From: a virus | Reading direction: 5' to 3' (one strand) | IMG/VR virus record: IMGVR_UViG_3300022562_002256 | Span: 96,001-160,000 of that record | Length of the DNA stretch: 64,000 nt | In this document: positions 1 to 64,000 of the stretch, piece by piece | How positions within the stretch are numbered: the stretch's first letter is position 1 | Layout of the letters: every line of letters starts with the position of its first letter | Program-made: the position numbers and the translations under genes | Notes under the pieces: generated by a model | The model's input: the letters and a program-made list of their open reading frames with translations, nothing else | The model's database searches: none | What the model was told of the DNA's origin: nothing

Positions 1-246
1 TTGACGGCACTGCCCGAGCGAGAACGCGACATCGTGCGGCTGCGTTTCTTGGGGACCGGCACCGAGTCGGACCTGACGCTCGAAAAGATAGGTCAAAAGT
101 ACGGCTTGAGTCGCGAACGGATTCGGCAGGTGCTCGACGTGGCATTGGCGCGACTTGCAACACTACTCACCCGTCTCGACCGGGGGGAAAAGTTGCCGCC
201 CCCGCCGGCGCCAGACCGTCGCAGGCGGTATCATCGGCGTCGATGA
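1..246 (+). CDS. RNA polymerase sigma-70 family factor, C-terminal region 4 (5'-truncated)
   Basis: LPERERDIVRLRF...LTLEKIGQKYGLSRERIRQV matches the sigma-70 region 4 HTH pattern. Confidence 0.8.
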   Translation: MTALPERERDIVRLRFLGTGTESDLTLEKIGQKYGLSRERIRQVLDVALARLATLLTRLDRGEKLPPPPAPDRRRRYHRRR

Positions 247-256
247 GGACCGGGGC

Positions 257-904
257 ATGAGCGAGGCAGTCGTCGGTTCGGCGGGGAACGGTTGGCGGAT
301 GGCTCAGCCCGCTCGCGTGGTGCTCGCCTATGCGCCGGCCGACTCGCGTGCGACGGTGACAGCGTTGCGGCGCTGGGGGCGCACCGTGATATTCGGTGCG
401 GCAGAAGAGCCGCGTGGCAGCGCCGACCGGGCCAATCGCATCCACCGAGCTCTTGCGGGGCTGGACGTTACCCTTCTGGGGGTGGGTTATGCCGGGTGTT
501 GTGCCGTGGCGCGATACCTTACACACGGCGCTGAAGGGGTTTCGACGGTGGTGTTGGTCGACCCCGCGGTCCCGTGTCAAGCGCTGGGGCGGCTCGACCC
601 CATTCGCGCGGTGGCGTCGGCTGCCACCGAAGTGCGGCTGGTGGGCGGGGCGTGCGCCGCCCCCGTTGTGCGACTGATCCTCATGTGCGCTGAGACGTCG
701 CGCGCCTGTGAAGGAAGCGGCCTGTGTTCGTGCGGCGAGGGCCCGGTCCGGTCATCGGCGGACGTAGCGTGGGAACTCAGCGGGCGACGGCCGCGACGCG
801 CCGGCCTTTACTTTGAGGGGGGCCTATCGATCGGCTCGTTTGCGACCAAGCAAGAGTTGGACGAGCGAGGACTTCCGATGGCAATCGACGCGGCCATCGG
901 CTAA
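257..904 (+). CDS. hypothetical protein (weak alpha/beta-hydrolase-like pattern)
   Basis: In operon order between neighbours; VTLLGVGYAG...VVLVDP pattern but no nucleophile Ser. Confidence 0.4.
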   Translation: MSEAVVGSAGNGWRMAQPARVVLAYAPADSRATVTALRRWGRTVIFGAAEEPRGSADRANRIHRALAGLDVTLLGVGYAGCCAVARYLTHGAEGVSTVVLVDPAVPCQALGRLDPIRAVASAATEVRLVGGACAAPVVRLILMCAETSRACEGSGLCSCGEGPVRSSADVAWELSGRRPRRAGLYFEGGLSIGSFATKQELDERGLPMAIDAAIG

Positions 905-915
905 GGGCGAGGGTC

Positions 916-1305
916 ATGACGGGGTGCAAGCCAACCGAACTCAGCGATCTTGCCGGGGCGCTTCGCGCGCGTCGCTACGTCGCAGCGGACGAAGCCGCAC
1001 TGCAAGAGGCTGTGCCCGCGGCGCTTCGGGCTGCGGGCTACCACGTGGAAGAGCAAGTGCCCCTGGACCGCCGCAACAGGATCGACGCGGTGGTGACCCT
1101 GGCGGGTGGGGCACGTGTCGGGATCGAATTGAAGACACGGGGAGGGCGCACGGCGCTCATTTTGCAATTGCGTCGGTACGCTGGGACGGGCAAGGTCGAC
1201 ACGCTGGTTGTCGCGACAACCAGCGTGCGGTTGTGCTTTGCGCTGCCAGCCTCGTTGATGGGAGTGCCTATTGCGGTGGTGCGGCTGCCGGGGGGTGTCA
1301 TCTGA
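916..1305 (+). CDS. PD-(D/E)XK nuclease-fold protein
   Basis: EEQV...RIDAVV...GIELK motif; sits directly before an SNF2 helicase. Confidence 0.6.
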   Translation: MTGCKPTELSDLAGALRARRYVAADEAALQEAVPAALRAAGYHVEEQVPLDRRNRIDAVVTLAGGARVGIELKTRGGRTALILQLRRYAGTGKVDTLVVATTSVRLCFALPASLMGVPIAVVRLPGGVI

Positions 1306-3017
1306 CACCCGGGGCAGTAGGGACGGCGGTGCTCGTGCGGGGCACGTGGGAGATCACATGCGAGCCCCATGCGATGATCCGACTGAAGGCCATCTTCCCA
1401 GCCATCAACAAGACCCAGATGGGAAGGGTGTACCTCAGCGACACGCCGAGTAACGCCAGGGACCTTCTATGGTTTGCGGAGCGCTACCCGCTGGACATCC
1501 GGCCCAAGGCCGTGGCGACCATGCGTGCGCTCGAGCAACACGCGCGTGAGGCCACGGTCGCCCAGGTACTCGATGCTGGATACGTGCCGCCGTCTGTCGA
1601 CCTCGCGCTGCCACCACGGCCCTACCAACTCGTGCCAGCGCCGCTGATGCGAAGTTCCGGTGGGCTGCTGCTCGCGGACGAGGCGGGGCTGGGAAAGACA
1701 GTAAGTACAATTGTAGGATTTGTTTCGGGGGACGCGCTCCCCGCGGTGGTGGTGACCCAGGCGCACTTGCCTGGGCAGTGGTGTCGCGAGATGGCGCGGT
1801 TTGCGCCTGGACTCAGGACGCACATCGCGACCAAGGGAACGCCCTACGACGTGCGAGGCAAGGACGGGAAGCTGCCGGACGTGTTGGTGCTCAACTACCA
1901 CAAGCTCGCCGGGTGGGCTGAGGAGCTGGCGGCGAAGAAGCGCTGCCGGATGCTCGCATACGACGAGTGCCAAGAGCTGCGACATTTCGACACGGCCAGG
2001 TACGTGGGGGGCATGCATTTACGGGCGTCGGCTGCGTATGGCCATGGAAATTCGATGACCCCCATCTACAACTACGGCGGAGAAATATGGTCCGTGATGA
2101 ACGCGATCCTGCCGGGGGTGCTTGGAAGCCGTGAGGAGTTCGCGCGCGAGTGGTGCGAGTCGACGGGTGAGGACCGGAAGCTCCGGGTGGTGGACCCCGC
2201 CGCGCTGGGGACCTACTTGCGCCGGGCTGGGCTCATGCTGCGCCGCACGCGCGAGGAGGTCGGGAGGCAGCTACCGGAGAAGACCACCGTGGTGCATACG
2301 GTGGACATCGACGACGACCGGGTGCGCGAGGTCGACGACCAGGTGGCGGAGTTGGCGAAGGCGATCCTCGCCACCGGGGGTGATGGGTTCAGCAAGATGA
2401 AGGCCGGCGGCGTTCTCGACATGTTGCTGAGGCAAGCCACGGGCATAGGCAAGGCGCCGTACGTCGCCCACTTCGTTCGCATGCTCATCGAAGCTGGGGA
2501 GCATGTTGTGCTCTACGGCTGGCACCGGGCGGTTTACGAGATTTGGGCGGAGATGCTCAAGGACTTCAACCCAGCGTTTTACACGGGCAGCGAGACGTCG
2601 CGGCAGAAGGATGAGGCGCGCCGTCGATTTGTGGAGCGCGGCGCGCCGGACCACACGCCGCTCATCATCCTGTCGCTCCGCTCTGGGTCTGGGCTCGACG
2701 GGCTGCAGGGGGCGTCGAGCGTGGTGGTGTTCGGCGAACTCGACTGGGCGCCGGGGGTGCATCTCCAGGCGGAGGACCGAGTGCATCGGGATGGCCAAAC
2801 GAAGCCGGTGGTGGTGTATTACCTCGTCGCCGAGTCTGGGTCGGATCCGGTGGTGGCGGACGTGCTCAACCTGAAGGCTGCGCAGAGCGAGGGGTTGCGC
2901 AACCCGGACGCTGGACCGAGCGGCGCGAACGTGCTCGGGAGCATCGACCACGACCGGGTGAAGCGGCTCGCGCGCGAGGCTTTAGCGCGGCGGGCCAAGA
3001 AGGGCGGCCCGAAGTGA
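1302..3017 (+). CDS. SNF2-family helicase/ATPase (start uncertain, 1302-1374)
   Basis: LLLADEAGLGKT (motif I), YDECQEL (II), ELDWAPGVHLQAEDRVHRDGQ (V/VI). Confidence 0.85.
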   Translation: MTPGAVGTAVLVRGTWEITCEPHAMIRLKAIFPAINKTQMGRVYLSDTPSNARDLLWFAERYPLDIRPKAVATMRALEQHAREATVAQVLDAGYVPPSVDLALPPRPYQLVPAPLMRSSGGLLLADEAGLGKTVSTIVGFVSGDALPAVVVTQAHLPGQWCREMARFAPGLRTHIATKGTPYDVRGKDGKLPDVLVLNYHKLAGWAEELAAKKRCRMLAYDECQELRHFDTARYVGGMHLRASAAYGHGNSMTPIYNYGGEIWSVMNAILPGVLGSREEFAREWCESTGEDRKLRVVDPAALGTYLRRAGLMLRRTREEVGRQLPEKTTVVHTVDIDDDRVREVDDQVAELAKAILATGGDGFSKMKAGGVLDMLLRQATGIGKAPYVAHFVRMLIEAGEHVVLYGWHRAVYEIWAEMLKDFNPAFYTGSETSRQKDEARRRFVERGAPDHTPLIILSLRSGSGLDGLQGASSVVVFGELDWAPGVHLQAEDRVHRDGQTKPVVVYYLVAESGSDPVVADVLNLKAAQSEGLRNPDAGPSGANVLGSIDHDRVKRLAREALARRAKKGGPK

Positions 3018-5104
3018 CCGGCGCGACCCAAAACGCCATAGACGGGCTCCTGGGGGGCGCTGCGGGCGACTGGGCGATGGTGTGCGGCGACAACCTGGCG
3101 GCGCTACGCGAACTGCCGGATGATCTGTTCGACGGGGCGCTGCTTGACCCACCGTACGGGTTGGGCAACCGCGCGCCGACGCCGGACGATATCCTCGCCT
3201 TTCTCGGAGGCGACCAACTCGACCATGGAGGTGACTTCATGGGTGTGAATTGGAGTATCCCCGCGGTCGAGTTCTGGCGCGAGTTGTGCCGGGTGATGAA
3301 GCCCGGGGCGGCGATCGGCGTGTACGCAGGCACGCAGGCCGACGACTTGCTGAGCATCGGGGCGCGGCTTGGAGGGTTCGTACGCGAGGACGCGATCGAT
3401 GTGTTCGGGACGGCCCGGTTCGCGTGGCTGCAGGGGCAAGGTATGCCGCACGGGCTCAACGTGAGCCGCGCGATCGATGAAGCCGCTGGCGTGGAGCGCG
3501 AGGTCGTGGGCACGGTGTCAAAGGCCGATTCGTACACCAACGCCACAGGAATATTTGGAGGGGGTCCAGATCATGGTGGAGCCATGCGCATCACCGTGTC
3601 GACCACACCGCACGCCGCACGGTGGTCGGGCTACCACACCCAACTCGCCCCAAAACACGAGGTGGTGCTCATCTTCCGCAAGCCGGCGCGCGCGGTGACG
3701 TCCGACGAGCTCTACGCGGCGACGGGGTGGGATTACTGGCACGTGGTGACCGATGTCCGCACGCCGGAGACGCGGGCGCGCATGGTCGAGCGGTACGGCG
3801 CCGTCGTCATCCCCGACCGAGGCGAGACGCAGAGCAGGCGTCTCCGCCCCCTCCACGCCGGGGTGCGCGAAGCACATGAGCTGCGCTGGCGGCCGGAGCA
3901 CGTGGTGAAGCGGTTCATCCCGCGGCGCGTGGTGGACTGCATGGGGTGCGGAGAGAGCCCGCTCGATGACGGTGCGCCGCTGGCGTGCCCCAAGTGCGCG
4001 GGCATGTTCCTGACCGAGCGGGTGCGGGTGGTGGTCGACGAGACGAAGTGGCCAGGTGCGTGGCGAGTTCTGGCGCGCATCGAGTTGGGGGAGCCTTACC
4101 GCGCATGGTCGACTGACTCGACGGCAGCGACGGTGTTGGTGCGCGGCGTGGGGGCGATGAATATCGATGCGACGCGGGTGTACACTGACTGGAACGAGCT
4201 CGACCGCGGGGCTGCTTGGAAGCGCGGGGGGCATACAGCGAAACCGGAGGCGCGGAAGATCGGGGGGGCGCCCCCCGGCAACGGCATGAGCCTGCACAGC
4301 GCGGGGCGCTTCACGCCCAACGTGGTGGCCATTCACGACCCAGCCTGCGTGTGCCGGGGTCATCGCGACGTTCAGGCCGGACGTCCACGAGGCGAGTCGA
4401 AGGCGCCGTCAACCAAGGCGGCCTACGGCGCATACAAGAAGCGCTCGACGGTAGGAACCATGAGCCGCGAGGAATTCGAGGCATGCGGGGGCGCCGAGAC
4501 CGTCGCGTACGACTGTGCGTGCTTGTGCCTCGCGTGCGGGCCGGACGTGGCGCCTGCGGGTGGCCAGGCGGCGCCATGCCCTACGTGCGGCGCGAGCCGG
4601 CTGTGGTTGTGCGCGGTGGCAGCGCTCGACGCGCAGAGCGGAGTGAGGACGAGCGGCGAGTTAAAGAAAAGCTACAGTCGCAAGAAGGCCCACTGTTATG
4701 GTGAATTCGGCGCAACGCAGTGGCGCGGGGAGGCCAACTCCGGTGGCGCCTCGCGCTTCGTGACGGTGCTCGAGCCGGATTTCCACTACGCCGCCAAGGT
4801 CGCGCCATCAGAGCGCAACGCTGGCATGCCAGCGGGCATAGACAACCCCGGGCTGTGCCTCAAGCCACTCTCTTTCGGGGTCCACCTCGCGACGCTGCTA
4901 TGCCCCCCTGGCGGGCTCACGCTGACGACCAACGCGGGCACCGGCTCCGAGGTCGCGGCCATGGTCATCGCCGGCTGCCGGGTGCTGGGCATCGAGCGCG
5001 ACGCGGCGCAGGTCGAGATCGCGCATCGGCACATCCCAGGGCTGATCCGCATGCACGCGCGCGAACGGGGCGACCCGGGGCAGACAACCTTGCCACACGA
5101 GTAG
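3014..5104 (+). CDS. DNA N4/N6 methyltransferase, beta class, with large insertions
   Basis: LDPPYGLG catalytic motif near the N-terminus; GAMNIDATRV, FHYAAK...ERNAG, KPL...PPGG and NAGTGS...GIERD typical of phage MTases. Confidence 0.8.
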   Translation: MTGATQNAIDGLLGGAAGDWAMVCGDNLAALRELPDDLFDGALLDPPYGLGNRAPTPDDILAFLGGDQLDHGGDFMGVNWSIPAVEFWRELCRVMKPGAAIGVYAGTQADDLLSIGARLGGFVREDAIDVFGTARFAWLQGQGMPHGLNVSRAIDEAAGVEREVVGTVSKADSYTNATGIFGGGPDHGGAMRITVSTTPHAARWSGYHTQLAPKHEVVLIFRKPARAVTSDELYAATGWDYWHVVTDVRTPETRARMVERYGAVVIPDRGETQSRRLRPLHAGVREAHELRWRPEHVVKRFIPRRVVDCMGCGESPLDDGAPLACPKCAGMFLTERVRVVVDETKWPGAWRVLARIELGEPYRAWSTDSTAATVLVRGVGAMNIDATRVYTDWNELDRGAAWKRGGHTAKPEARKIGGAPPGNGMSLHSAGRFTPNVVAIHDPACVCRGHRDVQAGRPRGESKAPSTKAAYGAYKKRSTVGTMSREEFEACGGAETVAYDCACLCLACGPDVAPAGGQAAPCPTCGASRLWLCAVAALDAQSGVRTSGELKKSYSRKKAHCYGEFGATQWRGEANSGGASRFVTVLEPDFHYAAKVAPSERNAGMPAGIDNPGLCLKPLSFGVHLATLLCPPGGLTLTTNAGTGSEVAAMVIAGCRVLGIERDAAQVEIAHRHIPGLIRMHARERGDPGQTTLPHE

Positions 5105-5165
5105 TCACACGATCGGCACGTTCACCGGAGATGACCGTCGGTTGACGGACGCCGAGGGGCGACAC

Positions 5166-5954
5166 ATGGTAACCGCAAAGGAGCACCGCATGAAGGTACG
5201 CGTCATAAGCAAGCACCCACAATTCAACGGCCGCGAGTTGCGGCAACATACCATCAACGGTGACCTAACGGTGGGGGTGTGGGGCGACGAGCCCTACGCT
5301 ATTCACCTTATCAACGACAGCGGCGCCATCGAGGAGGCACGGGTCGCCATCGACGGGACCGACATCATGACGGGGCAGCCCGCGACGCGCGAGCCTGTGG
5401 GGCCACGATGGGTGCTCCGTCCCTACCAGTCCATGGCCTTGGAAGCGTGGCCGGAAACACACTACGACGGGGCTCGGTTCGTGTTCAAACACGCTGGCGG
5501 GTCGGTCGCATCGCACGTCCGGGGGGACACCTCGGACCTTGGCACTATCGCCGTGGCGGTGTTCACCGAGGGGCACGTGCCTCCTATGCACTACCGCCGC
5601 ACCGCGCCGTGGGGTTGTATGGGTGGCCACACCACTAGGGGCGGCGACCATTACACAAGTGACGCGGAAGCGTACGTGCGCGGTCCCGGCACGGGGGCGG
5701 GTGAGCGCGTGACCCAGCACATCACGACGGCGACGGGGCTCACGTCGCCTCGGTACAGCTACGACGTGCGCGTGCGGTACGTGTGGTGGGACGACCTGGA
5801 AAGGATGCTACGTGCACGGGATCTCCCGAGGGCCGGGGCGGCAGGTGATGGGTTTCCCGGTGAGCGGGGGTTTGGCATTGACCTCAGCACGACGCCCCGA
5901 CCGGATGCACGGCCCACTGCCGTCGCTATGCCAGTGTTCCAACGAGTCATCTGA
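5166..5954 (+). CDS. conserved hypothetical protein
   Basis: YAIHLIN...RVAIDGTDIMTG...WVLRP...FVF...GTIAVAVFTE pattern; coherent ORF. Confidence 0.6.
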   Translation: MVTAKEHRMKVRVISKHPQFNGRELRQHTINGDLTVGVWGDEPYAIHLINDSGAIEEARVAIDGTDIMTGQPATREPVGPRWVLRPYQSMALEAWPETHYDGARFVFKHAGGSVASHVRGDTSDLGTIAVAVFTEGHVPPMHYRRTAPWGCMGGHTTRGGDHYTSDAEAYVRGPGTGAGERVTQHITTATGLTSPRYSYDVRVRYVWWDDLERMLRARDLPRAGAAGDGFPGERGFGIDLSTTPRPDARPTAVAMPVFQRVI

Positions 5955-6088
5955 CCGTGGCGTCCGCCGCCTCTCCCATTGCGGATCGAGGCGTTGGTGG
6001 TCCAGCATCGAACGGACATCGACGCGCTTTTGTAGGGTGCCTTGCTGTGGCGACGCTTATAGGCACCCTACCACCACCAACCGTCTCG

Positions 6089-6116
6089 TTGACATGACCT
6101 GCTGAGTGATGATCTT
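6089..6116 (+). promoter_or_regulatory. putative sigma-70 promoter
   Basis: TTGACA-N16-GATCTT, followed by AGGAGG RBS and ATG 6139. Confidence 0.4.
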
Positions 6117-6138
6117 GCCGCGTAGGAGGTGTCATCCA

Positions 6139-6465
6139 ATGGCACAAGCGAAGACAAAGACAGGCTCAGGGGTGTCGGTGGCGAAGCGGGCGACATACAC
6201 GCAATGGGTGTGGCGCGGGCGGCTCGAGGAAATTGAGGAAGCCTTGGTGCGCAAGGCGAAGGCACGCGGTGTTGACTTCCGTGTGGAGGCCCTGGACGAA
6301 ATCGAGGCGGGACGCGATGAGGTGGGGTTCACCGAGGTGCTTGCCGGCATGGGCTACTCGTGCACGGACGTCGGCGCGGAAATCAACCTGGTGCGACAGC
6401 GGCTGGCCGACTCACTGCCCGCCTGGGAAAATCTCGCTTCGCCCCCGCGCGCGCTCGCGGCCTAA
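6139..6465 (+). CDS. hypothetical protein
   Basis: Strong AGGAGG RBS; 108 aa ORF. Confidence 0.6.
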   Translation: MAQAKTKTGSGVSVAKRATYTQWVWRGRLEEIEEALVRKAKARGVDFRVEALDEIEAGRDEVGFTEVLAGMGYSCTDVGAEINLVRQRLADSLPAWENLASPPRALAA

Positions 6466-6504
6466 CCGCCCTGACGGCGACGGAAGCCATCGAGAAAGGG
6501 CGCC

Positions 6505-6738
6505 ATGACCTACGCGGCTGAGTATCTCGTTTCGATCCACACGCCCGACTACAACGCGGTCTATCGGATGTGGTACGGGCGCGAGTGCGACCCGGACTTC
6601 GTCGAGGCGTTCGTCAAACTGACGCCGGGGGAGACGCTGCTCGGGACATGGCGGCGTCTCACCGGGATGTCAGTGCCGACTGGCATGGAGCGGTGGACTC
6701 CGCCTCCGCCGCTCAAGGCGTCGTCGGCCACTCAGTGA
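6505..6738 (+). CDS. hypothetical protein
   Basis: GAAAGG RBS; 77 aa ORF. Confidence 0.55.
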   Translation: MTYAAEYLVSIHTPDYNAVYRMWYGRECDPDFVEAFVKLTPGETLLGTWRRLTGMSVPTGMERWTPPPPLKASSATQ

Positions 6739-7463
6739 ACGACCACCACCCAAGGGTGGTCTAGGGCGTCGACGCTGTAGTCCTTCATCGCGTGGACGGC
6801 ACCGTCGGGGTCTTCCCAGGCGTCCCTGGGTGAGCTGGGCGCCCCCTTCCAATTCAACACGGCAGTGGTGTCCGCCGCTGTGGATGTATTCCGAAGGCAC
6901 ACCAGAAACCACCCGCTGGCCGGGATGGTTGTAGGTGGCAGCGGCGTCGCCAACTCTTGGACACCTGCAAGAAGCACGCCACCTTTCGGGACACCTGCGC
7001 CGAACTCAAGCGTGCGCTCGACGGCACCTGCGCCACACGCGACGTCGATGGGGTCGATAAGAGGCGACACCGTGCCCGCGGTGATGGTCCACGGGTCGGT
7101 GATGGTGAACGGGTCGACCGCGACAGCGAATCGCACCTCGGTGACGGTCTGGGAGGTGCACAACGGCCCGAACAGCACGCGAACGTACGACCCGTCCTCG
7201 ACTGGGCCGATAGGCGGAACAGCGACGAAGCCGACTCCATCTACGGCCTCCGTGGCGAGGTCGGCGAGATCGAACGGCACGTTGGCGAGCGAGTCGTCGC
7301 AAGCGCCGGAGCCACCCGCGCCGCCTACGGCGTCGCCGCCACCGCCACCTGTCCCACCGCCGCCCGCGCCGACGTCGGTGGCGTCACTCCCATCCATCAC
7401 CGCCGATGAACACCCCAACAACAACGCCCCAACCACGATCGTCCAGCCTGTTCTTCGCATCAT
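6732..7463 (-). CDS. secreted lipoprotein with Gly-rich linker (myxobacterial style)
   Basis: Signal peptide MRRTGWTIVVGALLLG-C followed by GAGGGGTGGGGG; AAGGAG RBS. Confidence 0.7.
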   Translation of the reverse strand: MMRRTGWTIVVGALLLGCSSAVMDGSDATDVGAGGGGTGGGGGDAVGGAGGSGACDDSLANVPFDLADLATEAVDGVGFVAVPPIGPVEDGSYVRVLFGPLCTSQTVTEVRFAVAVDPFTITDPWTITAGTVSPLIDPIDVACGAGAVERTLEFGAGVPKGGVLLAGVQELATPLPPTTIPASGWFLVCLRNTSTAADTTAVLNWKGAPSSPRDAWEDPDGAVHAMKDYSVDALDHPWVVVVH

Positions 7464-7588
7464 ATCTTTGCTCCTTGGGCGAGATGCCCGCGCGGTGTGT
7501 AGCCGCTCGTTCGGCGACGCGCCACGGTGGCAACACCGCTCTTGGATGGTTATGGTGCGGAGAGCCGATTGCTCTCCGGTGGAGGATC

Positions 7589-8785
7589 ATGGACGTAAGC
7601 GATGACACGGTGTACAAGGCGTATCTTACCGCATATCGCGGCAGCTACGTGCCGCCCCTGTCGGCGAAGCACTTGGCCGCGGCGGCAATTGCTGATAAGG
7701 ACAGGGAAGAAAAGCGGGAGCCGCGCACGGGGGCACAGGTGGTGGCGTGGGTGGCAGCGCTGTTCGACGTCGGAGGAGCGCCGACAAGTGGGCAGACGGA
7801 CGCAGCGACGGATGCATCGAACTTGGCGGGGTTGCTCACGGTCATCGATCCACCCGGCGAGCGGAAGACGCCAAACCCGCTGCTGGGCAAGAGGCACGCC
7901 TTCGCCGAGGCCGACGCCGCTCGACGAGCGAGGGATGGTCACTCCGTCCCCGAGGTTCGCCCCGGAGACATCCTGCGGTTGAAGCCCCACCTTGGTCGTG
8001 GGGAGGTGATGGTGGTGTGTGACACCATCGCTGGCAGGGCTGTTCGGTTGGCCACCGCCACCGGTGCGCCGCAGTTGGTGGGGATGATGACGACCGAAGT
8101 TGTCTATGGCGCATATGACATCGTGTGGGCGCTCGACACGCCGGTGTCGTTTCAGTTCGCTCACGGTTGGTGGTTGGCGACGACGAAGGGGTGCGCCGAC
8201 CCGGTGCGAGTTGCGTTGGACATCGAGGAAGCCGTGGCGGCGGCAGATGCTGCCAGGAAGGAGGGCGACTGCCGGTCGCTCCGCACTCTCCTCGATATCT
8301 CTGTGGCGCTTGTCGCGCTCGCGCTTCGGAACGACGCCGCTGCTGGTTCGACGGCGCCGGTGCCATCCACCCCAGCGGCACCGAACCCGCTCATGGTTCC
8401 GGCATCGCAGGCACTTTTGTCATGGCTCCCCCGCGACGTCGACGGTCCCGCTCATGGGGCGGTGGCGCGCTTGCTTGAGCTTCGGGGCACCCGTGAAGGC
8501 GTGCCTCCGACATCGGGGGCGATCGAGAACGGCATGGATGTCATCGCATGGCTGGCCGAGGCGGGCTTCGTCCCGAGTGATGTGTCGGCCGACGTGCTCG
8601 GGGGCGTGGCGCTGTGGTTCGTGCCGACTTCGGCACGTCGGGACGACACTAGGTATGTGTGGATTTCGTGCATGAATGACGGCTCGTCGGCAGTAGTGTA
8701 CGACGGGTCACGCGGGGTCGATGGGCGCCCGTTCACCAAGGGCGAGGTGGCCAAGATTAAGGAATTCCTTGAGGAGGAACCGTGA
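7589..8785 (+). CDS. hypothetical protein
   Basis: GGAGGA RBS before ATG 7589; stop overlaps next start. Confidence 0.6.
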   Translation: MDVSDDTVYKAYLTAYRGSYVPPLSAKHLAAAAIADKDREEKREPRTGAQVVAWVAALFDVGGAPTSGQTDAATDASNLAGLLTVIDPPGERKTPNPLLGKRHAFAEADAARRARDGHSVPEVRPGDILRLKPHLGRGEVMVVCDTIAGRAVRLATATGAPQLVGMMTTEVVYGAYDIVWALDTPVSFQFAHGWWLATTKGCADPVRVALDIEEAVAAADAARKEGDCRSLRTLLDISVALVALALRNDAAAGSTAPVPSTPAAPNPLMVPASQALLSWLPRDVDGPAHGAVARLLELRGTREGVPPTSGAIENGMDVIAWLAEAGFVPSDVSADVLGGVALWFVPTSARRDDTRYVWISCMNDGSSAVVYDGSRGVDGRPFTKGEVAKIKEFLEEEP

Positions 8786-9453
8786 GTCTTGTCGCTGAGA
8801 TTGTTGCTGTCAGCCGCGTCGCCGACGATGTTGCGGACGGGGAGCTTTTGGAGTTCTTGAAGGCGCACTCAGCCTGCACGCTTGATGAGGCATACGACCG
8901 CGCACCCCCGACCGTGCTAGTCCGGTGGGCTAGCTTGCGGGGCTTGAGCCGGCAGGACCATCTGCGCGTCGCCTTAGCGGTGGCGCGGCTCGTGGTGCCG
9001 CGGCTGTGGTATGCTCGCGATGTCGTGCGGGGGGCGCTCGACGCCGTAGAGGCAGGCGGGGGCGTTTGTGGACTGCGCGAGGTGATTGGCGCTGTCGAGC
9101 AGCACCAACAAATCCACCACCACTCGCCGAGGCGGGCTGGGGACAGTGGCCCCCATCCAATGAGCGAGCGCGGTGAGATGTATTGGACGGACTGTGCGGC
9201 GTGTAGTGCCGCACACGCGTGTCTCGACGCGGTCGTCGCGTCGGAGTCCCATGGCGACTGGCTGCGCATCTTCACAGCGAGTGCGGTAGACTGGGCGACA
9301 TGGGCGGCTGCAGCAACGGGGGGCTGCTGGGGAAGAGTTGACGAAGCGAGGCCGAGCGAGCCCCTCCCCGCCGATGCGATACGCAAGGTCTGCGAGGCGC
9401 TCATCCCCCGAGCCATGTTCCACCACCAACCGCAACCCACAGAGCAACGATGA
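8782..9453 (+). CDS. hypothetical helical protein
   Basis: GTGA/ATGA translational coupling on both sides. Confidence 0.55.
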   Translation: MSLVAEIVAVSRVADDVADGELLEFLKAHSACTLDEAYDRAPPTVLVRWASLRGLSRQDHLRVALAVARLVVPRLWYARDVVRGALDAVEAGGGVCGLREVIGAVEQHQQIHHHSPRRAGDSGPHPMSERGEMYWTDCAACSAAHACLDAVVASESHGDWLRIFTASAVDWATWAAAATGGCWGRVDEARPSEPLPADAIRKVCEALIPRAMFHHQPQPTEQR

Positions 9454-10049
9454 AGCGCCCACCCGATCCAGTTGACCCCTCCCCTGCCCCGGCGCCGGCG
9501 GTCAAGATAGCCACCCGCGATGCCCGTTACGACGCGGTGATGAAGTACCACAATCGCATCGCCGCAACTGGCGCGCCGGAGTTGACACCCGACGCGCTGA
9601 CGACGGCCATCGCCGAGGGGCGGGAGTTGCGAGCGGGGCTCGAACCCAGGCTGGCCGCGATGCAGCAGGACCCGCTCGCGGCACGGGTCGGAGCCGTGCG
9701 GTTCGGCGCTTCCGTGCCGCTCGACGACCCCGAGTTCTGGGAGGTGTGGAAAGCGGCTGGATGCGTAGGCGGCGCTGGCGTGTCACACCTGTGGGGCATA
9801 CCCAGCGAGAGGCTTGAGGTGGCTTTGCGGCGGTACTGGCGCGGTGAGGGCGACGCGATCACGTTGCTGGCCCCGCTGTTGTTCGAGGCATGGGGACCGA
9901 GGCGAGCGGTCATGTGTAGTGGTGATGCACTCCTTGAGTGCGGCGGCTACTGCGATGGGTGTCCGCGGTGCACCGGATCCTGGCCATCTTATAGTGAGGT
10001 GCCCAAACACAGGCCGTCCGTGCCTTCGGGCAAGACAGAGGAGACGTGA
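9450..10049 (+). CDS. hypothetical protein, Cys-rich C-terminus
   Basis: Coupled ORF; CGGYCDGCPRC. Confidence 0.55.
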   Translation: MKRPPDPVDPSPAPAPAVKIATRDARYDAVMKYHNRIAATGAPELTPDALTTAIAEGRELRAGLEPRLAAMQQDPLAARVGAVRFGASVPLDDPEFWEVWKAAGCVGGAGVSHLWGIPSERLEVALRRYWRGEGDAITLLAPLLFEAWGPRRAVMCSGDALLECGGYCDGCPRCTGSWPSYSEVPKHRPSVPSGKTEET

Positions 10050-10068
10050 CGGTGGCCCCCCACCGCTG

Positions 10069-10230
10069 TCACTTGTCGGGTCGTTTCCCGCGGTAGGGCA
10101 GTCGCTTGACCTGCCTGATTGCCTTTTTGATGCGGCGGCGGACCCGCCGCCGGTCGCCAGGGTGCTTGAGTTTTGACGCCTCGCGCAAGGCGTCGATGAG
10201 GGCCGCGTACACGGCGTTGACGGTCTTCAT
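10069..10230 (-). CDS. small basic protein (53 aa), near-leaderless
   Basis: ATG 13 nt after the GC of the sigma-54 promoter at 10243-10258. Confidence 0.55.
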   Translation of the reverse strand: MKTVNAVYAALIDALREASKLKHPGDRRRVRRRIKKAIRQVKRLPYRGKRPDK

Positions 10231-10235
10231 GCCCC

Positions 10236-10489
10236 GCTGTCTTGCACTGTCCGTGCCATCGTGGTGTGGTAGCCCCGCGGCGCGCTGGCCGTGTGTTGTC
10301 TTACGTGTGTGGATCGGGATCGATCCACGCCGCGTCAATGATTTCGAGCACTTGGCCGCGTCGGCTGGGCGTGGCATGTTGCCACGGTGTGGCAGACCGC
10401 CACACGTTGCAGAACCAGCACTCAGGTGGCTGCCAGCGCGCGACCCTGGAACGAATCCGTGGCAGAACGCCACAACCAATACTGAACAC
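10236..10489 (-). repeat. upstream cassette family A, copy 1
   Basis: 254 bp, ungapped ~88% identity (about 31 mismatches by hand count) to 61122-61375; ends in a sigma-54 promoter. Confidence 0.9.
10243..10258 (-). promoter_or_regulatory. sigma-54 promoter
   Basis: TGGCACGGACAGTGCA; 13 nt to ATG. Confidence 0.8.
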
Positions 10490-10574
10490 CACCAAACCAC
10501 TGAATAAGACATGGACGAGCGGCGGAGCGCAGGGCGGGGCATGTGCTTCAAGCCCGTGCGCAAGAGGGCGAGGG

Positions 10575-10590
10575 TGGCACGGGTAGTGCA
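10575..10590 (+). promoter_or_regulatory. sigma-54 promoter (no clear ORF directly downstream)
   Basis: TGGCACGGGTAGTGCA. Confidence 0.6.
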
Positions 10591-10759
10591 AGGCGTACGT
10601 TGTCCGTGCACCGGCCAGGAGTTGCGACCTTGTTCGCAACGTTTTAACGGTCGCGTATCCCGGTGTGATAGTCGAGGCTTGTTGGTAACAGCGAGACCTC
10701 GCTAGCCGCCCCGTCGTGCCCTACGGTTTCGGCGGGGGGGTAGTGATGCTCCCCCCAGG

Positions 10760-10775
10760 TGGCACAAGTAGTGCA
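10760..10775 (+). promoter_or_regulatory. sigma-54 promoter
   Basis: TGGCACAAGTAGTGCA; 14 nt to ATG 10789. Confidence 0.8.
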
Positions 10776-10788
10776 AGAAAACTTGAGC

Positions 10789-11328
10789 ATGCAGGCCCCC
10801 TCCGATGTCGTCTCCCCCTCCACTCATCCCTTCGAGCGTGCTGGGTTGGGCAAGGCGCCCTTCCGCTGCGTGGGGATGTCGGTCGAGCAGTACCAGGCGA
10901 TTCCGGGCGACCCGAGCTGCCCTATGCAGCCGGGCGCGTCGTGCGACTACTGCGGGCAGGGCATCATGCTTGTCTACCGCATCCAGGGTGTGGACGGGGC
11001 GAGGTTCAAGGTGGGGTGCGACTGTGTGCGGAAGACGGGGGACACGCGACTTGTCGCCCAAGCCTCCGACTTGGAGCGCAAGCATAACCGCGCGCTCGCG
11101 GCGTCGCGCAAGGCGAAGAAGCTCGCCAGCCGCGCAGAGCGCAACGCCGTCGAGCTGGCGGACGTGCTTGCCAGCCTCGACGAACTCGCTGGCCACCCCG
11201 CTGTTAGCCAGTGGGGGCGGGGCTTCGCGCAGGACGTGGCGAAGCGCATCCGGGCGGGGAAGATGGGCGCTCTCAGCACACCGCAAGCCCAGACCCTTGC
11301 GAAGCTCAGGGGCGAGGTGGGGCCGTGA
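10789..11328 (+). CDS. conserved phage protein with Zn-binding motifs
   Basis: HPFERAGLGKAPF...CDYCG...DGARFKVGCDCVRKTGD. Confidence 0.7.
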   Translation: MQAPSDVVSPSTHPFERAGLGKAPFRCVGMSVEQYQAIPGDPSCPMQPGASCDYCGQGIMLVYRIQGVDGARFKVGCDCVRKTGDTRLVAQASDLERKHNRALAASRKAKKLASRAERNAVELADVLASLDELAGHPAVSQWGRGFAQDVAKRIRAGKMGALSTPQAQTLAKLRGEVGP

Positions 11329-11579
11329 CGGCTCGCTTAGAACGCAGCCCCCATCGGGCCAGAGCACGCAAGTCCGGGCGCTACACCGCTAGCCCGCTGT
11401 GTGACGCGTGTGGCAAGCCGTGCGGAACGGCTTACTTCACAGACGACGAGGTCTGTGGGGGCACGGACGGCCCTGGGTTTTTCCTGTACGAGCGGCGTTC
11501 GTGTATTGTGGCACGTAGCTTGCCGGTGGAGGAGCGGCGGGCGCTGTACACCCGCATGCGCGCCTTGCAGGAGAACTGA
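11325..11579 (+). CDS. small Cys-rich hypothetical protein
   Basis: GTGA coupling; CDACGKPC. Confidence 0.55.
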   Translation: MTARLERSPHRARARKSGRYTASPLCDACGKPCGTAYFTDDEVCGGTDGPGFFLYERRSCIVARSLPVEERRALYTRMRALQEN

Positions 11580-11580
11580 G

Positions 11581-12525
11581 ATGAGACTCGCACTACCAGA
11601 TACCGCGCTGCCCGTTGACGAGATCGTCGTGGCTACGTTTGATCTTACCGACGTCGCCGTAGACGGCGGGCACCCCACGGTCGAGGAGATCGTCGATCTC
11701 GCTCTTGACCCGTACCAAGAGGTAGATATCCCGGACGGGAGCGTTCTCGCCGAGTCGGTCGAGCAAGACGAGGTGGTGCGTTTTGTGCGTGACGCGCACG
11801 CGCTCGGCGCGCGAGGGGTGCACCATCTTCTCGCTCGGATCGAGTCCTATGCACCACCCCCGCTCCCTCTCGAGTCGGTCGAGCCAGCCCTACCCGTGGC
11901 TCTGGCATCCCCGCAGCCCCCTCGTCCGCCGGTGCCTGACGCGGAGCTTGATGATCGCCTCGCGGCATGGAGGCGAGCCCTGCAAGGAGGCGACACGGTG
12001 GGGGCGCTTCGTGCGTGGCGGGCACTGCGTGCCGGCGCGACTGACCCTCCCTGGGAATACCTCGGACCCACGCCGGGGTATCGGGCGTGGGCGGACGCCG
12101 CTGCGCGAGTGTCTCAGCCCCACTACGGTGGGACCACGCGCGTCGATGAGGACGGGTATGAGGAGCACACCACAGGGTGGTGTGAGGGGGGCACCAACCC
12201 CATCCCGTCCGACTGGGTCGTCGATGGGTACGAACATAACTACCGATGGTATGGGGGCAGTTCGTCGGGGGAGCGCCGGCGGTCTCTTGAGGCTGTGGCA
12301 AGAGCCGCGAGGTGGCGGGCTGCACTGCCGACGGCGATAGCCGAGCCAGGGGCGGAGGCGTTTTTCGCCACCCTGCCCATGGACGAGCTCGGCGGTCCTC
12401 CCTACACCGATGCTATCGGGGTAATGGAGGGGCGCGCCCTCCAGGGGCGCGGTCGACGTTGGAAGCCACCGCCGAACGTGGTGGGGGCTATTGCGATTCT
12501 TAGAGGAGAAAGAGGAGGAGTGTAA
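11581..12525 (+). CDS. hypothetical protein
   Basis: AGGAG RBS; 314 aa. Confidence 0.6.
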   Translation: MRLALPDTALPVDEIVVATFDLTDVAVDGGHPTVEEIVDLALDPYQEVDIPDGSVLAESVEQDEVVRFVRDAHALGARGVHHLLARIESYAPPPLPLESVEPALPVALASPQPPRPPVPDAELDDRLAAWRRALQGGDTVGALRAWRALRAGATDPPWEYLGPTPGYRAWADAAARVSQPHYGGTTRVDEDGYEEHTTGWCEGGTNPIPSDWVVDGYEHNYRWYGGSSSGERRRSLEAVARAARWRAALPTAIAEPGAEAFFATLPMDELGGPPYTDAIGVMEGRALQGRGRRWKPPPNVVGAIAILRGERGGV

Positions 12526-12526
12526 C

Positions 12527-12826
12527 ATGAGATACGCTGGAGAGGTCGACGGGCAGAGGGTAACGATCGGTCAGCAGGCGTTGGTCGCGGTGTTGGTCCC
12601 CGCCTACCCCGTTTGTGGGGCGAGCGGGCGGATTCGCGACGTCGCGGCGATCGATGTGCGCCCGGCGGTGATTGAGACGGTGACACCCCTCACCCTGCGC
12701 GACTCGCGGGGCGAGGTGCACGAGGCTTTCCGGTACGAGGAGCCCGTCGTGAGGGATGGGTGCATCGCGATGGAGGGAGGTACGTGGTGTTGGCCCCCTT
12801 TCGCCCAGTCTTGCCGCAAGGCGTGA
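12527..12826 (+). CDS. hypothetical protein
   Basis: GAGGAG RBS; starts right after the previous stop. Confidence 0.55.
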   Translation: MRYAGEVDGQRVTIGQQALVAVLVPAYPVCGASGRIRDVAAIDVRPAVIETVTPLTLRDSRGEVHEAFRYEEPVVRDGCIAMEGGTWCWPPFAQSCRKA

Positions 12827-12955
12827 GCGATAGCCGACAGGCTGGGCCAGAAGCCTCCCATCCATCTATAACGCCGACACGCGCAGACGCTTGGAGCTCG
12901 ACGGATGGGAGGCAGCTCTTCTTAGTGTTTTCCCAAGCCTCTCGCAAGCCGCGGC

Positions 12956-12992
12956 TTGACTCTCGCTCATGGTAGTGATATCACTACCATGA
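12956..12992 (+). promoter_or_regulatory. sigma-70 promoter overlapped by a perfect 26-bp palindromic operator
   Basis: TTGACT-N17-TATCAC with extended TG; TCATGGTAGTGATATCACTACCATGA (12967-12992) is self-complementary. Confidence 0.7.
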
Positions 12993-13459
12993 TGAGCAAG
13001 GACACGCTGCGCCTCACTCGACAGGCCCAACACCTCAGTCGTGCGGCGCTGAGCAAGACGACCGGGGTACACCCAACGCTGGTCTTCAACGTCGAGACCG
13101 GGGCGCAGCCGATGCCCGGCCGGTACGTCGGTGCATGGGCTGATGCCCTGCACCTGCCTCGCGAAGCGGTCGAGCGCTACGTTGGCGGCGCCGTCAAGCT
13201 GTACGGCCTCACGGCGCATCAGCGCGCGTTCGTTAGCAAGTTGGTGGACCTACTCGCGTGGGGTGGCGAGGAACTCCGGGGGGAGCCGTTGCTGCCGACG
13301 CTGGAGCCCGACGGAGCCGCGGAATTGGACCATATCGCGAGGTTGTCCGACGCTGAGGTGGACGAGGAGTTGCTAGGGCGCAACCTGGAGCCGGCTGAGG
13401 TGCGCGCTCTTGGCGAGGAGTTTGTCACTAAGGCACTGATGGATCGGCTGCGCCCATGA
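12989..13459 (+). CDS. XRE/Cro-CI family HTH regulator with extra C-terminal module
   Basis: LRLTRQAQHLSRAALSKTTGVHPTLVFNVETG. Confidence 0.75.
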   Translation: MMSKDTLRLTRQAQHLSRAALSKTTGVHPTLVFNVETGAQPMPGRYVGAWADALHLPREAVERYVGGAVKLYGLTAHQRAFVSKLVDLLAWGGEELRGEPLLPTLEPDGAAELDHIARLSDAEVDEELLGRNLEPAEVRALGEEFVTKALMDRLRP

Positions 13460-13650
13460 GACCACACCACCACCCCTCGGGGGGTAGACCCATCGACTCA
13501 AGCCCCACCTACGTCGCCTGTTCGCTGTGTGGCAAGGCCACCACGGTGCGCGTCGGTGAGGTGCCGCTACCTGTTCGACACGCGGCTTGCCACGAGGCGT
13601 TCATGCGCACTCGAACGCCCACAGGGCAGCCGAAAAGGGCCCATCGATGA
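13456..13650 (+). CDS. small Zn-finger-like hypothetical protein
   Basis: ATGA coupling; CSLCG...HAAC. Confidence 0.45.
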   Translation: MRPHHHPSGGRPIDSSPTYVACSLCGKATTVRVGEVPLPVRHAACHEAFMRTRTPTGQPKRAHR

Positions 13651-14141
13651 CTCAGTTCACGCCAAACGACGCGCAGTGGTGCATCGACTGCGGCGAGATG
13701 GAGGCGTCGAGCCCCGCTGGGCGTTGTCGTGATTGCGACCATTCCTACCTGTTCGCCGCGGGGTCGTGTCGCGAGTGCCTGCGTTGGATCATCCGCGAGG
13801 ACATCGGCGGCCCTGCAGCCGACCAACACGCGGTGCCATGCACCTTGCGCGCGAGCGGCGCCGACTGCTATCCGCGTGACGAGGCGGAGAACCTCCTCAT
13901 CCGGCAACGCAAGGGCTACCCGGGTGTGCCACCGCTGTCGCTCACCTACCCTGCACCCACCGCCACCCGGGCCGAAGTCGACGCGTGGTACAAAGCGCAC
14001 GCGCCACCACCGGAGCCCCCTCACGAGGCGCCGCCGGTCGCAAACGGGCCGTCGCCCGTGTGCTCGGCGTGCGGAGTGGTTAGGATCAAGGCACTCGGCC
14101 CTCCGTTCTGCGAGGGGTGCCGTCGGAGCATGGATATATGA
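13647..14141 (+). CDS. Cys-rich hypothetical protein
   Basis: Several CxxC pairs; coupled ORF. Confidence 0.55.
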   Translation: MTQFTPNDAQWCIDCGEMEASSPAGRCRDCDHSYLFAAGSCRECLRWIIREDIGGPAADQHAVPCTLRASGADCYPRDEAENLLIRQRKGYPGVPPLSLTYPAPTATRAEVDAWYKAHAPPPEPPHEAPPVANGPSPVCSACGVVRIKALGPPFCEGCRRSMDI

Positions 14142-15043
14142 ACGACACAGCAACGTCGACGACCACCCCCGAGCTCGAGTCAGCGCGCCGGGTGCTCGCC
14201 GCACTGAGGGCCTACGACGACGCGGGCCATGACCCAGGCTCGATGGAGGACCGTATGGCCCTGGCCGTCGTACTACGCGCACTCGACGGTCACGATGCGG
14301 GGTACATCTTTGGGTTCGACGCGGTGCTTAACGGCAGAACGCCCGTCGCCGAGGCACCACCATCCACCGGCCGCACATTGCCGCCGCCGACCGAGGCAGA
14401 AGCGCGCGCGATCGTGGCGGCGAGGTGTGACGATGGGGTTTCGAGGCCGGATGGGTGGCTGGAGTCGCTCACCGAGTCCCTCATGGCCGCGTGGCGCGAA
14501 CCCCAGAACCAGGCAGACATCCGCATCCTCCGGGCGGGTATCGCCATCGGAAGAGCCCGCGCGATGGCATCGCGCGGCAGGACCGAGTCGCCGGGCAAGT
14601 CCATGCCAGCGGTGCCCCATGAGCTCGATGAGCAACTTGCCGACATGCTAACGCCACAAGACCTCGGCGATGGTGGCGTGGTTCAGCTCGACCCGACCTA
14701 CGTGCGCGCTGTGGGGGTCGTGCTCAAGGCTATCGTAGGTCCAGATACGGGCATCCCAACCCCGGTGCTGTACGCCACGCCCGAGGCCACCATCCGGGCA
14801 GAGTGGTCGATTCGGCCGCGAGATGTTGTTGTGGATATCGGCCCGGCAGCCGGCATGAACATCACTGATGGGGTTGCCATCCACGCGTTTGCGGTCGACG
14901 TTGCCCCACCTGGATCAGTTGACGAGGCGACGTTCAGTTTGCCTCACGATCGTGGGGTTGAGCCGGTGGTCGAGTGGCTGCGTAGGTGGGTTATTCCACC
15001 TACGCCGAAGGGGTCGACGGGCGGCACACCGGAGGCACCATGA
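14138..15043 (+). CDS. hypothetical protein
   Basis: Coupled ORF, 301 aa. Confidence 0.6.
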   Translation: MNDTATSTTTPELESARRVLAALRAYDDAGHDPGSMEDRMALAVVLRALDGHDAGYIFGFDAVLNGRTPVAEAPPSTGRTLPPPTEAEARAIVAARCDDGVSRPDGWLESLTESLMAAWREPQNQADIRILRAGIAIGRARAMASRGRTESPGKSMPAVPHELDEQLADMLTPQDLGDGGVVQLDPTYVRAVGVVLKAIVGPDTGIPTPVLYATPEATIRAEWSIRPRDVVVDIGPAAGMNITDGVAIHAFAVDVAPPGSVDEATFSLPHDRGVEPVVEWLRRWVIPPTPKGSTGGTPEAP

Positions 15044-15345
15044 GCGTACCTTACACCATCTGCATGCCACAACACACAGCAGCGGAGTTCTGGCGGATCA
15101 TTCACAGATGCCAGGGGGGCCCGGCGGCGCTTTGTTCTGCGCTGTGCGCGCTCCTCGGCGACCGCGTGACCGACACTCTCGTGCGGGAGGCCAAGAAAGG
15201 GTGCTGCATCCGCGTGGTGACCGAACCACCGGCCACCCGCGTAAACGCACACAACTTCGACCCGTGGACGACGCCGGAAGCCGTAGCTTGTGGTGTCATC
15301 GACCTCGTCCAGCCGTGGCAGGAGGTTGAGGTGACGGTCGCATGA
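15040..15345 (+). CDS. hypothetical protein
   Basis: GGAGG RBS; ATGA coupling. Confidence 0.55.
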   Translation: MSVPYTICMPQHTAAEFWRIIHRCQGGPAALCSALCALLGDRVTDTLVREAKKGCCIRVVTEPPATRVNAHNFDPWTTPEAVACGVIDLVQPWQEVEVTVA

Positions 15346-15887
15346 CGTGCCACCACAAGACCATCCACGACCACTCCACGCTCACCGAAACGCACGAGCG
15401 CATCTGGCGGTGTTCGTGCTGCGGGCAAGATGCGCCGTGGACGGACGGGTGGATCTATGTCGGCACGGTCAAATGCCGGCGGTGCGAATACGGGCGCGTC
15501 GAAAGCGTGGCGTGTCCTCACTGCGCACCAGCGTTGGAGGCTGCTTGCGACGCGGCGGCATCCGCCCGCCGGACCAGGACGGTTCTCCCCTGGCAGCGCC
15601 AAGCTCGACTCGCCGGATGGACACCGCCCAAGTCGGCATGTCCGCCGACGCCGAGGGTACACCACGAGCGCCCAGGATGGAATTGCCCGAGCTGCCACCG
15701 CCGGGGGCCAAGAGTCGACTGCGCTCGATGCTGTCTCAAGGCGACCGAGCACACCCGCGCGACCGGGGGCGCACACGCGATTGACGGGCATGTCGCCGGT
15801 CCGCTGGCCGAGTGCCCAGCGTGCTCACCCCGCCGCCCACCACCGAAACCGCGCTCACCCCTTGCCGACCCAGAGGAAACCCCATGA
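15342..15887 (+). CDS. Zn-binding protein, tandem paralog 1
   Basis: CxHKT..DH...WRCxxCG..W.DGW...CxRC...SVACPxC...WQRxARLAGW shared with the next ORF. Confidence 0.7.
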   Translation: MTCHHKTIHDHSTLTETHERIWRCSCCGQDAPWTDGWIYVGTVKCRRCEYGRVESVACPHCAPALEAACDAAASARRTRTVLPWQRQARLAGWTPPKSACPPTPRVHHERPGWNCPSCHRRGPRVDCARCCLKATEHTRATGGAHAIDGHVAGPLAECPACSPRRPPPKPRSPLADPEETP

Positions 15888-16465
15888 AGTGCGGGCACAA
15901 AACTCTCAAGGACCACTCGCGGCTTTCCAAGGGTACTGAACGGCTGTGGCGATGCACGCACTGCGGTCGGGAGGGGCCATGGGCCGACGGCTGGGCCTAC
16001 TTCGGCAACATTGAGTGCCTCCGGTGCGGCTACGCCCAAGTCGATAGCGTCGCGTGCCCCACGTGCGCACCGGGCCAGATGGCGCCGGGACCGCCGTCCG
16101 CGCCACCCCAGCCTCGACCAAGGCGGGAACCCGCTTGGCAGCGCAAGGCCCGACTCGCAGGCTGGGCGCCACCTCAACCACAGCCGGACACGCCCGATGC
16201 CCGCCGCGCACCACACGCCGAAACGGGGACGGTGCACATCCGTGTGTCGCGCGAGGTCCACCAGGCGATGCAACAGCTCTACCAACGCCACGGGTCGGAC
16301 CAGTTGGCGCTAATCAGCGCCATGCACAAACTACTCGGTGACGTCGCCGCCGAGTACGTTCTCAGCGCGAACGTCATCGGCGCCAGCCCTCGAGTGGTCG
16401 TGGATCCGACGCTACACGGGGGCCACGCGGTGGTCGTCAGTCGGGGGGCGGTGGTCGCGAGGTAG
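15884..16465 (+). CDS. Zn-binding protein, tandem paralog 2 (possible ribbon-helix-helix-like C-terminus)
   Basis: Same N-terminal domain as 15342; C-terminal TVHIRVSREVHQAMQQL. Confidence 0.7.
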   Translation: MKCGHKTLKDHSRLSKGTERLWRCTHCGREGPWADGWAYFGNIECLRCGYAQVDSVACPTCAPGQMAPGPPSAPPQPRPRREPAWQRKARLAGWAPPQPQPDTPDARRAPHAETGTVHIRVSREVHQAMQQLYQRHGSDQLALISAMHKLLGDVAAEYVLSANVIGASPRVVVDPTLHGGHAVVVSRGAVVAR

Positions 16466-16470
16466 CCGCA

Positions 16471-17250
16471 ATGACGAGACAAGGCATGGGCAGCACACTG
16501 GAGTCGTTTCTGTCCGGCGCCGACCACCACGCCGATTGCGTGTGCTGGGATGTTGAGGACGCCAACTGGGAGTCGTGGTGCGACTGCGGCTTGACCGAGT
16601 ACAGCAACCTGCTGCGCACAGCGCCCCCCAGGTTCGAAGACGCGGTTGAGGAGCTGTTCGACGCGTGGGCCCACGCGCACACCTCGGACCAAAAGCGAAG
16701 CCTGAACTTACTATGTGCGCAGATTTACTCTGCCATCCGCGAGTGGGAGCGAGTCGCCGGCCTGGGACCACTGATGCACCGCATCGATGGCCGCAAGCTC
16801 GGCAATGCTTTCCGGGGGCACCAGCCCAAGAGACGCCCCGGGTCGGTCGACGGGGACATCGGCCCCAGAGCCGCCGCTGGCCCCAACCCTCGCGACGACC
16901 ACCCCGCGCTCGCCGGTCAGTCCGCGACGCCTGCAGTGTCACTACCACGCTGCCGGTTCTGCCAACGCCCGTGGCAACCGCCACCCGGGGTCAACGCGGA
17001 CGTGGCATACTGCCAGGCGTGCTCGCCGGAGCGCCGCGCAAAAGCCGCCGCGGTGTTCGGCAACGACGGCAAGCGCGAGGTGCTCGTCGGCGGCAAGTAC
17101 CTGATCCGGGTGCCTGCCGCCACCACCGCCCCACGGTCCCCGAACGCTGCCACGACGTCGCCCACAGCGGGCCCGTCCCCCGACGGAGCCACCCCAGTGG
17201 CCAGCGGCGACCAAACCGCCACCGCGGCCCCACCACGGCCCCGCAAGTAG
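16471..17250 (+). CDS. hypothetical protein with CxxC pairs
   Basis: CRFC...CQAC; in operon. Confidence 0.55.
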   Translation: MTRQGMGSTLESFLSGADHHADCVCWDVEDANWESWCDCGLTEYSNLLRTAPPRFEDAVEELFDAWAHAHTSDQKRSLNLLCAQIYSAIREWERVAGLGPLMHRIDGRKLGNAFRGHQPKRRPGSVDGDIGPRAAAGPNPRDDHPALAGQSATPAVSLPRCRFCQRPWQPPPGVNADVAYCQACSPERRAKAAAVFGNDGKREVLVGGKYLIRVPAATTAPRSPNAATTSPTAGPSPDGATPVASGDQTATAAPPRPRK

Positions 17251-17263
17251 GCACCGCACGCCC

Positions 17264-18307
17264 ATGCCCTGCCCCGTATGCCAACACCCCGCCCTAGACG
17301 AGATCAATCGGCGACTCGCAGCCGGCGACAGCCTCCGATGTATGGCGCGGGAGTATGGCTTCAACGGCCACGTCGCCCTCCACCGCCACCGCCACGGATG
17401 CCTGGCGAATACCGCCACGTCATCGACCCCGCCGGCCGACCAGGCGCCCGAGCCCACCGCCACCGCCACAGGAACCATCTCACAAATAGAGCCAACCAGA
17501 AACAGCGTTCCTGCCGTTTCCGATCCGTCCAGAAACGCCGAGGAAACACCGCGAAACGCGGTGAGGCACGCTAACTCTCCAGGGTTTACCGTGTCGACCA
17601 TGCTGAAGGGTTCTCCGTTTCAGCGAGTAGCTGATGCGCCGGTCGCGGGGCGGAAGGAGATATGGGCTGTGCTCGAGCCGGAGTGCCTTCGGCTCCGCCT
17701 TCGGGGCATGGGGTACGAGGACATCGCCATCAAGCTCGGATGGCATCCCAACGACGTCAAGACCGCGGTCGAGCGCGCGCTGGCCAAGACTCGCCGCGGC
17801 CTCAGTGCCAACGCTGACGGCGTGCGCGCGCTGGAGATCGCGCGACTCGACCGGCTGATGGAGGCCCTGTGGGAGCGCGCGGTCCCGGCCCAAGGCGCCC
17901 ACGGTGACCAAGAGGCCAAGACATCGACGGGGGCGGGTGTGCCCTTCAAGGAGCAGCATCGCGCGATCGAGCTTGTCGTGAAGCTCATGGAGCGGCGGGC
18001 CAAGTACGAGGGGCTCGATGTCCACACCGGTCCGAGCACGGTCGTGAACGTGCTCCAGGCGGACGGTGTGCGCGAACTCGTGAGCACCATCCGGGCGTAC
18101 ATCCAACAGGAGGCGCCGAGCGTCCTTCCTGGCCTCGATCGCCATCTGCGGCACGCCATGCTCCAACGCAAGGCAGCCGCGTTGGGAGTGACGGTGCTCG
18201 ATGGGCCGGCGGGTGATGGGTCCACGGTGGTGATCGATGGCGCGGGCGTCGAGGTGACTGGCACGCCGGCGCTTTCGCCGCCATCGGAGGATGGCGAGGA
18301 CACGTGA
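17264..18307 (+). CDS. terS: terminase small subunit
   Basis: RLRGMGYEDIAIKLG...RALEIARLDRLMEALWERA...AIELVVKLMERRAKYEGLD; precedes the large subunit. Confidence 0.7.
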   Translation: MPCPVCQHPALDEINRRLAAGDSLRCMAREYGFNGHVALHRHRHGCLANTATSSTPPADQAPEPTATATGTISQIEPTRNSVPAVSDPSRNAEETPRNAVRHANSPGFTVSTMLKGSPFQRVADAPVAGRKEIWAVLEPECLRLRLRGMGYEDIAIKLGWHPNDVKTAVERALAKTRRGLSANADGVRALEIARLDRLMEALWERAVPAQGAHGDQEAKTSTGAGVPFKEQHRAIELVVKLMERRAKYEGLDVHTGPSTVVNVLQADGVRELVSTIRAYIQQEAPSVLPGLDRHLRHAMLQRKAAALGVTVLDGPAGDGSTVVIDGAGVEVTGTPALSPPSEDGEDT

Positions 18308-18543
18308 GTTACGCTGACCTGAGTGCACGGATCGCCGCTCTCTCCGACGAGGATCGCCGCATCGTCGAGGCGCTGCTGGCGTACCTGCCGGCGGGGAGCA
18401 TGGGCCGATTCCTCGCGATGCGAGACGCGCGAAGGGCGGAGCATGGCGGCGCCGGGCCCGCACCCATGAGGAGCGAGGGGCCAGAGGCATACGACGCGGT
18501 GACGGTGTACCGCGCGATCGAGGTGCTCCGGAGGCGCGAATGA
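18304..18543 (+). CDS. hypothetical protein
   Basis: GTGA coupling; lies between terS and terL. Confidence 0.5.
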   Translation: MSYADLSARIAALSDEDRRIVEALLAYLPAGSMGRFLAMRDARRAEHGGAGPAPMRSEGPEAYDAVTVYRAIEVLRRRE

Positions 18544-18576
18544 GCCTCCGGAGCCGGCTCATCCAGAGAGGCGCGC

Positions 18577-20247
18577 ATGCCGGTGCGTAGAGGCGGCGGC
18601 GTGGCCTTGCAAGACGCGTGGATGGCTGAGGTGCCCATGGACCCGTTCTGCGACGTCGTGGGGTTGTTCCTGAGCCTGGGCGAGGCCGAGTCGCCACCGA
18701 CGGAGGTGCGCGCGCCCTATGAGGAGTACCACGACGACCCGGTCGGGTTCGCGGGCGACGTGCTTGGGATGGAGCCGTGGGAGCGGGAGCCGACCATGCC
18801 AGCGGAGGTGGCATCCCAAGCGGACGTGCTCCGAGCGGTGGCAAAGTACCGGCGCGTAGCGGACAAGAGCGGCCAGAAGACGGGCAAGAGCAGCCTCGCC
18901 GCCGTGGCAGCGCTGTGGTGGGTGTACACCCGGGTCCAGGGTTATGTCGTGCTGACAGCCCCGTCGGCGCCCCAGGTGGATGCGATCCTGTGGACGGAGA
19001 TACGCCTGGTGGCGCAGGGGCACCACCCGACACAGCGGGCCAAGGGGTTCGTCCCCAAGCTGCCAGGTGTGAACGGCGAGCCGGGGGGGCGTCTTTATGA
19101 GAGCGCGAGCCACGGATTGTCGCTGGGGGATGGGTGGGGCATCACGGGCCGGACCACGGACAAGCCCGAGCGGATGCAGGGGCCGAGCGGGGCCAATCAG
19201 TTCTATATCGTTGACGAGGCGAGCGGCTACTCGGAGGCCAACCTGCAGGCGATTCTTGGCAACCTGGCGGGCGGAGGCCACATCCTGATGCTCAGCAACC
19301 CGACCCAGGTGACCGGGACGTTCTTCGACGCGTTCCACGACAAGGCCGAGGTGTGGGAGACGTTCTCGCAGTCGTCGTTGCACACGCCGAACTTCCACGG
19401 CAAGTGCATCCCGGGGCTCGCCGACGCGGACTACGAGCGGCTGGCCAAGGTCGACTGGGGCGGCCCCGGCAACCCGATGTTCGATGCCCGTGTCCTTGGC
19501 CGCTTCCCGAGCGCGGGGGCGATGGTCGTGGTGCCCCTCTCCCTGGTCGAAGCGGCGAAGGCGCGGTGGGCAGAAGCTCCGTGGGAGGGGCGCCTCGAAG
19601 TGGGGTTGGACCCGAGCCGCGGCGGCGATGAGTGCGTCTATGTGTTTCGACGTGGGCTCAAGGTGGCGATGCCCGTGCCAGTCCATGTGGATGCCAACGA
19701 TGTCGAGGTGCCACCCGGTTGGCAGGTCGGCGCGGCGGTGGCGCGCGCGGTGCTCGAAGAACACGCCCTGCATCCCCATCCGGAAAAGCCGAGGGTCAAG
19801 GTTGACGCCATCGGGGTCGGGACAAGCGTGGTGGACTACCTCATGGCGAAGCATCGCCATGATTTTGACGTGATCGCGGTGGTGAGCAGCGGCGAGGCGA
19901 GTCCCCGCGTGCAGGTGCGACCCGGGCGCACGGCCAAAGATGAGTACACCAACCTGCGTTCCCAGATCGCGTTCGGCGTTCCCGAGTTCTTGCGGGCCGG
20001 CGGTGCTCTTCCGCCCGACGGCAAACTCCACGGCGACCTGGTAGCGGCGAAGTACAAGTTTGTCGGCGAGAAGACCGCGGTTGAGGAAAAGAGAGAGATC
20101 ACCAAGCGACTGAGGAGGTCGCCCGACCGGGGCGACGCCGTGGGACTGGTGATCTACGTGCCAGCCGGGCGGCGCTCGCCGCCGGCGCCCCCCGTCAAGC
20201 CACCCCCTCTGCAGTGCTTCCCCGCGGGGGCAATGGGGTGGGGTTGA
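18577..20247 (+). CDS. terL: terminase large subunit
   Basis: SGQKTGKS Walker A, YIVDEASG Walker B, LMLSNP, nuclease VGLDPSRGGDE...VKVDAIGVG...SPDRGDA. Confidence 0.85.
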   Translation: MPVRRGGGVALQDAWMAEVPMDPFCDVVGLFLSLGEAESPPTEVRAPYEEYHDDPVGFAGDVLGMEPWEREPTMPAEVASQADVLRAVAKYRRVADKSGQKTGKSSLAAVAALWWVYTRVQGYVVLTAPSAPQVDAILWTEIRLVAQGHHPTQRAKGFVPKLPGVNGEPGGRLYESASHGLSLGDGWGITGRTTDKPERMQGPSGANQFYIVDEASGYSEANLQAILGNLAGGGHILMLSNPTQVTGTFFDAFHDKAEVWETFSQSSLHTPNFHGKCIPGLADADYERLAKVDWGGPGNPMFDARVLGRFPSAGAMVVVPLSLVEAAKARWAEAPWEGRLEVGLDPSRGGDECVYVFRRGLKVAMPVPVHVDANDVEVPPGWQVGAAVARAVLEEHALHPHPEKPRVKVDAIGVGTSVVDYLMAKHRHDFDVIAVVSSGEASPRVQVRPGRTAKDEYTNLRSQIAFGVPEFLRAGGALPPDGKLHGDLVAAKYKFVGEKTAVEEKREITKRLRRSPDRGDAVGLVIYVPAGRRSPPAPPVKPPPLQCFPAGAMGWG

Positions 20248-20476
20248 CGTCATCCGTTGGTGTTGCTGGTTCGGGCGGTTTCGGGTCTCAGCCCGGGGAT
20301 CCGCCATCCCATCGGCGTGGTCCGTAAGGATCGAAAGGTGACGCCACGTCACTTTTCACGGGCGAGTCCTACTCGACGGCCGGAGCGTCCGTGGCCCAGA
20401 CTTTGATAGGGCTGCCGTTATCGGCAACCACGATGGGGCGGCGGAGTGGCGGTGTCGTGCCTCCGCCACTGGTTGG

Positions 20477-21160
20477 TCACCAACCCACTTCCACAACTCG
20501 CTGAAGAGTCGCGACGATGCTCTTGTGATATTTTTGCATCGCCCCGGGCACCCCGCGTCCGGTGACGATCGCCTCTCCAAGGAGCATGCCTGCAAGCAGG
20601 TAGGCGCGCTGCAGCCAAGTGTGCCCGTACGCATCCCATGCCGCCCACGGCACGGCCTCCGCCTCCGCGTAGGTCATCGGGCACGGGCTATCCTCCCCCT
20701 CACGCACAGCGAGAATCCATTGGCGGAGAGGCTCAAGGTACGGTGGCGAACACAGCATGCCCGGCAGCATGCCCCGCGCAGCCTCAAGATCCCCCGTCAG
20801 CGGATCGAGGAGCCCCACGCACACAGCCTCAGTGACCATGCGATGCACCGAGTCGGAGTAGCGAACATTGTGGTGACGCGGATGGCGCGTGCCGCCCACA
20901 TACCACTCACCCATGGGGCCGAGGGGTGCATCCACGCTCCCCTCACGGTCGCGCCCCTCGCGCGCTCGGCACGGAAACCCGAGCCAAGCAGCGAAATCGG
21001 CGACAAGGTCGACGGGCACCCCGAGGTCGGACTGCATCACCTCGCATCCATCTGGCTCAAGGGTGGGCATGCCCACCCTTCCGAGCACCTCATTGAGCGC
21101 ATCGAGCCGGTCGCCAGGCGGTGTAAGAAACCGGAACTCAATTCGGTACCAGTTGCTCAT
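20477..21160 (-). CDS. hypothetical protein
   Basis: Last gene of a coupled minus-strand unit starting at 21583. Confidence 0.55.
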   Translation of the reverse strand: MSNWYRIEFRFLTPPGDRLDALNEVLGRVGMPTLEPDGCEVMQSDLGVPVDLVADFAAWLGFPCRAREGRDREGSVDAPLGPMGEWYVGGTRHPRHHNVRYSDSVHRMVTEAVCVGLLDPLTGDLEAARGMLPGMLCSPPYLEPLRQWILAVREGEDSPCPMTYAEAEAVPWAAWDAYGHTWLQRAYLLAGMLLGEAIVTGRGVPGAMQKYHKSIVATLQRVVEVGW

Positions 21161-21381
21161 GGTGAACCCAATTCCGCTCGTCGCGCGGCCACGAAAACCT
21201 CCAACCAAGTCGCTCCGACCGCGAGGCGCGTGACGCTCCGCTCGCCGGTGTTGCGCCAAAGCGTCGCGCGGCCATTGGTCCGCTGCGCGTAGGCACCGTC
21301 GCCGAACAACCTCTTTGCAACCATGGTCGCATCTCGGACACTTAGCCGGTTCACTCTGGCTGCCTCCGCCGCACTGATCAC
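21157..21381 (-). CDS. hypothetical protein
   Basis: GTG start; ATGA coupling to the next gene. Confidence 0.45.
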   Translation of the reverse strand: MISAAEAARVNRLSVRDATMVAKRLFGDGAYAQRTNGRATLWRNTGERSVTRLAVGATWLEVFVAARRAELGSP

Positions 21382-21397
21382 TTGTGCCCTCAGCTTC

Positions 21398-21583
21398 TTA
21401 GGCGTTGAGGATGGCGGCTTCGGCCGCGGCGAAGTGGGTGGTGGCTTCGATGCGCCACTCGGCGAGGATGCTGCGGTCGACGTACCCGTCGGCGAAGCCG
21501 GCGAGGCTGTTGATGATGTCCATCGCCTCATCGAGGTCACGGCCGATGGCGTCGAGTTTCTCATTGCGGGCTGCGTCGTTCAT
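21398..21583 (-). CDS. small acidic protein, near-leaderless
   Basis: ATG 13 nt after a sigma-54 GC. Confidence 0.6.
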   Translation of the reverse strand: MNDAARNEKLDAIGRDLDEAMDIINSLAGFADGYVDRSILAEWRIEATTHFAAAEAAILNA

Positions 21584-21595
21584 GTCCGGCCGTCT

Positions 21596-21611
21596 TGCAC
21601 GCATCGTGCCA
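21596..21611 (-). promoter_or_regulatory. sigma-54 promoter
   Basis: TGGCACGATGCGTGCA; 13 nt to ATG. Confidence 0.8.
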
Positions 21612-21646
21612 AGGTGGTGGGGCGCAAAGCGGACTTCCCACGCCTC

Positions 21647-21853
21647 GCGTTTGCGGCACGTTTCGGGGCGAACAGCACGCACCGCCGATTCTGGACTATC
21701 ATCCCAGCGCGCAAACGTTTGCGCGTCGATTTTGCCAGGTTGGTGAATCCGCTCACGGTGGCACGCACGATCTAGCACTCAAGTGGCTGCCATCAGGCGC
21801 CGGTAAATTCTGCCGGCTAAACGCAAGAAGTGCGCGGGCGGTGGGGCGTGAGG
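21647..21853 (-). repeat. upstream cassette family B, copy 1
   Basis: Inverted copy of 61404-61608; contains CGCGCAAACGTTTGCGCG (21708-21725) and CCGGTAAATTCTGCCGG (21800-21816). Confidence 0.9.
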
Positions 21854-21965
21854 ATGGCACGGCGCGGGGGTGGCGGCGTGACCCCTGACGCACGGGTGCG
21901 TTAATCTGCGGCGATTTGCGATCGAGCGCCGCTCAACCGCCACCCCCGCGCCGTGCCGCTCGCCG

Positions 21966-21981
21966 TGGCACGGTTAGTGCA
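21966..21981 (+). promoter_or_regulatory. sigma-54 promoter
   Basis: TGGCACGGTTAGTGCA; 13 nt to ATG 21994. Confidence 0.8.
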
Positions 21982-21993
21982 TTATTGTCGGTC

Positions 21994-22191
21994 ATGAACC
22001 GCCCCGCGAACCTCGCCGACGCCCGTCAGACCTACCGCGCCCTCCGCCTTGCCACCACCCGCCACACGGCGGCCGATTTTGATGATCTCGCTCGGTCTAT
22101 TGCTAGCGAACTCGCCGACGGTGAGGACATCACCCCGGGGCTATGGGTAGATGCCGCTTATATCCTCCACAGCGGCCGAGACTACGCATGA
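21994..22191 (+). CDS. small hypothetical protein, near-leaderless
   Basis: Start fixed by promoter spacing. Confidence 0.6.
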   Translation: MNRPANLADARQTYRALRLATTRHTAADFDDLARSIASELADGEDITPGLWVDAAYILHSGRDYA

Positions 22192-22419
22192 AAGACGCCA
22201 CGTCATCCGGGCTGCCTTGCGGCGCCCGCTGGACGCCAATTGCAGGCGGTCACCCAAGGCGGTTACAGCCTCGCCAACCGCAGTGAACGTGGTCGTAGGG
22301 TACTTCTCAAGTAACCACTTGAGTTGCTCGGAGGTAGTGCGACCCCGCGTGCCGCCGTGGAGGTAGAATTTATAGAGCGCTCGCGCGAGATCATCGAGCG
22401 CTGCTGAGTTCACCGTCAT
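22141..22419 (-). CDS. small hypothetical protein, near-leaderless
   Basis: ATG 15 nt after a sigma-54 GC. Confidence 0.5.
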   Translation of the reverse strand: MTVNSAALDDLARALYKFYLHGGTRGRTTSEQLKWLLEKYPTTTFTAVGEAVTALGDRLQLASSGRRKAARMTWRLSCVVSAAVEDISGIYP

Positions 22420-22433
22420 GGTCGCCGTCGCTA

Positions 22434-22449
22434 TGCACGCTGCGTGCCA
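22434..22449 (-). promoter_or_regulatory. sigma-54 promoter
   Basis: TGGCACGCAGCGTGCA; 15 nt to ATG. Confidence 0.75.
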
Positions 22450-22521
22450 TGGTGAAGGATACCGCATCTGCCTTGCGCATGGGTCGCAGCGCTCCGCCAT
22501 GGTGAAGGAACGGTCGCCGGG

Positions 22522-22537
22522 TGGCACGGCTCGTGCA
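22522..22537 (+). promoter_or_regulatory. sigma-54 promoter
   Basis: TGGCACGGCTCGTGCA; 13 nt to ATG 22550. Confidence 0.8.
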
Positions 22538-22549
22538 AGACGGGCAGGC

Positions 22550-22801
22550 ATGACGACCACCAAACAGACCACGGCGGAAAAGTTCGCGACAGCGTGGGCG
22601 GAGTCCGTTCGCACCAACAGCCCGCTCGACGAGATGGGCATCGATCTCCTCGCCGATACCAAGAACAGGGTCGGCGTGTTCCCCGACGGCAGCGCCGTCG
22701 TGCTCCTCTACATCACCAGCGAAACTGGTTTCGCTGGTGCCGCCGTGGTCGCCAAAGCATCCGAGGCCGACGCCCGCGCTGCGCTGGCGGCCAACATCTG
22801 A
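22550..22801 (+). CDS. small hypothetical protein, near-leaderless
   Basis: Start fixed by promoter spacing. Confidence 0.6.
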   Translation: MTTTKQTTAEKFATAWAESVRTNSPLDEMGIDLLADTKNRVGVFPDGSAVVLLYITSETGFAGAAVVAKASEADARAALAANI

Positions 22802-22808
22802 GGACGCC

Positions 22809-23666
22809 ATGAGCACCCATCCCACACCCAAAATCACCAGGCAGGAAGTCCGCTGGATCCCGCTGCCGGACAGCAAAACGATTGACGTCTCGGGTCGCCC
22901 CGCGCGACTCTGGACGCTCTACGGCCCCGGTCGCGATGACCCGGCCGTGCCGCCCCAACTGCCCATCACCCCGGTCCATCACCATGGGGCATTCCTAGAG
23001 GACGAGACGCACGACTGGATCGTGCGCGGCAATACCCTGCGGTACTTCAGTCGCGTCACAGACCGAGGGACATGGGTGTTGCTCGAGTACGAGGATGCCC
23101 CTCCCCTCCCTTCCACCTCGTCGTCCACCCCCCTCACGCTTTCGGGACTCCTCGCCGCCGTAGAAACCGCGCGCGGCAACCGACAAGCTGCCGCGCGCGC
23201 CCTTGGCCTGCCGCTGCGTACATTCCACCGCCGCGTCGACGAGCTCGGCAGGGAAGCGGTCGACGAGTTGACCGCTCGTCTGGCTGCCGACGGACGCCTC
23301 GATTCTGCCACACGCCGCGGCACCGGGCACGCCCACAGCGCGCTCGCCGTACGGCAGGCATGGGATGCCCATCCGACTAACCGCGAGGCCGCCGCGCGGG
23401 CGCTGGGGGTGTGCGTTCGGGTGGCACTCCGGCTGGCCAAGCGCCACGGAGTCCATGTGCCGCGACCACCACGCTCAGCCACGTCACCGTGCCCCACAGT
23501 GGATTTCGTCTGCGCTCAATGTGGTGCGCGTCACCCGCGAGCGTGGCCGTCGCACAGCCTTCAGTGTCCGGCATGTGGCGGCGATGCATTCCGGCAAGGG
23601 GTGACAGCCCCGGGCGGCGACTCTGACTTGAGGCCGCCCGCGCCCCCATGCAAGTCTTGCGCTTAG
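22809..23666 (+). CDS. protein with two Fis-type HTH motifs and a C-terminal Zn ribbon
   Basis: ARGNRQAAARALGLPLRTFHRRV; HPTNREAAARALGVCVRVALRLAKRHG; CAQC...CPAC. Confidence 0.7.
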   Translation: MSTHPTPKITRQEVRWIPLPDSKTIDVSGRPARLWTLYGPGRDDPAVPPQLPITPVHHHGAFLEDETHDWIVRGNTLRYFSRVTDRGTWVLLEYEDAPPLPSTSSSTPLTLSGLLAAVETARGNRQAAARALGLPLRTFHRRVDELGREAVDELTARLAADGRLDSATRRGTGHAHSALAVRQAWDAHPTNREAAARALGVCVRVALRLAKRHGVHVPRPPRSATSPCPTVDFVCAQCGARHPRAWPSHSLQCPACGGDAFRQGVTAPGGDSDLRPPAPPCKSCA

Positions 23667-23773
23667 GCCGGCAGAATTTACCGGCACCTGATGGCAGCCA
23701 CTTGAGCGCTAGATCGTATGCAAGGTCGTGACCAACTTCACCAACTCGCCAAAATCGACGCGCAAACGGTGCG
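23656..23773 (+). repeat. upstream cassette family B, copy 2 (partial)
   Basis: CCGGCAGAATTTACCGGCACCTGATGGCAGCCACTTGAGCGCTAGATCG...AAAATCGACGCGCAAACGGTGCG; inverted relative to copy 1. Confidence 0.85.
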
Positions 23774-23864
23774 TTGCTTCTCTCCGACCCGGGGTGCTGC
23801 CCCGAGCAGGCATCATGCAGCGACACGTGACCCCCATTTGGTACTCGCCACGCCCTGCAGCCTG

Positions 23865-23880
23865 TGGCACGGTGCGTGCA
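23865..23880 (+). promoter_or_regulatory. sigma-54 promoter
   Basis: TGGCACGGTGCGTGCA; 14 nt to ATG 23894. Confidence 0.8.
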
Positions 23881-23893
23881 TACGATCTCCGCC

Positions 23894-24127
23894 ATGCTCA
23901 TGCTCGCCGACCGAATCGCAAATATAGTCATGACCATCCACGCCGACCCCGCCGCCTGGCTGCTGGAGGCGCGTCGCCTCTGCGACCGGGCGGGGTTGTC
24001 GCCTGCACGCGCGATTGTCCTTCCCGGGACGCTTGCGGCGGTGGCGCGAGCCATCGTCGAGGAAGCACAGAAGCAAGGGCGCTTCCAGCAGCTCGATGCT
24101 GCTGTGACCGCCATGGAGCAGCCATGA
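23894..24127 (+). CDS. small hypothetical protein, near-leaderless
   Basis: First gene of the operon leading to the C5 MTase. Confidence 0.6.
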   Translation: MLMLADRIANIVMTIHADPAAWLLEARRLCDRAGLSPARAIVLPGTLAAVARAIVEEAQKQGRFQQLDAAVTAMEQP

Positions 24128-24558
24128 CGACCGATATCCGCCGTGGAGACCGCATGGTCTTGGTGGCGGGGTCATGGCCCCGCCAGGTTGTAGCCGTGGC
24201 GGCAGTCGACGGCGATGGTTCCGTAGAAGCCCCCACAGGGGTAGCCGGGGCACTGGAGTGGTGGAGCCCTAACGGCCGCCGGCGCGGGGGGTTACGGACC
24301 GATACGCGCCGGCTCGTGCCACCAACCCCCGCGCTGCTCACGCGCCTCAGCGAGCGTCTTTTGTGGGAGGTGGCGGGCCGGCTCGCAACCGAGCTTGAGG
24401 ACGCCACAACGCACGGGCTACCTCCCACGGGCGAGGCGCTGGTCGCCTTTGTAGACCACCTGCGGGCGGCGCGGGAGATGCTGGACACCCGTGCTCAGGC
24501 CACACTGGCGGTCGACGCTTGTGGCCGACCACTCTACGCTCCCGAGGAGACACCATGA
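24124..24558 (+). CDS. hypothetical beta-barrel-like protein, paralog of the next ORF
   Basis: GDRMVLV...VVAVAAV...W..NG..RG...RRLVPPTPAL. Confidence 0.6.
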   Translation: MTTDIRRGDRMVLVAGSWPRQVVAVAAVDGDGSVEAPTGVAGALEWWSPNGRRRGGLRTDTRRLVPPTPALLTRLSERLLWEVAGRLATELEDATTHGLPPTGEALVAFVDHLRAAREMLDTRAQATLAVDACGRPLYAPEETP

Positions 24559-24938
24559 GCACGCAATTCGCGGTGGGTGAAGAGGCCATCCTTCTGGAGG
24601 GCGGCAAGCCCGTGGCGGTTGTCGCCATCATCAAGGTCACCCCGGGGGGACTTGTTGACGCCACGACGGGGTGGAATAGCCAAACCGAACGATGGAACGC
24701 CGATGGGTCTCCCCGCGGTAGCAGCTACCGTGGCTTCAGGTTACGCCGACTCGTGGTGCCTACCCCGTCACTCCGCGGGGAGGCCATCGCGAACACACAG
24801 CGCGCCGCGGTGCGGAAGGCGCTGGATGCGCTATCGAAGGCGACAATGGACGTTCTGCCGGCTGATGTGCTCCCCGATGTCATCCAGCACCTCGATGCCG
24901 CCATCGCCGCCATCGGGTCACGAGCGAGCAATGCGTGA
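24555..24938 (+). CDS. hypothetical beta-barrel-like protein, paralog of the previous ORF
   Basis: FAVGEEAILL...VAVVAIIKV...W..DG..RG...RRLVVPTPSL. Confidence 0.6.
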   Translation: MSTQFAVGEEAILLEGGKPVAVVAIIKVTPGGLVDATTGWNSQTERWNADGSPRGSSYRGFRLRRLVVPTPSLRGEAIANTQRAAVRKALDALSKATMDVLPADVLPDVIQHLDAAIAAIGSRASNA

Positions 24939-26271
24939 GATCATCGTTGACTGCTTCGCCGGCGGCGGTGGTGCCTCAACCGGAATCGAGCAGGCGCTCG
25001 GGCGGTCGCCGGACATCGCGATCAACCATGATCCAGAAGCCGTGGCGATGCATGCGGTCAACCATCCGGCGACGACGCACCTCTGCGGTGACGTCTGGGA
25101 CGTGAAGCCGCTTGACGCGACCCGGGGGCGACCGGTTGGGCTGCTTTGGGCCTCGCCAGACTGCAGACACTTCAGCAAGGCGAAGGGCGGTAAGCCGGTT
25201 GAAAAGCGCGTTCGGAGCCTCGCCTGGGTCGTTGTGAGGTGGGCGCGCGAGGTGCAACCGCGTGTGATCTGTCTCGAAAATGTCGAGGAGTTCGCCGACT
25301 GGGGCCCGCTCGTCGATGGGCGCCCGTGTCCTCTCCGAAAGGGCTTCACCTTTCGCCGCTGGGTCAAGGCTCTGGAGAAGGCCGGTTACCTTGTCGAGAC
25401 GCGCGATCTGCGCGCCTGCGACTTCGGGGCACCGACGATCCGCAAGCGCCTCTTCGTGGTCGCGCGCCGTGACGGGCTTCCCGCGGTCTGGCCAGCAGCG
25501 ACCCATGGCCGCGGGCTCCTCCCATACCGCACCGCGGCGGATTGCATCGACTGGAACATCCCTTGCCCGTCGATCTTCGATCGCAAGAAGCCGCTCGCCG
25601 CCAAGACGTTGCGCCGGATCGCGCGAGGGGTCCAGCGATACGTCGTCGACTCGCCCCACCCGTTCATCGTCCCGGGCACCGAGCCCACACCACTCGCTCT
25701 CCCACTCCAAGAATCGCTTTTCACGAACACCGATGACCCCGCATCTGGCGACCACGCCGGCGTAAGCGCCTTCCTGACCGACTACCTTGGCGGCGAAAGC
25801 GATGTCGCGCCATCAAGGCTTGGGTTGCATGCCATCCGCCCCGGCGCGGCGACCGACGTCGATCTCGTCGCATCCAGCCTGGTTCTATTCCACGGGTCGC
25901 GACGCGATGGTCAACCTATCGAGCGACCACTCCCCACTGTACGTGCTGGCGGCATGCATATTGCAGAGGTTCGCGCCTTCCTGGGCAGGCTTCGCTACGA
26001 GCACTCTCTTGCGGGGGGCGCCCCCGTCGTGATGATCGGCGCTGAGCCATACGGGATCGTTGATATCGGGATGCGTATGCTTTCGCCACGCGAGCTTTAC
26101 CGGGCTCAAGGCTTCGATGACGGCCATGTGATCGACGTCGATGCGAACGGCAAACGCCTCACCAAGGAGGCACAGGTGCGGCTGTGCGGCAACAGCGTGG
26201 TCCCCGCCGTCGCTCGCGCGATCGTTGTGGCAAACATGACCATGACGATGGCCGCCACCACGGCCGCGTGA
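24931..26271 (+). CDS. DNA cytosine-5 methyltransferase
   Basis: DCFAGGGGAS (I), WASPDCRHFS (IV), LENVEEF (VI), PTIRKRLF (VIII), QVRLCGNSV (X). Confidence 0.92.
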   Translation: MREIIVDCFAGGGGASTGIEQALGRSPDIAINHDPEAVAMHAVNHPATTHLCGDVWDVKPLDATRGRPVGLLWASPDCRHFSKAKGGKPVEKRVRSLAWVVVRWAREVQPRVICLENVEEFADWGPLVDGRPCPLRKGFTFRRWVKALEKAGYLVETRDLRACDFGAPTIRKRLFVVARRDGLPAVWPAATHGRGLLPYRTAADCIDWNIPCPSIFDRKKPLAAKTLRRIARGVQRYVVDSPHPFIVPGTEPTPLALPLQESLFTNTDDPASGDHAGVSAFLTDYLGGESDVAPSRLGLHAIRPGAATDVDLVASSLVLFHGSRRDGQPIERPLPTVRAGGMHIAEVRAFLGRLRYEHSLAGGAPVVMIGAEPYGIVDIGMRMLSPRELYRAQGFDDGHVIDVDANGKRLTKEAQVRLCGNSVVPAVARAIVVANMTMTMAATTAA

Positions 26272-26285
26272 CCGTTGTTCAACCG

Positions 26286-26301
26286 CGGCACGGTTGATGC
26301 A
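26286..26301 (+). promoter_or_regulatory. sigma-54 promoter
   Basis: CGGCACGGTTGATGCA; 15 nt to ATG 26316. Confidence 0.7.
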
Positions 26302-26315
26302 TGCCACCACCCGCG

Positions 26316-26534
26316 ATGACCACACCGACCACAATTCACTACGCTGTCTGGGACATGCGCGGGCCCGAACCTGTGCTTCAAGCGCGTTGCCTCAACCAGC
26401 AACGCGGAGACGGGCTGTCCGCGCTCAGCACCTACACCAACTGCCCAGCATGTATCGCGCTCCGAGCCGCCGACGAGCGAACCGACAAAAACCGGTGTCA
26501 TACGGCGAGGGGCACCCCGCCACCGGGATGGTGA
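26316..26534 (+). CDS. small hypothetical protein
   Basis: Near-leaderless start; CPAC. Confidence 0.5.
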   Translation: MTTPTTIHYAVWDMRGPEPVLQARCLNQQRGDGLSALSTYTNCPACIALRAADERTDKNRCHTARGTPPPGW

Positions 26535-26538
26535 CGTC

Positions 26539-27054
26539 ATGTGGCCACGGTCCAATCCATACATCGCCGACCGGCGCGCCGAGCGAGACCTCGCTCGGCA
26601 GGAGCTGCGACTGCAGTACGTGGCCAGCCAAAACAGGGTCTCCCGTATCGTCTGGGAGGCCGACGGCGCCCCGCTAAGTAAGGTCCGCTTGCTCCGAATA
26701 GCACACCAACGGGCGATCCAGTGTGAGTGCGAGAAGCAGATCGCCACTCTTCGCGAGTTGGACTACGAGGAATTCCTCCTGAGCAGGGGGGAGGCGCAAG
26801 CCCCGGCGCGGCGGCATCTCCCCTACGCGCTCCCCTACACGGTATTTCGAAAGCCCGCGGCAATCGAGCCCGCGGCAATCGAATCGCCATTCCAGTCATG
26901 GCGGGGATTCTTTCCGACAGGACCGGAGTGGCAATCCGAGGCGGCCCGGCGCGCCGAAGCGCGCCTGTATTTGTTTACGACCATGGCGCTTCGCCATCCA
27001 TGGCCCCGAAGCGCGTCGATGCCAACCACCGAGGATGCAGCCAATGACTCATGA
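26539..27054 (+). CDS. hypothetical protein
   Basis: In operon order. Confidence 0.5.
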   Translation: MWPRSNPYIADRRAERDLARQELRLQYVASQNRVSRIVWEADGAPLSKVRLLRIAHQRAIQCECEKQIATLRELDYEEFLLSRGEAQAPARRHLPYALPYTVFRKPAAIEPAAIESPFQSWRGFFPTGPEWQSEAARRAEARLYLFTTMALRHPWPRSASMPTTEDAANDS

Positions 27055-27538
27055 CGATACGTTTGACCTCACTGAGACGCACATCAAGCTGCTCCGCGCG
27101 GCCCACGTCGACTGGAACGGCGGCGAGTTCGGGGCCCCATGCATCGACCCCAAGCGCCCCTATGGCAGCAGTGATGGTGTGCGCGACGTCGCGCGGGCCA
27201 TGGGGTGGCCTATCCCTCCCATCGATCCGCCGCGCGAGCCGTACGAAAAGTGGCTTCGGGGGATCCATCGTGAAACCGCGACAGCCCTTCAGATCGTTCT
27301 GTGCACGGGTTCGTTCACACCCGGGACCTATCGGCGGCGAGTGGAGTGGGACGCGCGCTCGTGGGAGTTGGTGCCGGCAGCGCGCGAGGTGCGGGAGCAC
27401 TACGAGATCATCTGCGGGGGCAACGTGGTCGGTTGCACGTGGGGTGACGATGGCAAGGCATCGGTGCTCGCCGAAGAACCGCGCGCGTCATTCCGGCTGG
27501 TCGAGCCATCGGCATGCATGTCGTGCGCGGCTGGGTGA
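27044..27538 (+). CDS. conserved phage hypothetical protein
   Basis: FDLTETHIKLLR...GAPCIDPKRPYG...HRETATALQIVL...PGTY. Confidence 0.7.
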   Translation: MTHDDTFDLTETHIKLLRAAHVDWNGGEFGAPCIDPKRPYGSSDGVRDVARAMGWPIPPIDPPREPYEKWLRGIHRETATALQIVLCTGSFTPGTYRRRVEWDARSWELVPAAREVREHYEIICGGNVVGCTWGDDGKASVLAEEPRASFRLVEPSACMSCAAG

Positions 27539-27580
27539 CGGCGTACCGTCACCCAGCCGCCACCACGTGGGCCGATCATC

Positions 27581-27943
27581 TCAGTCTTTCCAGTAGTATT
27601 CGGTTGGGTGGGCCAGCTCACCGCACCGCCACCGCTCGGCCGCGCGCTCCTCCTCCTTTGAGTAGGGTCGGCAGAGGTGCTGGATGCATCGAGCGCAGTG
27701 CCAACAATCATCGTCTCCGTCGCACGCTCGCACCGGCACACACAACCCGTCGTGACAGAACCCCGGGTGGTCCAGCGGAGTCGAACACGCAAGCCCCTCC
27801 CTTGCGGGGAGCACGGGGCCGGCGGGATCGAAATGTTTGCAAGGTGCGATGTTCCACGGTATGGACGGCCGCGAGGCCCTTACCGCCTCGTCGTCGACAC
27901 ACGCCGCGACCGCCATTAGCATTAGCAGTATCACCGGTCTCAT
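27581..27943 (-). CDS. Cys-rich lipoprotein
   Basis: MRPVILLMLMAVAA-C lipobox; CDGDDDC and C-x4-C motifs. Confidence 0.65.
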   Translation of the reverse strand: MRPVILLMLMAVAACVDDEAVRASRPSIPWNIAPCKHFDPAGPVLPAREGLACSTPLDHPGFCHDGLCVPVRACDGDDDCWHCARCIQHLCRPYSKEEERAAERWRCGELAHPTEYYWKD

Positions 27944-28022
27944 CGAATTCTCCTCACACCGTGTAGCTGTGCAAATTGGGATGACGCGTCACCCCGCGTG
28001 TCACCCGCCTCGCCGTGCGGGT

Positions 28023-28652
28023 TCATGTCGACGCCCGTTCGGTCCCCGGGGGCGCCTCATCGTCGACCATCTCCCATGCCCGGCTGTAGACCACCTTTGC
28101 GAACAGCGCCGCGACGCCGGTCAACTGCTTGTACCTGAACACGGCGTCCTCCTCGATGCCGAGCTTCGTAGCGATGTCCGCGTCAGAAAGCCCCTGCTCG
28201 ACCAACTTGCGGATCAGGTCCGCATCCAAGTCCACTTGATGCACCCCGCGCGCTTTATTGAACCTCCACGTGGCAGCAAGCCGCTGCGCCATCGTCAGCC
28301 GGAGCATCACCAGGGGCAGGTAGTCACAGTCGAGCCACCCAACACCGAGCACGAGCTTGCGGTGTGCCCCGTCCACCACCACGAACCGCTCCTGGTCATC
28401 ATCCCAGATCACCACGATCGGGAAGCAGAAGCCGCTCTCGACGATGTTTTCGACGAGGCACTCGAGCTTATCCCCGCTCACGTTGTTAGGATTATACAGA
28501 TTTTCCAGAACAAGTACGGGGCGCACCAGCCAGGTGTTGCAGCACGGCACCTCGATCCGGCCGCGAGTGCGCGAGGTGATGAATACCGGCTCGAGTGCTG
28601 CGCGCGCCGCGTGAAACTGCTCAATCGTGTCGATGCACACTACCGACATCAC
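28023..28652 (-). CDS. ibrB: ParB/Srx-domain protein, IbrB/YbdM-like
   Basis: NLYNPNNV...GFCFPIV...VVDGAHR...ATWRFNKARGVH plus C-terminal HTH. Confidence 0.85.
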   Translation of the reverse strand: MMSVVCIDTIEQFHAARAALEPVFITSRTRGRIEVPCCNTWLVRPVLVLENLYNPNNVSGDKLECLVENIVESGFCFPIVVIWDDDQERFVVVDGAHRKLVLGVGWLDCDYLPLVMLRLTMAQRLAATWRFNKARGVHQVDLDADLIRKLVEQGLSDADIATKLGIEEDAVFRYKQLTGVAALFAKVVYSRAWEMVDDEAPPGTERAST

Positions 28653-29791
28653 AGCACCTCATCGTAGTAGCGGATCAACTCATCGCGAGGGTCGGGGCGG
28701 TTGTCCACCACCAGGTTGTTCTCGTAGTCGTTCAGCGCCACCTGTCGGCACTGCTGTCGAGCCACGTACTCGTTCGTCAGATGGCGGCGGAACCGCTCGA
28801 CGAACAGGTGCCTTCGCTCTTCATCGGGGTGGGTGGCCAGCAAGAAGTCCCTGTACGCCACCCACGATCGGAAGTTTTTCGGCAGCTTGGCGACACGGAA
28901 CATCTTTGCGTCCCGCCCCGTCTCCGCTGCAAGCGCGATGCCCTTCACGCGCTTGAGGAGTCGGTTGTACGTCGCGGGCTCGAATTCCTGGAGGTCGGTG
29001 AGGCACTTGAACGACTTCTCGTGGATGAGCGACGAGACGCGCATCGCCTCGGGCGCGTACCCCTTCTTGTGCTGGAGGTCGTAGATCTTGGAGTACCTCA
29101 CACCGTGATCGTGGACGTACCGCCAGATGTCGTGGAACTGCCAATCGTAGATCGGGTAGAGTGTCCAGTTTTCCTCTTTTCTGGTGCCCCAGTAGACCGA
29201 GTGATCGCCGATGGTGACTGGGTTCTTCGCGACGGCGCGCCAGCGGTTGATCGACTCTCCGCTCGCCCGGATGCCCACCAGGAACGCGGTCCGCGAGTAG
29301 CACCGCGAGAACGTGTCGATCACGTCGTAGAAGCCGAACCCCTTGTTCTTGTCGCGGATGGTCTCCTTCTCCGGCGGCCAGAATTTCGCCTTGATCGCGT
29401 CGTCGCGTTTGTGGCGCATCCAGGTCTTGTGCTTGCCGGGATCCCACGCGCCGAGCTGCCCTTCCTCGCGACTCGTCGCATTGGTGAGGTTGAACGGGAT
29501 CTGGAGCCACTGTTTGATGGTCACCCCGGGGAACAGCTCCATGAGGTAGGCCACTTGCTCGACGCTGCTCTGGTACATGACCTCCTCGTCGAGGACATGG
29601 ACGCCGATGCGCACTCCCCGCCGCGCCGCCTCCGTCAGGGCGAGGTGCGCGAGCACCGTGCTGTCCTTGCCACCAGACACCGACACGATGATCCCGTTGA
29701 GCGAGCCGTCCGCCACCCGGTCGAACACCCACCCGATGCGACGCTGTGCGGCTTCGAGGACCGACTCACCCGTGAAGTGCTGCCTGGGCAT
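28649..29791 (-). CDS. ibrA: PAPS-reductase-family protein, IbrA/YbdN (DUF3440)-like
   Basis: VSVSGGKDS PP-loop, DEE, LVGIRASGESINR, YPIYDW, MRVSSLIH. Confidence 0.85.
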   Translation of the reverse strand: MPRQHFTGESVLEAAQRRIGWVFDRVADGSLNGIIVSVSGGKDSTVLAHLALTEAARRGVRIGVHVLDEEVMYQSSVEQVAYLMELFPGVTIKQWLQIPFNLTNATSREEGQLGAWDPGKHKTWMRHKRDDAIKAKFWPPEKETIRDKNKGFGFYDVIDTFSRCYSRTAFLVGIRASGESINRWRAVAKNPVTIGDHSVYWGTRKEENWTLYPIYDWQFHDIWRYVHDHGVRYSKIYDLQHKKGYAPEAMRVSSLIHEKSFKCLTDLQEFEPATYNRLLKRVKGIALAAETGRDAKMFRVAKLPKNFRSWVAYRDFLLATHPDEERRHLFVERFRRHLTNEYVARQQCRQVALNDYENNLVVDNRPDPRDELIRYYDEVL

Positions 29792-30695
29792 CCGCCAGTC
29801 TCCTCGCCCACCCCTCGAACCGTTCCTGATACCACCGCTCAGCCTTCGTGTCGGCCACCAACACATCGACCGTGCTCTGCCGTGTGATGGCGAGGAAATC
29901 CGTCATGTCCAGGAAGTTGTGTGGCAACTCGAGCACCGTCCGGTGCACCTCGTCGCGCACGTCGCGGTAGGTAGCCAAGTTGGGTAGTCGGAAGCGGTTG
30001 TTGCGCCCGATGTACGAACGGGCGGGGTCCACGTGCGCGAGCTTCGCCTTCCCAGTGACAAGAAGCAGGTTCCGCGGGATCTGATGGGGGTCCTTCTCCG
30101 GGTCGCCGCGCACCATGTCGAACAGCGCAGCCCGCTCCTTGGCATAGGCGGCATGCACGGCCGCGTCCGTGGTGATGTGGTGGAACCGAAAACTCACCGG
30201 CGTCGGCGTGTGGTGGAGCGAGGCTTCCCGCAGCAACTCGCGGGTGAGCGTGCGTTCGTGCTTCCACCTGCTCTCGGTAACGAAATCGAACAGCACCCCG
30301 AAGTCCTCGACGGTGTCGATCATGGGGAGGTACTGGAAGACGAGGCAGTGGGGCGTCTGGAGTAGGTAACGTCGGATGCAGTTATAGGACAGATCGTAGC
30401 GGTCCTGCACCCGCATGCACTCATTCAGCACGACCAGCACCGACGGGTCGATGCGTTGCTGGAGGTCGTAATACACCCGGTACCAGAAGACCTTGGCGTG
30501 CTCGACGTCGTGACACGGAAGCACGTCGACAGGAAAGCGGCGATGCGGTGGCGAGATGAGGACCACCTGTTTGATGCCGGCGTGCCCGGCCACGTAGCGT
30601 CGCACCACGTCGGCCTTTGCCGCCCCGTCGAGCCCTAGATAGATCGCGCGGTCCAACGCCACCTCACGGAGTTCTCGGCGATCCATCCGATGCAC
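29766..30695 (-). CDS. hypothetical protein resembling a degenerate SNF2 N-terminal lobe
   Basis: VVLNECMR...YNCIRRYL...LVFQYLPMIDTVEDF..LFDF echoes motifs II/III; no Walker A seen. Confidence 0.5.
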   Translation of the reverse strand: MHRMDRRELREVALDRAIYLGLDGAAKADVVRRYVAGHAGIKQVVLISPPHRRFPVDVLPCHDVEHAKVFWYRVYYDLQQRIDPSVLVVLNECMRVQDRYDLSYNCIRRYLLQTPHCLVFQYLPMIDTVEDFGVLFDFVTESRWKHERTLTRELLREASLHHTPTPVSFRFHHITTDAAVHAAYAKERAALFDMVRGDPEKDPHQIPRNLLLVTGKAKLAHVDPARSYIGRNNRFRLPNLATYRDVRDEVHRTVLELPHNFLDMTDFLAITRQSTVDVLVADTKAERWYQERFEGWARRLADAQAALHG

Positions 30696-31261
30696 GTGGC
30701 GTTGATATCACTCATGGTGAAGCGGCCCCCACGCTCTACAAACGCCCGACCCGTGTTGCCATATCCACAGCACGGGTCACCCACGTGCAAGTATCGTGCC
30801 GCGAGATCATCGAGCACGTCGGTGGTGACATCGCCATCCGGTGCGAGCGTCGTGCGATAGACGAGCGCGACGCACCGCCCATTTCGATGGAGGTCATCGG
30901 GGAACCTCAGCGCGAGGCTCTGCTCCGGCGCTGGCATGTAGCGCACCAGGGATGGCGCCGTGACGATGCACGCCGGCACGGCCATGCGACTGACCATCCC
31001 CGACAATGCCTCCAGGTATTCGGCGAACGACGTCGTCCCCTCGCTCCCCGCGCGGTCCTGAAAGATCCTGTAGCCGGGGCGCCACGCCATCTCGGTGTAG
31101 AGCACGTCACAGTCACCATACTCGGCCGGAAGTACCCCTCCGTGCGCGGCCATGTCGTACACGAACGCGACCGACCCGTCGCGTTCGAACCGCTCGGCAG
31201 GCTGCGCGTCGTTCGGCGGATGAAGGGCCGAGTGGTAGGTTACACGTGCTTTCGTAGCCAT
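30635..31261 (-). CDS. methyltransferase-fold protein with altered catalytic motif
   Basis: DVLYTEMAW at the DPPW position; VGDPCCGYG SAM motif; MSDIN. Confidence 0.6.
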   Translation of the reverse strand: MATKARVTYHSALHPPNDAQPAERFERDGSVAFVYDMAAHGGVLPAEYGDCDVLYTEMAWRPGYRIFQDRAGSEGTTSFAEYLEALSGMVSRMAVPACIVTAPSLVRYMPAPEQSLALRFPDDLHRNGRCVALVYRTTLAPDGDVTTDVLDDLAARYLHVGDPCCGYGNTGRAFVERGGRFTMSDINATCIGWIAENSVRWRWTARSI

Positions 31262-31854
31262 TCGGCAGTCCTATCGAGGCGTGTGGCGTTGAGTTCTGTG
31301 CCCCGGAACGTCGCCCCGATGGCGTGAGTGACGCGCGCTGTCATACCAAGGCCGGTGCACGGGTCGAGCACCACGGTCCCCGGCTGCACGCAGGCGTTGA
31401 GCGCTGCCCTGGTCACCCCCTCACCGTGTGGCGGCACCGGCATGACGACATTGACGTCGGTCGCCCCGTAGAGCGACAGCGTGTTCGGCAATGGCTTTTT
31501 CTTGGGGCCATAGAGGATTGTCCATCGACGGCGCGGTGGGCGTCCAACGCTGGTCATCGCCGCGTCTAACTCGTCAACCCACCTGATGCCCATCTCCACG
31601 AACACCGGCGCGGCGGGGCGCGAGAACGTCGACACGGCAGCACAAAATGCCGCCAAAAAGCCGGGCCACGACGTGCGCGGCTCCGCTCCTCGAGCCATCA
31701 CGGTGTGCCAATAGCGCTGATTCCCCGGGCCCCACGGCGGGTCGCTGTACACCACGTCGGCGAGTTCATCACCCATGAGGGTCGCGACGACCCCCGATGT
31801 CAGGTCGCCGCACAACACCCGGTGCTTGCCGATCTCAAGAATTTGCCCTAACAC
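31240..31854 (-). CDS. small beta-class amino-methyltransferase
   Basis: HRVLCGDL, VYSDPPW, VLDPCTGLG, GTELN. Confidence 0.75.
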   Translation of the reverse strand: MLGQILEIGKHRVLCGDLTSGVVATLMGDELADVVYSDPPWGPGNQRYWHTVMARGAEPRTSWPGFLAAFCAAVSTFSRPAAPVFVEMGIRWVDELDAAMTSVGRPPRRRWTILYGPKKKPLPNTLSLYGATDVNVVMPVPPHGEGVTRAALNACVQPGTVVLDPCTGLGMTARVTHAIGATFRGTELNATRLDRTAEWLRKHV

Positions 31855-32180
31855 CTTTTCTCGGTCCCTTTAACCACCGTGATGAGCGCCGGGTGGCGGC
31901 CGTGCTCGTCCGCCACCACATAGAACCGGAGCCTGTGCGGACGAGCACCACGCCACAGATCGGCGAGCTTCCCATCGATTAGGTAGGGAAGGGCACGCAC
32001 ACGATGAGCTCGCTCGCTTTCAACGATGAGGCACTCGAGCGCATCGGCAAACGATGCGCCAGGTACCACCCGTTTGCGGTACCGGCGCACCGCATGAGGC
32101 GTGATAAACCACCGGCCACGTGCTCCCACGACGCCACCATAAGGCTCCACCACCGTGTCGCAAGGCGGCGGTATCGTCAC
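31848..32180 (-). CDS. hypothetical protein (ITPHAVRRY motif)
   Basis: ATGA coupling; recurrent phage motif. Confidence 0.55.
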   Translation of the reverse strand: MTIPPPCDTVVEPYGGVVGARGRWFITPHAVRRYRKRVVPGASFADALECLIVESERAHRVRALPYLIDGKLADLWRGARPHRLRFYVVADEHGRHPALITVVKGTEKRC

Positions 32181-32485
32181 GTGCCGTACCGGCGAGTCAG
32201 GGCAGCCTTGCCAGCATCAATGAGCGCGGCGGGGTCCTGGCCGATCTCGCGACAGAACCCTGGCCGCTGCACGGCTTGCCACGCCCGCTCGATGGCGGCG
32301 GTATCGTCACCATGGCCACCAAGGCTCGCAGCGAGACGCAGGGCGCGCCGCCAGTCGCCGACGGCCACCAAGCGCCTGAGCGTGTCGCGAGGCCGCTCAG
32401 GCTCGCCTTCCGCCCTACCGCTGGGCATCGTCGGCGGCCGTGGTCGCCTGGCACCGACCTTGGGCATTCGGATCATGGCGGTCAT
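32177..32485 (-). CDS. conserved small phage protein
   Basis: GDWRRALRLAA...IERAWQA...P.FCREIGQDP..LI..G..AL..RY. Confidence 0.6.
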   Translation of the reverse strand: MTAMIRMPKVGARRPRPPTMPSGRAEGEPERPRDTLRRLVAVGDWRRALRLAASLGGHGDDTAAIERAWQAVQRPGFCREIGQDPAALIDAGKAALTRRYGT

Positions 32486-32895
32486 GGACGGGGCCCGCGC
32501 GCCGCCAGATCCTTGAGCGCCTTGCCGACCGGGGTGGCGGCGTAGTCGCCACCGGCGTACACCTCGTCGGCGGAATCGAGACTTGGGAAGCACTTCATCG
32601 TGGGGTCGTCGTCACGCCGCTCCGCCACGGCGCCAAAGAACTCATCAACCCGCCCCACAGGCACATCGACCACTGTCATCGTCAGCGATGGTAGGTCAGC
32701 CACCTCGTACAGCCCGGTGTCGGCAGCGAGCACAGCCGAGTGGCCCAAGTGAGTTGCCCACTCCACGCAATCGGTTGCGGCGGCGTCCATGAGCACATGG
32801 ATCTTCCCCCGCACGATCTGCTGCCACTGCCCCCCGCACGCCTGGATGGCACTCGTCTCTTGCATGGGTCGTTGCGGATGCACGATGCGTGCCAT
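32482..32895 (-). CDS. hypothetical protein
   Basis: Coupled ORF. Confidence 0.45.
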   Translation of the reverse strand: MARIVHPQRPMQETSAIQACGGQWQQIVRGKIHVLMDAAATDCVEWATHLGHSAVLAADTGLYEVADLPSLTMTVVDVPVGRVDEFFGAVAERRDDDPTMKCFPSLDSADEVYAGGDYAATPVGKALKDLAARGPRP

Positions 32896-32903
32896 CTCGG
32901 CAC

Positions 32904-33473
32904 TCAGCGTCGTCGACTCGTCGGCCGGAGTACCCACGACGCCACCTCCGCATATCCGACCGCCTTGCCATCGACGAACACGTCCACCACAGGGGTGTCG
33001 GACTCGACCGACGCCATCGTGCCGCTGGCGATGTCGCCAAGCAACCTCTCTGCGACTTTGAGCGCGTTTCCGTACCCCTCAGCGTATTCCTCGGCACGGT
33101 CGGTCGTGCCGATTGGGCAGCGTGCAAGAGTTGCGATGGCGTCTATGGCGTAGATCACCCCGATGTCGATCGCGGTGCGCCCGCGATAGGCCCCGCCTCG
33201 ATCCATCACGGCCCGCAGACCTCGGTCGATGTCGCCAAGTGTTACCCGCTCGCCGGCGGGGCCGACCAACGTTGCTGCGTCGTCGGCGGCCGTCGTCCAC
33301 CCCCGGTTCTGAAGGTAGCGCGAATATGCCCCTACGAGGTGAGATCTGGAGCTGCTCACAATGACATCGATTGGGTTGCCATCCTCGTCATGGACACGGC
33401 ACGGCCACCGAGGGATGCCGCTCTTGAGCATCCGACAGACGCCGAGCGTGTCGAGTTGTTCTTGTATCGTCAT
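32904..33473 (-). CDS. hypothetical protein
   Basis: In operon order. Confidence 0.5.
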   Translation of the reverse strand: MTIQEQLDTLGVCRMLKSGIPRWPCRVHDEDGNPIDVIVSSSRSHLVGAYSRYLQNRGWTTAADDAATLVGPAGERVTLGDIDRGLRAVMDRGGAYRGRTAIDIGVIYAIDAIATLARCPIGTTDRAEEYAEGYGNALKVAERLLGDIASGTMASVESDTPVVDVFVDGKAVGYAEVASWVLRPTSRRR

Positions 33474-33477
33474 GGTG

Positions 33478-34092
33478 TCACTCGCGAGGGGACACCGGCG
33501 CGGCAGCGCTGGGCACCACCACCACCGGCACGCTGGCGGCACGACACTGCGCCACGACCGAGGACACGTGGTCGGGGCGGAGCGGCGCGTCGAAGCCGGC
33601 GATGACCACGAGGTCGACGCCTTCTAGATTATGAAGGCGGCATGCCGAGCAGATGGACGGAAAGGCCGTAACCGAGTAGCGCTCATGACGCTCGCACGGC
33701 GCGCAATCGAGAATCAGGTCCTCAAGGGGCTCCACAACCAGCACGTGGGGCTTCGCCTTTACCGCGAGCAGCGCAGGCAGACCAGCAAGGTCTGCCTGTC
33801 GCCGCACGTGAAGCGCGGGGATCGACCTTGCCTCGTCAACGGCACGCCAAACTGAGAGGTCTTGCGTTGGCACGACGAGATACTGCTCCTTGGCCAACAG
33901 CGTCCAGTACACCAACGGAATACCACCGTTCCGGTTGATGACAATTAGCGAGGCGTCAGGTCTGACTCCGGTGGCGGCCAAGGTCACAATCACCGTCGAG
34001 GAGCGCGACACGATCCCCGGCGCGCACACCACGACCTGCGCGTCGGGAAGAGCCGCACCAGCTCTCCAGTCCCACGCCGCCCACGTCGTCAT
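33478..34092 (-). CDS. degenerate DUF5131 (Gp37/Gp68)-like protein, paralog 1
   Basis: W.W...LPDAQVVVCAP...DLAGLPALLAV...VEPL...VVIAGFDAPLRPDHV..VVAQCRAA. Confidence 0.6.
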   Translation of the reverse strand: MTTWAAWDWRAGAALPDAQVVVCAPGIVSRSSTVIVTLAATGVRPDASLIVINRNGGIPLVYWTLLAKEQYLVVPTQDLSVWRAVDEARSIPALHVRRQADLAGLPALLAVKAKPHVLVVEPLEDLILDCAPCERHERYSVTAFPSICSACRLHNLEGVDLVVIAGFDAPLRPDHVSSVVAQCRAASVPVVVVPSAAAPVSPRE

Positions 34093-34171
34093 TGCAGCCC
34101 CAACGCCGTTGCGAGCGCGTCGTCGTCCACCCACATGAGCATGATGCTCGCCGAGGGGATTCTAATCGCTG

Positions 34172-34561
34172 TCACGTGGCCACCTCATCGGTCAACACCA
34201 CCACCGTGTGCTCATCAGGAAGAACCGACACCACGCCCCGCACGTCGTCGCGCTGAAGCCACTCGTCAAGCATGTCCTGGAGCGCCTCTCGCGCCGCCCG
34301 TGGAAGCTCGGCGTCCCCGTGGTGACCTTCAAGGGCGCGATCGATGATGTCGTCCGCATCGATCGCGAAGGGCCGTGTGCGACCACCCCACACCCACTTC
34401 GGGGGCTCCTCTCCATCATCGTCCACCGCGCTGAGCAGATCGTCAACGCTGTCGTAGTACGTTTCGTCCTCGAGCCCCCGGAACACAGGGCCCGCCCACT
34501 CGGCGGCGGGCACCTTCCGTGCCGTGCGGTAGCAGCGAGCCCCGTACGTCTCGTATGTCAT
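34172..34561 (-). CDS. acidic hypothetical protein
   Basis: ATGA coupling. Confidence 0.55.
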   Translation of the reverse strand: MTYETYGARCYRTARKVPAAEWAGPVFRGLEDETYYDSVDDLLSAVDDDGEEPPKWVWGGRTRPFAIDADDIIDRALEGHHGDAELPRAAREALQDMLDEWLQRDDVRGVVSVLPDEHTVVVLTDEVAT

Positions 34562-35367
34562 AAGCCCTCTCCAGTGGTGGTCGGGGCCGCCTTGAGTATC
34601 CGCGCGAGGTGGTCGGGGATGTACACCCCACACGTCGGGCAGCGGTGGTCCTGCCCGCTGCACGGCTCGAGACGCTCGCCATCGCAACCCCCCTGGCATG
34701 CCCCGGGCGCGTCGGCCAAAATCTCGGCAACCACCTCAGCGCGCGTCATGTCGGGGAACCTCGTCCGCCCCCGGCCCGCGTAGCGCAGGCGCACACCATC
34801 GACACACCGCACGATTGCCTGCTCAATCATGCTGACCGGCCACGCTCGGTCGGTGCCGCGCCCCGCCTCGATTTGCCTCGCTTCCTCTTCGCCGATAACC
34901 CATGCTTGGTCCACACCATAAGTGTATCCCATCCCGCCGACTCGCCACCACACCACCGCGTCGCCACAGCACGTTCGTCTGTCCTGGATGCAGTAAAGCT
35001 GCTCCGATGGTTCCTGCGCGATGGCGTCGCGTCCAGCCAAGACCTGCGCCACGAACTCCGTGGCACGTTCGCGCAGCGTCACGGGGTCCACACCAACAGC
35101 GCGCAGTTCCTCGTCGGCTTCCTCGTCGGTCATGGAGGCGAGGCGCGCGAGCTCTGCGCGGTCCTCCGGCGTCAGCGCGGTGGTGTCGCCTGGCGCGCGG
35201 GCCGTGGCATCGCCGTCGAATTCATCAAGCGCCGCCCGCAACTCGCACAAATCGTCGCTCCACGACCCACTTAGCACCTCGATATCGGTGAGCCGCTGCT
35301 CGGCAACCCGAGCCCAATGAACCAAGTTTGCGACCCGAGCATCCGCCGGGCCATTCTCACCACTCAT
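34558..35367 (-). CDS. mosaic multi-module hypothetical protein
   Basis: GGAG RBS; modules shared with 12989 and 38242; central YCIQD.R...GDAVVWW...GYT...WP domain. Confidence 0.65.
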   Translation of the reverse strand: MSGENGPADARVANLVHWARVAEQRLTDIEVLSGSWSDDLCELRAALDEFDGDATARAPGDTTALTPEDRAELARLASMTDEEADEELRAVGVDPVTLRERATEFVAQVLAGRDAIAQEPSEQLYCIQDRRTCCGDAVVWWRVGGMGYTYGVDQAWVIGEEEARQIEAGRGTDRAWPVSMIEQAIVRCVDGVRLRYAGRGRTRFPDMTRAEVVAEILADAPGACQGGCDGERLEPCSGQDHRCPTCGVYIPDHLARILKAAPTTTGEGL

Positions 35368-35408
35368 ACGTTCTCCATATGTCACGGACGAGTGCAACAA
35401 CGCCAGGG

Positions 35409-36353
35409 TCACGGGGCTCCGCACAGCGCCTCCAGGGCATTCAGCCACGGCACAGGCACGGCGGCTGGCGGCCACCGGAGCGTGTTGCGGATGACCAACT
35501 CCCCCGTATCAACCCGCGACGCCGCTCGCGCTGCCACTCGCCGGGGGGCGGTCACCGCGGTCAGGTCGAAGCCGCCATACAACTCCCGCGTCCGCGGCGT
35601 GTCGCTGTTGCTCACGATCAGCAAGCACCCCCGTAGGTCGAGCTCGCGATAGACGGCGGCAAGGCGCGCATGCTCGGCCTCTGACCAGGCACCGCCAGCG
35701 TAACTCGTGAAGTCGCTCGTCGCGCTCAGCGGCACGTAGGGGGGGTCCAGGTACACCACGTCCCCCGGCTGTGCACCGCGTTCCGGCTCAAGGAGGTGCT
35801 CGTAGCTGGCCGCGAAGATGTGGGCGCCTTGCAGCGCCCGGCTCGCGGCGTAGATGTTGCGGCGGTCGTACACGGCGCGCCGCGGGTTCTTCCCCCACGG
35901 CGTGTTGTAAAGCCCGGCGCGGTTGAACCGACAAAGCCCGTTGAAGCCCATCTTGTTCAGGTACAGGAAGACCGCGGTGAGTTCACAGTCGTACATCCGC
36001 GCCTCGCCGCTCAGGTGCGCGTTGAACCGGGCCCGTTCCTCGAGGTATCGAGCCTCGCCGTTGGGCGCCTCGCCATTGCGACCGTGAGCCCGCACCAGGG
36101 CGTCCACGTTGGCCATCACGTTCGCGGCGTTGTCGCGAATCTCGCGGTGGAGCGCCACAAGCGACTCGTTCACGTCGGACAGCACCGCGCGAGGTGGCTG
36201 GAGGTAGAAGAACATCGCGCCGCCACCCACAAACGGCTCCCGGTACACGCGCTCGTTGATGTCGCGCGGCATGAGTTGCGCGAGCCGCGGTGCCAGCGCC
36301 CACTTGCCCCCAACCCATTTCAGGTACGGCCGCGCTTCTTTGGTCACTGACAT
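35409..36353 (-). CDS. dam: Dam-like DNA adenine methyltransferase (alpha class)
   Basis: PYLKWVGGK, YREPFVGGGA, LSDVN, FNGLCRFN, YLDPPY, SNSDT. Confidence 0.92.
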   Translation of the reverse strand: MSVTKEARPYLKWVGGKWALAPRLAQLMPRDINERVYREPFVGGGAMFFYLQPPRAVLSDVNESLVALHREIRDNAANVMANVDALVRAHGRNGEAPNGEARYLEERARFNAHLSGEARMYDCELTAVFLYLNKMGFNGLCRFNRAGLYNTPWGKNPRRAVYDRRNIYAASRALQGAHIFAASYEHLLEPERGAQPGDVVYLDPPYVPLSATSDFTSYAGGAWSEAEHARLAAVYRELDLRGCLLIVSNSDTPRTRELYGGFDLTAVTAPRRVAARAASRVDTGELVIRNTLRWPPAAVPVPWLNALEALCGAP

Positions 36354-36490
36354 CGCCGCACCACCCGCTCGATGAGAGTTATCTTGCATCGCAAACACCC
36401 ATCCGGTGGCAGCGCAAGCCCGAGAGCCCGTGCCAACCGCAGCACGTTCGCCCACCGGGCGCGCCACAACTTCGGGCGATCGATGGTCAT
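36344..36490 (-). CDS. small hypothetical protein
   Basis: Overlaps the dam start; 48 aa. Confidence 0.35.
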   Translation of the reverse strand: MTIDRPKLWRARWANVLRLARALGLALPPDGCLRCKITLIERVVRRCQ

Positions 36491-36638
36491 GGCCCAGCCC
36501 TCATACCAACCGTCGCCGGAACCGCCTCTCTGGTGAACGACGCCCCGAACGGGTGGCGCGGGTCGAACACTGTCGCGCTCTCGCGGTCCACAGCGCTCGG
36601 CAGCCGCTCCGGCGCACGCGGCTGGGACCAATTGGCGT

Positions 36639-36899
36639 TCATGTATCCTCGCGGCACAGGCTCGGAAAGCGGGTCTTAAAAAATTGGACTACCAGCGCCA
36701 AGTCGTCGTCCGGTATGACGGACGTTTCTGACAGAAGCGCTTGCACCCGTTTCAGGCTGAACCCTGCCATGCCCCACGTCAACACGAGGAGCAGCACCAT
36801 GCGATCGTGCTGATTTTCTGGGTTGGGGCGATGATACCCCGCGGTTGTGATTTTCCCGGATCGACAATCTCGACACCCACATGCTTTCATGATCGTCAC
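36639..36899 (-). CDS. small hypothetical protein
   Basis: In operon order. Confidence 0.35.
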   Translation of the reverse strand: MTIMKACGCRDCRSGKITTAGYHRPNPENQHDRMVLLLVLTWGMAGFSLKRVQALLSETSVIPDDDLALVVQFFKTRFPSLCREDT

Positions 36900-36911
36900 C
36901 TGCGCGTGGTC

Positions 36912-37193
36912 TCACCCGCCCCCCGGACGCGCCCACCAAAACCGCGTAGCCGCCTCCTTGCACGCCGCGACCCACCGCTCGACGACATCAGGGCCGTCGC
37001 ACTTGTCGCAAACGATGAAGTTGCCAGCCGTCCCCGGGCGGTCGTTCGCATAGACAAGTCGGAACATGTCGCCCACGGCAAACTTGTGCCCGCACAAGTA
37101 GCATCGGAAGCGCTCCCCGGGCTTGCCGCCACCCCACGCAGCCTTGCAGTTCGCCTCGGTTGCTGGACGAAGGGGTCGTTCAAAAATGTTCAT
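36912..37193 (-). CDS. small Zn-finger phage protein
   Basis: FRCYLCGHKF..GD...FIVCDKCDG. Confidence 0.6.
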   Translation of the reverse strand: MNIFERPLRPATEANCKAAWGGGKPGERFRCYLCGHKFAVGDMFRLVYANDRPGTAGNFIVCDKCDGPDVVERWVAACKEAATRFWWARPGGG

Positions 37194-37220
37194 GGGGGCC
37201 GTCTCCTGAACGTGTCGTCA

Positions 37221-37703
37221 TCACCTGTGTCGGACCACCTGAAGCAAGGCGTATGCCACCCGACCATCTTGCAGCGCCTTGAGCGCCTCGTCCGTCCACC
37301 ATGCCGACCACATCACAGCCCGTCTCATGACGAGCAGTTCGCGCCACAGGGGATTGCCCATCGGTGGTGCTCGGTCAGGCGGCGGCAAGGGTGGCATACC
37401 GCCAGTCTCGGCGCCGCCCGACGAGTGGTACTCATCCATCGCTTTTTCGTGCTCCCATGCCGCGACCACTCGCGCCGTGGCCTGGACCACAAGGTCGTGG
37501 TCGCCGAGTTGCAGCAGCCTCTCTCGGGCCTTGACGCGACGCAGGGCGACTCGTACCTCATCAGGCAGCTCGAGCCACGCTCGCCGCGCGTCAAGCCGCC
37601 CAGGAACGCCGCGCCACTGCGCGACGAGTCGGCGCCACCACGATGCCCGGGGAGGCCGGCGCCGGGTTTGCGGGGATGGCTGTGTGCGGTAGACGCGGGT
37701 CAC
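37221..37703 (-). CDS. hypothetical protein
   Basis: GTGA coupling. Confidence 0.5.
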   Translation of the reverse strand: MTRVYRTQPSPQTRRRPPRASWWRRLVAQWRGVPGRLDARRAWLELPDEVRVALRRVKARERLLQLGDHDLVVQATARVVAAWEHEKAMDEYHSSGGAETGGMPPLPPPDRAPPMGNPLWRELLVMRRAVMWSAWWTDEALKALQDGRVAYALLQVVRHR

Positions 37704-38245
37704 CGCGCCCCCCTCACCGCAAACCCTAGCCGAATCCGCTCCTCGGTGGTCATCGCCCACCGCACCAAGTTGTCGAGCGAGTCCGCGAAATCTGAGTCGC
37801 CATGCGCGCGACAGCCCCACCCGGTGTAGTCGCACCTGGCCCGCACCATGACGTAGCGGCCGTCCTTGAGCAACAGAGCGGCGATCCAAGAAGCATCTTC
37901 CTTCCGGTCTTCGGCGGCACATTCGGCGACATACCATTCATCACCATACCCTTCGTCGGCCGCAATCACCCGCTCGATGTCTGCCACGTCGAAGGGCACA
38001 ACCGAACCAGCGTACCCCTCCGACGGCCGAGTCTGGAACACCGTCGCCCGGGTGGCCCAGTCGTATCGCCACAGCGCCTCCGACAGCGCCGATGCCCAAT
38101 CTCCCGACTCGAAGTCAGCCGGTGATACCTCAGGGATCGGCGCTCCCCAACACGTGTGGCATGGGACCGCCTCGGTGTTCATCCCGCACCCGCCGACGTC
38201 CTCGTCGCTGTACCCGCGCCCCTTGCATTCCCCGCACGCCTTCAC
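37700..38245 (-). CDS. conserved phage protein with N-terminal CxxC-CxxC
   Basis: FDVADIERVIAADEG...LKDGRY...CDYTGWGC. Confidence 0.65.
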   Translation of the reverse strand: MKACGECKGRGYSDEDVGGCGMNTEAVPCHTCWGAPIPEVSPADFESGDWASALSEALWRYDWATRATVFQTRPSEGYAGSVVPFDVADIERVIAADEGYGDEWYVAECAAEDRKEDASWIAALLLKDGRYVMVRARCDYTGWGCRAHGDSDFADSLDNLVRWAMTTEERIRLGFAVRGAR

Positions 38246-38847
38246 GACACCACCCCGTAGCGCAGGATGCGCGCAATGCCGTCGGCGATGTATGTGTCGC
38301 ACGTAGGACACCAGTGCTCTTGGCCCGAACACGGCTCGAGGTAGTCGCCGTCGCACCCATCGAGGCAAGCACCCGGGTCGTGAAGCAAAATCGCCGCCAC
38401 GGCGAGCTCGCGCCGCCTGCGCATGAGCAAGCGCCCGAGCATGTTTTCGCCCGGCGCGGCGCAGTCGGTCCGGGCTCCGCACCGGCAGTCACCCCAAAAG
38501 TTGTCATGCCAGTCGTTGCCCTCGACGAGGATCTGATCTCCTGTGGCGATCAGGCGCTGCGCGAGCGGCGAGCCTTGCTCGAACTTCGAGCGCAGGCAGT
38601 CGCGCATCACACCGACCTTGACCGCTTCCCAGTCGTGGCGGAGCGGGAGCTTTCGCCCCTCGCGCTTGGCTTGTCCAGCGTTGAGGCTGCCGTAGCCGAC
38701 CATGAATGGCTGCCTGAGCCTTGCCACAAGCGTCTTGGCCGCCTGAAAGGCGTGCTCCACGCTGGGGTACTCTGCCCCCTCGAAAAACACACCGGTCTTG
38801 ACGAAGTTCGACAAGAAGGCGTTGTCGCCCCGAAACGACTCGATCAT
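38242..38847 (-). CDS. NADAR (YbiA/DUF1768) family protein with C-terminal Cys module
   Basis: FLSNF...YPSVEHAFQAAK...LVEGNDWHDNFWG...GENMLGRLLM. Confidence 0.88.
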   Translation of the reverse strand: MIESFRGDNAFLSNFVKTGVFFEGAEYPSVEHAFQAAKTLVARLRQPFMVGYGSLNAGQAKREGRKLPLRHDWEAVKVGVMRDCLRSKFEQGSPLAQRLIATGDQILVEGNDWHDNFWGDCRCGARTDCAAPGENMLGRLLMRRRRELAVAAILLHDPGACLDGCDGDYLEPCSGQEHWCPTCDTYIADGIARILRYGVVS

Positions 38848-38854
38848 GTTCCAC

Positions 38855-39115
38855 CTACGCGCAATCATCCCCATGGCCCGAGCCCGGTTCCGTCGAGTCC
38901 TCCGGCGACCCGCCGTTTGCCCCCGCATACGCCTTATTCAAGGCGTATGCTCGCTCATACTCGGGGTGCCCGGGACCGTATCCCGCTGGCTGATCGACGT
39001 GGGGCTTTTCACAGCGGCACCAGACAAAGTGACCGGCGATCCCACACGGGTCGCCAGCAGGATACGGGTTCGGGGGGCCGACGACACGAGCCATGGGCAC
39101 AACAAATTTGGTCAC
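38855..39115 (-). CDS. small hypothetical protein
   Basis: GAGGTG RBS downstream of a sigma-54 promoter. Confidence 0.5.
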   Translation of the reverse strand: MTKFVVPMARVVGPPNPYPAGDPCGIAGHFVWCRCEKPHVDQPAGYGPGHPEYERAYALNKAYAGANGGSPEDSTEPGSGHGDDCA

Positions 39116-39138
39116 GGTATCACCTCAGCCTCGTTCCA

Positions 39139-39154
39139 TGCACAAACCGTGCCG
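39139..39154 (-). promoter_or_regulatory. sigma-54 promoter (leadered)
   Basis: CGGCACGGTTTGTGCA; RBS in a 24-nt spacer. Confidence 0.7.
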
Positions 39155-39172
39155 CGACGGGGACAACGCCCC

Positions 39173-39188
39173 CGGCACGGCCGTTGCA
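39173..39188 (+). promoter_or_regulatory. sigma-54 promoter
   Basis: CGGCACGGCCGTTGCA; 13 nt to ATG 39201. Confidence 0.8.
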
Positions 39189-39200
39189 CGCTCCCGGGGC

Positions 39201-40019
39201 ATGACCACCGACACTCTCGCCGTCCGCGCCACCGCCCGAGAGCTCGTCGCCGTGTTTCAGGAGGCTGCCGCCACCGTGCGCACGTGTTTCGGCGCGCTGC
39301 ATGCGGCTGAGGCGCGCCTCGCCGCCGCCTTCTCGATGGCGGATGGGTACGCGCGCATCCGGATCCCAGCGACCCGGTGCCACCACTCGGCCGAGTTCGA
39401 CCGGGCTGAAGAGTCCATCGCCGAGATGGCCCGGGACGCGTGGCGCGCCATCGTCGACCGACTCGACCTGCGCCGCCTGCTGTCCGTGGCACGCTATGAG
39501 CAACTCCAGACCGAGTTGGAGAAGGGGGCGCTCCCCGAGCTGACCGAGGACGCTGTGGTCGCCTTCGTACGGCGCTACGTCGACCAGATCGAGGAGATGC
39601 ACGACGAGGCTGTGGCCGAGGTGTTCGAGTTCCTGCGCCCCCGAAGTCTCGGGATGAAGCGCCTCAAGACCAACTCCGAGCTCGAGGTGCCAGCCAAGGT
39701 CATCCTGCGGTTGGTGGCGCGAGGTCCCATGGGGTACTGGCGGCTGCGTTATTGGAAGGTGGCACAAAACCTCATCGCCCTGGAAAACGTCCTCCACGCG
39801 CTTGATGGTCGTGGCATGGTGGCATCCAGCAGTCGGAGCGCCCTACAAACCGCGATCGAGGAGACCACAACGGGGACCGGGGAGACCGACCTGTTCTCGT
39901 TTCGGTGCTGCGAGAACGGGAACCTTCACTTGCGCTTCAAGCGACTCGACCTGCTCGCCCGGCTCAATGCAAAGGCGGGCGGCAAGCGGCTTCGGCCGCC
40001 GACAGCGCCCTGTGCGTAA
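39201..40019 (+). CDS. DUF4942 domain protein (stand-alone)
   Basis: VFEFLRP...KTNS...KVIL...ETDLFSFRCCENGNLHLRFKRLDLLARLN. Confidence 0.75.
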   Translation: MTTDTLAVRATARELVAVFQEAAATVRTCFGALHAAEARLAAAFSMADGYARIRIPATRCHHSAEFDRAEESIAEMARDAWRAIVDRLDLRRLLSVARYEQLQTELEKGALPELTEDAVVAFVRRYVDQIEEMHDEAVAEVFEFLRPRSLGMKRLKTNSELEVPAKVILRLVARGPMGYWRLRYWKVAQNLIALENVLHALDGRGMVASSSRSALQTAIEETTTGTGETDLFSFRCCENGNLHLRFKRLDLLARLNAKAGGKRLRPPTAPCA

Positions 40020-40066
40020 ATCGTGCGCCTTCCGCCGCAGAATTTGCCGCGGCGGCCGTTGGCAAG

Positions 40067-40828
40067 TCATGCCTCTGCACCGATCCGCACGACCGGCACC
40101 ACGCACCGGGTCCGGGTCGCCTGGTGCCAATAGGGGGCGCGTGTCCCGTCCACACGCTCACACCACGACCCCGGTGCGAGCATGGCCGGGTCTGATATAC
40201 CTCCGTCGCGCACCAAAGGGAGCGACCGCTGCGGCGCCCCCTTCCACACCAGCGATCGGTCGGCGTCGAGCCGCGTGAACTCGTACCCAAGCACCGTCCC
40301 CAGCCCACGGTTGTGGTCCCGGCCGAGCCCGCCGATGAAGTCGAGCAGCGTGGCGACCTTGCCACGGTCGCCGAGCAGCGCGAAGTCCAGGTAGGGCGTG
40401 GTCAGCGTGGCCACGGGAATATTCAGGCTTTTCCCCCAGCCCCCCGAGATGCCCAACCGCTCGATCGCGTAGTGTTCCGCTCGCGCGCGCTTGCGGCGCC
40501 ACCGTTTCGACTCGACGGCGCACCGTGCTGGCCAGCCCCACGACGCGTGCGCGATCGGCCAGCCCCCGATCACCGAGTCCGCCACGGGGATCGGGATGTC
40601 GATCTTCGGCGTGCCGGCCGGAATCTCGGCGAACACGTCGTCGGGCAGCCGGCCGGTGGCGTCAAGCACCACGGCGAATTGGATGGCGCCGTCGATGGTG
40701 ATTGCGTCCCGTCCATCCCACGCAACCGGCGACGCCAGCCACACGCGCACCCGGAACGGCTCGACTCGGCTACAGCCCCACCGCGCGCGAGATCGGGTCA
40801 CCCACGGGGGTTCGACCCAGCCGATCAC
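40067..40828 (-). CDS. csf3: type IV CRISPR-associated Csf3 (Cas5 family)
   Basis: FRVRVWLASP...ITIDGAI...GGWGKSLNIP...LGDRGKVATLL..IGGLGRDHNRGLGTV...RSLP...PYW; GTGA-coupled to csf2. Confidence 0.8.
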   Translation of the reverse strand: MIGWVEPPWVTRSRARWGCSRVEPFRVRVWLASPVAWDGRDAITIDGAIQFAVVLDATGRLPDDVFAEIPAGTPKIDIPIPVADSVIGGWPIAHASWGWPARCAVESKRWRRKRARAEHYAIERLGISGGWGKSLNIPVATLTTPYLDFALLGDRGKVATLLDFIGGLGRDHNRGLGTVLGYEFTRLDADRSLVWKGAPQRSLPLVRDGGISDPAMLAPGSWCERVDGTRAPYWHQATRTRCVVPVVRIGAEA

Positions 40829-42384
40829 GACGCGGCACCCCCGTCGCCCTCGCGCCCGCTGCGGCGTCGTCGACCGGCCTTTACGGGCCCCTTGGCGGCG
40901 GGTGGGGCTACCCCCGCGTCGCGCCCGGTCGGCGCGGTTTTGGCGGCACTCTGGCGCCGGCCTGGCCGGTCCTCGAGCAACCACGCGCGCAGCTCATCCC
41001 GGTGTTCCGCCACCCACGCCTGGTACACGGTCGGTGGCGGCAGCGGTGGTGCACTCCCGCCCGGGACATAAGCGACGAACCCCACCGCACCGAGCCCCCG
41101 GGCGTTCGCGGCGCCGACAAACCCGTCCTGCTGGAATTCTACGAGCAGATCGGCCATGCACGCCCCGGCCACCTCGCTCACGCCGTCCAGGCCGATGAGC
41201 TGAAATCTGTGCACCAACTGCACACCGGGGATGAGCACCTCCGTGTTGACCAGCATCTGCACGCCCTTGCAGTCCTCGATGTCCCGGTGGGCGTGGTGCG
41301 TCAGAAGTCTGAGTTGCGTGAGTGTGTCGGCCGGCTTCAGCGACGCCGTGAATTCGGGCAGCGTCATCGCGGCGCCATCGCGCGTCTTGGGCTGCAAGAG
41401 CGCATGCACCATCCACGCGTTCTCGCGGCACAGCAGGATCACGTCATGCACCCGGAGCAGCCCTCGCATGATCTGCCCATCAACAACCCCCGCGAACAAG
41501 TCCCACGCGGGGCATACCGCGCGAGCACGCCGCCGAACCGCCACGTCCACCGCATCGCCGTCCGCCCCCGCCTCAATGGTTCCGCCCGACAGCAGCGCGT
41601 GGGCCCGGGGCGCCGGCAAGTCCTGTGCGGTCAACCCGACAAGCTGCAGCATGCGCCCCATGATGATGTCACGCCAGCATCCGCGGACCGCGTTGCCCGA
41701 CACCAGCGGCACGATCGCGATCTCGCCTGTAACGGGTGACACCACGCGCTGTCGCCGAAACATGGTCACGTTGCCGCTCTTCTCGTCGTGACCATGAGCC
41801 ATGGGGGCGACCAGCGTCCACACGGCGGTGTATGCCCGGGGTGTGAGCAGGTCACCTGGCACCTCTGCGGTCCACGTCTCGGCACTGGCGGAGGCATCGG
41901 CCCACGGGGTGAACAACGCCTCCTCTCCGTCGACCGGCGGCGCCGTTGCGAAGGTGGCGAACAGCGCGGGGCTCTCCGTCACCGCAAGCCGGAGCGCATC
42001 GAAATCAATCGCTTTGCACACCGCTGTCCAGGAGACGGCTGCCGTGGTCTCGTCCGCCTCGGGATGCTCAATCTCCAGCACGCCCGCCGGCACGAGCAAC
42101 CGCGGGATGAGCACGTACACCGGCCGGGCCGTGATCTCCTTGCCTTCGTCGTTCTCAAAAGTCCCGCCCGTCTCATTTATGCTGAACCGCTGGCACAGCA
42201 TCCGGGTGAACTCAAGCGTCGACCGCGCGCTGGTCACCATGGGCACAAGGGCGTCGCGTAGTTCCTCGCTGATGTTGCGGCGGCGCCGCCGAGGAATGCC
42301 CTCCCAATCGACGCGGCGCCACAGTGCCCGGAGCAGGTAGGCCATGAGTGCGGTCGCGGCATGAATCGCAGGCGGTGTCGTCAT
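40825..42384 (-). CDS. csf2: type IV Csf2 (Cas7 family) with an N-terminal helical, probably Cas11-like, domain
   Basis: TLVAPMAHG, VPLVSGNAVRG..RD, LLSGG, PAWDLFAG, EVLIPG, VGAANARGLG; true ATG at 42384 with GAGGA RBS. Confidence 0.85.
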   Translation of the reverse strand: MTTPPAIHAATALMAYLLRALWRRVDWEGIPRRRRRNISEELRDALVPMVTSARSTLEFTRMLCQRFSINETGGTFENDEGKEITARPVYVLIPRLLVPAGVLEIEHPEADETTAAVSWTAVCKAIDFDALRLAVTESPALFATFATAPPVDGEEALFTPWADASASAETWTAEVPGDLLTPRAYTAVWTLVAPMAHGHDEKSGNVTMFRRQRVVSPVTGEIAIVPLVSGNAVRGCWRDIIMGRMLQLVGLTAQDLPAPRAHALLSGGTIEAGADGDAVDVAVRRRARAVCPAWDLFAGVVDGQIMRGLLRVHDVILLCRENAWMVHALLQPKTRDGAAMTLPEFTASLKPADTLTQLRLLTHHAHRDIEDCKGVQMLVNTEVLIPGVQLVHRFQLIGLDGVSEVAGACMADLLVEFQQDGFVGAANARGLGAVGFVAYVPGGSAPPLPPPTVYQAWVAEHRDELRAWLLEDRPGRRQSAAKTAPTGRDAGVAPPAAKGPVKAGRRRRSGREGDGGAAS

Positions 42385-42440
42385 TCGGTCGTGTCCTCTT
42401 CGTTCTGTCCGTGTTTCGTGGCGAGGTCGACCCGCCGCTT

Positions 42441-42455
42441 CTATTGTAACACATC
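42441..42455 (-). promoter_or_regulatory. extended -10 sigma-70-type promoter for csf2-csf3
   Basis: TGtTACAAT about 60 nt upstream of the csf2 ATG. Confidence 0.5.
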
Positions 42456-42491
42456 CCGCGACGGGTGTGAGGCGGCTGCACACCGGCGCGA

Positions 42492-42507
42492 TGGCACGAT
42501 GCATGCA
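42492..42507 (+). promoter_or_regulatory. sigma-54 promoter (leadered, G11 tract in leader)
   Basis: TGGCACGATGCATGCA, then G11 and GGAGG before ATG 42545. Confidence 0.7.
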
Positions 42508-42544
42508 TGTGGATGCGCCCGGGGGGGGGGGAGGACCAACCGCG

Positions 42545-42775
42545 ATGAGACGACGTGTCATTGTCGACCCGTACACGCCCGGTAGACACGTCAATGCGAT
42601 GACCATCGACGATGACACGGGCAAGCGAATTTTCGTCTTCCCCCGCCCCGGCAGCGTGGTCGTAGGTGTCTGTGAGCGCAAGAAGGCAGCGAGCGTTCTC
42701 CTACGAGTCGAGGAGGTTGACGACCTCCTCGCCGCCCTGCGTGACGCGAGCGCCGTGGCAGGAGGCAAACCGTGA
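42545..42775 (+). CDS. small hypothetical protein
   Basis: GGAGG RBS; 76 aa. Confidence 0.55.
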   Translation: MRRRVIVDPYTPGRHVNAMTIDDDTGKRIFVFPRPGSVVVGVCERKKAASVLLRVEEVDDLLAALRDASAVAGGKP

Positions 42776-42919
42776 CGCGCGCGAGGGTCGCCGTCCCTGA
42801 CGCGCTGGGACGCCAACGATGGTAAGCGTCTTCTAGACGGGCAGTCCGTCGCGTGGACAGCAAAACCATGGGTCTGGGCGCTGACATACTCGGTGGTCCG
42901 ATGACGTCGGATGCGGGGC

Positions 42920-43879
42920 ATGGCTGACCGCTCCCGGTTCGAGTCGACGTGCCCGTGCCCCGCGTGCGGCGGGTGCGCATGCCGGTGGCTGCTGCGTATG
43001 CCCGCTACCGTGTGCCAGTCTGTGCCACGATGTGCCTGCTCACGAGGGTTGGCTGCCGACGAGCCTGTCCTGTGGCCCACCGACGTCGCTGCGTGGGCCC
43101 GGTGGATGGCCGCGGCCCGCATCCATGCCCGCTCGGTGGCTCACCGCCGCGTTGTCGAGCAGGCACGGCGGGCGGTGGACCAGGCGCTTGTCGGCGCGTC
43201 GACGGCATGCGTGATGGTGAGCGCAGGAAAGGACTCGACCATCCTCGCGCACGTGGTGACGGCGTTGATGGGGCGGCACGACGTGACGTTGGTGTCCGAA
43301 AAAGATGACCTCGACTACCCGGGGGAGGAGGAGTACCTGCGGCTCCTCGCCGCGGAGTGGGGGGCAACGCTCCGCGTCGTACGGCCGCGCGTATCTCCAG
43401 CCGAATGGATTCGATCGCGAGGAGCCACACGCGCTCACCGGGCCGCGGATGACATCCACTCACGCGCGGCTGGGCTGAGCAAGGCGTGCTTTTATCGCGT
43501 GGTCGAGGCGGTCAACGCCGAGTACGATGTCGTGATGCTCGGTCTCCGTGCGCAGGAGAGCACGGTTCGACGAATCGTAAGGCACAGGCGGGGGCTGGTC
43601 TACACGCTCGCGTCGGGGCAGCGCCGGGCCAACCCGCTGTTCGATTGGCGAGGGCTTGACCTCTACGCCTACGCCGAGAGCCACAGCATCCCCCTGCTGC
43701 CGCTCTATCGGTGCATCGCGTTCATGCACGAGCGCCGGCCGTGGGACGTGCGTAAGGCGTGGTGGCTCCCCGGGGGCCATTCTACACGCAACGGCGGAGT
43801 CGCGTGGCTCAAGCACTACTTCCCCACACTGTATGATCAACTTTGCGAATGGATCCCAGGCGCGCCCGCCTATCGGTGA
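42920..43879 (+). CDS. CysH-like PAPS-reductase-family protein of the type IV-B-associated kind
   Basis: VMVSAGKDS, EKDDLDYPG, VMLGLRAQES..R, NPLFDW, YRC; Cys-rich N-terminus; adjacent to csf2/csf3. Confidence 0.8.
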   Translation: MADRSRFESTCPCPACGGCACRWLLRMPATVCQSVPRCACSRGLAADEPVLWPTDVAAWARWMAAARIHARSVAHRRVVEQARRAVDQALVGASTACVMVSAGKDSTILAHVVTALMGRHDVTLVSEKDDLDYPGEEEYLRLLAAEWGATLRVVRPRVSPAEWIRSRGATRAHRAADDIHSRAAGLSKACFYRVVEAVNAEYDVVMLGLRAQESTVRRIVRHRRGLVYTLASGQRRANPLFDWRGLDLYAYAESHSIPLLPLYRCIAFMHERRPWDVRKAWWLPGGHSTRNGGVAWLKHYFPTLYDQLCEWIPGAPAYR

Positions 43880-43967
43880 GTCATCCCCCCTCTTGCGCTG
43901 GCTGTGGGGTGGGTTGCACATCAGTTTATGTGGCGGGTGTGGAGCGGGGGGGTAGGCGGCGCAAGGC

Positions 43968-43992
43968 TTGCGCCGAACCGGCAGAATTTACC
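43968..43992 (+). repeat. family B core palindrome, copy 4
   Basis: CTTGCGCCGAACCGGCAGAATTTACC, about 120 bp upstream of the promoter at 44114. Confidence 0.7.
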
Positions 43993-44113
43993 TGCGCCGA
44001 TCCGGCACGATTTCCCAAACGACACGACACCCACGCGACGCACACGTGGCGTAGCGCACGAAAGTCTTGCGCGCCTATTTGGGCACGCGCGCAAGAAAAC
44101 GAGGGCCGGAGTG

Positions 44114-44129
44114 TGGCACGGGCAATGCA
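44114..44129 (+). promoter_or_regulatory. sigma-54 promoter (followed by only a 17-codon ORF)
   Basis: TGGCACGGGCAATGCA; 14 nt to ATG 44143. Confidence 0.75.
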
Positions 44130-44168
44130 AGAGTGCTTAGGCATGACCACGGCGAATCCATCTTCGCC

Positions 44169-44804
44169 TCACTCGATTGTATCGGCAGAAACTTGACTGT
44201 ATTGGTAGACCACATCGGCAAGATCAAACCGCCACCTTGCCACCATCTTGCGCCCGGGCGCCCCGTGGGTGGGCCACCTTGCTTCTGGCATCCCGGAGTC
44301 GCCTATCACCACCTCGGGCATCACCCACCGCATCCCCGCTGCGAGCACGGCGTCCTCGAGCGCCACCATGTCGTTCGCCCACGCCCGCAACACATCGTTC
44401 GGAAGGCGGTCCCACCGCGTGTCGTACCACACAAACCCGCCTCTTGTCGTACAGTGGACACCCTTCAATCGGAGGGCGTATCGCTCCGCTCGCTCTGACA
44501 TCGGCGTTCTCACGCTTCTGTACCCCAGGGCATCCTGCCCGGCATCGCGCCATGTCGGGCCAGTGGCATCGGCGTCGCCAAGGGCAAGCCACTCATCGGG
44601 TCTCCCAGACCGAACGCCGTGCCACACGCCGTGACCATCCTTATCGACCACGAGCGGGCGCCATTCCTCATTCAACGTCATGTGGGCGTTGCACCTTATC
44701 CGCTCGACGCGAAGCCACTCACACTCGGGCCGGTAGAGGCGCACGTCGGAACGCCCACACACGCTGCACGCGTACCTGTGGTAGTATCGGTTACCGCTGG
44801 TCAT
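44169..44804 (-). CDS. hypothetical protein with N-terminal CxxC
   Basis: YACSVCG...RLYRP...RC; ATGA coupling. Confidence 0.55.
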   Translation of the reverse strand: MTSGNRYYHRYACSVCGRSDVRLYRPECEWLRVERIRCNAHMTLNEEWRPLVVDKDGHGVWHGVRSGRPDEWLALGDADATGPTWRDAGQDALGYRSVRTPMSERAERYALRLKGVHCTTRGGFVWYDTRWDRLPNDVLRAWANDMVALEDAVLAAGMRWVMPEVVIGDSGMPEARWPTHGAPGRKMVARWRFDLADVVYQYSQVSADTIE

Positions 44805-45031
44805 GTCGGCCTCGCCCACCACTCCGTCTTGCACGTTGTGCAGACCAACCACTCCACGACATTGGCACACCGGCGCCACGCGTGGCACACACTGCACCAC
44901 TTTTCCACGACCGTCGTCTCCGTCGCATACAAAGGGGTGCTGATAACCACCCCTTGCATGGTCACAAGATCGACGGGCGCTCCAGTCAAGCGCTCGACGC
45001 GTCGATTCCGTTCTTCCCCGTGGGTGTGCAT
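44801..45031 (-). CDS. small Zn-ribbon protein, near-leaderless
   Basis: CSVC...CTTC; ATG 13 nt after a sigma-54 GC. Confidence 0.6.
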   Translation of the reverse strand: MHTHGEERNRRVERLTGAPVDLVTMQGVVISTPLYATETTVVEKWCSVCHAWRRCANVVEWLVCTTCKTEWWARPT

Positions 45032-45043
45032 GCCAGCCATCAA

Positions 45044-45059
45044 TGCACATACCGTGCCA
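45044..45059 (-). promoter_or_regulatory. sigma-54 promoter
   Basis: TGGCACGGTATGTGCA; 13 nt to ATG. Confidence 0.8.
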
Positions 45060-45237
45060 ACGGTGAGCGGCGGCGTTCTCTTCCGCCGCGGGCTGTGTAG
45101 AACCGCCTTCCACCGCCATAGCCCATCTGTTATGCAATTTGTGCGCGCCGCGGCGGTAATTTTTACGCGCCGACTACTCGGCCTTCTGGGTGCTACGATC
45201 TGCTACCCCTCCGCCGCCCTACGCATCACGACGTAAG

Positions 45238-45717
45238 TCACGTCGTGCATAAGTTGCGGGGGTCGCCGGTGTCTCGCATGCCACGCCGCAGTTTGGTCAG
45301 CTCGGCGTGGACCGAGTAGGGCGTCACCTGCCGGTCCACCCAGTCTCGCAACGCCGCCTCGTATGCCCACCGCTTGCCCCCCCGCGCCTTCAGCAGCGGC
45401 ACTGGATCGTGATCCCGGAGCGCCAACCGTCCGACCTCTGACTCGCTCATGCCGAGCACATGGGCAATGTCACGGCGCCCATGCACACGCGCCAGGGCGG
45501 TCCCGTCCGCGAGCACGCCACCGTTGAACGTGCGGGCCTTCCACTCGTCGAGCGCGCCCGGCTTTGCCCACGGCTGTCCCCGAACCGCCATCACCGGCAG
45601 CGGGTCGACGCGCCTACGCGCGTAAGCCAACACCGTGTCGGGGCACGACACGACGGCCAACCGGCGCGCTATGGCCTTCCAGCCGATGAGAGGGGGCGCC
45701 GATGGGGCTGTCAGCAC
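45238..45717 (-). CDS. tandem excisionase/AlpA-like winged-HTH protein
   Basis: Two internal repeats: IGWKAIARRL...DPLPV...W...ALDEW and HGRRDIAHVLG...DPVPL...WAYEAALRDW. Confidence 0.6.
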   Translation of the reverse strand: MLTAPSAPPLIGWKAIARRLAVVSCPDTVLAYARRRVDPLPVMAVRGQPWAKPGALDEWKARTFNGGVLADGTALARVHGRRDIAHVLGMSESEVGRLALRDHDPVPLLKARGGKRWAYEAALRDWVDRQVTPYSVHAELTKLRRGMRDTGDPRNLCTT

Positions 45718-46262
45718 GGCGGGCCACACCAGCCCCACCACAGGCTGATGAACATGTCGGCCGCCGCCGACAACGCCGCGTCGTGATCCTCGTAGATGCC
45801 GGTCACACGGTCGGGTTCGTCTTGCATGCGCACGATGCCGACGTGGCCGCCGCGGCAGAGCCCCGTCGTCGGGTATGGCCCATTGGGGAGCGCCTCCGTT
45901 ATGGCCCACGCAGCCCGCTGCATAGGCGACAGATCCGCCCATGCCACGCAGTGCGGATTCCCACCACACGCGGCGGCGTACGTCTGTTCGCCGGCTGACG
46001 GTGCCGAGTTGTCCACCGGCGCTGGAGGAGACTCACTCGCGTCCCAGCGCTCGACTATCGCGCCGGTGCCGGTGACATCGCGCATGCCCACCGCGCAGTC
46101 CAGAAATTCCCCCCCAGCGATTTCGCGCGCGCGCACGCCATGGGCGGTGTGGCCCCCACAGAACAGCAATACCGTGCTTTCCGCCAGCCCGTCAACCACG
46201 CGGCGCCGCCAATAGAGCCGCCCCGGCGTGGGCCGCCACGCCGCATCAATCACATCGCCCAT
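45711..46262 (-). CDS. hypothetical protein
   Basis: GGAGGAG RBS. Confidence 0.55.
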   Translation of the reverse strand: MGDVIDAAWRPTPGRLYWRRRVVDGLAESTVLLFCGGHTAHGVRAREIAGGEFLDCAVGMRDVTGTGAIVERWDASESPPAPVDNSAPSAGEQTYAAACGGNPHCVAWADLSPMQRAAWAITEALPNGPYPTTGLCRGGHVGIVRMQDEPDRVTGIYEDHDAALSAAADMFISLWWGWCGPPC

Positions 46263-46292
46263 GTGCTTGCTCCTCCGCGAGCGCCCCCCACA

Positions 46293-46308
46293 TGCACGCC
46301 GTGTGCCA
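46293..46308 (-). promoter_or_regulatory. sigma-54 promoter (leadered)
   Basis: TGGCACACGGCGTGCA; RBS-containing leader. Confidence 0.7.
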
Positions 46309-46312
46309 GCAC

Positions 46313-47530
46313 TCAGGGAGCGTCCCCGCGGAAATAGGACGCCTCGATGCGGGCGGGCCGCTCGCTTGGTGACGACGGGCGGCGGCCCGCCCTGTCGTCG
46401 CGCGGGGGGATGAGCCCGTGGAGTTGCGACTCGTCGGCAACCAAATCCCGCCGCCCCTCCATGAGGGCACGCATCCCAGCCGCGGGCACCCTCCGCAAGC
46501 GCGACTCCAGGCGACGTCGCGCCGCCGCAAGGATGCGCCGCACATCCGCGTCCGAAAGCCACGCCGACGCCGCGTTAATGGCCTCAGCCGCATCGAGCAA
46601 CGCCTCACGCCGGGCCGCCACCACACCGACACGTCGCACGCGCACGTCGGTCGGGCGCACATCGACCCCGCCTACCCACGCCCGATACATCAACACTCGC
46701 TCGGCCATAGGGACATCAGCGCCAGCGAGCGCTGACACTTCCGCCGGCGACAGGTCCGCCGCCCCTACCCCCCGCTCAGCGTCTACCCCCCGTTCGACCG
46801 TAGCAAGGCCCTTGACACCAAACTGCGCCGCCCTGGTCTCGCGACATTCGATCTCCCCCCATCGCGCCCGCGTCCGGCCCCGTGTCTCCGCCGCCCGGTC
46901 GAATGAAACCGCTCCCGCACCAAGCGGGCAGCGGGCCGCCGACGCCGCTGCCAACACGTGCTGCGCCGACCGGAACGGCGCGCGCGGGGTAGTCGTCTGG
47001 CGTTGCCGGATCCGTCGATCGCACGGGTCACCACTCAGAAGCGCCGCAACCGCAGGGTCATGCGCCCAGGGGGCCAGTGCCGCCACGATCGCCTCCCAGC
47101 CGCCACTGAGCAACGGGCGGAGGTCGTTGTTCTCGAGCGCGCGGAACGAAAGCGACACCATGCGCCGCACCTCGTCAGGGGATGTCCGCGGTGGCCGGAT
47201 GAACCGCCACCGCTCGTACGCCTCCAACAGGAGGGGGCAGTCGCGCTTTTCGTCGCGGAGGTTGTGCTCCGTCGCCCCGTAGGGCATGCACACGCGCCGC
47301 GTAGATGGCTTTCCGTATGCCGGTCGGCCCTGTGGGTAGTCGGCGACGTGGCGGCCCCGTGTGGGGGCGCTGTGTGCCACGGCGAGGCGTTCCGCCAGCG
47401 GGCGCTCGACCACATCACCCCACGGCGAGGTCGGATCCGCCGGGTCCAGACGCCGGACGCTCAATGTCGCTCGAGAACGGGGTGGCGGAGTATGTTCGCT
47501 CGGGATCTGTTGCACCTGGGGGGCTGCCAT
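46313..47530 (-). CDS. hypothetical Arg-rich protein
   Basis: 405 aa ORF filling the gap between flanking genes. Confidence 0.5.
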   Translation of the reverse strand: MAAPQVQQIPSEHTPPPRSRATLSVRRLDPADPTSPWGDVVERPLAERLAVAHSAPTRGRHVADYPQGRPAYGKPSTRRVCMPYGATEHNLRDEKRDCPLLLEAYERWRFIRPPRTSPDEVRRMVSLSFRALENNDLRPLLSGGWEAIVAALAPWAHDPAVAALLSGDPCDRRIRQRQTTTPRAPFRSAQHVLAAASAARCPLGAGAVSFDRAAETRGRTRARWGEIECRETRAAQFGVKGLATVERGVDAERGVGAADLSPAEVSALAGADVPMAERVLMYRAWVGGVDVRPTDVRVRRVGVVAARREALLDAAEAINAASAWLSDADVRRILAAARRRLESRLRRVPAAGMRALMEGRRDLVADESQLHGLIPPRDDRAGRRPSSPSERPARIEASYFRGDAP

Positions 47531-47563
47531 GCTCTCCTGTCTAGCACGGCCCCGGCATCTCGG

Positions 47564-48049
47564 CTAAGAGACATCGGCTTGCTCGCAGCAGCGAAGCAAC
47601 TCGGAGGTCAACAATCCACACGCCGCCGCGACCCGTCCCAACACAACGAGCGACGGCACCCGCTCGTCACTTTCCATCAAGGATATGTAGGGGCTGGTTA
47701 CGCCGACAGCCCGGGCGAGCGCCTTCTGGCTCAACCGCGCACTGACACGCGCGCGCCGCAGTCCTTTCCCACAGCGCAGACGGGCGTCAGCCTTTTCCGC
47801 CCTGGCGGCGTCATGCCTTATGGTGGCAGACTGATGCCTGTTCGCGAGGGATCGCAGGTCCCGTGCCAGGTTGGGGAACTCGCGTTCACAAGCGTCCGCA
47901 TACGCCAGCGCCGCCGGAACCGCATACGGGTCGTGGGCCCAATCGAGCACAAAGTACTCGCAACCCTCGTGCTTCGCCCCGGGCGCAGAACCGCCATCCG
48001 TGCGCTCCACCGTGAACTTCCTGTACACCCCTTCGCTTTTCTCACTCAT
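47564..48049 (-). CDS. conserved phage domain fused to an XRE HTH
   Basis: GVYRKFTVERTDG..KHEGCEYFVLD..HDP.A..A..AYA plus LRRARVSARLSQKALARAVGVTSPYISLMESDER. Confidence 0.75.
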   Translation of the reverse strand: MSEKSEGVYRKFTVERTDGGSAPGAKHEGCEYFVLDWAHDPYAVPAALAYADACEREFPNLARDLRSLANRHQSATIRHDAARAEKADARLRCGKGLRRARVSARLSQKALARAVGVTSPYISLMESDERVPSLVVLGRVAAACGLLTSELLRCCEQADVS

Positions 48050-48070
48050 CGCCAACTCCTTGATACCCTT

Positions 48071-48679
48071 TCACCGCCCCACCAACATAGCCCCCGGCAA
48101 GAGCCCCAAGCCCCGGGCAAGAGCAGCACAGAAACGCAGCTTTTCTTCAGCGCACCACCATCGCACGTAGTACGTGACGTCGACCATCTCACACCCCACG
48201 TCGACTACGTGGTCGACGCACCACCCCGTCGGTGCGAGTAGCGCACACAGTTCGGCATTGGCGGGGGGCGGGTCGCTGAACTGCCGCAACCACAGCATGC
48301 GCGCTCGGTGCGCTGCAATCACCTCGGCGGGGAGAGGGGTGCGTATGACGCTCTCCCCCCTGACCACAAGGCGCTCCCCCTCCCACCACCTATACCGCTC
48401 CCACGGCACGGTGTCATGCTCGATGAAGTGGGGCACGCAAGAGCATGGGCGCTCCGTTGGGTGCGCATCGCTCATCGTCTCCACGATGGTTACCTGCTCG
48501 CTGTAGTCGGGCGAGAACCACCACCAATCGCCGGCAGGTTCAAGCCCCTCAAACGTGACGGGTGGGGGCGTCGCGCCCAACCCCACCGCAGCAAGTGGCA
48601 CCCGCACGGCGAGGTGGGCGTGCCGGTGCTTGCTGCGCACCCCACGCATGAGACGCTTCCGTACCGTTCTAGCGTTCAC
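48071..48679 (-). CDS. hypothetical protein
   Basis: In operon order. Confidence 0.5.
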   Translation of the reverse strand: MNARTVRKRLMRGVRSKHRHAHLAVRVPLAAVGLGATPPPVTFEGLEPAGDWWWFSPDYSEQVTIVETMSDAHPTERPCSCVPHFIEHDTVPWERYRWWEGERLVVRGESVIRTPLPAEVIAAHRARMLWLRQFSDPPPANAELCALLAPTGWCVDHVVDVGCEMVDVTYYVRWWCAEEKLRFCAALARGLGLLPGAMLVGR

Positions 48680-49184
48680 TTAGCCCCCACCTTGCGCGCC
48701 AACCACGCGCGCGCCTCCGGGCTCGCGGGCTCGACGTACACCAATGCGAGACCGTACCACCAACCGGTGTCGGCATCGCACGTGGTGCGACGCACGCACT
48801 TGACCACGAGCCACTCCCCCGCCCACTCTCCCGGCGCAGGTCTCCCCGCTCCATGGAATAGGAGTAGAGCGCGCTAGCGCGAGGGTCATCGATGTCGACT
48901 TGACATGCCCACCGCGCCGGATGGCGCCGCGGGTCGTCGGGGTACAAGCGAAGGCTGCACGCCGCGATCTCGCCCAGCATGAGGGCGCGCCACCCCTCGA
49001 TCGGTGTCGCATCGGGCGGGGCGTGGAGGTAGCACACCTTCGCACCGTCGGGGCGCACGTACACCGCCACCCGGCTGTAGTAGCCACACTCGACGCAGCA
49101 CGTGTGCTGCGTCGAGTAGCGCAGCAAGCGCCCACCCCCGCAGGTCGTGAAGGTGCACCCGCTGCACAGCGGTGGTAAAATCAA
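48669..49184 (-). CDS. Cys-rich hypothetical protein
   Basis: CSGC...CVEC...CYLH; coupled. Confidence 0.5.
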   Translation of the reverse strand: MILPPLCSGCTFTTCGGGRLLRYSTQHTCCVECGYYSRVAVYVRPDGAKVCYLHAPPDATPIEGWRALMLGEIAACSLRLYPDDPRRHPARWACQVDIDDPRASALYSYSMERGDLRRESGRGSGSWSSACVAPRAMPTPVGGTVSHWCTSSPRARRRARGWRARWGLSER

Positions 49185-49909
49185 TGCCTTTCATCGCGCC
49201 CAAGCCAGTCCGGCATATCGCACACTTCAACGCCGTCGAGCAGACAGCCGGAGCGCGCGCGCCCGAGCGCGTAGTAAGTCCGGTTCTCGCACATCAGCCG
49301 TGTCGCACCGGCGCGCCACGCCGGATCGCGCATATCGACTTGTGACCAGCAAAGCCACTCCCCCCACCCCGCGAAGATCACGGGCACCTGAGCATCGCGG
49401 CACTGGTTGACCACCTCGCGCACGTGCTCGGGGCGCAGCCAGTCGTCGAAGCCGGCGACGACCACGATGTCCGGGCGCACACGTCGCACACGTCGCACAC
49501 TGCCCTCGGACACCCACTCCATTGTTCTCCGGTCGATGTGCCCCATCTCATAGAAAACGCGGCGTAGATCAATCGAGTCCATCGGCTCGACCAGAAGGCC
49601 GTGACGGGCGGCTTGCACCGCGAGCAGCCGCGAGAGGTCGGCCAAGTCCTCTTGGCGCCGCACATGACGCGCGGGGATGATTTCCCCACCCGCCTCGACG
49701 AGAAGTCCACCCACCTCCTTCGGATCCCATTCGCCGGCGCAGATGAAGGTCGAGCCCCGCCCCGCCGCCTCCGCAATTGTTCGACCACCCGGCCAAGTCG
49801 GCCCCGAGTCAAACAACCCCGGCGAGCACACCACAAGGGTGGCATCCGGAATCGGCTCACCGGTGTTCCACCGCCACACGCCCACTGTGCGCCGCGCATG
49901 CTCAACCAT
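49181..49909 (-). CDS. degenerate DUF5131-like protein, paralog 2
   Basis: LLVEPMDSIDL...VVVAGFDDWLRPEHV...QCRDAQVPVIFAGWGEW...GRARSGCLLDG...DMP. Confidence 0.7.
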   Translation of the reverse strand: MVEHARRTVGVWRWNTGEPIPDATLVVCSPGLFDSGPTWPGGRTIAEAAGRGSTFICAGEWDPKEVGGLLVEAGGEIIPARHVRRQEDLADLSRLLAVQAARHGLLVEPMDSIDLRRVFYEMGHIDRRTMEWVSEGSVRRVRRVRPDIVVVAGFDDWLRPEHVREVVNQCRDAQVPVIFAGWGEWLCWSQVDMRDPAWRAGATRLMCENRTYYALGRARSGCLLDGVEVCDMPDWLGRDERH

Positions 49910-50480
49910 CGACGACCTCGTCGTCGTCGCCCGCGGCGACCCGCATGCTGGCTTCTCGGCATTGCTTTACAACGTCGGCCACGTGTTCTGGGTTGAGCGG
50001 GCCCCAAAATCCGCTCACAACCACGAAGTCCACCACGTCCGCGGGCGAACACCACGGGCCGTATCTGTGTTCGGGCTTGGATGGGGCGTACTTGCACAAC
50101 ACAGGGTGCACGTTCAGCCCCTCGACCGGGTCGACCACAATCGCACGCTGGCGAGATCGCACCGCGAGGAGATCGGGCAGTCGCGCAAGGTCCGAGAACC
50201 ACCTGAGGTACAGCGCCGGAATCATCCAGCTTGGCAAGTTGACGTTGTCAGCACACACGAACGTTTGTAGCGGCGCAGATGTAGGCACCACGAACGCCGC
50301 CCGCCGCTTCTCGCCATGGTCACGCATGGCGAAGTATTGGCCGTAGTCGCACCGGGCTAGCATCTCCGGCGCGCACACGACGACATCTGCGTCCGGAATC
50401 GGCTCGTGACGGTCCCACCGCCACGCACGGGGCCTGTCACGTGGTGCGTGCTTGATCACGGCGCACCTCCGAATATCCAC
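49902..50480 (-). CDS. degenerate DUF5131-like protein, paralog 3
   Basis: WRW...IPDADVVVCAP...RLPDLLAV...VDPV...VVVSGF..LNPEHV..VVKQCREA. Confidence 0.6.
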   Translation of the reverse strand: MDIRRCAVIKHAPRDRPRAWRWDRHEPIPDADVVVCAPEMLARCDYGQYFAMRDHGEKRRAAFVVPTSAPLQTFVCADNVNLPSWMIPALYLRWFSDLARLPDLLAVRSRQRAIVVDPVEGLNVHPVLCKYAPSKPEHRYGPWCSPADVVDFVVVSGFWGPLNPEHVADVVKQCREASMRVAAGDDDEVVDG

Positions 50481-50941
50481 GGAACGGCGGCAATGGCATC
50501 CTCGGCGTCACGAATCCCATCCCGGTAGCGTCGCAGGCTCTCTCGCTCATACTCGAGAGCCTGCTCGGCCTCATGGACACGACTTTCCACGTCCTCGGCA
50601 CTCCGCCTCAGCCCGGAGAGACACCGCATTGCAAGATGCGCCGCCGCAATCCTAACACCAAGATCGATGTCGGTCTCCGTGGCCGTACGGATCCTGCATG
50701 GGACGGCGGTACCCTTCGCCTCGCGCGGGACACCGATCTCCGCGTGGGGTGGGTTGAGCCGCCAGCGCCGCCGTCCCATGTCATTCGGCCCTTTTTGGTC
50801 GTACGGGGTCTCGGTGATGTAATCACGCGAGCTCCCGCGGACCACTTTCGCCACAGCGACCACCTTGCCGTCAGCGATGCGCTCGATCGCTACGTGGTCG
50901 CCTACCTTGAACGCCCCCCCTTGCTCAGCGCCGCTCGTCAT
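50456..50941 (-). CDS. hypothetical beta-barrel plus coiled-coil protein
   Basis: FKVGDHVAI...KVVAVAKV resembles the 24124/24555 pair. Confidence 0.5.
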   Translation of the reverse strand: MTSGAEQGGAFKVGDHVAIERIADGKVVAVAKVVRGSSRDYITETPYDQKGPNDMGRRRWRLNPPHAEIGVPREAKGTAVPCRIRTATETDIDLGVRIAAAHLAMRCLSGLRRSAEDVESRVHEAEQALEYERESLRRYRDGIRDAEDAIAAVPWIFGGAP

Positions 50942-51404
50942 CGTCCGCCTCCAACCATCGTGTTGTTGCCTCGGCCATGAGTGCTGCGAACACGTCGGCC
51001 GGCAATCGCTCTCGTGCCACGTCCACGAAAAGTCGCTCCTTCTCCCGGTGGACCGCGCGCGCCTCCACAGCCGCCGTCCGCTTGAATTGGGCGAGGATGC
51101 CGTGCGCCGCCGCAACTTCGCGCTTACGCTGGTCCCTCAGCGCCAAGAGCGCGTTGTACTCGTCTCGAGGCATGTACTCCCCCGTCCGCGCCGCGCGCGC
51201 TTGCGCCTCCCGGATGCGGCCCGCCAGAAGCGAGCACTCGGCCTCAAGCCGGTCTTTTAGGGCCCGTGCTTCTTCGTGGGTGGCTGGAGGCCGTGCTGAC
51301 TCCGTGGAGAGTGCCTGTGGGGCGCCCAGCGCAACAGGCACGGCATCGCGATCCGCACGTGCGCGCCACCACACCTCAATGCCGACGCCCGGGGGCGCCA
51401 TCAC
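50925..51404 (-). CDS. coiled-coil hypothetical protein
   Basis: GTGA coupling. Confidence 0.55.
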   Translation of the reverse strand: MMAPPGVGIEVWWRARADRDAVPVALGAPQALSTESARPPATHEEARALKDRLEAECSLLAGRIREAQARAARTGEYMPRDEYNALLALRDQRKREVAAAHGILAQFKRTAAVEARAVHREKERLFVDVARERLPADVFAALMAEATTRWLEADDDERR

Positions 51405-51613
51405 GGCGTCACCCAGCACGTCGGCCGACCAACAAGCGAGCACTCGATCGCCTGTAAAGGGTTCGGCGGCACGCTCAACGTGCAGTGCGCGACCACATCG
51501 GACGACGCATGACATCGCACACGGGGCTCGCGCAGACCAAGGTCGACAGCCCACGCCGTGCCGATCACTGGGCCATCCAGCACCCCCGCCACCAACCGTG
51601 CCATCACCGTCAT
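51401..51613 (-). CDS. small hypothetical protein
   Basis: ATG 13 nt after a sigma-54 GC. Confidence 0.5.
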   Translation of the reverse strand: MTVMARLVAGVLDGPVIGTAWAVDLGLREPRVRCHASSDVVAHCTLSVPPNPLQAIECSLVGRPTCWVTP

Positions 51614-51966
51614 GGCTCCTCTGGTGGCAATTCCCGTGCCACCCACCGTGCGAAGTCGCCGAGCAGCTTGGGTAGCTCGCTGAGCCGCCCCTCCTCACGC
51701 AGGATGGTCGTCAAAAACCAACTCGACGGGCCACCATTAATCGACGCCACCCATCGGATCATGGCGTCACGGGTCTCAAACGGGTTCGCGCGGTGCGCCG
51801 CCGGGCGCAGGAGCAACTGTCGAGTTTCAACCAGGTTGTACATCGCCAGTTCCTGGGCGAACGGTGGCCCCCACATCTCCGGCGCGCGCTCATAGTTCTC
51901 GATCCATGCGCTCACCCGGGTGAGCGCGGCGTCGAACCCTTCAGCCTTTTTGGCGTCACTGGTCAT
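51610..51966 (-). CDS. hypothetical protein
   Basis: ATGA coupling on both sides. Confidence 0.55.
   Translation of the reverse strand: MTSDAKKAEGFDAALTRVSAWIENYERAPEMWGPPFAQELAMYNLVETRQLLLRPAAHRANPFETRDAMIRWVASINGGPSSWFLTTILREEGRLSELPKLLGDFARWVARELPPEEP
51626..51641 (-). promoter_or_regulatory. sigma-54 promoter (inside the 3' end of the upstream gene)
   Basis: TGGCACGGGAATTGCC; 13 nt to ATG. Confidence 0.6.
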
Positions 51967-52514
51967 TGCTCGCCTCGTAGGCGGCACATCTCGGCGTATA
52001 ACCTCTCACCGGTGCCGCTGGCCTTTTCCTCGACGTACAACGCCTCCAACTCGCCCCACGCCCCGACGAGTGGCCCCCACCCCGGGTAGCGAGCCATCTC
52101 CCCGATGCGCGCGCGCCACTCCGGGAATTTGGCCAGCAGCCTGTGGCACCGGCCGAAGTCGGCCGGGTCAAGTGGCGGACTCGGCCCCCACGTCGACTCG
52201 GCCGCCATGCCCTGCATGTGACGCCAGATGGCCACCGACGAGATCCCCGTGTCTCCCGACCGAATCCACTGCTCGGGCGTGGTGACGTTCAGTTCGACGC
52301 ATCGGTCGTAGGTGTGCCCCAACCGCAGGCACGTCGAGCACCTCACGTCGGGCGGCTCGCGACAGTCCGCGTGCTCATCCGCGAACGCCTTCAGTGAGGC
52401 GAGGTAGATTGACATCGGCACGGGCATGGAGATCGCGTACGACTCCCCGCAATGATTGCACTGGAGTCGCCCGAGGTCGCCAGCTACCACGTGGCTGCGC
52501 TGTGTCTTTTCCAT
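51963..52514 (-). CDS. conserved phage protein with N-terminal Zn motifs
   Basis: W..SGDTGISS..IW...P.DPADFGRC..LL..FPEWR. Confidence 0.7.
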   Translation of the reverse strand: MEKTQRSHVVAGDLGRLQCNHCGESYAISMPVPMSIYLASLKAFADEHADCREPPDVRCSTCLRLGHTYDRCVELNVTTPEQWIRSGDTGISSVAIWRHMQGMAAESTWGPSPPLDPADFGRCHRLLAKFPEWRARIGEMARYPGWGPLVGAWGELEALYVEEKASGTGERLYAEMCRLRGEQ

Positions 52515-52906
52515 AACCTCCTAATAACGCCTTGGTCACCCCTAGGTGACCAAGGATTCCGGTCGCACATCGCGTGGTGCCGCTTCGTGCCACGTCCCCG
52601 GCACTTTCGGCACAGGTTGTGGCACTGCCTCGCCCGCGCTTGCCGCTCTTGGCCAAGCACCGTGGCCCGCGCCGCCGGGACCACCTCGACCCGGACGTCG
52701 GGGGGCAGCACAATCGCCGACGTGTCAGCGATGGCAGCGACGGTGTCCCACCACTCCGGCACGTTCGCCAACCGCGCGACGGTGATCATGCGGAGCGGAT
52801 GTCGCCGACGCTCGGCGTAGCAGAGGCGCACATACTCCCGCTGCTCGCGGCTCCATGGCACCGGCCACGCCAGCCACGGGTCGGCAATGCACGCGGTGTC
52901 CATCAC
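52484..52906 (-). CDS. hypothetical protein
   Basis: GTGA coupling; C-terminal Cys cluster. Confidence 0.45.
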   Translation of the reverse strand: MMDTACIADPWLAWPVPWSREQREYVRLCYAERRRHPLRMITVARLANVPEWWDTVAAIADTSAIVLPPDVRVEVVPAARATVLGQERQARARQCHNLCRKCRGRGTKRHHAMCDRNPWSPRGDQGVIRRLWKRHSAATW

Positions 52907-53538
52907 GTGGTGGCCACCACCACATCCGCCGTGTCTACTTCCCAGGAGCGAATCGGGTCGCGCCACCCGCGGACGTGCTCATCCATCCATGCCTCGACAT
53001 CCTTCTCGAGCGACCGAAGGCGTTCGTCGCGCACCGGCCAATCGAGTTGCCCGACGGGAAGACGGGGAGACTGGTAGACCACGGCACCCGCAGTATCGCT
53101 CGATGCATCCAGCACCTCAACATAATCGGCCGGATAGGGGGCGGCGGCGTCGCCGTGCCGCCATCGCAGCACAAACCGCGGCACGAAGCTCATGCGCGCC
53201 CGGCGGTCGCAAACCGCGGCGTTGTAAAAGATCCGCGCGCGCTGTCGGCCCCGCTCATCGCGCAACTCCGACAACATCGGGTGGGTGGTCGGAGCCTTCG
53301 ACCACCCTGTCGGGAGTTTTACGTTGACGAACAAGGGATCACCCGCCACCGGACCCTCGATCACCCCTCCCAGCGCCGTGAACAGCTCCGCGCCACGCTC
53401 GCCCATGTCCGACGGGAGCGATGTGCTTTCCGCCAGTTCGCGCTGTCCTCGCGCCTCTTGGGCCTCGATGCCGCCAGGCGTATCCGCTGTGATGATTTTG
53501 ACCGCCATCGGAAGCCTCGTCGTGTTCGTGATGCTCAT
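52903..53538 (-). CDS. conserved phage hypothetical protein
   Basis: GGIEAQEARGQ...DPLF..V.LPTGW...T.H.M.S.L.DERGR.RA.IFY.AA..DR. Confidence 0.7.
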   Translation of the reverse strand: MSITNTTRLPMAVKIITADTPGGIEAQEARGQRELAESTSLPSDMGERGAELFTALGGVIEGPVAGDPLFVNVKLPTGWSKAPTTHPMLSELRDERGRQRARIFYNAAVCDRRARMSFVPRFVLRWRHGDAAAPYPADYVEVLDASSDTAGAVVYQSPRLPVGQLDWPVRDERLRSLEKDVEAWMDEHVRGWRDPIRSWEVDTADVVVATT

Positions 53539-53729
53539 GCTCGTTCTCGCCCTTCCTTAACCGCCCGCTCCAACGGACCCGGTTCTCGCTCCTCTGTCGA
53601 CGGTTGTGCCGAATACAGTGTCACCGTCAGCCCGCCGACCGAAATGGTCACCGTCTTGCTCGCGGCGGAGTCGGCTACCATCGCTGCCACTGCGCGTGCC
53701 CGCGGGGCCACCCATCGGCGCGCGCTCAT
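53535..53729 (-). CDS. small hypothetical protein
   Basis: ATG 11 nt after a sigma-54 GC. Confidence 0.45.
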   Translation of the reverse strand: MSARRWVAPRARAVAAMVADSAASKTVTISVGGLTVTLYSAQPSTEEREPGPLERAVKEGRERA

Positions 53730-53739
53730 GCCGACGGTG

Positions 53740-53755
53740 TGCACATCACGTGCCA
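53740..53755 (-). promoter_or_regulatory. sigma-54 promoter
   Basis: TGGCACGTGATGTGCA. Confidence 0.7.
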
Positions 53756-53769
53756 AGCCCCGCGCTACA

Positions 53770-54093
53770 TCACCAATCTTCACAGATGTCCTCCAACACG
53801 TCCGCCGCGACCGAACGGATCGTTTCGCTCGGATCGTTCGACGCGCACCTTCGTATGCGCTCGATGACATCATCACTGGGGTGTCGCGCCAGCCCATACA
53901 GCGCCCCCTCCCTGACCATCGATGACTCGTGGTCGAGCAACGGGATAAGCGCGGATGTCACGCGTTCGGCGTCGAGCGTCAGGATGTACCCAGCGTGCTC
54001 GGCGGCAAACGTGAGGTCGTACGGCGCCAACCCGCCACCCCTGATCGAGCCAAGGAGAGCCTCCGGCTCATGGCGTGCCTGCCAGATGAACAT
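53770..54093 (-). CDS. HEAT/PBS-lyase repeat protein
   Basis: LIPLLDHESSMVREGALYGL...NDPSETIRSVAADVL. Confidence 0.7.
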   Translation of the reverse strand: MFIWQARHEPEALLGSIRGGGLAPYDLTFAAEHAGYILTLDAERVTSALIPLLDHESSMVREGALYGLARHPSDDVIERIRRCASNDPSETIRSVAADVLEDICEDW

Positions 54094-54140
54094 AGCCTCA
54101 CACGAGCTCGACCACGTAGGCCGGGCGACGTCATCCGCTC

Positions 54141-54665
54141 TCACCGATGCCTCCCCGTGACCGGCACGCCGTAGCGCCTGCACATCGCTACGAACTGCTC
54201 CCGCAACTCTGGCAACTCGGCGCGCGGGTAGGTTGGCGCATCGCGCCTCAGCTCCGGAACCGCCTTGCACGCGATGCGCTTCACGTCGGGCCCGAACAGG
54301 CACCGCCTCACCTCGAGCTCACGCGCCACGGCTGCAACAGCCGCCTCCAACGGAACCAGCAACCCCACCGCAGCCTGGCGCATGGTAAACACCGATCGGT
54401 CACAGAAACCATACCGCTTAAACGGTGCGGCGTCGTGCTCGTTGACCCCCCTCGCGCCCTCCGCCACCGACCCCGCCCAGGCGATGATGCCGGCCACCAG
54501 CGGGTCCTCCTTGGCTCCACGACGCCGGGCGGTGCCACAGCATCCACGCCCCTGTTTATCGCTCACGACAACACCTCCGACCACGATGCCACACGCGAGG
54601 GCGGCCACCGCGTGCCCTGCCTCATGCCGCGCGATCGACGCCAATCCGGGCTTCTTACGTGCCAT
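54141..54665 (-). CDS. stand-alone M41 (FtsH C-terminal)-like HEXXH peptidase
   Basis: ARHEAGHAVAA...AGSVAE...D. Confidence 0.65.
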   Translation of the reverse strand: MARKKPGLASIARHEAGHAVAALACGIVVGGVVVSDKQGRGCCGTARRRGAKEDPLVAGIIAWAGSVAEGARGVNEHDAAPFKRYGFCDRSVFTMRQAAVGLLVPLEAAVAAVARELEVRRCLFGPDVKRIACKAVPELRRDAPTYPRAELPELREQFVAMCRRYGVPVTGRHR

Positions 54666-54697
54666 GTGTGGCACCATAACCACGGCCGAGCCGCGTG

Positions 54698-54979
54698 TCA
54701 GCCGTACACCGGCCGCATCTGCTCGTCGAACCTCGGCGGCTTCCCCTTGAGGGCTTCACGCACCTGCCGAGCCGACCACTGGTCAGGCATGACATCCCAT
54801 TCGCACAGCACCAACATGCGGTTGATCTGCAGCAGTTGCGCCGCCGTGAAGCGATCATTGAACGACTCGGCGGTGGCGTCCATGTTGGAGCGCAACAGGC
54901 GGATTTCCTCCGCCCCCGTGAGCACCTCGCCGTCCACAACCAACCTGCCCCGTTCGACTCTGTTCTTGGCCTTGTCCAT
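54698..54979 (-). CDS. hypothetical protein, near-leaderless
   Basis: ATG 15 nt after a sigma-54 GC. Confidence 0.6.
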   Translation of the reverse strand: MDKAKNRVERGRLVVDGEVLTGAEEIRLLRSNMDATAESFNDRFTAAQLLQINRMLVLCEWDVMPDQWSARQVREALKGKPPRFDEQMRPVYG

Positions 54980-54993
54980 GATCGCACTCAGCT

Positions 54994-55009
54994 TGCACGA
55001 TCCATGCCA
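54994..55009 (-). promoter_or_regulatory. sigma-54 promoter
   Basis: TGGCATGGATCGTGCA; 15 nt to ATG. Confidence 0.75.
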
Positions 55010-55521
55010 CATGGCGACGTCACTCCTGGTCAGTCGCTGGCTCCGGCACCACGTCGATCCGTACCCGCTCGATCCGTGCCGCGCCCCCGGTCCACCTCGA
55101 CCTGCGACCCGTAGGTGAAGCACATCACCCCATTATTTCTCTCCGGTGCCCGTGCTTGCGTGGCGTCCCACCCCCGCGAGGGTGGCCATCGGCGTTGCCT
55201 CGCCTTGCGTGTTTCGATGCGCCGGAGTGCTCCACGCACCCACGCCCATGCGAGGCGCCACCATGGCGCCGGCGGGGCGCTGCTGGCGACCCACGGTAGG
55301 GCGACCCGCTCACAACGTCTCAGCCCTTAACGAGTCAGCCCTCTCACTCGCTCAGGCCACGATGCGTGCACGGGCACCCTTTCAAAATGGCGCCCACCAT
55401 CCGGGCGAGGCCGCGCGGTCGTCGATCGACTCGTCCGACCACGGCGCGGGCGTGTTCAGTATTGACTGTGGCTTGACGCGCGCGGCGCGGCGACCCACCT
55501 TCCCACCATGCGAGGTGCCCC

Positions 55522-56148
55522 TTGAAGCGTCGCTCCGCGCAACTCGCGATCGTCGACCTTGGCGCGCCGGCGCCGTCTACCTGCCGGCTGTGCGGGGCGC
55601 CAAACAAGCCCAGGTGTCCTTACTGCGAGAATGTTCTTCTGCGCCCCGGCTCTGCATCGTGGCGACGGTGGACGCGCGGGCTCATGGCGACCATGCAGAG
55701 CCGGCTGCGAGACGCCGGTCTCCACGGGCTCATCGCTGACACGGCGTCGGCTCTCTTCGCGGGGACGAGCGTTCCTGACGTTGCGATGCCACACATCAGC
55801 GACATCGCCGCGCAACCCATCTCCGTGCGGGCGTATTGGCTCCTGGTCGACCGGGCGGTGATGCGCAGTCACTTCCTGCGCATCGCATGGGACCGCGGTC
55901 TGCCGGGGGCCGAAGCCGAGGGGTGGGCGGAACGGCTCGCGGACATGTGGACCGAAGAGCAGGCGAGGACCCGTGTGCGCGTGGAAGCGCCAGCGTTGCG
56001 GCTGCGTGTCGAAGTGCCGACGACGGGCGCGCGGGTGGTGCTCGATGATGATCTGGCACGGGCGGAGGCAGAGCGGCTTGCGGCAGAAGAAGCCGACCAC
56101 GCCGCGCGCGGCGTGGGGCAGTTGAGGGTCCTGACGCCGACCGCCTGA
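55522..56148 (+). CDS. hypothetical protein with N-terminal Zn finger
   Basis: CRLCG...CPYC; lone plus-strand gene in a minus-strand block. Confidence 0.55.
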   Translation: MKRRSAQLAIVDLGAPAPSTCRLCGAPNKPRCPYCENVLLRPGSASWRRWTRGLMATMQSRLRDAGLHGLIADTASALFAGTSVPDVAMPHISDIAAQPISVRAYWLLVDRAVMRSHFLRIAWDRGLPGAEAEGWAERLADMWTEEQARTRVRVEAPALRLRVEVPTTGARVVLDDDLARAEAERLAAEEADHAARGVGQLRVLTPTA

Positions 56149-56290
56149 CGGTGGTCACCGCGAGCGGATCACACGCCTGCGTGGGCGCGCCGCTGATCTT
56201 TTCAATTCGGCCAGAGCCCCTTCAAGGGCGCGGAGTCGTTCCTCGGCGCGATCGGCACGTTCCTCCGCCTTCTCGAGATCCTCGTCGGCC

Positions 56291-56494
56291 TCACGCAAAC
56301 GCATCTCGGCCCGCCGCGCGAAATGCGCCGCGAGGACGCAGCCGCCGCTGGCCGTTCGGGCCGTCGAAACGGATCATCCGGTGGTTGGAAGCGGGGGTGG
56401 TGGTCCCGTCCGCGTTCTCGCGCGAGGGGACCACTACGGTGATCGCGGTGTTGTCGTGACGGCGATGAGGACGGCGAGGATTATTGGCGTTCAT
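56291..56494 (-). CDS. small hypothetical protein, near-leaderless
   Basis: ATG 14 nt after a sigma-54 GC. Confidence 0.5.
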   Translation of the reverse strand: MNANNPRRPHRRHDNTAITVVVPSRENADGTTTPASNHRMIRFDGPNGQRRLRPRGAFRAAGRDAFA

Positions 56495-56507
56495 GTCTAG
56501 ACCATCT

Positions 56508-56523
56508 AGCACGTGCCGTGCCA
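56508..56523 (-). promoter_or_regulatory. sigma-54 promoter
   Basis: TGGCACGGCACGTGCT; 14 nt to ATG. Confidence 0.8.
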
Positions 56524-56749
56524 AGACCGCCGCTCACTGAGCGCGTGTGGCGGCATGCGAGGCGAGGCAGCACTGCTACACGGCCTTGCGTCGGAGTCGT
56601 GTCGCGCCTCGCGCGCAACAACTGCGCGGCCGAATCCGGGATGTTCTGGATACGCAAGGGGTGTGCCGTTCGTAGACCGGCGTGTTCGATGCCGAAAGCG
56701 AACGGTGCGCCGGCGTTGCGCGCTTCGCGCAAACCGTTCGTGCGATGTT

Positions 56750-57982
56750 CTACATCCGGGGACTGCCTGTTCGCACTGGCGCCAGTGCGGACGCCAGCGT
56801 GGCAACCAACTCGCCGAGCCATGCGGAGGCGGCCAATTGCGCGTCCTCCGCGCTGGCAAACGAGGCGGGATGGGTGACATCACCCGCGCTCAATTTCCAA
56901 CGACCAGGGTCGAAGTATGCTCGCTGGACATCAACGCATATCGGGCCGACTGTGGCCCGATAGCCCACCTGCCGCCCATCCCACCGCATCTCCTCCCAGG
57001 CAAAAGCGCGATCACCCCCAGCGATGATGATCGATGGCGGCTTGGCGGCCTTGCTGCAGTCGCCGACTGCGGCTCTGCGTGCCTGGATGTCGCCACCCAG
57101 CAGCTCGGTGAGGCGCTGGTAGGGATCACCGTTGTGGGTGACGACCTCGGAAAAGCCAGCCGCCGCCGAGTGCCCGCCACCCCCGAACCGCTTGGCAATG
57201 GCCGCGACATTCACCCCGGCGTGGGATCGCAGTGCCCAGTCGAGCATCACCCCCTCTGACTCGTGGCGGTAGGCGAAGGAAGCCACGATATCGGCGTCGT
57301 GGATGACGTCACACACCTCCGACCGGACATCGTAGTCGGAGACCACTGCCACCCGGTGCCCGCCCACGACAAGCCGGACGGCGGTGGCGGCTGCACGCGT
57401 CACGCGTGCAGCCGCCTTGTCGGCCAAGATGGGCCCAATGTTGTCGAGAAGCGGCATAGCGCCGCTGAGCCCAAGCTCGAGAAGGCGCGGGAGTGGCACA
57501 AACTTGAGGGCGAGTGTCAAGGCGTAGGCGCGGTCCCAGTCCGGGTCACCCCGTTGCCACGTGTCGTAGATGCCCACAAGCCGAGCGAACTCATCGATGC
57601 GGTGAGGCACGTCGCGTCGACCCCGAATTTGCGTCCACGCACGAGCGGCGAGAACCGCCCCACTCACACCGGGCTCCGTGGCCTCGTCGGCAAAGACACC
57701 ACGGTCCCCGAACGCAGCCACAATATCTGCAGCGCCCTTGTGGTGGTCGAGGACCACGGCTCCCGCATCGACGAAATCGCGGATGCGCTCGCGAGGAGGC
57801 GTCATGTCACAGAAGAGCAAGCCCGGTTCTGCCACAATGTCGCGATGAGCCGCGGAGGCGTAGTGGACAGCACGTACCCTTGCCGTCGGCAGAGCATCCA
57901 TCAAGATGAGCGCCGATGCGTGGCCATCGGCGCAGTCCGCATGCACCACGATGGTGGTAACGCCCAACTCGTCAAGCATCAT
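56750..57982 (-). CDS. DHH/DHHA1 phosphoesterase (NrnB/oligoribonuclease-like) with C-terminal extension
   Basis: HADCADG, FCDM, VLDHHK, SGAVL, YDTW, ALRS...FGGGGHSAAAGF. Confidence 0.85.
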   Translation of the reverse strand: MMLDELGVTTIVVHADCADGHASALILMDALPTARVRAVHYASAAHRDIVAEPGLLFCDMTPPRERIRDFVDAGAVVLDHHKGAADIVAAFGDRGVFADEATEPGVSGAVLAARAWTQIRGRRDVPHRIDEFARLVGIYDTWQRGDPDWDRAYALTLALKFVPLPRLLELGLSGAMPLLDNIGPILADKAAARVTRAAATAVRLVVGGHRVAVVSDYDVRSEVCDVIHDADIVASFAYRHESEGVMLDWALRSHAGVNVAAIAKRFGGGGHSAAAGFSEVVTHNGDPYQRLTELLGGDIQARRAAVGDCSKAAKPPSIIIAGGDRAFAWEEMRWDGRQVGYRATVGPICVDVQRAYFDPGRWKLSAGDVTHPASFASAEDAQLAASAWLGELVATLASALAPVRTGSPRM

Positions 57983-58097
57983 CGGTCCTCCTGTCAGCGA
58001 TGCGCTGCCGAAGTTGATCGTGAGTCGGCGGCTCCACAATGGCGCGCGGGCCGAGCGAGGTGACGAGGCGGGGTCGGGTGGTCGTCGTGGTAGGCAT
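57972..58097 (-). CDS. 41-aa leader ORF, near-leaderless
   Basis: ATG 14 nt after a sigma-54 GC; overlaps the DHH start and carries its AGGAGG RBS. Confidence 0.5.
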   Translation of the reverse strand: MPTTTTTRPRLVTSLGPRAIVEPPTHDQLRQRIADRRTDDA

Positions 58098-58110
58098 GCT
58101 AGACTTGGGG

Positions 58111-58126
58111 TGCACTTTCCGTGCCG
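58111..58126 (-). promoter_or_regulatory. sigma-54 promoter
   Basis: CGGCACGGAAAGTGCA; 14 nt to ATG. Confidence 0.75.
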
Positions 58127-58150
58127 AGCGATGTCGTACGCGCCCGATTG

Positions 58151-58719
58151 TTATGCGGCCTTGCGGGCCGTGGCGCGGGTGCCTGCCGACATCCCCAGGT
58201 GCACATCGAGCGCTGGGCGGGGCTGCCTGCCGATCTCGCGCCACCAACGCATTCTGGCGGCCAGGCATCCGCCGGGCTCCTCAAAGTCATGGTTTCCGCC
58301 CCGCCCCTCAAGAGCTAGTGCGTTTAGTTCGGCATGTGTAATCCCTCGCCTACCTTGTCGGCCCCACCCGACTGCGCAAACGCTCTGCGCGCGGTCGTCG
58401 GTTACGAGGAACCCGTCCATGTTTTCGTGCCAGCGGGATCCGATACGGATCCCGCCGGGCGCCCGAAGCCACTCGGGCCAGGCCGTCCAGATTCGGAGCG
58501 CGCGGCGCTCGCCAAGCGACTCGACGTGCTCGACAACGCCGTCTAGAAGCGAATCTCCGGGCTCGACCTCACCCGCGTGGATCACGCGCTGCACGCGCGT
58601 GAAGCCGCGGTCGTCGATGGGGCCCACCGGTAGCACGTGGAGTGTCGTCAAGTCGACACTCCGGCCGCCATCGAAATGGATCCGCACGGCTCTGCCATGC
58701 GTCCAGCGCAGGTGTACAT
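58151..58719 (-). CDS. hypothetical protein (start uncertain, possible frameshift)
   Basis: Long open frame, but the RBS-supported ATG at 58719 is out of frame by one base. Confidence 0.4.
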
Positions 58720-58757
58720 TCGAACTCTCCTTTGGCTGCCTTAGTCCGCCGCTCTCA

Positions 58758-58773
58758 TGCACGTGGCGTGCCA
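58758..58773 (-). promoter_or_regulatory. sigma-54 promoter (leadered)
   Basis: TGGCACGCCACGTGCA. Confidence 0.65.
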
Positions 58774-58777
58774 ACGA

Positions 58778-59113
58778 CTACCGCACCCGCACCTCCGCCC
58801 AGGAGTCATGACACCCCGGCGCGGTCAGGTCGACGCCCCGCCCGTTCACGACACGACCGTGGACCGCCGCAATTGCGTGCAGTCGGCTCATCGCCGCTTC
58901 CGTGGTGGCATACCACCACAGCGTTTCGCCGCGCCAAGTGGCATACCTCATGGCCAGAACCGCGCCGCCCTGTGGGCGCAGCCGAACGTCGACCCCCTCG
59001 TCACAGAGGAGAACGGGATCCCCGCTCCGCCGCGCGCGCTCGGCCGCGATCTCGACCTCAAGGCGGGCCAACTCATCAAGCGACATACCTACAAGATTAC
59101 CTACAAGACTCAT
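58778..59113 (-). CDS. hypothetical protein
   Basis: ATGA coupling. Confidence 0.5.
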   Translation of the reverse strand: MSLVGNLVGMSLDELARLEVEIAAERARRSGDPVLLCDEGVDVRLRPQGGAVLAMRYATWRGETLWWYATTEAAMSRLHAIAAVHGRVVNGRGVDLTAPGCHDSWAEVRVR

Positions 59114-59496
59114 CGTGATTCTTCCTCGACGTGCCGCCACCGCTCCTCTGTGGTGACCCACCACGCCCACCCTGAGCGCTGGACCTCGCGCTCGAGGAAG
59201 CGCTCTTTCGCAGCTTCCGCCCGCTGCTCGGCGGTCTTGACGGCGGCCATGATGAGATCGTGCTCCTCCTTCGCGAGAGCTCGGCCCGGGGGAAGGAGCC
59301 GCTTGCGCTGAACGCGCAGGTCAACAAGCGCGCGTTCAAACCGGCGCTTGGCACGACGTGCACGACGTGCTCGACGTCGTGCTTGCGGTGCCCAGTAATC
59401 GTGCGCACCCGGATCATCACGCTCAGGCTCATGGTGTCGGCGCAAGCCCCCACGGCCCGGACGAGCCGCATAATGGGTCACGATCAAGTTGCTCAT
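59110..59496 (-). CDS. basic coiled-coil hypothetical protein
   Basis: AAAGGAG RBS. Confidence 0.55.
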   Translation of the reverse strand: MSNLIVTHYAARPGRGGLRRHHEPERDDPGAHDYWAPQARRRARRARRAKRRFERALVDLRVQRKRLLPPGRALAKEEHDLIMAAVKTAEQRAEAAKERFLEREVQRSGWAWWVTTEERWRHVEEESR

Positions 59497-59780
59497 ATCG
59501 CTCCTTTCCGCGTCTCTTCAACCAAAGCCGCCGCTCTCGCGGCGTGACTCTCCCACCCAATTCCATCGGCCATGAAGCCGACGATCGCGTATAGAAGCGC
59601 CGACAAGGCCGGCGCGTCCAGGGTGATGTCGTACGCGAGGGCGTTCATGTCGACCTCGCTGTAGTCCGCCCGCCGCTCGAGCCACCGCTCCACGCGTTCC
59701 ACAGCCTCAGCCACAAGGGGCTCGGCGGCGAGTGCGCTCTGCGCCGCGATCACGCGGCGCGCCGTGTCGGCGAGGGTCAT
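59493..59780 (-). CDS. hypothetical protein
   Basis: GAGGA RBS; ATGA coupling. Confidence 0.55.
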   Translation of the reverse strand: MTLADTARRVIAAQSALAAEPLVAEAVERVERWLERRADYSEVDMNALAYDITLDAPALSALLYAIVGFMADGIGWESHAARAAALVEETRKGAI

Positions 59781-60277
59781 CGCGTCCTCTGGCCGCGCCG
59801 TGCCTTGCACGCCGAGACCGCCCATCGGCATCGCCGCTCACGGCGGGTAGAGATGCGCATCTCCGGGACCGGAGCGCAAACCTGGTCAGACTCGGGCTCC
59901 CGCTCGGGCTCAGGGATGAAAAACCGATAAGATGACGACGTCGCCCCGAACAGCGCGCCAGCCATGCGGCCAGCCACGCGCCCCTCCACGCACACGCCGT
60001 GGGCGAACACGGCCTCCGAGCTGGTCTGGGTCAGACCATACCTCCCACTATAGACGCTGATTTTTTGGATCAACACTTGCGGCTGCGCCGCGAGCCACTC
60101 GCGCACGGCAGGCCACGATGAGCCAAACATCGCGGCGTCCAGTTCGAGCCACGACCCTTGTCGGTCGACCCCCGTTGCCACCTTGGACAGGCTGCCCGCG
60201 GGCAGCCTGTACTCCGCCTCGATGGCAGCGTAGTACGCTGCCCGAGCCGCTATCACGAAGGAAAGATTTGCTTCCAT
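59777..60277 (-). CDS. hypothetical protein
   Basis: Downstream of the sigma-54 promoter at 60300. Confidence 0.5.
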   Translation of the reverse strand: MEANLSFVIAARAAYYAAIEAEYRLPAGSLSKVATGVDRQGSWLELDAAMFGSSWPAVREWLAAQPQVLIQKISVYSGRYGLTQTSSEAVFAHGVCVEGRVAGRMAGALFGATSSSYRFFIPEPEREPESDQVCAPVPEMRISTRRERRCRWAVSACKARRGQRTR

Positions 60278-60299
60278 TGGTCTCTCTAGTTGTTTTGTA

Positions 60300-60315
60300 T
60301 GCACGTGCCGTGCCA
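60300..60315 (-). promoter_or_regulatory. sigma-54 promoter (leadered)
   Basis: TGGCACGGCACGTGCA; 23-nt spacer. Confidence 0.75.
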
Positions 60316-60324
60316 CGGGTGCGC

Positions 60325-60778
60325 TCACCCGTCTCTGAGTTTCATAAGCGCGCGGTCGTCCACACCGACCGCGCTGATGACGATGAGTCCTCGCTCGGCG
60401 CACCGCAGCGCGAAGGCGAGACGGTCCTCGAGCGTCGAATCGTTCAACAAGGGCACTGAGAGCATAGAGCGCACGCAACTCGTCATTTTTCACCAGCGCG
60501 AGATCTTGCGCGGGCCTCAGCGGGATGACTCCACGGATCCCGTGGAGCGGGTCAACGGTGGTTCGGTCGCGGTGGGCTGGCAGACCGAATTCGCACTGTT
60601 CGAAGGGGCAGTGAGCACCCCCGTGCCACGCCGCGTCGTGCCCATCGCGCGGCTCGAAAGAGCGACCGAGGGCGACCTCCGAGTCACGGCAGTCGCCGCA
60701 CAGGTCGGCCCCCGAATCGAGAGCCCCGCTCGCGAGCCGGTCACATCCGTTCGCACACATGGTCGTCCAGATATTCAT
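60325..60778 (-). pseudogene. Cys-rich ORF with a probable frameshift near 60460
   Basis: High-GC3 codons switch frame around 60470-60450; the shifted frame ends at TGA 60325. Confidence 0.35.
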
Positions 60779-60786
60779 TTTCCCAC

Positions 60787-61116
60787 CTATAAAAGGCGCA
60801 CTTCGTGCGCCACAAGGCGACGCGCCTCGTCGCCTTCGCGCGTACGCGCCGCGACCAAGGCGGCGATGCGACCGCGGGCCGCGCCGAGCGTCGTGGCGTC
60901 AACCTGGGCTCGAGCCCAGAGTGCGTCGCTTTCGGCGTCCCAGGCAGCCTGGGCGCCGAGGTCGTCGGCGGGTGCGCCAGGGAACAGGGGCCGCGGTCGG
61001 GCGGCGAGCCACTCAAAATGGGTGGTCCGAGCATACGCTCGGACTAGGTGCGCGGTCTTTGCGTCGAGGCGATGCGCTCGGCGGCGGCGGCGGAGTCGGC
61101 GTGCTCTGGGGTTCAT
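60787..61116 (-). CDS. hypothetical protein, near-leaderless
   Basis: ATG 13 nt after a sigma-54 GC. Confidence 0.6.
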   Translation of the reverse strand: MNPRARRLRRRRRAHRLDAKTAHLVRAYARTTHFEWLAARPRPLFPGAPADDLGAQAAWDAESDALWARAQVDATTLGAARGRIAALVAARTREGDEARRLVAHEVRLL

Positions 61117-61121
61117 GTCCT

Positions 61122-61375
61122 GCTGTCTTGCACTGTCCGTGCCATCGTGGCGCGGCAACCGCACGGCGCGCTGGTCGTGTGCGGCCTTACGGTGGCGGAT
61201 CGGCGTCGATCCACGCCGTGTCAATGATTTTGGGCACTTAGCCGCGCCGGCGGGGCGTGGCATGTTGCCACACCGTGGCAGACCGCCACACGTCGCAGAA
61301 CCAGCACTCAAGTGGCTGCCAGCACGCGGTCCTGGAACAAATCCGTGGCAGAACGCCACAACCAATACTGAACAC
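61122..61375 (-). repeat. upstream cassette family A, copy 2
   Basis: Direct repeat of 10236-10489. Confidence 0.9.
61129..61144 (-). promoter_or_regulatory. sigma-54 promoter
   Basis: TGGCACGGACAGTGCA; 13 nt to ATG. Confidence 0.8.
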
Positions 61376-61403
61376 GGCGCCGGGGAGAGCGGGAACACCA
61401 CGC

Positions 61404-61608
61404 CCTCACGCCCCACCGCCCGCGCGCTTCTTGCGTTTAGCCGGCAGAATTTACCGGCACCTGCTGACAGCCGGTTGAGCGCTAGATCGTGCGTGCCGAC
61501 GTGAGCGGATTCACCGACTCGGCAAAATCGACGCGCAAACGGTGCGCCAAGGGGCGATAGTCCAGAATCGTGGAGCGGGCTGTTCGCCCCGAATTGTGCC
61601 GCAAACGC
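61404..61608 (+). repeat. upstream cassette family B, copy 3
   Basis: Inverted copy of 21647-21853; palindrome at 61441-61457. Confidence 0.9.
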
Positions 61609-61644
61609 AAGAGCGCACGCGGAGACGTCCCTCCCCTCGCCAAG

Positions 61645-61660
61645 TGGCACGGTGCGTGCA
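61645..61660 (+). promoter_or_regulatory. sigma-54 promoter
   Basis: TGGCACGGTGCGTGCA; 14 nt to ATG 61674. Confidence 0.8.
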
Positions 61661-61673
61661 AGTAGGTTTGGAC

Positions 61674-61919
61674 ATGAACAACAACGCCGCCGCCACCATC
61701 GCCCACCTTGACGCCGCCGAGCTCACCCTGGTTCGTGAGCTGGCCAGCCTCAACGCCGACCTTCGCGCCCATGCGGCAAGCGCGGGCCCCATGTGGCTCG
61801 CCGCCACCCGCAACACCAAGGCGGGCCTGGAGAGTGCGCTCCGCCAGACCAGGATCACCCGTCGCCGGGCGGTCGCCGAGTGGAACAGGCAAGAAGCCAT
61901 CCGAGAGGGCGACCTGTAG
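61674..61919 (+). CDS. small helical protein, near-leaderless
   Basis: Start fixed by promoter spacing. Confidence 0.6.
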   Translation: MNNNAAATIAHLDAAELTLVRELASLNADLRAHAASAGPMWLAATRNTKAGLESALRQTRITRRRAVAEWNRQEAIREGDL

Positions 61920-61942
61920 AGCTGAAAGGGGGCGCGCTTCGG

Positions 61943-61971
61943 TTGACGGCGCCGCCGAGCCCCCTTATGAT
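61943..61971 (+). promoter_or_regulatory. sigma-70 promoter (leaderless)
   Basis: TTGACG-N17-TATGAT; ATG 6 nt after the -10 box. Confidence 0.7.
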
Positions 61972-61977
61972 CGGGGT

Positions 61978-62340
61978 ATGGCAAACGGGGCCGTCGTGGG
62001 TGGGGGTACAGCCGCCGGGGATTGGATAGGATGGCTGATACTGGGATGCTTGGCCTTGGTGGGGGGGGTGTGGCTCGCCGCCCACCTCGCAGCGCACTGG
62101 GAAGACATCGCTCACTGGTGGCGGATCCGCCGTTACGCTCTCCGACATGCCGACAGACTCCTTACCGAGTCCCGGGCTTACGACGTGCTGCAAGCCACCA
62201 TTCGCCGTCTCACCGCTGAGAGGGAGGCGCTCCACCGCGAGATTGAACATCTTACCGCCGAAAACGCTGGGCAGCGCCGCCTTCTTGAAGAGGGGGACCA
62301 CAACCGGATCAGCGTGTTCCGTGTCGAGAGCCTCCGGTGA
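61978..62340 (+). CDS. membrane-anchored coiled-coil protein
   Basis: Hydrophobic WIGWLILGCLALVGGVWLAA followed by a heptad region. Confidence 0.6.
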   Translation: MANGAVVGGGTAAGDWIGWLILGCLALVGGVWLAAHLAAHWEDIAHWWRIRRYALRHADRLLTESRAYDVLQATIRRLTAEREALHREIEHLTAENAGQRRLLEEGDHNRISVFRVESLR

Positions 62341-62543
62341 GCGCGCATAGAGACGACCAACTGGCGACGTGTCACGACCATCGCAGCGTGTTCCGTGAGC
62401 GGCCGGCAAACTTCGATGAGTTGGTCGCGTTCGAGCGGCGGATGCTCGAGACACGTGGCTGGGTCCAATTCGTCGACGACCACAACCGGGCGCAGCGGGT
62501 CTACCTGTCGTCGCGGCGCCCGGCGCCACCCGCAAAGAAGTAG
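62337..62543 (+). CDS. small hypothetical protein
   Basis: GTGA coupling. Confidence 0.5.
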   Translation: MSAHRDDQLATCHDHRSVFRERPANFDELVAFERRMLETRGWVQFVDDHNRAQRVYLSSRRPAPPAKK

Positions 62544-62609
62544 GGCAGCAACGCCGTCGGTCTTGCCAGGCTTGACAGCCGGGCGGATCGCGCTAGTTAG
62601 AGCGGCAGC

Positions 62610-64000
62610 ATGCCCACGCCGCCCTACGCCCGCCTCGGAGTCCGCGTCAACGGCGGCGCCCCCCAATACGGTGGCATCACCGTGGCGCACGGCGACATGG
62701 TGCAGATCGTTGCCGAGAATACCGCTTTTTGGGGGTCGCCTGCGGCGTTGTGGACGATCTACGAGTACCCCGATGGGTGGACGGGGCCGGGTGCCCCCTG
62801 GGTTGCCACCGTGGTGCCCCAGCCCAACGGTCTCCCCGACGCGACCGTGTTCGTGTACGCGGGCAACACGTTCCCCCCGGCGTTCGCGGTCCCTGTCGCG
62901 CCGCAGTGGGGGAAGTTCCTCCTTTCCCTGCTGGTCAACGGCGGGGTGTCCCAGACGGTCCCCCGGGAGACTTTGTACGACGAGGCCACGTCCTTTCAGG
63001 TGCTCAGTCCGCTCGGGTTCGGCGACGTCGCGTTCCGAGAGACGAGCCAGTGGGGGGCCTGGCGGGGGTGGGCTGGGCCTCTCAAAGAATTCCTGCGAGA
63101 CGCCGACACAGCCATCGCCGCCGCCGGGGCGCTGAGCGACGCAACACCGGCTGCCATAGGCACTGCTGCCGCCGGCGTGTCGGTGGCGGCGTCTCGTGGC
63201 GACCATGTGCACGCTGTAGGCGAGAACCTGGTGTTTCCCGCGACGGGCACCACCACCATCGCGAAGGCTCAAGCAGCCGCCGTTGGGTTGCTTACGACGC
63301 TGCGGGGGCAACAGGGGGCTGTCGGCAGCGCCGGTGGCACGTTGGAAATCGGGCCCGGCGCGGGCGGGACGCCGGACGTCGACTCGCCGGGCGGCTTAAC
63401 TGTCAACCTCCAAAGCGATGGAGTGGCGAGCGGGGTGCTCACGTGGTCGGCCGGCGCATTGGGGTCGTTTCTCACCCTGGGTTACGACAGCGCCACCACA
63501 TCTGTGAGCGAATCCACCACAAGACCGACGCTCTTGCGCAACTCTGCCACCGACCATCGGTGGCAGATCGGTGGCAATGACAAGGCCACGCTCACTGCGA
63601 CGGTGATGACGCTGCAGGGCATCGGGTTGGTGACCGATTATGTCGCCACGGCCTCGACGGGGGTGGCGGTTACCGGTGCACTCCGAGGGACATCCTCAGC
63701 CCCCCTTGTGGCGTTCCGAGAGACCGGAGGGCTGTACGACATCGTTGCGCTCGCCTCTCTAGGCGACAACAAAACGTATGTCGGAGACGAGGTGGGTGAA
63801 GGGACCGTCGTTCGGGCGGGGGCGACCAAAGAGGTGCATGTCGAGATCGATGGCGCCACCGTATACCTCCGCGTGACCGAGACATCGGTCAAATTCCTGC
63901 AAGATATCACAGTGCTGGACGCCACCAAGCTGACGCTCGCCGCAGCGCAGTCGCTCTACGTCGACACCCACCAGGCAGTCTCGCTCACCGGAGGGTTCCT
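62610..64000 (+). CDS. tail-fibre-like virion protein (3'-truncated; absent from the ORF track because there is no stop)
   Basis: Open frame MPTPPYARLG... to the window end; GTAAAGVSVAASRGDHVH fibre motif; Gly/Thr/Ala-rich. Confidence 0.65.
   Translation, partial: MPTPPYARLGVRVNGGAPQYGGITVAHGDMVQIVAENTAFWGSPAALWTIYEYPDGWTGPGAPWVATVVPQPNGLPDATVFVYAGNTFPPAFAVPVAPQWGKFLLSLLVNGGVSQTVPRETLYDEATSFQVLSPLGFGDVAFRETSQWGAWRGWAGPLKEFLRDADTAIAAAGALSDATPAAIGTAAAGVSVAASRGDHVHAVGENLVFPATGTTTIAKAQAAAVGLLTTLRGQQGAVGSAGGTLEIGPGAGGTPDVDSPGGLTVNLQSDGVASGVLTWSAGALGSFLTLGYDSATTSVSESTTRPTLLRNSATDHRWQIGGNDKATLTATVMTLQGIGLVTDYVATASTGVAVTGALRGTSSAPLVAFRETGGLYDIVALASLGDNKTYVGDEVGEGTVVRAGATKEVHVEIDGATVYLRVTETSVKFLQDITVLDATKLTLAAAQSLYVDTHQAVSLTGGF

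What the first reader, a model, noticed from the sequence alone, without database searches (positions are those of the whole stretch)
10236..61660. Window-wide sigma-54 regulon that launches near-leaderless mRNAs
Seen: 24 matches to YGGCAY-N6-TGC(W), i.e. GG-N10-GC, almost all intergenic and oriented into a gene. In 17 the ATG begins 13-15 nt after the GC (starts 10230, 10789, 21583, 21994, 22419, 22550, 23894, 26316, 39201, 44143, 45031, 51613, 54979, 56494, 58097, 61116, 61674). Most of these lack an RBS, and the ATG is nearly always preceded by C. The leadered cases mostly carry an RBS-like sequence. Known: sigma-54 transcription starts about 12 nt after the -12 C and needs an AAA+ enhancer-binding activator; myxobacteria rely heavily on sigma-54. 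Inference: the phage places dozens of small accessory genes under host sigma-54/EBP control with 1-3 nt leaders. I am not aware of this being described as a phage-wide programme.
Basis: partly seen in the sequence, partly recalled or inferred. Interest (0 to 1): 0.88.

Follow-up and report, generated by a model that had tools for sequence, protein, structure and literature searches.

The report
Phage-wide sigma-54 promoters, near-leaderless genes
A 198-kb uncultured phage heads roughly fifty of its transcription units with textbook sigma-54 promoters placed so close to the ATG that the mRNAs would have almost no leader, a layout that also occurs on the chromosomes of Polyangiaceae myxobacteria, its probable hosts.

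Summary
No RNA data could be obtained.

- **Motif:** the window holds 32 YGGCAY-N6-TGC matches, against 6 expected. The whole 198-kb phage holds 38 exact TGGCACG-N4-KTGCW sites, against 0.15 expected, and only with the N4 spacer.
- **Position:** 36 of the 38 lie outside ORF cores.
- **Near-leaderless starts:** about half the sites have an ATG 14-15 nt after the -12 C. These starts are never GTG or TTG, have C at -1 in 29 of 32 cases, and lack a Shine-Dalgarno sequence. Coding periodicity begins at that ATG.
- **Activator:** the phage encodes no rpoN and no enhancer-binding ATPase. Two families of dispersed upstream cassettes look like enhancers.
- **Other phages:** unrelated IMG/VR phages carry the same layout.
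- **Probable host:** the layout, including the unusual G at -14, is frequent in Polyangiaceae chromosomes (76 hits against 8 control hits in 26 genomes). The phage therefore appears to copy its probable host's own signals.

A second, sigma-70-like promoter class in this phage is also near-leaderless. The only published precedent I found is a sigma-54-like promoter in Pseudomonas phage YuA. This scan has noted similar cassettes in other phage genomes.

The parts
10243..10258 (-). Sigma-54-type promoter, exact consensus. ATG at 10230; ORF 10069-10230 (53 aa). Near-leaderless.
10259..10574 (.). Enhancer-like cassette B between divergent promoters. Three GTGGC-N5-GCCAC palindromes centred at 10378, 10396 and 10466, plus GTGGATC-N6-GATCCAC at 10319.
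   Evidence: It is 87-93% identical to three other copies. The palindromes lie 120, 138 and 208 bp upstream of one promoter in all four copies.
10575..10590 (+). Sigma-54-type promoter, exact consensus, with no ORF behind it. A structured stretch of about 174 nt follows. Tandem with the next promoter.
   Evidence: fold z = -2.8
10760..10775 (+). Sigma-54-type promoter, 1 mismatch. ATG at 10789; ORF 10789-11328 (179 aa). Near-leaderless.
11509..11524 (+). Sigma-54-type promoter, 1 mismatch. Leadered by about 58 nt, with an AGGA-type RBS, before gene 11581-12525.
21596..21611 (-). Sigma-54-type promoter, exact consensus. ATG at 21583; ORF 21398-21583 (61 aa).
21680..21850 (.). Enhancer-like cassette A core between divergent promoters 21611(-) and 21966(+). 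Contains GCCGG-N9-CCGGC at 21808 and CTCAAGTGGC at 21783.
21966..21981 (+). Sigma-54-type promoter, exact consensus. ATG at 21994; ORF 21994-22191 (65 aa).
22434..22449 (-). Sigma-54-type promoter, exact consensus. ATG at 22419; ORF 22141-22419 (92 aa). Back-to-back with 22522(+).
22522..22537 (+). Sigma-54-type promoter, exact consensus. ATG at 22550; ORF 22550-22801 (83 aa), followed by the double Fis-HTH gene.
22809..23666 (+). Orphan 285-aa protein with two Fis-type (HTH_8) helix-turn-helix motifs and a C-terminal zinc ribbon. Candidate DNA binder of the regulon; this role is untested.
23650..23776 (.). Enhancer-like cassette A core upstream of promoter 23865(+).
23865..23880 (+). Sigma-54-type promoter, exact consensus. 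ATG at 23894; ORF 23894-24127 (77 aa). Heads the rightward genes up to about 26271.
26286..26301 (+). Weak match (2 mismatches). The ATG at 26316 opens a 72-aa ORF with a negative coding score. Doubtful.
32879..32894 (-). ATG at 32865; ORF 32482-32865 (127 aa). Heads a leftward operon that runs to about 28023 and includes a PAPS-reductase/DUF3440 gene.
39139..39154 (-). Sigma-54-type promoter, 1 mismatch. Leadered, with GAGG before a GTG. Back-to-back with 39173(+).
39173..39188 (+). Sigma-54-type promoter, 1 mismatch. ATG at 39201; DUF4942 gene 39201-40019 (272 aa). The start is confirmed by homologue lengths and by an independent gene call.
42492..42507 (+). Sigma-54-type promoter, 1 mismatch. 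Leader of about 39 nt with a poly-G run and GGAGG.
44114..44129 (+). Sigma-54-type promoter, 1 mismatch. The ATG at 44143 opens only 17 codons, and the promoter points antisense into the 3' end of a minus-strand gene. No credible gene.
45044..45059 (-). Sigma-54-type promoter, exact consensus. ATG at 45031; ORF 44801-45031 (76 aa, weak coding score).
46293..46308 (-). Sigma-54-type promoter, 1 mismatch. Leader of about 31 nt with GGAGG before gene 45711-46262.
51626..51641 (-). Sigma-54-type match, 1 mismatch. ATG at 51613; 70-aa ORF, weak support.
53740..53755 (-). Sigma-54-type promoter, exact consensus. ATG at 53729 (offset 12); 64-aa ORF, weak support.
54994..55009 (-). Sigma-54-type promoter, 1 mismatch. 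ATG at 54979; ORF 54698-54979 (93 aa, strong coding score).
56508..56523 (-). Sigma-54-type promoter, exact consensus. ATG at 56494; ORF 56291-56494 (67 aa, weak).
58111..58126 (-). Sigma-54-type promoter, 1 mismatch. The ATG at 58097 opens only 41 codons. More likely this promoter gives a leader to the 410-429-aa DHH-like gene ending at 56750.
58758..58773 (-). Sigma-54-type promoter, exact consensus. Leadered; an RBS-like AAAGGAG lies downstream.
60300..60315 (-). Sigma-54-type promoter, exact consensus. Leader of 23 nt before gene 59777-60277 (166 aa).
61129..61144 (-). Sigma-54-type promoter, exact consensus. ATG at 61116; ORF 60787-61116 (109 aa, weak coding score).
61145..61611 (.). Composite control region. 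Cassette B has palindromes at 61264, 61282 and 61352 next to 61144(-). Cassette A (61404-61611) lies next to 61645(+).
61645..61660 (+). Sigma-54-type promoter, exact consensus. ATG at 61674; ORF 61674-61919 (81 aa).

Best explanation
These are genuine sigma-54 (-24/-12) promoters read by the host's RNA polymerase-sigma-54 holoenzyme. Consensus: TGGCACGG-nn-C-GTGCA-W.

- **Scale:** about 50-60 of them are spread over the non-structural parts of the 198-kb phage. About 26 lie in this window.
- **What they drive:** they head short ORFan genes and some longer operons.
- **Near-leaderless transcripts:** in about half, the ATG starts 14-15 nt after the -12 C. A transcript starting at the canonical distance (12 nt), or at the conserved C(-1)A(+1) step, would carry a leader of 0-3 nt. 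It would be translated without a Shine-Dalgarno sequence, by the leaderless route.
- **Activator:** sigma-54 closed complexes need an AAA+ enhancer-binding protein (EBP), and the phage encodes none. Activation is therefore inferred to come from a host EBP. For about a third of the promoters it would bind the conserved cassettes 60-230 bp upstream. Cassette B carries three GTGGC-N5-GCCAC palindromes.
- **Origin of the layout:** the phage copies a layout native to Polyangiaceae (Myxococcota), its probable host family.

Shown: the motif, its spacing and placement, start-codon usage, the cassettes, the absence of phage rpoN and EBP, recurrence in unrelated phages, and recurrence in Polyangiaceae genomes.

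Inferred: sigma-54 dependence, the transcription start point, the identity of the activator, the translation mode and the host.
For: **Consensus and spacing**
- 51 sites match TGGCACG-N4-TTGCW with up to one mismatch, against 3.2 in shuffles. 38 exact K-variant sites stand against 0.15.
- Only the N4 spacer is used: 38 sites, against 0-2 for other spacers.
- The position matrix fits sigma-54.
- The 5-nt gap between the two elements and the 13 nt or so to the ATG do not fit sigma-70-type -35/-10 geometry (established knowledge).

**Placement**
- 36 of 38 exact sites lie outside ORF cores.

**Start codons and coding signal**
- ATG occupancy peaks at offsets 14-15.
- Codon-position GC after these ATGs is .66/.50/.79, matching long genes at .67/.50/.82. 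The upstream sequence shows no such periodicity.
- 32 of 32 linked starts are ATG, against 63% ATG among SD-led starts (Fisher 4.6e-6).
- C is at -1 in 29 of 32.
- The DUF4942 start is confirmed by homologue lengths.

**No phage-encoded factor found**
- No phage rpoN, EBP or GAFTGA motif.
- The one phage AAA protein is Cdc48/Rpt-like.

**Enhancer-like cassettes**
- Two cassette families with fixed geometry.

**Other phages**
- 33 IMG/VR stretches carry promoter plus CATGA at this spacing. The reversed control gives 1 stretch and a shifted spacing gives 10.
- The five contigs examined share essentially no proteins with this phage and carry no EBP.

**Host chromosomes**
- 26 Polyangiaceae genomes give 76 hits to TGGCAC-N5-GTGCW-N11-13-ATG against 8 control hits.
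- The same genomes give 11 hits against 6 at N21-23.
- Two other families give 7 against 3 and 18 against 8.
- In MAG contigs of Polyangiaceae and Acidobacteriaceae, such sites precede ordinary cellular genes whose Pfam domains begin near residue 4-26.
Against: - No RNA 5' ends or expression data exist.
- The host is not identified directly.
  - The portal protein has only distant hits (27-28% identity) in 151 Myxococcota genomes.
  - Myxococcus phage Mx4 has no such sites.
  - The cassette-B tandem palindrome was not found above control level in 401 Myxococcota genomes.
- No activator is identified, and only about a third of the promoters have a recognisable upstream cassette.
- G at -14 departs from the textbook TTGC and creates a 5-bp dyad, GCACG-N3-CGTGC. 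That dyad could also serve as an operator.
- The canonical start point falls 2-3 nt before the ATG, not on it, so translation of 5'-GNC-AUG must be assumed.
- E. coli sigma-54 mRNAs typically have long 5' UTRs (PMC4591121).
- Several copies are part of repeated modules, so not all sites are independent.
Confidence: 0.72

Rival explanations
1. Host sigma-54 reads the sites, but a phage-encoded, non-canonical factor activates them. Candidates are the double Fis-HTH/zinc-ribbon protein or the classical AAA ATPase, acting through the cassettes. Alternatively the -12 variant allows activator-independent (bypass) initiation.
For: - The phage has no canonical EBP.
- It encodes an orphan protein with two NtrC/Fis-type HTH motifs directly downstream of a sigma-54 promoter.
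- It encodes a 408-aa AAA protein.
- The cassettes are phage-specific; they were not found in 401 Myxococcota genomes.
- The -12 region departs from TTGC.
Against: - The HTH protein has no homologues anywhere, so it cannot explain the same promoters in unrelated phages.
- The AAA protein belongs to the Cdc48/Rpt clade and lacks a GAFTGA loop.
- The GTGC variant is native to Polyangiaceae chromosomes, where ordinary EBPs are abundant (PMC12316311).
Confidence: 0.13
2. A phage-encoded specificity factor recognises the motif, not sigma-54. Candidates are one of the three phage sigma-70-family proteins or an unknown factor. The likeness to -24/-12 would then be coincidental.
For: - The phage encodes three sigma-70-family genes.
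- G at -14 and the 5-bp dyad are atypical for sigma-54.
Against: - The sites match the sigma-54 consensus at 12 of 12 specified positions, with strict N4 spacing.
- The geometry is incompatible with -35/-10 promoters.
- Unrelated phages share the motif but not proteins. Four of the five checked lack any sigma-70 region 2 hit, although these contigs are incomplete.
- The same motif stands before cellular genes in Polyangiaceae.
- A separate TTGAC-N13-TGGTTAT class better fits sigma-70-type factors.
Confidence: 0.06
3. The sites bind sigma-54 holoenzyme or a dimeric regulator (through GCACG-N3-CGTGC) but are not promoters. They would act as sinks, roadblocks or operators.
For: - Many E. coli sigma-54 sites are transcriptionally silent (PMC4591121).
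- The core contains a 5-bp inverted repeat.
Against: - The orientation towards genes and the fixed 14-15 nt distance to ATG-only starts are what a promoter predicts, not a sink.
- The TGG at -26 to -24 has no symmetric partner.
- There is no covariation between the dyad arms.
Confidence: 0.05
4. Compositional or repeat artefact: a GC-rich genome plus copies of one repeated module.
For: Some promoters lie inside the repeated cassettes.
Against: - Dinucleotide shuffles and reversed-pattern controls give about 0-3 sites against 38-51 observed.
- Most sites have unique flanks.
- Spacer specificity is strict.
Confidence: 0.01

Closest known systems
Enhancer-dependent bacterial sigma-54 promoters (glnAp2/NtrC, nifH/NifA, pspA/PspF)
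   Same: - GG at -24 and GC at -12 with exact spacing, and the extended consensus TGGCACG-N4-xTGCW.
- Upstream dyad-rich elements at about -80 to -230.
- Frequent divergent arrangement.
   Different: - G instead of T at -14.
- About 50 near-consensus sites in 0.2 Mb, whereas the five bacterial genomes checked have 2-6 exact sites in 4-8 Mb.
- Almost no 5' UTR, whereas E. coli sigma-54 mRNAs have long UTRs (PMC4591121).
- The activator is unknown.
- The setting is a phage genome.
Pseudomonas phage YuA sigma-54-like promoter (Ceyssens et al. 2008, as cited in PMC10914365)
   Same: A phage whose transcription is reported to depend partly on host sigma-54. The promoter region was detected by promoter trap and ONT-cappable-seq.
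   Different: - YuA has one or a few such promoters, not a genome-wide set.
- No near-leaderless layout or repeated enhancer cassettes are reported in the text I read.
Leaderless mRNAs (lambda cI from PRM; common in Actinobacteria, Deinococcus, Caulobacter)
   Same: - The promoter element sits at a fixed short distance from an AUG.
- Start codons are exclusively AUG.
- There is no Shine-Dalgarno sequence.
   Different: - Known cases are driven by sigma-70-type -10 elements. Here the driver is a -24/-12 promoter.
- The leader may be 2-3 nt rather than zero.
- The second promoter class of this phage (TGGTTAT-N9-10-ATG) is the more conventional analogue.
Native Polyangiaceae sigma-54 sites with ATG 13-15 nt after the -12 C (found here)
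   Same: - The same GTGC -12 variant.
- The same distance to ATG.
- The same C before the ATG.
   Different: - Chromosomal density is about 3 per genome of 4-11 Mb, against about 35 in this 0.2-Mb phage.
- Chromosomal sites favour GTGCT, whereas phage sites favour GTGCA.
- I did not find this described in the papers I searched.

Membership tests
Sigma-54 (-24/-12) promoter | GG and GC doublets exactly 10 bp apart within TGGCACG-N4-TTGCW | tested here: met
   38 exact K-variant sites and 51 sites within one mismatch of the textbook form. Only the N4 spacer is used. Position -14 is G in 57 of 68 sites.
Sigma-54 (-24/-12) promoter | Located upstream of a gene and oriented towards it | tested here: met
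   56 of 70 sites lie outside ORF cores. 61 of 70 have a co-oriented ORF start within 200 nt.
Sigma-54 (-24/-12) promoter | Upstream activator (enhancer) sites for an AAA+ EBP | tested here: inconclusive
   Conserved cassettes with palindromes lie 60-230 bp upstream of about a third of the promoters. Their binder is unknown. No EBP is encoded in the phage.
Sigma-54 (-24/-12) promoter | Transcription starts about 12 nt after the -12 C and depends on RpoN | not testable with these tools
Sigma-54 (-24/-12) promoter | The host possesses rpoN | tested here: inconclusive
   The host is not identified directly. The promoter variant is enriched in Polyangiaceae genomes. Myxococcota are rich in EBPs (PMC12316311).
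Leaderless or near-leaderless mRNA | Promoter element at a fixed distance that places the start point at or within about 3 nt of the start codon | tested here: met
   The ATG lies at offset 14 or 15 from the -12 C in 35 of 83 loose sites, against about 1.5 per offset elsewhere.
Leaderless or near-leaderless mRNA | AUG start codon only, and no Shine-Dalgarno sequence | tested here: met
   32 of 32 starts are ATG, against 63% ATG in SD-led starts. SD-like words are absent in nearly all.
Leaderless or near-leaderless mRNA | Mapped 5' end at the AUG and translation by the leaderless route | not testable with these tools
   Needs dRNA-seq or Cappable-seq, plus toeprinting or Ribo-seq.
Phage-encoded sigma-54 or EBP system | The phage carries rpoN-like or Sigma54_activat (GAFTGA) genes | tested here: not met
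   PF04552 and PF04963 give no hit. PF00158 and PF14532 give only Walker-A-level hits. No GAFTGA motif in six frames. The AAA protein is Cdc48/Rpt-like.

The most novel reading that the evidence does not exclude
Sigma-54-initiated, essentially leaderless mRNAs may be a native and so far undescribed expression mode of Polyangiaceae. Phages of these bacteria would have adopted it genome-wide.

- They use dozens of near-perfect sites to capture the host's sigma-54 holoenzyme.
- Portable enhancer cassettes would then recruit a host activator, or a new kind of phage-encoded activator that is not an AAA+ EBP.
- This would let the phage run its accessory and early programme independently of sigma-70.
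Probability: 0.3. Interest if true: 0.88.

Novelty: new variant of a known kind. Interest (0 to 1): 0.72.

Why it matters
Sigma-54 promoters are silent until an ATP-driven activator opens them, and they are normally reserved for small specialised regulons.

- **Scale:** a phage that places about fifty transcription units under such promoters, with no activator of its own, ties much of its gene expression to a host signalling protein. That would be an unusual way for a virus to time or condition its programme.
- **Translation:** combining these promoters with near-zero leaders links two mechanisms that are usually studied apart. It predicts that sigma-54 holoenzyme can deliver mRNAs that are ready for translation without a leader.
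- **Host:** the same layout on Polyangiaceae chromosomes gives a testable host assignment. It also points to a bacterial promoter class that gene callers and promoter predictors probably mis-handle.
- **Tools:** the compact modules of enhancer, promoter and ATG could serve as tightly off, inducible expression parts for myxobacteria.

Tried and rejected
- **Close relatives:** none in the phage collection or IMG/VR using the portal protein.
- **Host via homologues:**
  - Portal search in 151 Myxococcota genomes gave only hits at 27-28% identity.
  - The protein atlas search for DnaB was uninformative.
- **Host enhancer:** the cassette-B tandem palindrome was not found above control level in 401 Myxococcota genomes.
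- **Cultured myxophage:** Mx4 has no loose matches in 50 kb. Mx1 (169.6 kb, 55.5% GC; PMC10720576) is not this phage. Mx1, Mx8 and Mx9 were not scanned.
- **Phage activator:**
  - The Fis-HTH protein has no homologue, so co-occurrence could not be tested.
  - The G003 Sigma54_activat hit is a ComM/Mg-chelatase ATPase.
- **RNA hairpin reading of GCACG-N3-CGTGC:** no covariation between the arms, so rejected.
- **Conserved GGCR start-site signature in leadered promoters:** seen in only 3 of 18, so dropped.
- **Sigma-70 consensus promoters and intrinsic terminators:** not enriched in 10-30 kb of the window.
- **Functions of the promoter-proximal genes:** 20 were tested against Pfam or PHROGs. All but the weak Pribosyltran and GmrSD_N hits are ORFans.
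- **DUF4942 homologues in other phages:** they sit inside ordinary operons without the motif.
- **Rfam:** no family in the window.

Full report
**Source.** The window is bases 96,001-160,000 of a 198,045-bp IMG/VR virus record with direct terminal repeats and 66% GC. The record encodes a Mu-like portal and protease and a baseplate J protein. It also encodes replication genes (RecD2, DnaB) and three sigma-70-family factors. No close relative is available in the phage collection or in IMG/VR.

**Is the motif real?** Yes.
- YGGCAY-N6-TGC occurs 32 times in the window, against 6.0 +/- 2.3 in shuffles.
- Genome-wide, TGGCACG-N5-TGC occurs 46 times, against 1 for the reversed pattern.
- The textbook sigma-54 consensus TGGCACG-N4-TTGCW with up to one mismatch gives 51 sites, against 3.2 +/- 2.0. 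The exact form with G or T at -14 gives 38, against 0.15.
- Only the N4 spacer is populated: 38 sites, against 0-2 for N1-N8.
- The position matrix reads TGGCACGG-nn-C-GTGCA-W. This is the sigma-54 consensus, except that -14 is G in 84% of sites.
- 56 of 70 sites, and 36 of the 38 exact ones, lie outside ORF cores. Those cores cover 76% of the genome (P about 9e-23).
- The sites avoid 79-106 kb and 178-198 kb, which hold part of the replication genes and the head genes.

**Is the ATG spacing real?** Yes.
- Among 83 loose hits, the A of an ATG sits at offset 14 in 15 cases and at offset 15 in 20. Other offsets average about 1.5.
- 34 of 70 stricter sites have a start at offsets 13-17 that opens an ORF of at least 40 codons with a positive codon score.
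- Downstream of these ATGs, codon-position GC is .66/.50/.79. That matches long genes (.67/.50/.82). The upstream sequence is flat.
- The starts are ATG in 32 of 32 cases. Starts preceded by a Shine-Dalgarno word are 77 ATG, 36 GTG and 10 TTG (Fisher 4.6e-6). Exclusive use of AUG is what leaderless translation requires.
- C is at -1 in 29 of 32, G at -3 in 23 of 32, and A at +4 in 22 of 32.
- For the DUF4942 gene (39201-40019), an independent gene call gives the same 272-aa product. Homologues of 257-295 aa cover 96-100% of it.
Three are not credible genes (44143, 58097, 26316) and four are weak.
- Leadered promoters commonly carry GGAGG-like sequences.

**Who reads the motif?**
- The two elements are 5 nt apart and lie about 13 nt from the ATG. 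This fits -24/-12 geometry and not -35/-10 geometry (established knowledge).
- The phage has no sigma-54 domains, no Sigma54_activat or Sigma54_activ_2 domain above Walker-A level, and no GAFTGA motif in any frame.
- Its single AAA protein groups with Cdc48/Rpt ATPases.
- A scan of IMG/VR for promoter plus CATGA at this spacing found 33 stretches. The reversed pattern found 1, and a spacing shifted by 6 nt found 10.
- Five contigs with several sites (36-125 kb, 60-71% GC) show further copies of the same layout that the scan pattern did not select for.
- Those five share essentially no proteins with this phage in the parts fetched. They encode no EBP, and only one has a sigma-70 region 2 hit.
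- A shared signal in unrelated phages points to a host factor.

**Host lineage.**
- A pattern scan of one genome per species returned many MAG contigs. Of the 80 listed, 14 are labelled Polyangiaceae, Polyangium, Nannocystis or Myxococcota.
- In such contigs and in Acidobacteriaceae contigs, sigma-54 sites stand 13-16 nt before the ATG of ordinary cellular genes. These include UDP-glucose dehydrogenase, a GT4 glycosyltransferase, a Wza-like exporter, an ECF sigma factor, a PNPOx-like protein and a nitroreductase. Their Pfam domains begin at residues 4-26.
- In 26 Polyangiaceae genomes, TGGCAC-N5-GTGCW-N11-13-ATG occurs 76 times against 8 for the reversed control.
- The same genomes give 11 against 6 when the ATG is moved 10 nt further away.
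- The family of an Acidovorax genome gives 7 against 3. Acidobacteriaceae give 18 against 8, mostly from one conserved locus.
- The phage's unusual G at -14 and its near-leaderless spacing are therefore native to Polyangiaceae. This supports both host sigma-54 recognition and a Polyangiaceae-like host.
- Density differs greatly. The five bacterial genomes checked have 2-6 exact consensus sites in 4-8 Mb. The phage has 38 in 0.2 Mb.
- Against a simple "myxophage" label: Mx4 has no site, and portal homologues in Myxococcota are distant.

**Enhancers.** An all-against-all comparison of promoter-upstream regions shows two dispersed cassette families.
- Family A is about 125-160 bp long with 76-92% identity. 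In the window it lies between 21611(-) and 21966(+), upstream of 23865(+), and upstream of 61645(+). It contains GCCGG-N9-CCGGC and GCCACTTGAG elements.
- Family B is about 200-250 bp long with 87-93% identity. In the window it lies between 10258(-) and 10575(+) and next to 61144(-). It holds three GTGGC-N5-GCCAC palindromes at exactly 120, 138 and 208 bp from one flanking promoter in all four copies.
- 12 of the 13 genome-wide occurrences of that palindrome lie in these cassettes.
- This is the anatomy expected of EBP binding sites, but the binder is unknown. The tandem palindrome was not found above control level in 401 Myxococcota genomes.
- About two thirds of the promoters have no recognisable cassette.
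- An orphan phage protein with two Fis/NtrC-type HTH motifs and a zinc ribbon (22809-23666) is a candidate binder. That role is speculation.

**Start point.**
- The canonical start is 12 nt after the -12 C. PMC4591121 uses 19 bp from the motif centre.
- That puts the start 2-3 nt before the ATG, near the conserved G at -3.
- The conserved C(-1)A(+1) step would instead fit initiation on the A of the ATG.
- Either way the leader is 0-3 nt, and only 5'-end mapping can decide between them.
- A second promoter class, TTGAC-N13-TGGTTAT, has 16 sites. Eight of them have an ATG 9-10 nt after GGTTAT. So near-leaderless starts are a general habit of this phage, not a property of the sigma-54 sites alone.

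**Content of the regulon.**
- The promoter-proximal genes are almost all ORFans of 50-330 aa.
- Several promoters head longer operons. For example, 32894(-) leads into a leftward block of about 5 kb that includes a PAPS-reductase/DUF3440 gene.
- Outside the window, one sigma-54 promoter stands in front of a phage sigma-70-family gene. This hints at a cascade.

**Literature.**
- Searches for sigma-54 promoters in phages and for leaderless sigma-54 transcripts found no description of a phage-wide programme.
- The precedent is Pseudomonas phage YuA, reported to depend on sigma-70 and sigma-54, with one sigma-54-like promoter region confirmed by ONT-cappable-seq (PMC10914365).
- Background facts come from PMC12316311: the consensus, the near-absence of rpoN in Actinomycetota, and the high EBP counts in Myxococcota.
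- Earlier notes of this scan record similar sigma-54-type, near-leaderless cassettes in at least 19 other phage genomes and in other windows of this genome. I treated these as leads only.

**Verdict.** The best explanation is a genome-wide set of host sigma-54 promoters giving 0-3 nt leaders, copied from a layout native to Polyangiaceae and activated by an unidentified EBP, probably of the host (confidence 0.72). It is a new variant of a known kind. Function, start point, activator and host all still need experiments.

Noticed in passing
window 7547(+), 44949(-), 54682(-); 16 sites genome-wide: Second promoter class, TTGAC-N13-TGGTTAT. It is enriched upstream of genes in the blocks that lack sigma-54 sites. 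Eight copies have an ATG 9-10 nt after GGTTAT, again with C before the ATG. It may be read by host sigma-70 or by one of the three phage sigma factors.
   Followed up: partly
genome 22641-23510(-), 77556-78608(+), 95296-96246(+) (the last reaches window 1-246): Three phage sigma-70-family genes. The first lies just downstream of sigma-54 promoter 23529(-). That promoter's offset-15 ATG opens only a 24-codon ORF out of frame with the sigma ORF. This may be a cascade with a leader peptide, or a mis-called start.
   Followed up: partly
window 22809-23666 (+): Orphan 285-aa protein with two Fis/NtrC-type HTH_8 motifs and a C-terminal zinc ribbon. It has no homologue among 5.8 billion proteins.
   Followed up: partly
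window 10602-10775 (+): About 174 nt with no ORF between tandem promoters 10575(+) and 10760(+). It folds better than shuffles (z = -2.8). It may be a structured leader or a small RNA. No Rfam match.
   Followed up: partly
genome 46937(+) and 49748(-) (outside the window): Two promoters with no ATG share the predicted start sequence GGCGTAACGACGG. This suggests non-coding transcripts. An earlier scan note says the same.
   Followed up: no
window 28023-36467 (-) and 39201-40019 (+): Cluster of DNA-modification genes: a PAPS-reductase/DUF3440 protein, a Dam-type D12 methyltransferase, and a DUF4942 protein.
   Followed up: partly
genome 63714-64940 (-): 408-aa classical AAA ATPase (Cdc48/Rpt-like) next to the RecD2 helicase gene. 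Function unknown. It is not an EBP.
   Followed up: partly
window 42508-42545 (+): The leader of promoter 42492(+) contains a run of 11 G followed by GGAGG. This could be a slippage-prone or regulatory tract.
   Followed up: no
L070 (Polyangiaceae MAG contig, 11.5 kb): Five sigma-54-type sites in 1.5 kb with the same near-leaderless layout. Probably a phage or prophage fragment binned with a Polyangiaceae genome.
   Followed up: no
G431 (Polyangiaceae genome, 9.0 Mb): 15 chromosomal hits to TGGCAC-N5-GTGCW-N11-13-ATG against 0 control hits, the richest genome sampled. It would be a good place to define the native regulon.
   Followed up: no

Follow-up and report, generated by a model that had tools for sequence, protein, structure and literature searches.

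A complete tailed phage genome with a type IV-B CRISPR-like module that lacks an array and csf1 and has Cas11 fused to Cas7

Can a type IV-B CRISPR-like module remain in use after losing its large subunit, and in what capacity? To our knowledge, type IV-B systems have been without a known function for a decade. Both their function and their complete architecture are termed unclear in a 2026 paper (PMC13676074). The question is raised here by an array-less type IV-B CRISPR-like module carried by a phage, in which Cas11 and Cas7 are fused. The window, a stretch of 64,000 nucleotides, belongs to a record that is a complete 198-kb tailed phage genome with matches to portal, head protease, and tail sheath profiles, although one terminase family profile found no match in it.

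Three genes are present where the sequence-only reading had placed them: a Cas11-Cas7 (Csf2) fusion (40825..42384, minus strand; 519 aa), csf3/Cas5 (40067..40828, minus strand; 253 aa), and a divergent cysH-like gene for a PP-loop protein (42911..43879, plus strand; conserved part from near 43049). In line with the translational coupling of csf2 and csf3 read from the sequence, the GTG start of csf3 overlaps the TGA of the fusion. The fusion consists of a Cas11 domain (residues 1 to ∼157; 41914..42384, minus strand), a linker, a Csf2/Cas7 domain (residues ∼183 to 470; 40975..41838, minus strand), and a disordered basic tail. The Cas7 part (residues 186 to 471) matches PADLOC type IV Cas7 (E 2e-42) and, by profile, the Csf2 of 7JHY (E 2e-14), with structural similarity to 8rc3_A (Z 20.8) and 7jhy_e (Z 19.8). 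Csf3 matches PADLOC type IV Cas5 (E 2e-24), and its family profile matches solved Csf3 (E 2e-21); the protein retains an Arg-rich thumb and a lysine motif with a near-invariant Lys133.

The N-terminal extension of about 180 aa is helical, as had been read from the sequence, and is modeled with a pLDDT of 92.8. Its proposed comparison with Cas11 gives the type IV-B Cas11 7jhy_h as the best match (Z 8.6, rmsd 3.3 Å, 110 aligned; next match Z 3.8), noting that for a helical domain a Z below ∼13 is not conclusive by itself. The match to PADLOC type IV Cas11 is weak (E 0.003), Foldseek gave nothing for the domain down to its cutoff of E 0.001, and the N-domains of the two fusion clades are only weakly linked when their profiles are compared (probability 3.9%); its identity was resolved by a wide structural search only. 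We thus base the Cas11 assignment on the structural match together with the agreeing position and profile. A type IV Cas11-Csf2 fusion was not found described in the part of the type IV-B literature covered.

The cysH-like product matches Pfam PAPS_reduct (E 3e-9) and has SxGKDS, GxRxxES, and PLxxW motifs, the PP-loop motifs being conserved in the family. The family alignment has no invariant Cys, and the catalytic Cys motif of reductases is missing from the C-terminus, where a GxxxW(L)xxxYP motif stands in its place with no conserved terminal Cys; the protein thus appears to lie outside the canonical PAPS/APS reductases of sulfate assimilation. The Cys-rich N-terminus pointed out earlier does not hold up. 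Residues 1 to 46 are missing from every aligned homolog (these begin near an M-x-E-P motif at residue ∼50) and lack a coding GC pattern (GC at codon position 2 of 0.76, versus 0.52 in the core), and are therefore probably upstream DNA that is read through. The gene itself is a constant companion, present in all 17 of the 17 clade loci with at least 7 kb of downstream DNA.

Six-frame searches of the complete genome that ignored stops, run with two clade profiles and PADLOC PDLC01721, revealed no csf1; the best clade-profile match has an E of 0.69, and as a control 4/4 related phage records are matched. A scan for CxxCG..CxxC returned nine ORFs in the phage, none matched by the Csf1 profiles, and a csf1 hidden elsewhere in the genome was accordingly rejected, as was a cas6 elsewhere (best E 0.8). 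Searches of the whole phage genome also found no cas1, no Helicase_C_2 match indicative of a DinG-type helicase, no Cas12f/TnpB domain, and no CRISPR array. A control array was detected in related genome G003, and arrays are also absent from G000, G002, and G004. The sequence-only view that neither csf1 nor an array accompanies the module thus holds genome-wide. The module therefore has the Csf2-type Cas7, Csf3-type Cas5, fused Cas11, and cysH-like gene of type IV-B, shares its absence of array, Cas1, Cas6, and DinG, and departs from it in having no Csf1, the Cas8-like large subunit. With neither DinG nor an array, it does not fit subtype IV-A2, in which both accompany the absence of csf1.

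The csf1 position of relatives, between the fusion and cysH, is occupied by a small ORF of 76 aa (42545..42775, plus strand) that is called in both assemblies. Neither this ORF nor its 102-aa open frame matches Pfam, PHROG, or PADLOC, an Atlas search gave weak look-alikes only, and the ORF has no Zn-finger motif or Cas8 likeness and is not Csf1-like. These results, together with the failure of three different profiles to detect Csf1 homology in any of the six frames, make it quite improbable that an ordinary IV-B complex is completed in trans, whether by an unrecognized replacement protein in the genome or by Csf1 that a prophage, a plasmid, or a co-infecting phage supplies. The trans explanation does draw on the retained Arg-rich thumb and lysine motif of Cas5, of the type that pairs with Cas8 at the IV-A PAM, where the interface is formed by Cas8 and the Cas5 thumb (PMC11519345), on the occurrence of clade loci in Myxococcota and Sorangium bins, and on the acquisition of a substitute Cas8 by IV-A3 (10.1101/780106).

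The fusion is not unique to this phage. Its family comprises 76 proteins including the query, nearly all full-length, and the fusion is a marker of a widespread phage clade in which it is the ancestral state. All 45 of the 45 distinct relatives with upstream DNA have csf1 upstream, and many have an extra Cas6-like gene and an IbrAB/methyltransferase cassette. In a quick tree, the query Cas7 is nested among csf1-bearing loci (SH-aLRT 99), which, with the 45/45 relatives, shows that the query phage represents a derived loss of csf1 with the operon broken up. The earlier description of a further-reduced variant is thus correct as to reduction (csf1 and cas6 absent, operon broken), but not in counting the fusion as part of it. 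Two relatives encode their own Cas12m-like gene and array; arrays as a guide source for the clade were rejected, as these two are the only ones found and each lies directly behind the Cas12m-like (V-U1) gene. Viral contigs yielded no close relative that shares this layout; a Logan contig has the identical csf1-less layout, possibly from the same sample as the query.

We note an accessory cassette (28023..32593, minus strand), overlooked in the earlier reading, which in many relatives sits between cas5 and cysH and here lies 7.5 kb from the module. All of its genes are on the minus strand: two small genes (32177-32593 and 31848-32180), two methyltransferase-like genes (31240-31854 and 30635-31261), a 309-aa gene (29766-30695), an IbrA-like PAPS-reductase/DUF3440 gene (28649-29800), and a ParB-like gene (28023-28637). 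The query operon is scrambled: cysH has changed both place and direction, and the cassette is set apart.

Such scrambling is what would be expected of an orphaned remnant, in which a recent rearrangement removed csf1 and the module is dead with decay yet to show. Also consistent with a remnant are the retention of csf1 by every relative, the short interrupted frames between the 76-aa ORF and cysH that resemble gene debris, and two degenerate copies of a phage-wide repeat core (GCAGAATTT) flanking the module in the same direction, as after a recombination event. One copy (40037..40048, plus strand) is just beyond the csf3 stop and the other (43981..43992, plus strand) is just beyond the cysH stop, 130 nt ahead of a sigma54-type motif. 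We nonetheless consider a remnant unlikely. The three ORFs are intact and keep 97.8% (fusion), 96.4% (Cas5), and 94.7% (CysH) of family-conserved columns, values that equal or exceed the median of the family; Cas7 has an end branch of ordinary length (0.29 versus a median of 0.22); and in a strain ∼3.5% diverged, for which none of the contigs listed spans fusion to cysH, four of the five listed differences are synonymous, five substitutions being few. Judged by sequence, no decay is apparent in the three proteins that remain.

Promoter-like sites toward both units also speak against a remnant. The sigma-70 promoter suggested for the csf side corresponds to a site upstream of the fusion (42443..42471, minus strand), but it is weak, with one match versus 0.5 expected by chance. 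A putative sigma54-type promoter (TGGCAC-N6-TGC; 42492..42506, plus strand) faces the 76-aa ORF and cysH and is one of 83 genome-wide matches, three related phages having 0 to 6. The repeated cassettes, earlier speculated to supply the RNA partner, are unlikely to do so since the repeat core is absent from all other clade loci and the cassettes lie mostly upstream of sigma54-type promoters. They were likewise rejected as guide RNA: they have no significant fold, and the core gives single scattered matches in viral contigs. An Rfam scan of 26 to 46 kb gave no match.

A complex model of fusion, Cas5, and CysH lends support to the proposal that the module is a scaffold for CysH chemistry, scoring 0.69 against 0.00 for the best of three controls; solved complexes attain the score mark in 58 of 80 cases and mismatched pairs in 2 of 110, counts that apply only roughly to a three-chain job. 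In the prediction, CysH docks against the thumb of Cas5 and also against the fused Cas11, with contacts between Cas5 residues 133 to 140 and CysH residues 293 to 305, plus Cas11 residues 138 to 157. Contacts agree by at least 75% across runs, and partner pLDDT is at least 87. The PDB matches of the CysH-like protein include no CysH associated with Cas proteins, and it is thus unlikely that the model recalls a solved complex. Conservation at the predicted interface does not exceed that elsewhere in the proteins (p 0.84, 0.39, and 0.99), although CysH residues G295 and P305 are 91% conserved. As the model was built without Cas8, CysH may sit on a surface normally shared by Cas8.

We tentatively favor, at a little short of an even chance, the view that the module is a variant of a type IV-B clade carried by phages that still functions without Cas8, as an RNA filament independent of a PAM and bearing an adenylating CysH-like enzyme. 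The fusion would polymerize along RNA with Cas11 locked 1:1 to Cas7, Cas5 would cap one filament end, and CysH would be seated on the thumb of Cas5 and on the closest Cas11 domain. Lacking Cas8, the complex should not be able to open double-stranded DNA by PAM recognition, which would leave it single-stranded nucleic acid as a target or a role as scaffold. The PP-loop enzyme, without the reductase cysteine motif, may during infection adenylate nucleotides or a nucleic acid, possibly in cooperation with the IbrAB/methyltransferase cassette. The bound RNA would come from heterogeneous transcripts of the phage or the host, or from crRNA scavenged from the host, rather than from an array. Counting against a still-functional variant is that the loss occurs in one phage lineage while 45 relatives keep csf1, and Csf1 is thus normally needed. 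It is rather unlikely, but conceivable, that a three-protein minimal type IV-B machine of Cas11-Cas7 filament, Cas5 cap, and docked CysH works without large subunit, array, or Cas6.

A filament that needs no Cas8 could alternatively serve as an anti-CRISPR sponge, Cas11-Cas7 and Cas5 binding up host crRNAs with CysH as a passenger or RNA inactivator. IV-B filaments form on non-specific RNA and sponging has already been proposed, including in the sequence-only reading, and the Cas12m-like genes and arrays of two relatives imply that CRISPR conflict is part of phage life. We nevertheless consider it quite improbable: the JS623 complex bound few co-expressed type I-E crRNAs, and a sponge leaves unexplained the retention of CysH with its constant linkage, its predicted docking, and the csf1 of all relatives.

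The locus is informative as a natural Cas8 deletion that leaves the rest of the module intact and puts the need for DNA targeting to the test. The fusion sets the Cas11:Cas7 ratio and reduces reconstitution to three genes, the model supplies a specific, mutable candidate docking site for the CysH-like protein, and sister loci with csf1 and a Cas6-like gene are ready comparisons. If the minimal machine is real, the core type IV-B job would be RNA-scaffolded CysH adenylation and not PAM-dependent DNA targeting; predicted docking on the remaining core is a testable lead on type IV-B function.

Among known systems, the Csf complex of Mycobacterium sp. JS623 (IV-B; PDB 7JHY; PMC7937560) shares with the phage module the Csf2-type Cas7, IV-B Cas11 fold, Csf3, and cysH-like neighbor, the absence of array, adaptation genes, Cas6, and helicase, and a mobile-element location. 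Its map resolves only Csf2, Cas11, and non-specific RNA (PMC7937560), with six Cas7 to five Cas11. In contrast, the phage module has Cas11 and Cas7 in one polypeptide, no csf1 genome-wide, and a divergent cysH, and it is phage-borne rather than on a megaplasmid, with relatives often having a Cas6-like gene and the IbrAB/methyltransferase cassette. Subtype IV-A2 provides a precedent for a csf1-less type IV effector module (10.1101/780106, PMC11519345), but has DinG and an array without Cas11 or CysH, the converse of the phage module. The Cas7-11 effectors of III-E and III-I (PMC12669027) also have Cas11 fused to Cas7 domains, but are multi-Cas7 single-chain type III proteins, whereas the phage protein is a single Cas11-Cas7 type IV unit that must polymerize. 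The IV-B locus of the Bathyarchaeia 'Fuxiviridae' (PMC10848311) is similarly virus-encoded with cysH beside csf3, but differs in keeping Csf1 and having a mini-array.

By its modelled fold, the N-terminal domain of the 519-residue fusion protein (gene at 40825 to 42384, minus strand) is Cas11, and its position agrees with the usual csf1-cas11-csf2-csf3 gene order. The sequence-only reading had proposed this identity, and the structural comparison bears it out: the sequence signal to PADLOC type IV Cas11 is weak (E 0.003), but when the domain is modelled on its own (pLDDT 92.8) and compared with 48,161 chains, 7jhy_h ranks first (Z 8.6, rmsd 3.3 Å over 110 residues) versus a Z of 3.8 for the next, and low-ranking matches include other class 1 small subunits. 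Structure 7JHY resolves Csf2, Cas11, and RNA alone (PMC7937560), and because 7jhy_h is not a Csf2 chain, it is Cas11. Six Csf2 subunits bear five Cas11 subunits in that complex (PMC7937560), a stoichiometry that makes structural sense of a 1:1 fusion. Residues 186 to 471 match type IV Cas7 profiles (E 2e-42) and JS623 Csf2 (E 2e-14), and the whole model (pLDDT 90, pTM 0.84) aligns with IV-A1 Cas7 (Z 20.8) and IV-B Csf2 (Z 19.8). The start of the Csf3/Cas5 gene (40067 to 40828, minus strand) overlaps the stop of the upstream fusion gene.

The fusion marks a clade, as judged from 76 homologous proteins (including the query) with nearly all at full-length coverage and 30 to 59% identity; N-domain profile matches are mostly proteins of 450 to 580 residues. 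A second phage clade (loci L014, L016 to L029, L031 to L033, and most of L086 to L120) has a shorter Cas11-Cas7 fusion of ∼410 residues, an N-domain matching type IV Cas11 in 28 of 35 cases, and the order cas11-cas7, csf1, cysH, cas5; the two clades form separate branches of the tree. No description of a type IV Cas11-Csf2 fusion was found in the part of the type IV-B literature that was searched. With near-duplicates removed, csf1 lies upstream of the fusion in all 45 clade loci having upstream DNA (immediately so in nearly all). Cas5 comes after the fusion in 42 of 42, and all 17 loci with at least 7 kb downstream have cysH. IbrA-like (12/17) and ParB-like (11/17) genes also occur, often accompanied by methyltransferase-, GNAT-, or glycosyltransferase-like genes. 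Unusually for IV-B, 18 of the 25 loci with sufficient flank also carry a Cas6-like gene (PADLOC, E as low as 1e-8; e.g., L001/L122:12258-14132, L124:12291-13733, L123:12306-14897, and L049:5997-7076, among others), and no array for these genes was found beside the IV-B loci. They frequently have Cys-rich N-terminal repeats, with one HNH domain. CRISPR arrays among the relatives are seen only directly behind Cas12m-like (V-U1) genes, at L189:8569-10527 (array ∼10620-11300; genome G003) and L049:12178-14019 (array ∼14030-14570). In these two phages the gene and array are a few kilobases from the IV-B locus, and each repeat terminates in CTGGGAC; phage Cas12m has been presented as new (bioRxiv 10.64898/2026.09.14.751636). 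Bins holding clade relatives are assigned to Myxococcota, Sorangium, "Deltaproteobacteria," and Pseudomonadota, only a hint as to the host.

The special feature of this phage is the loss of csf1, a single case, with the fusion itself being clade-wide. Three profiles detected no csf1 in the phage genome (best E 0.69), with matches in four related phage records as controls, one of them outside the query alignment; cas6, cas1, a DinG domain, a Cas12f/TnpB domain, and an array were likewise not found in it. The absence of csf1 and an array first noted in the window thus extends to the genome, and the proposal of a reduced IV-B variant holds for csf1, missing here alone among the clade loci compared, but not for the fusion. 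The source is one contig of 198,045 bp whose ends overlap, and the virus record has direct terminal repeats and 100% completeness; portal, head maturation protease, and tail sheath genes indicate a large contractile-tailed phage. In a quick tree its Cas7 branches from within csf1-bearing loci (support 99), and csf1 was therefore lost in the phage lineage. That Csf1 is supplied in trans is quite improbable.

The locus is also rearranged, with cysH inverted upstream of the fusion and a 76-codon open reading frame (76-aa ORF) in between; 3′ of this ORF, short overlapping frames (42772 to 42900, plus strand) resemble a frameshifted gene remnant. Lying 7.5 kb downstream of the Cas genes is a displaced, probable nucleic acid modification cassette (28023 to 32593, minus strand) with IbrA-like PAPS-reductase/DUF3440, ParB-like, two methyltransferase-like, and unassigned genes. 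The same layout is present on a Logan contig, possibly derived from the same sample. Two degenerate copies of the phage's ∼130-nt repeat, in the same direction, flank the module (40037 and 43981) and may record how it was moved. We note that the phage is methyltransferase rich, with a Dam-type methyltransferase, NADAR, DUF4942, and another DNA methyltransferase at 35409 to 36467, 38242 to 38928, 39183 to 40019, and 24559 to 26271.

Such loss and rearrangement could leave a recent remnant, a reading we consider unlikely. Family-conserved positions are kept at 97.8% in the fusion, 96.4% in Cas5, and 94.7% in CysH, all at or above the median, and the end branch of Cas7 is ordinary (0.29 versus a median of 0.22). 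In a strain from another sediment study the fusion gene differs at 35 of 997 bases, with four of the five listed differences being synonymous; reads of that run cover every bin of the locus, and among the contigs listed none joins the fusion to cysH. These sequence patterns favor continued selection, which may have acted before rather than after csf1 loss.

The cysH-like gene (42911 to 43879, plus strand) codes for a PAPS-reductase fold with a PP-loop, and no catalytic cysteine is conserved in the family. The Cys-rich N terminus described earlier does not survive comparison: the first ∼46 residues have no counterpart in homologs and do not show the GC pattern of coding sequence, and the start is thus probably near 43049. 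A three-chain model (fusion residues 1 to 472, Cas5, and CysH, with Cas8 left out) scores 0.69, and the highest of its three controls 0.00. Of 80 solved complexes 58 attain the score mark, as do 2 of 110 mismatched pairs; these counts are only rough for a three-chain job. Runs share at least 75% of contacts, with a partner pLDDT of 87 or more, and replacing the fusion gives a score of 0. The tightest predicted contacts join CysH residues 293 to 305, a GxxxWLxxxYP motif conserved in both fusion clades, to Cas5 residues 133 to 140 (the strand after the Arg-rich thumb), and the interface also takes in Cas11 residues 138 to 157. Conservation of the interface as a whole is no higher than average, and no Cas-associated CysH was matched among solved structures. 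In this model CysH would attach to Cas5 and the fused Cas11 domain; in IV-A the Cas5 thumb is where Cas8 binds in reading the PAM (PMC11519345).

No RNA partner of the module was identified. Repeated cassettes had been suggested as its source, but these ∼130-nt elements (eight close copies in the genome, 75 to 92% identity, core CCGGCAGAATTTACCGG; 21802, 23671, and 61444 in the window and five outside) fold no better than shuffles and occur at no other clade locus, and we read them as promoter-upstream elements. The copies that were aligned are 130 to 230 nt upstream of sigma54-type motifs, and all three in the window are upstream of sigma54-type promoters; the elements are possibly enhancer or activator sites. 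A second dispersed family (200 to 260 nt, 87 to 93% identity) is at 10226 to 10489 and 61112 to 61375, with two copies outside. At 44114 to 44196 (plus strand) a sigma54-type motif is followed only by a 17-codon ORF converging on the next gene, a possible source of a small RNA or peptide. A module acting as a crRNA sponge would suit an RNA-binding core persisting without csf1, but does not account for the constant presence of cysH, and we regard it as rather doubtful.

We tentatively prefer, at somewhat short of an even chance, a module that would work PAM-independently as an RNA filament carrying a CysH-like enzyme with a putative adenylating role, an activity suggested previously (PMC8175902). 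With three genes and a defined predicted interface, the phage module brings a long-open question within reach of test. The locus resembles type IV-B in its Cas7/Cas11/Cas5 core but lacks one defining feature, Csf1, and it is therefore classed as a derived variant rather than a canonical type IV-B member.
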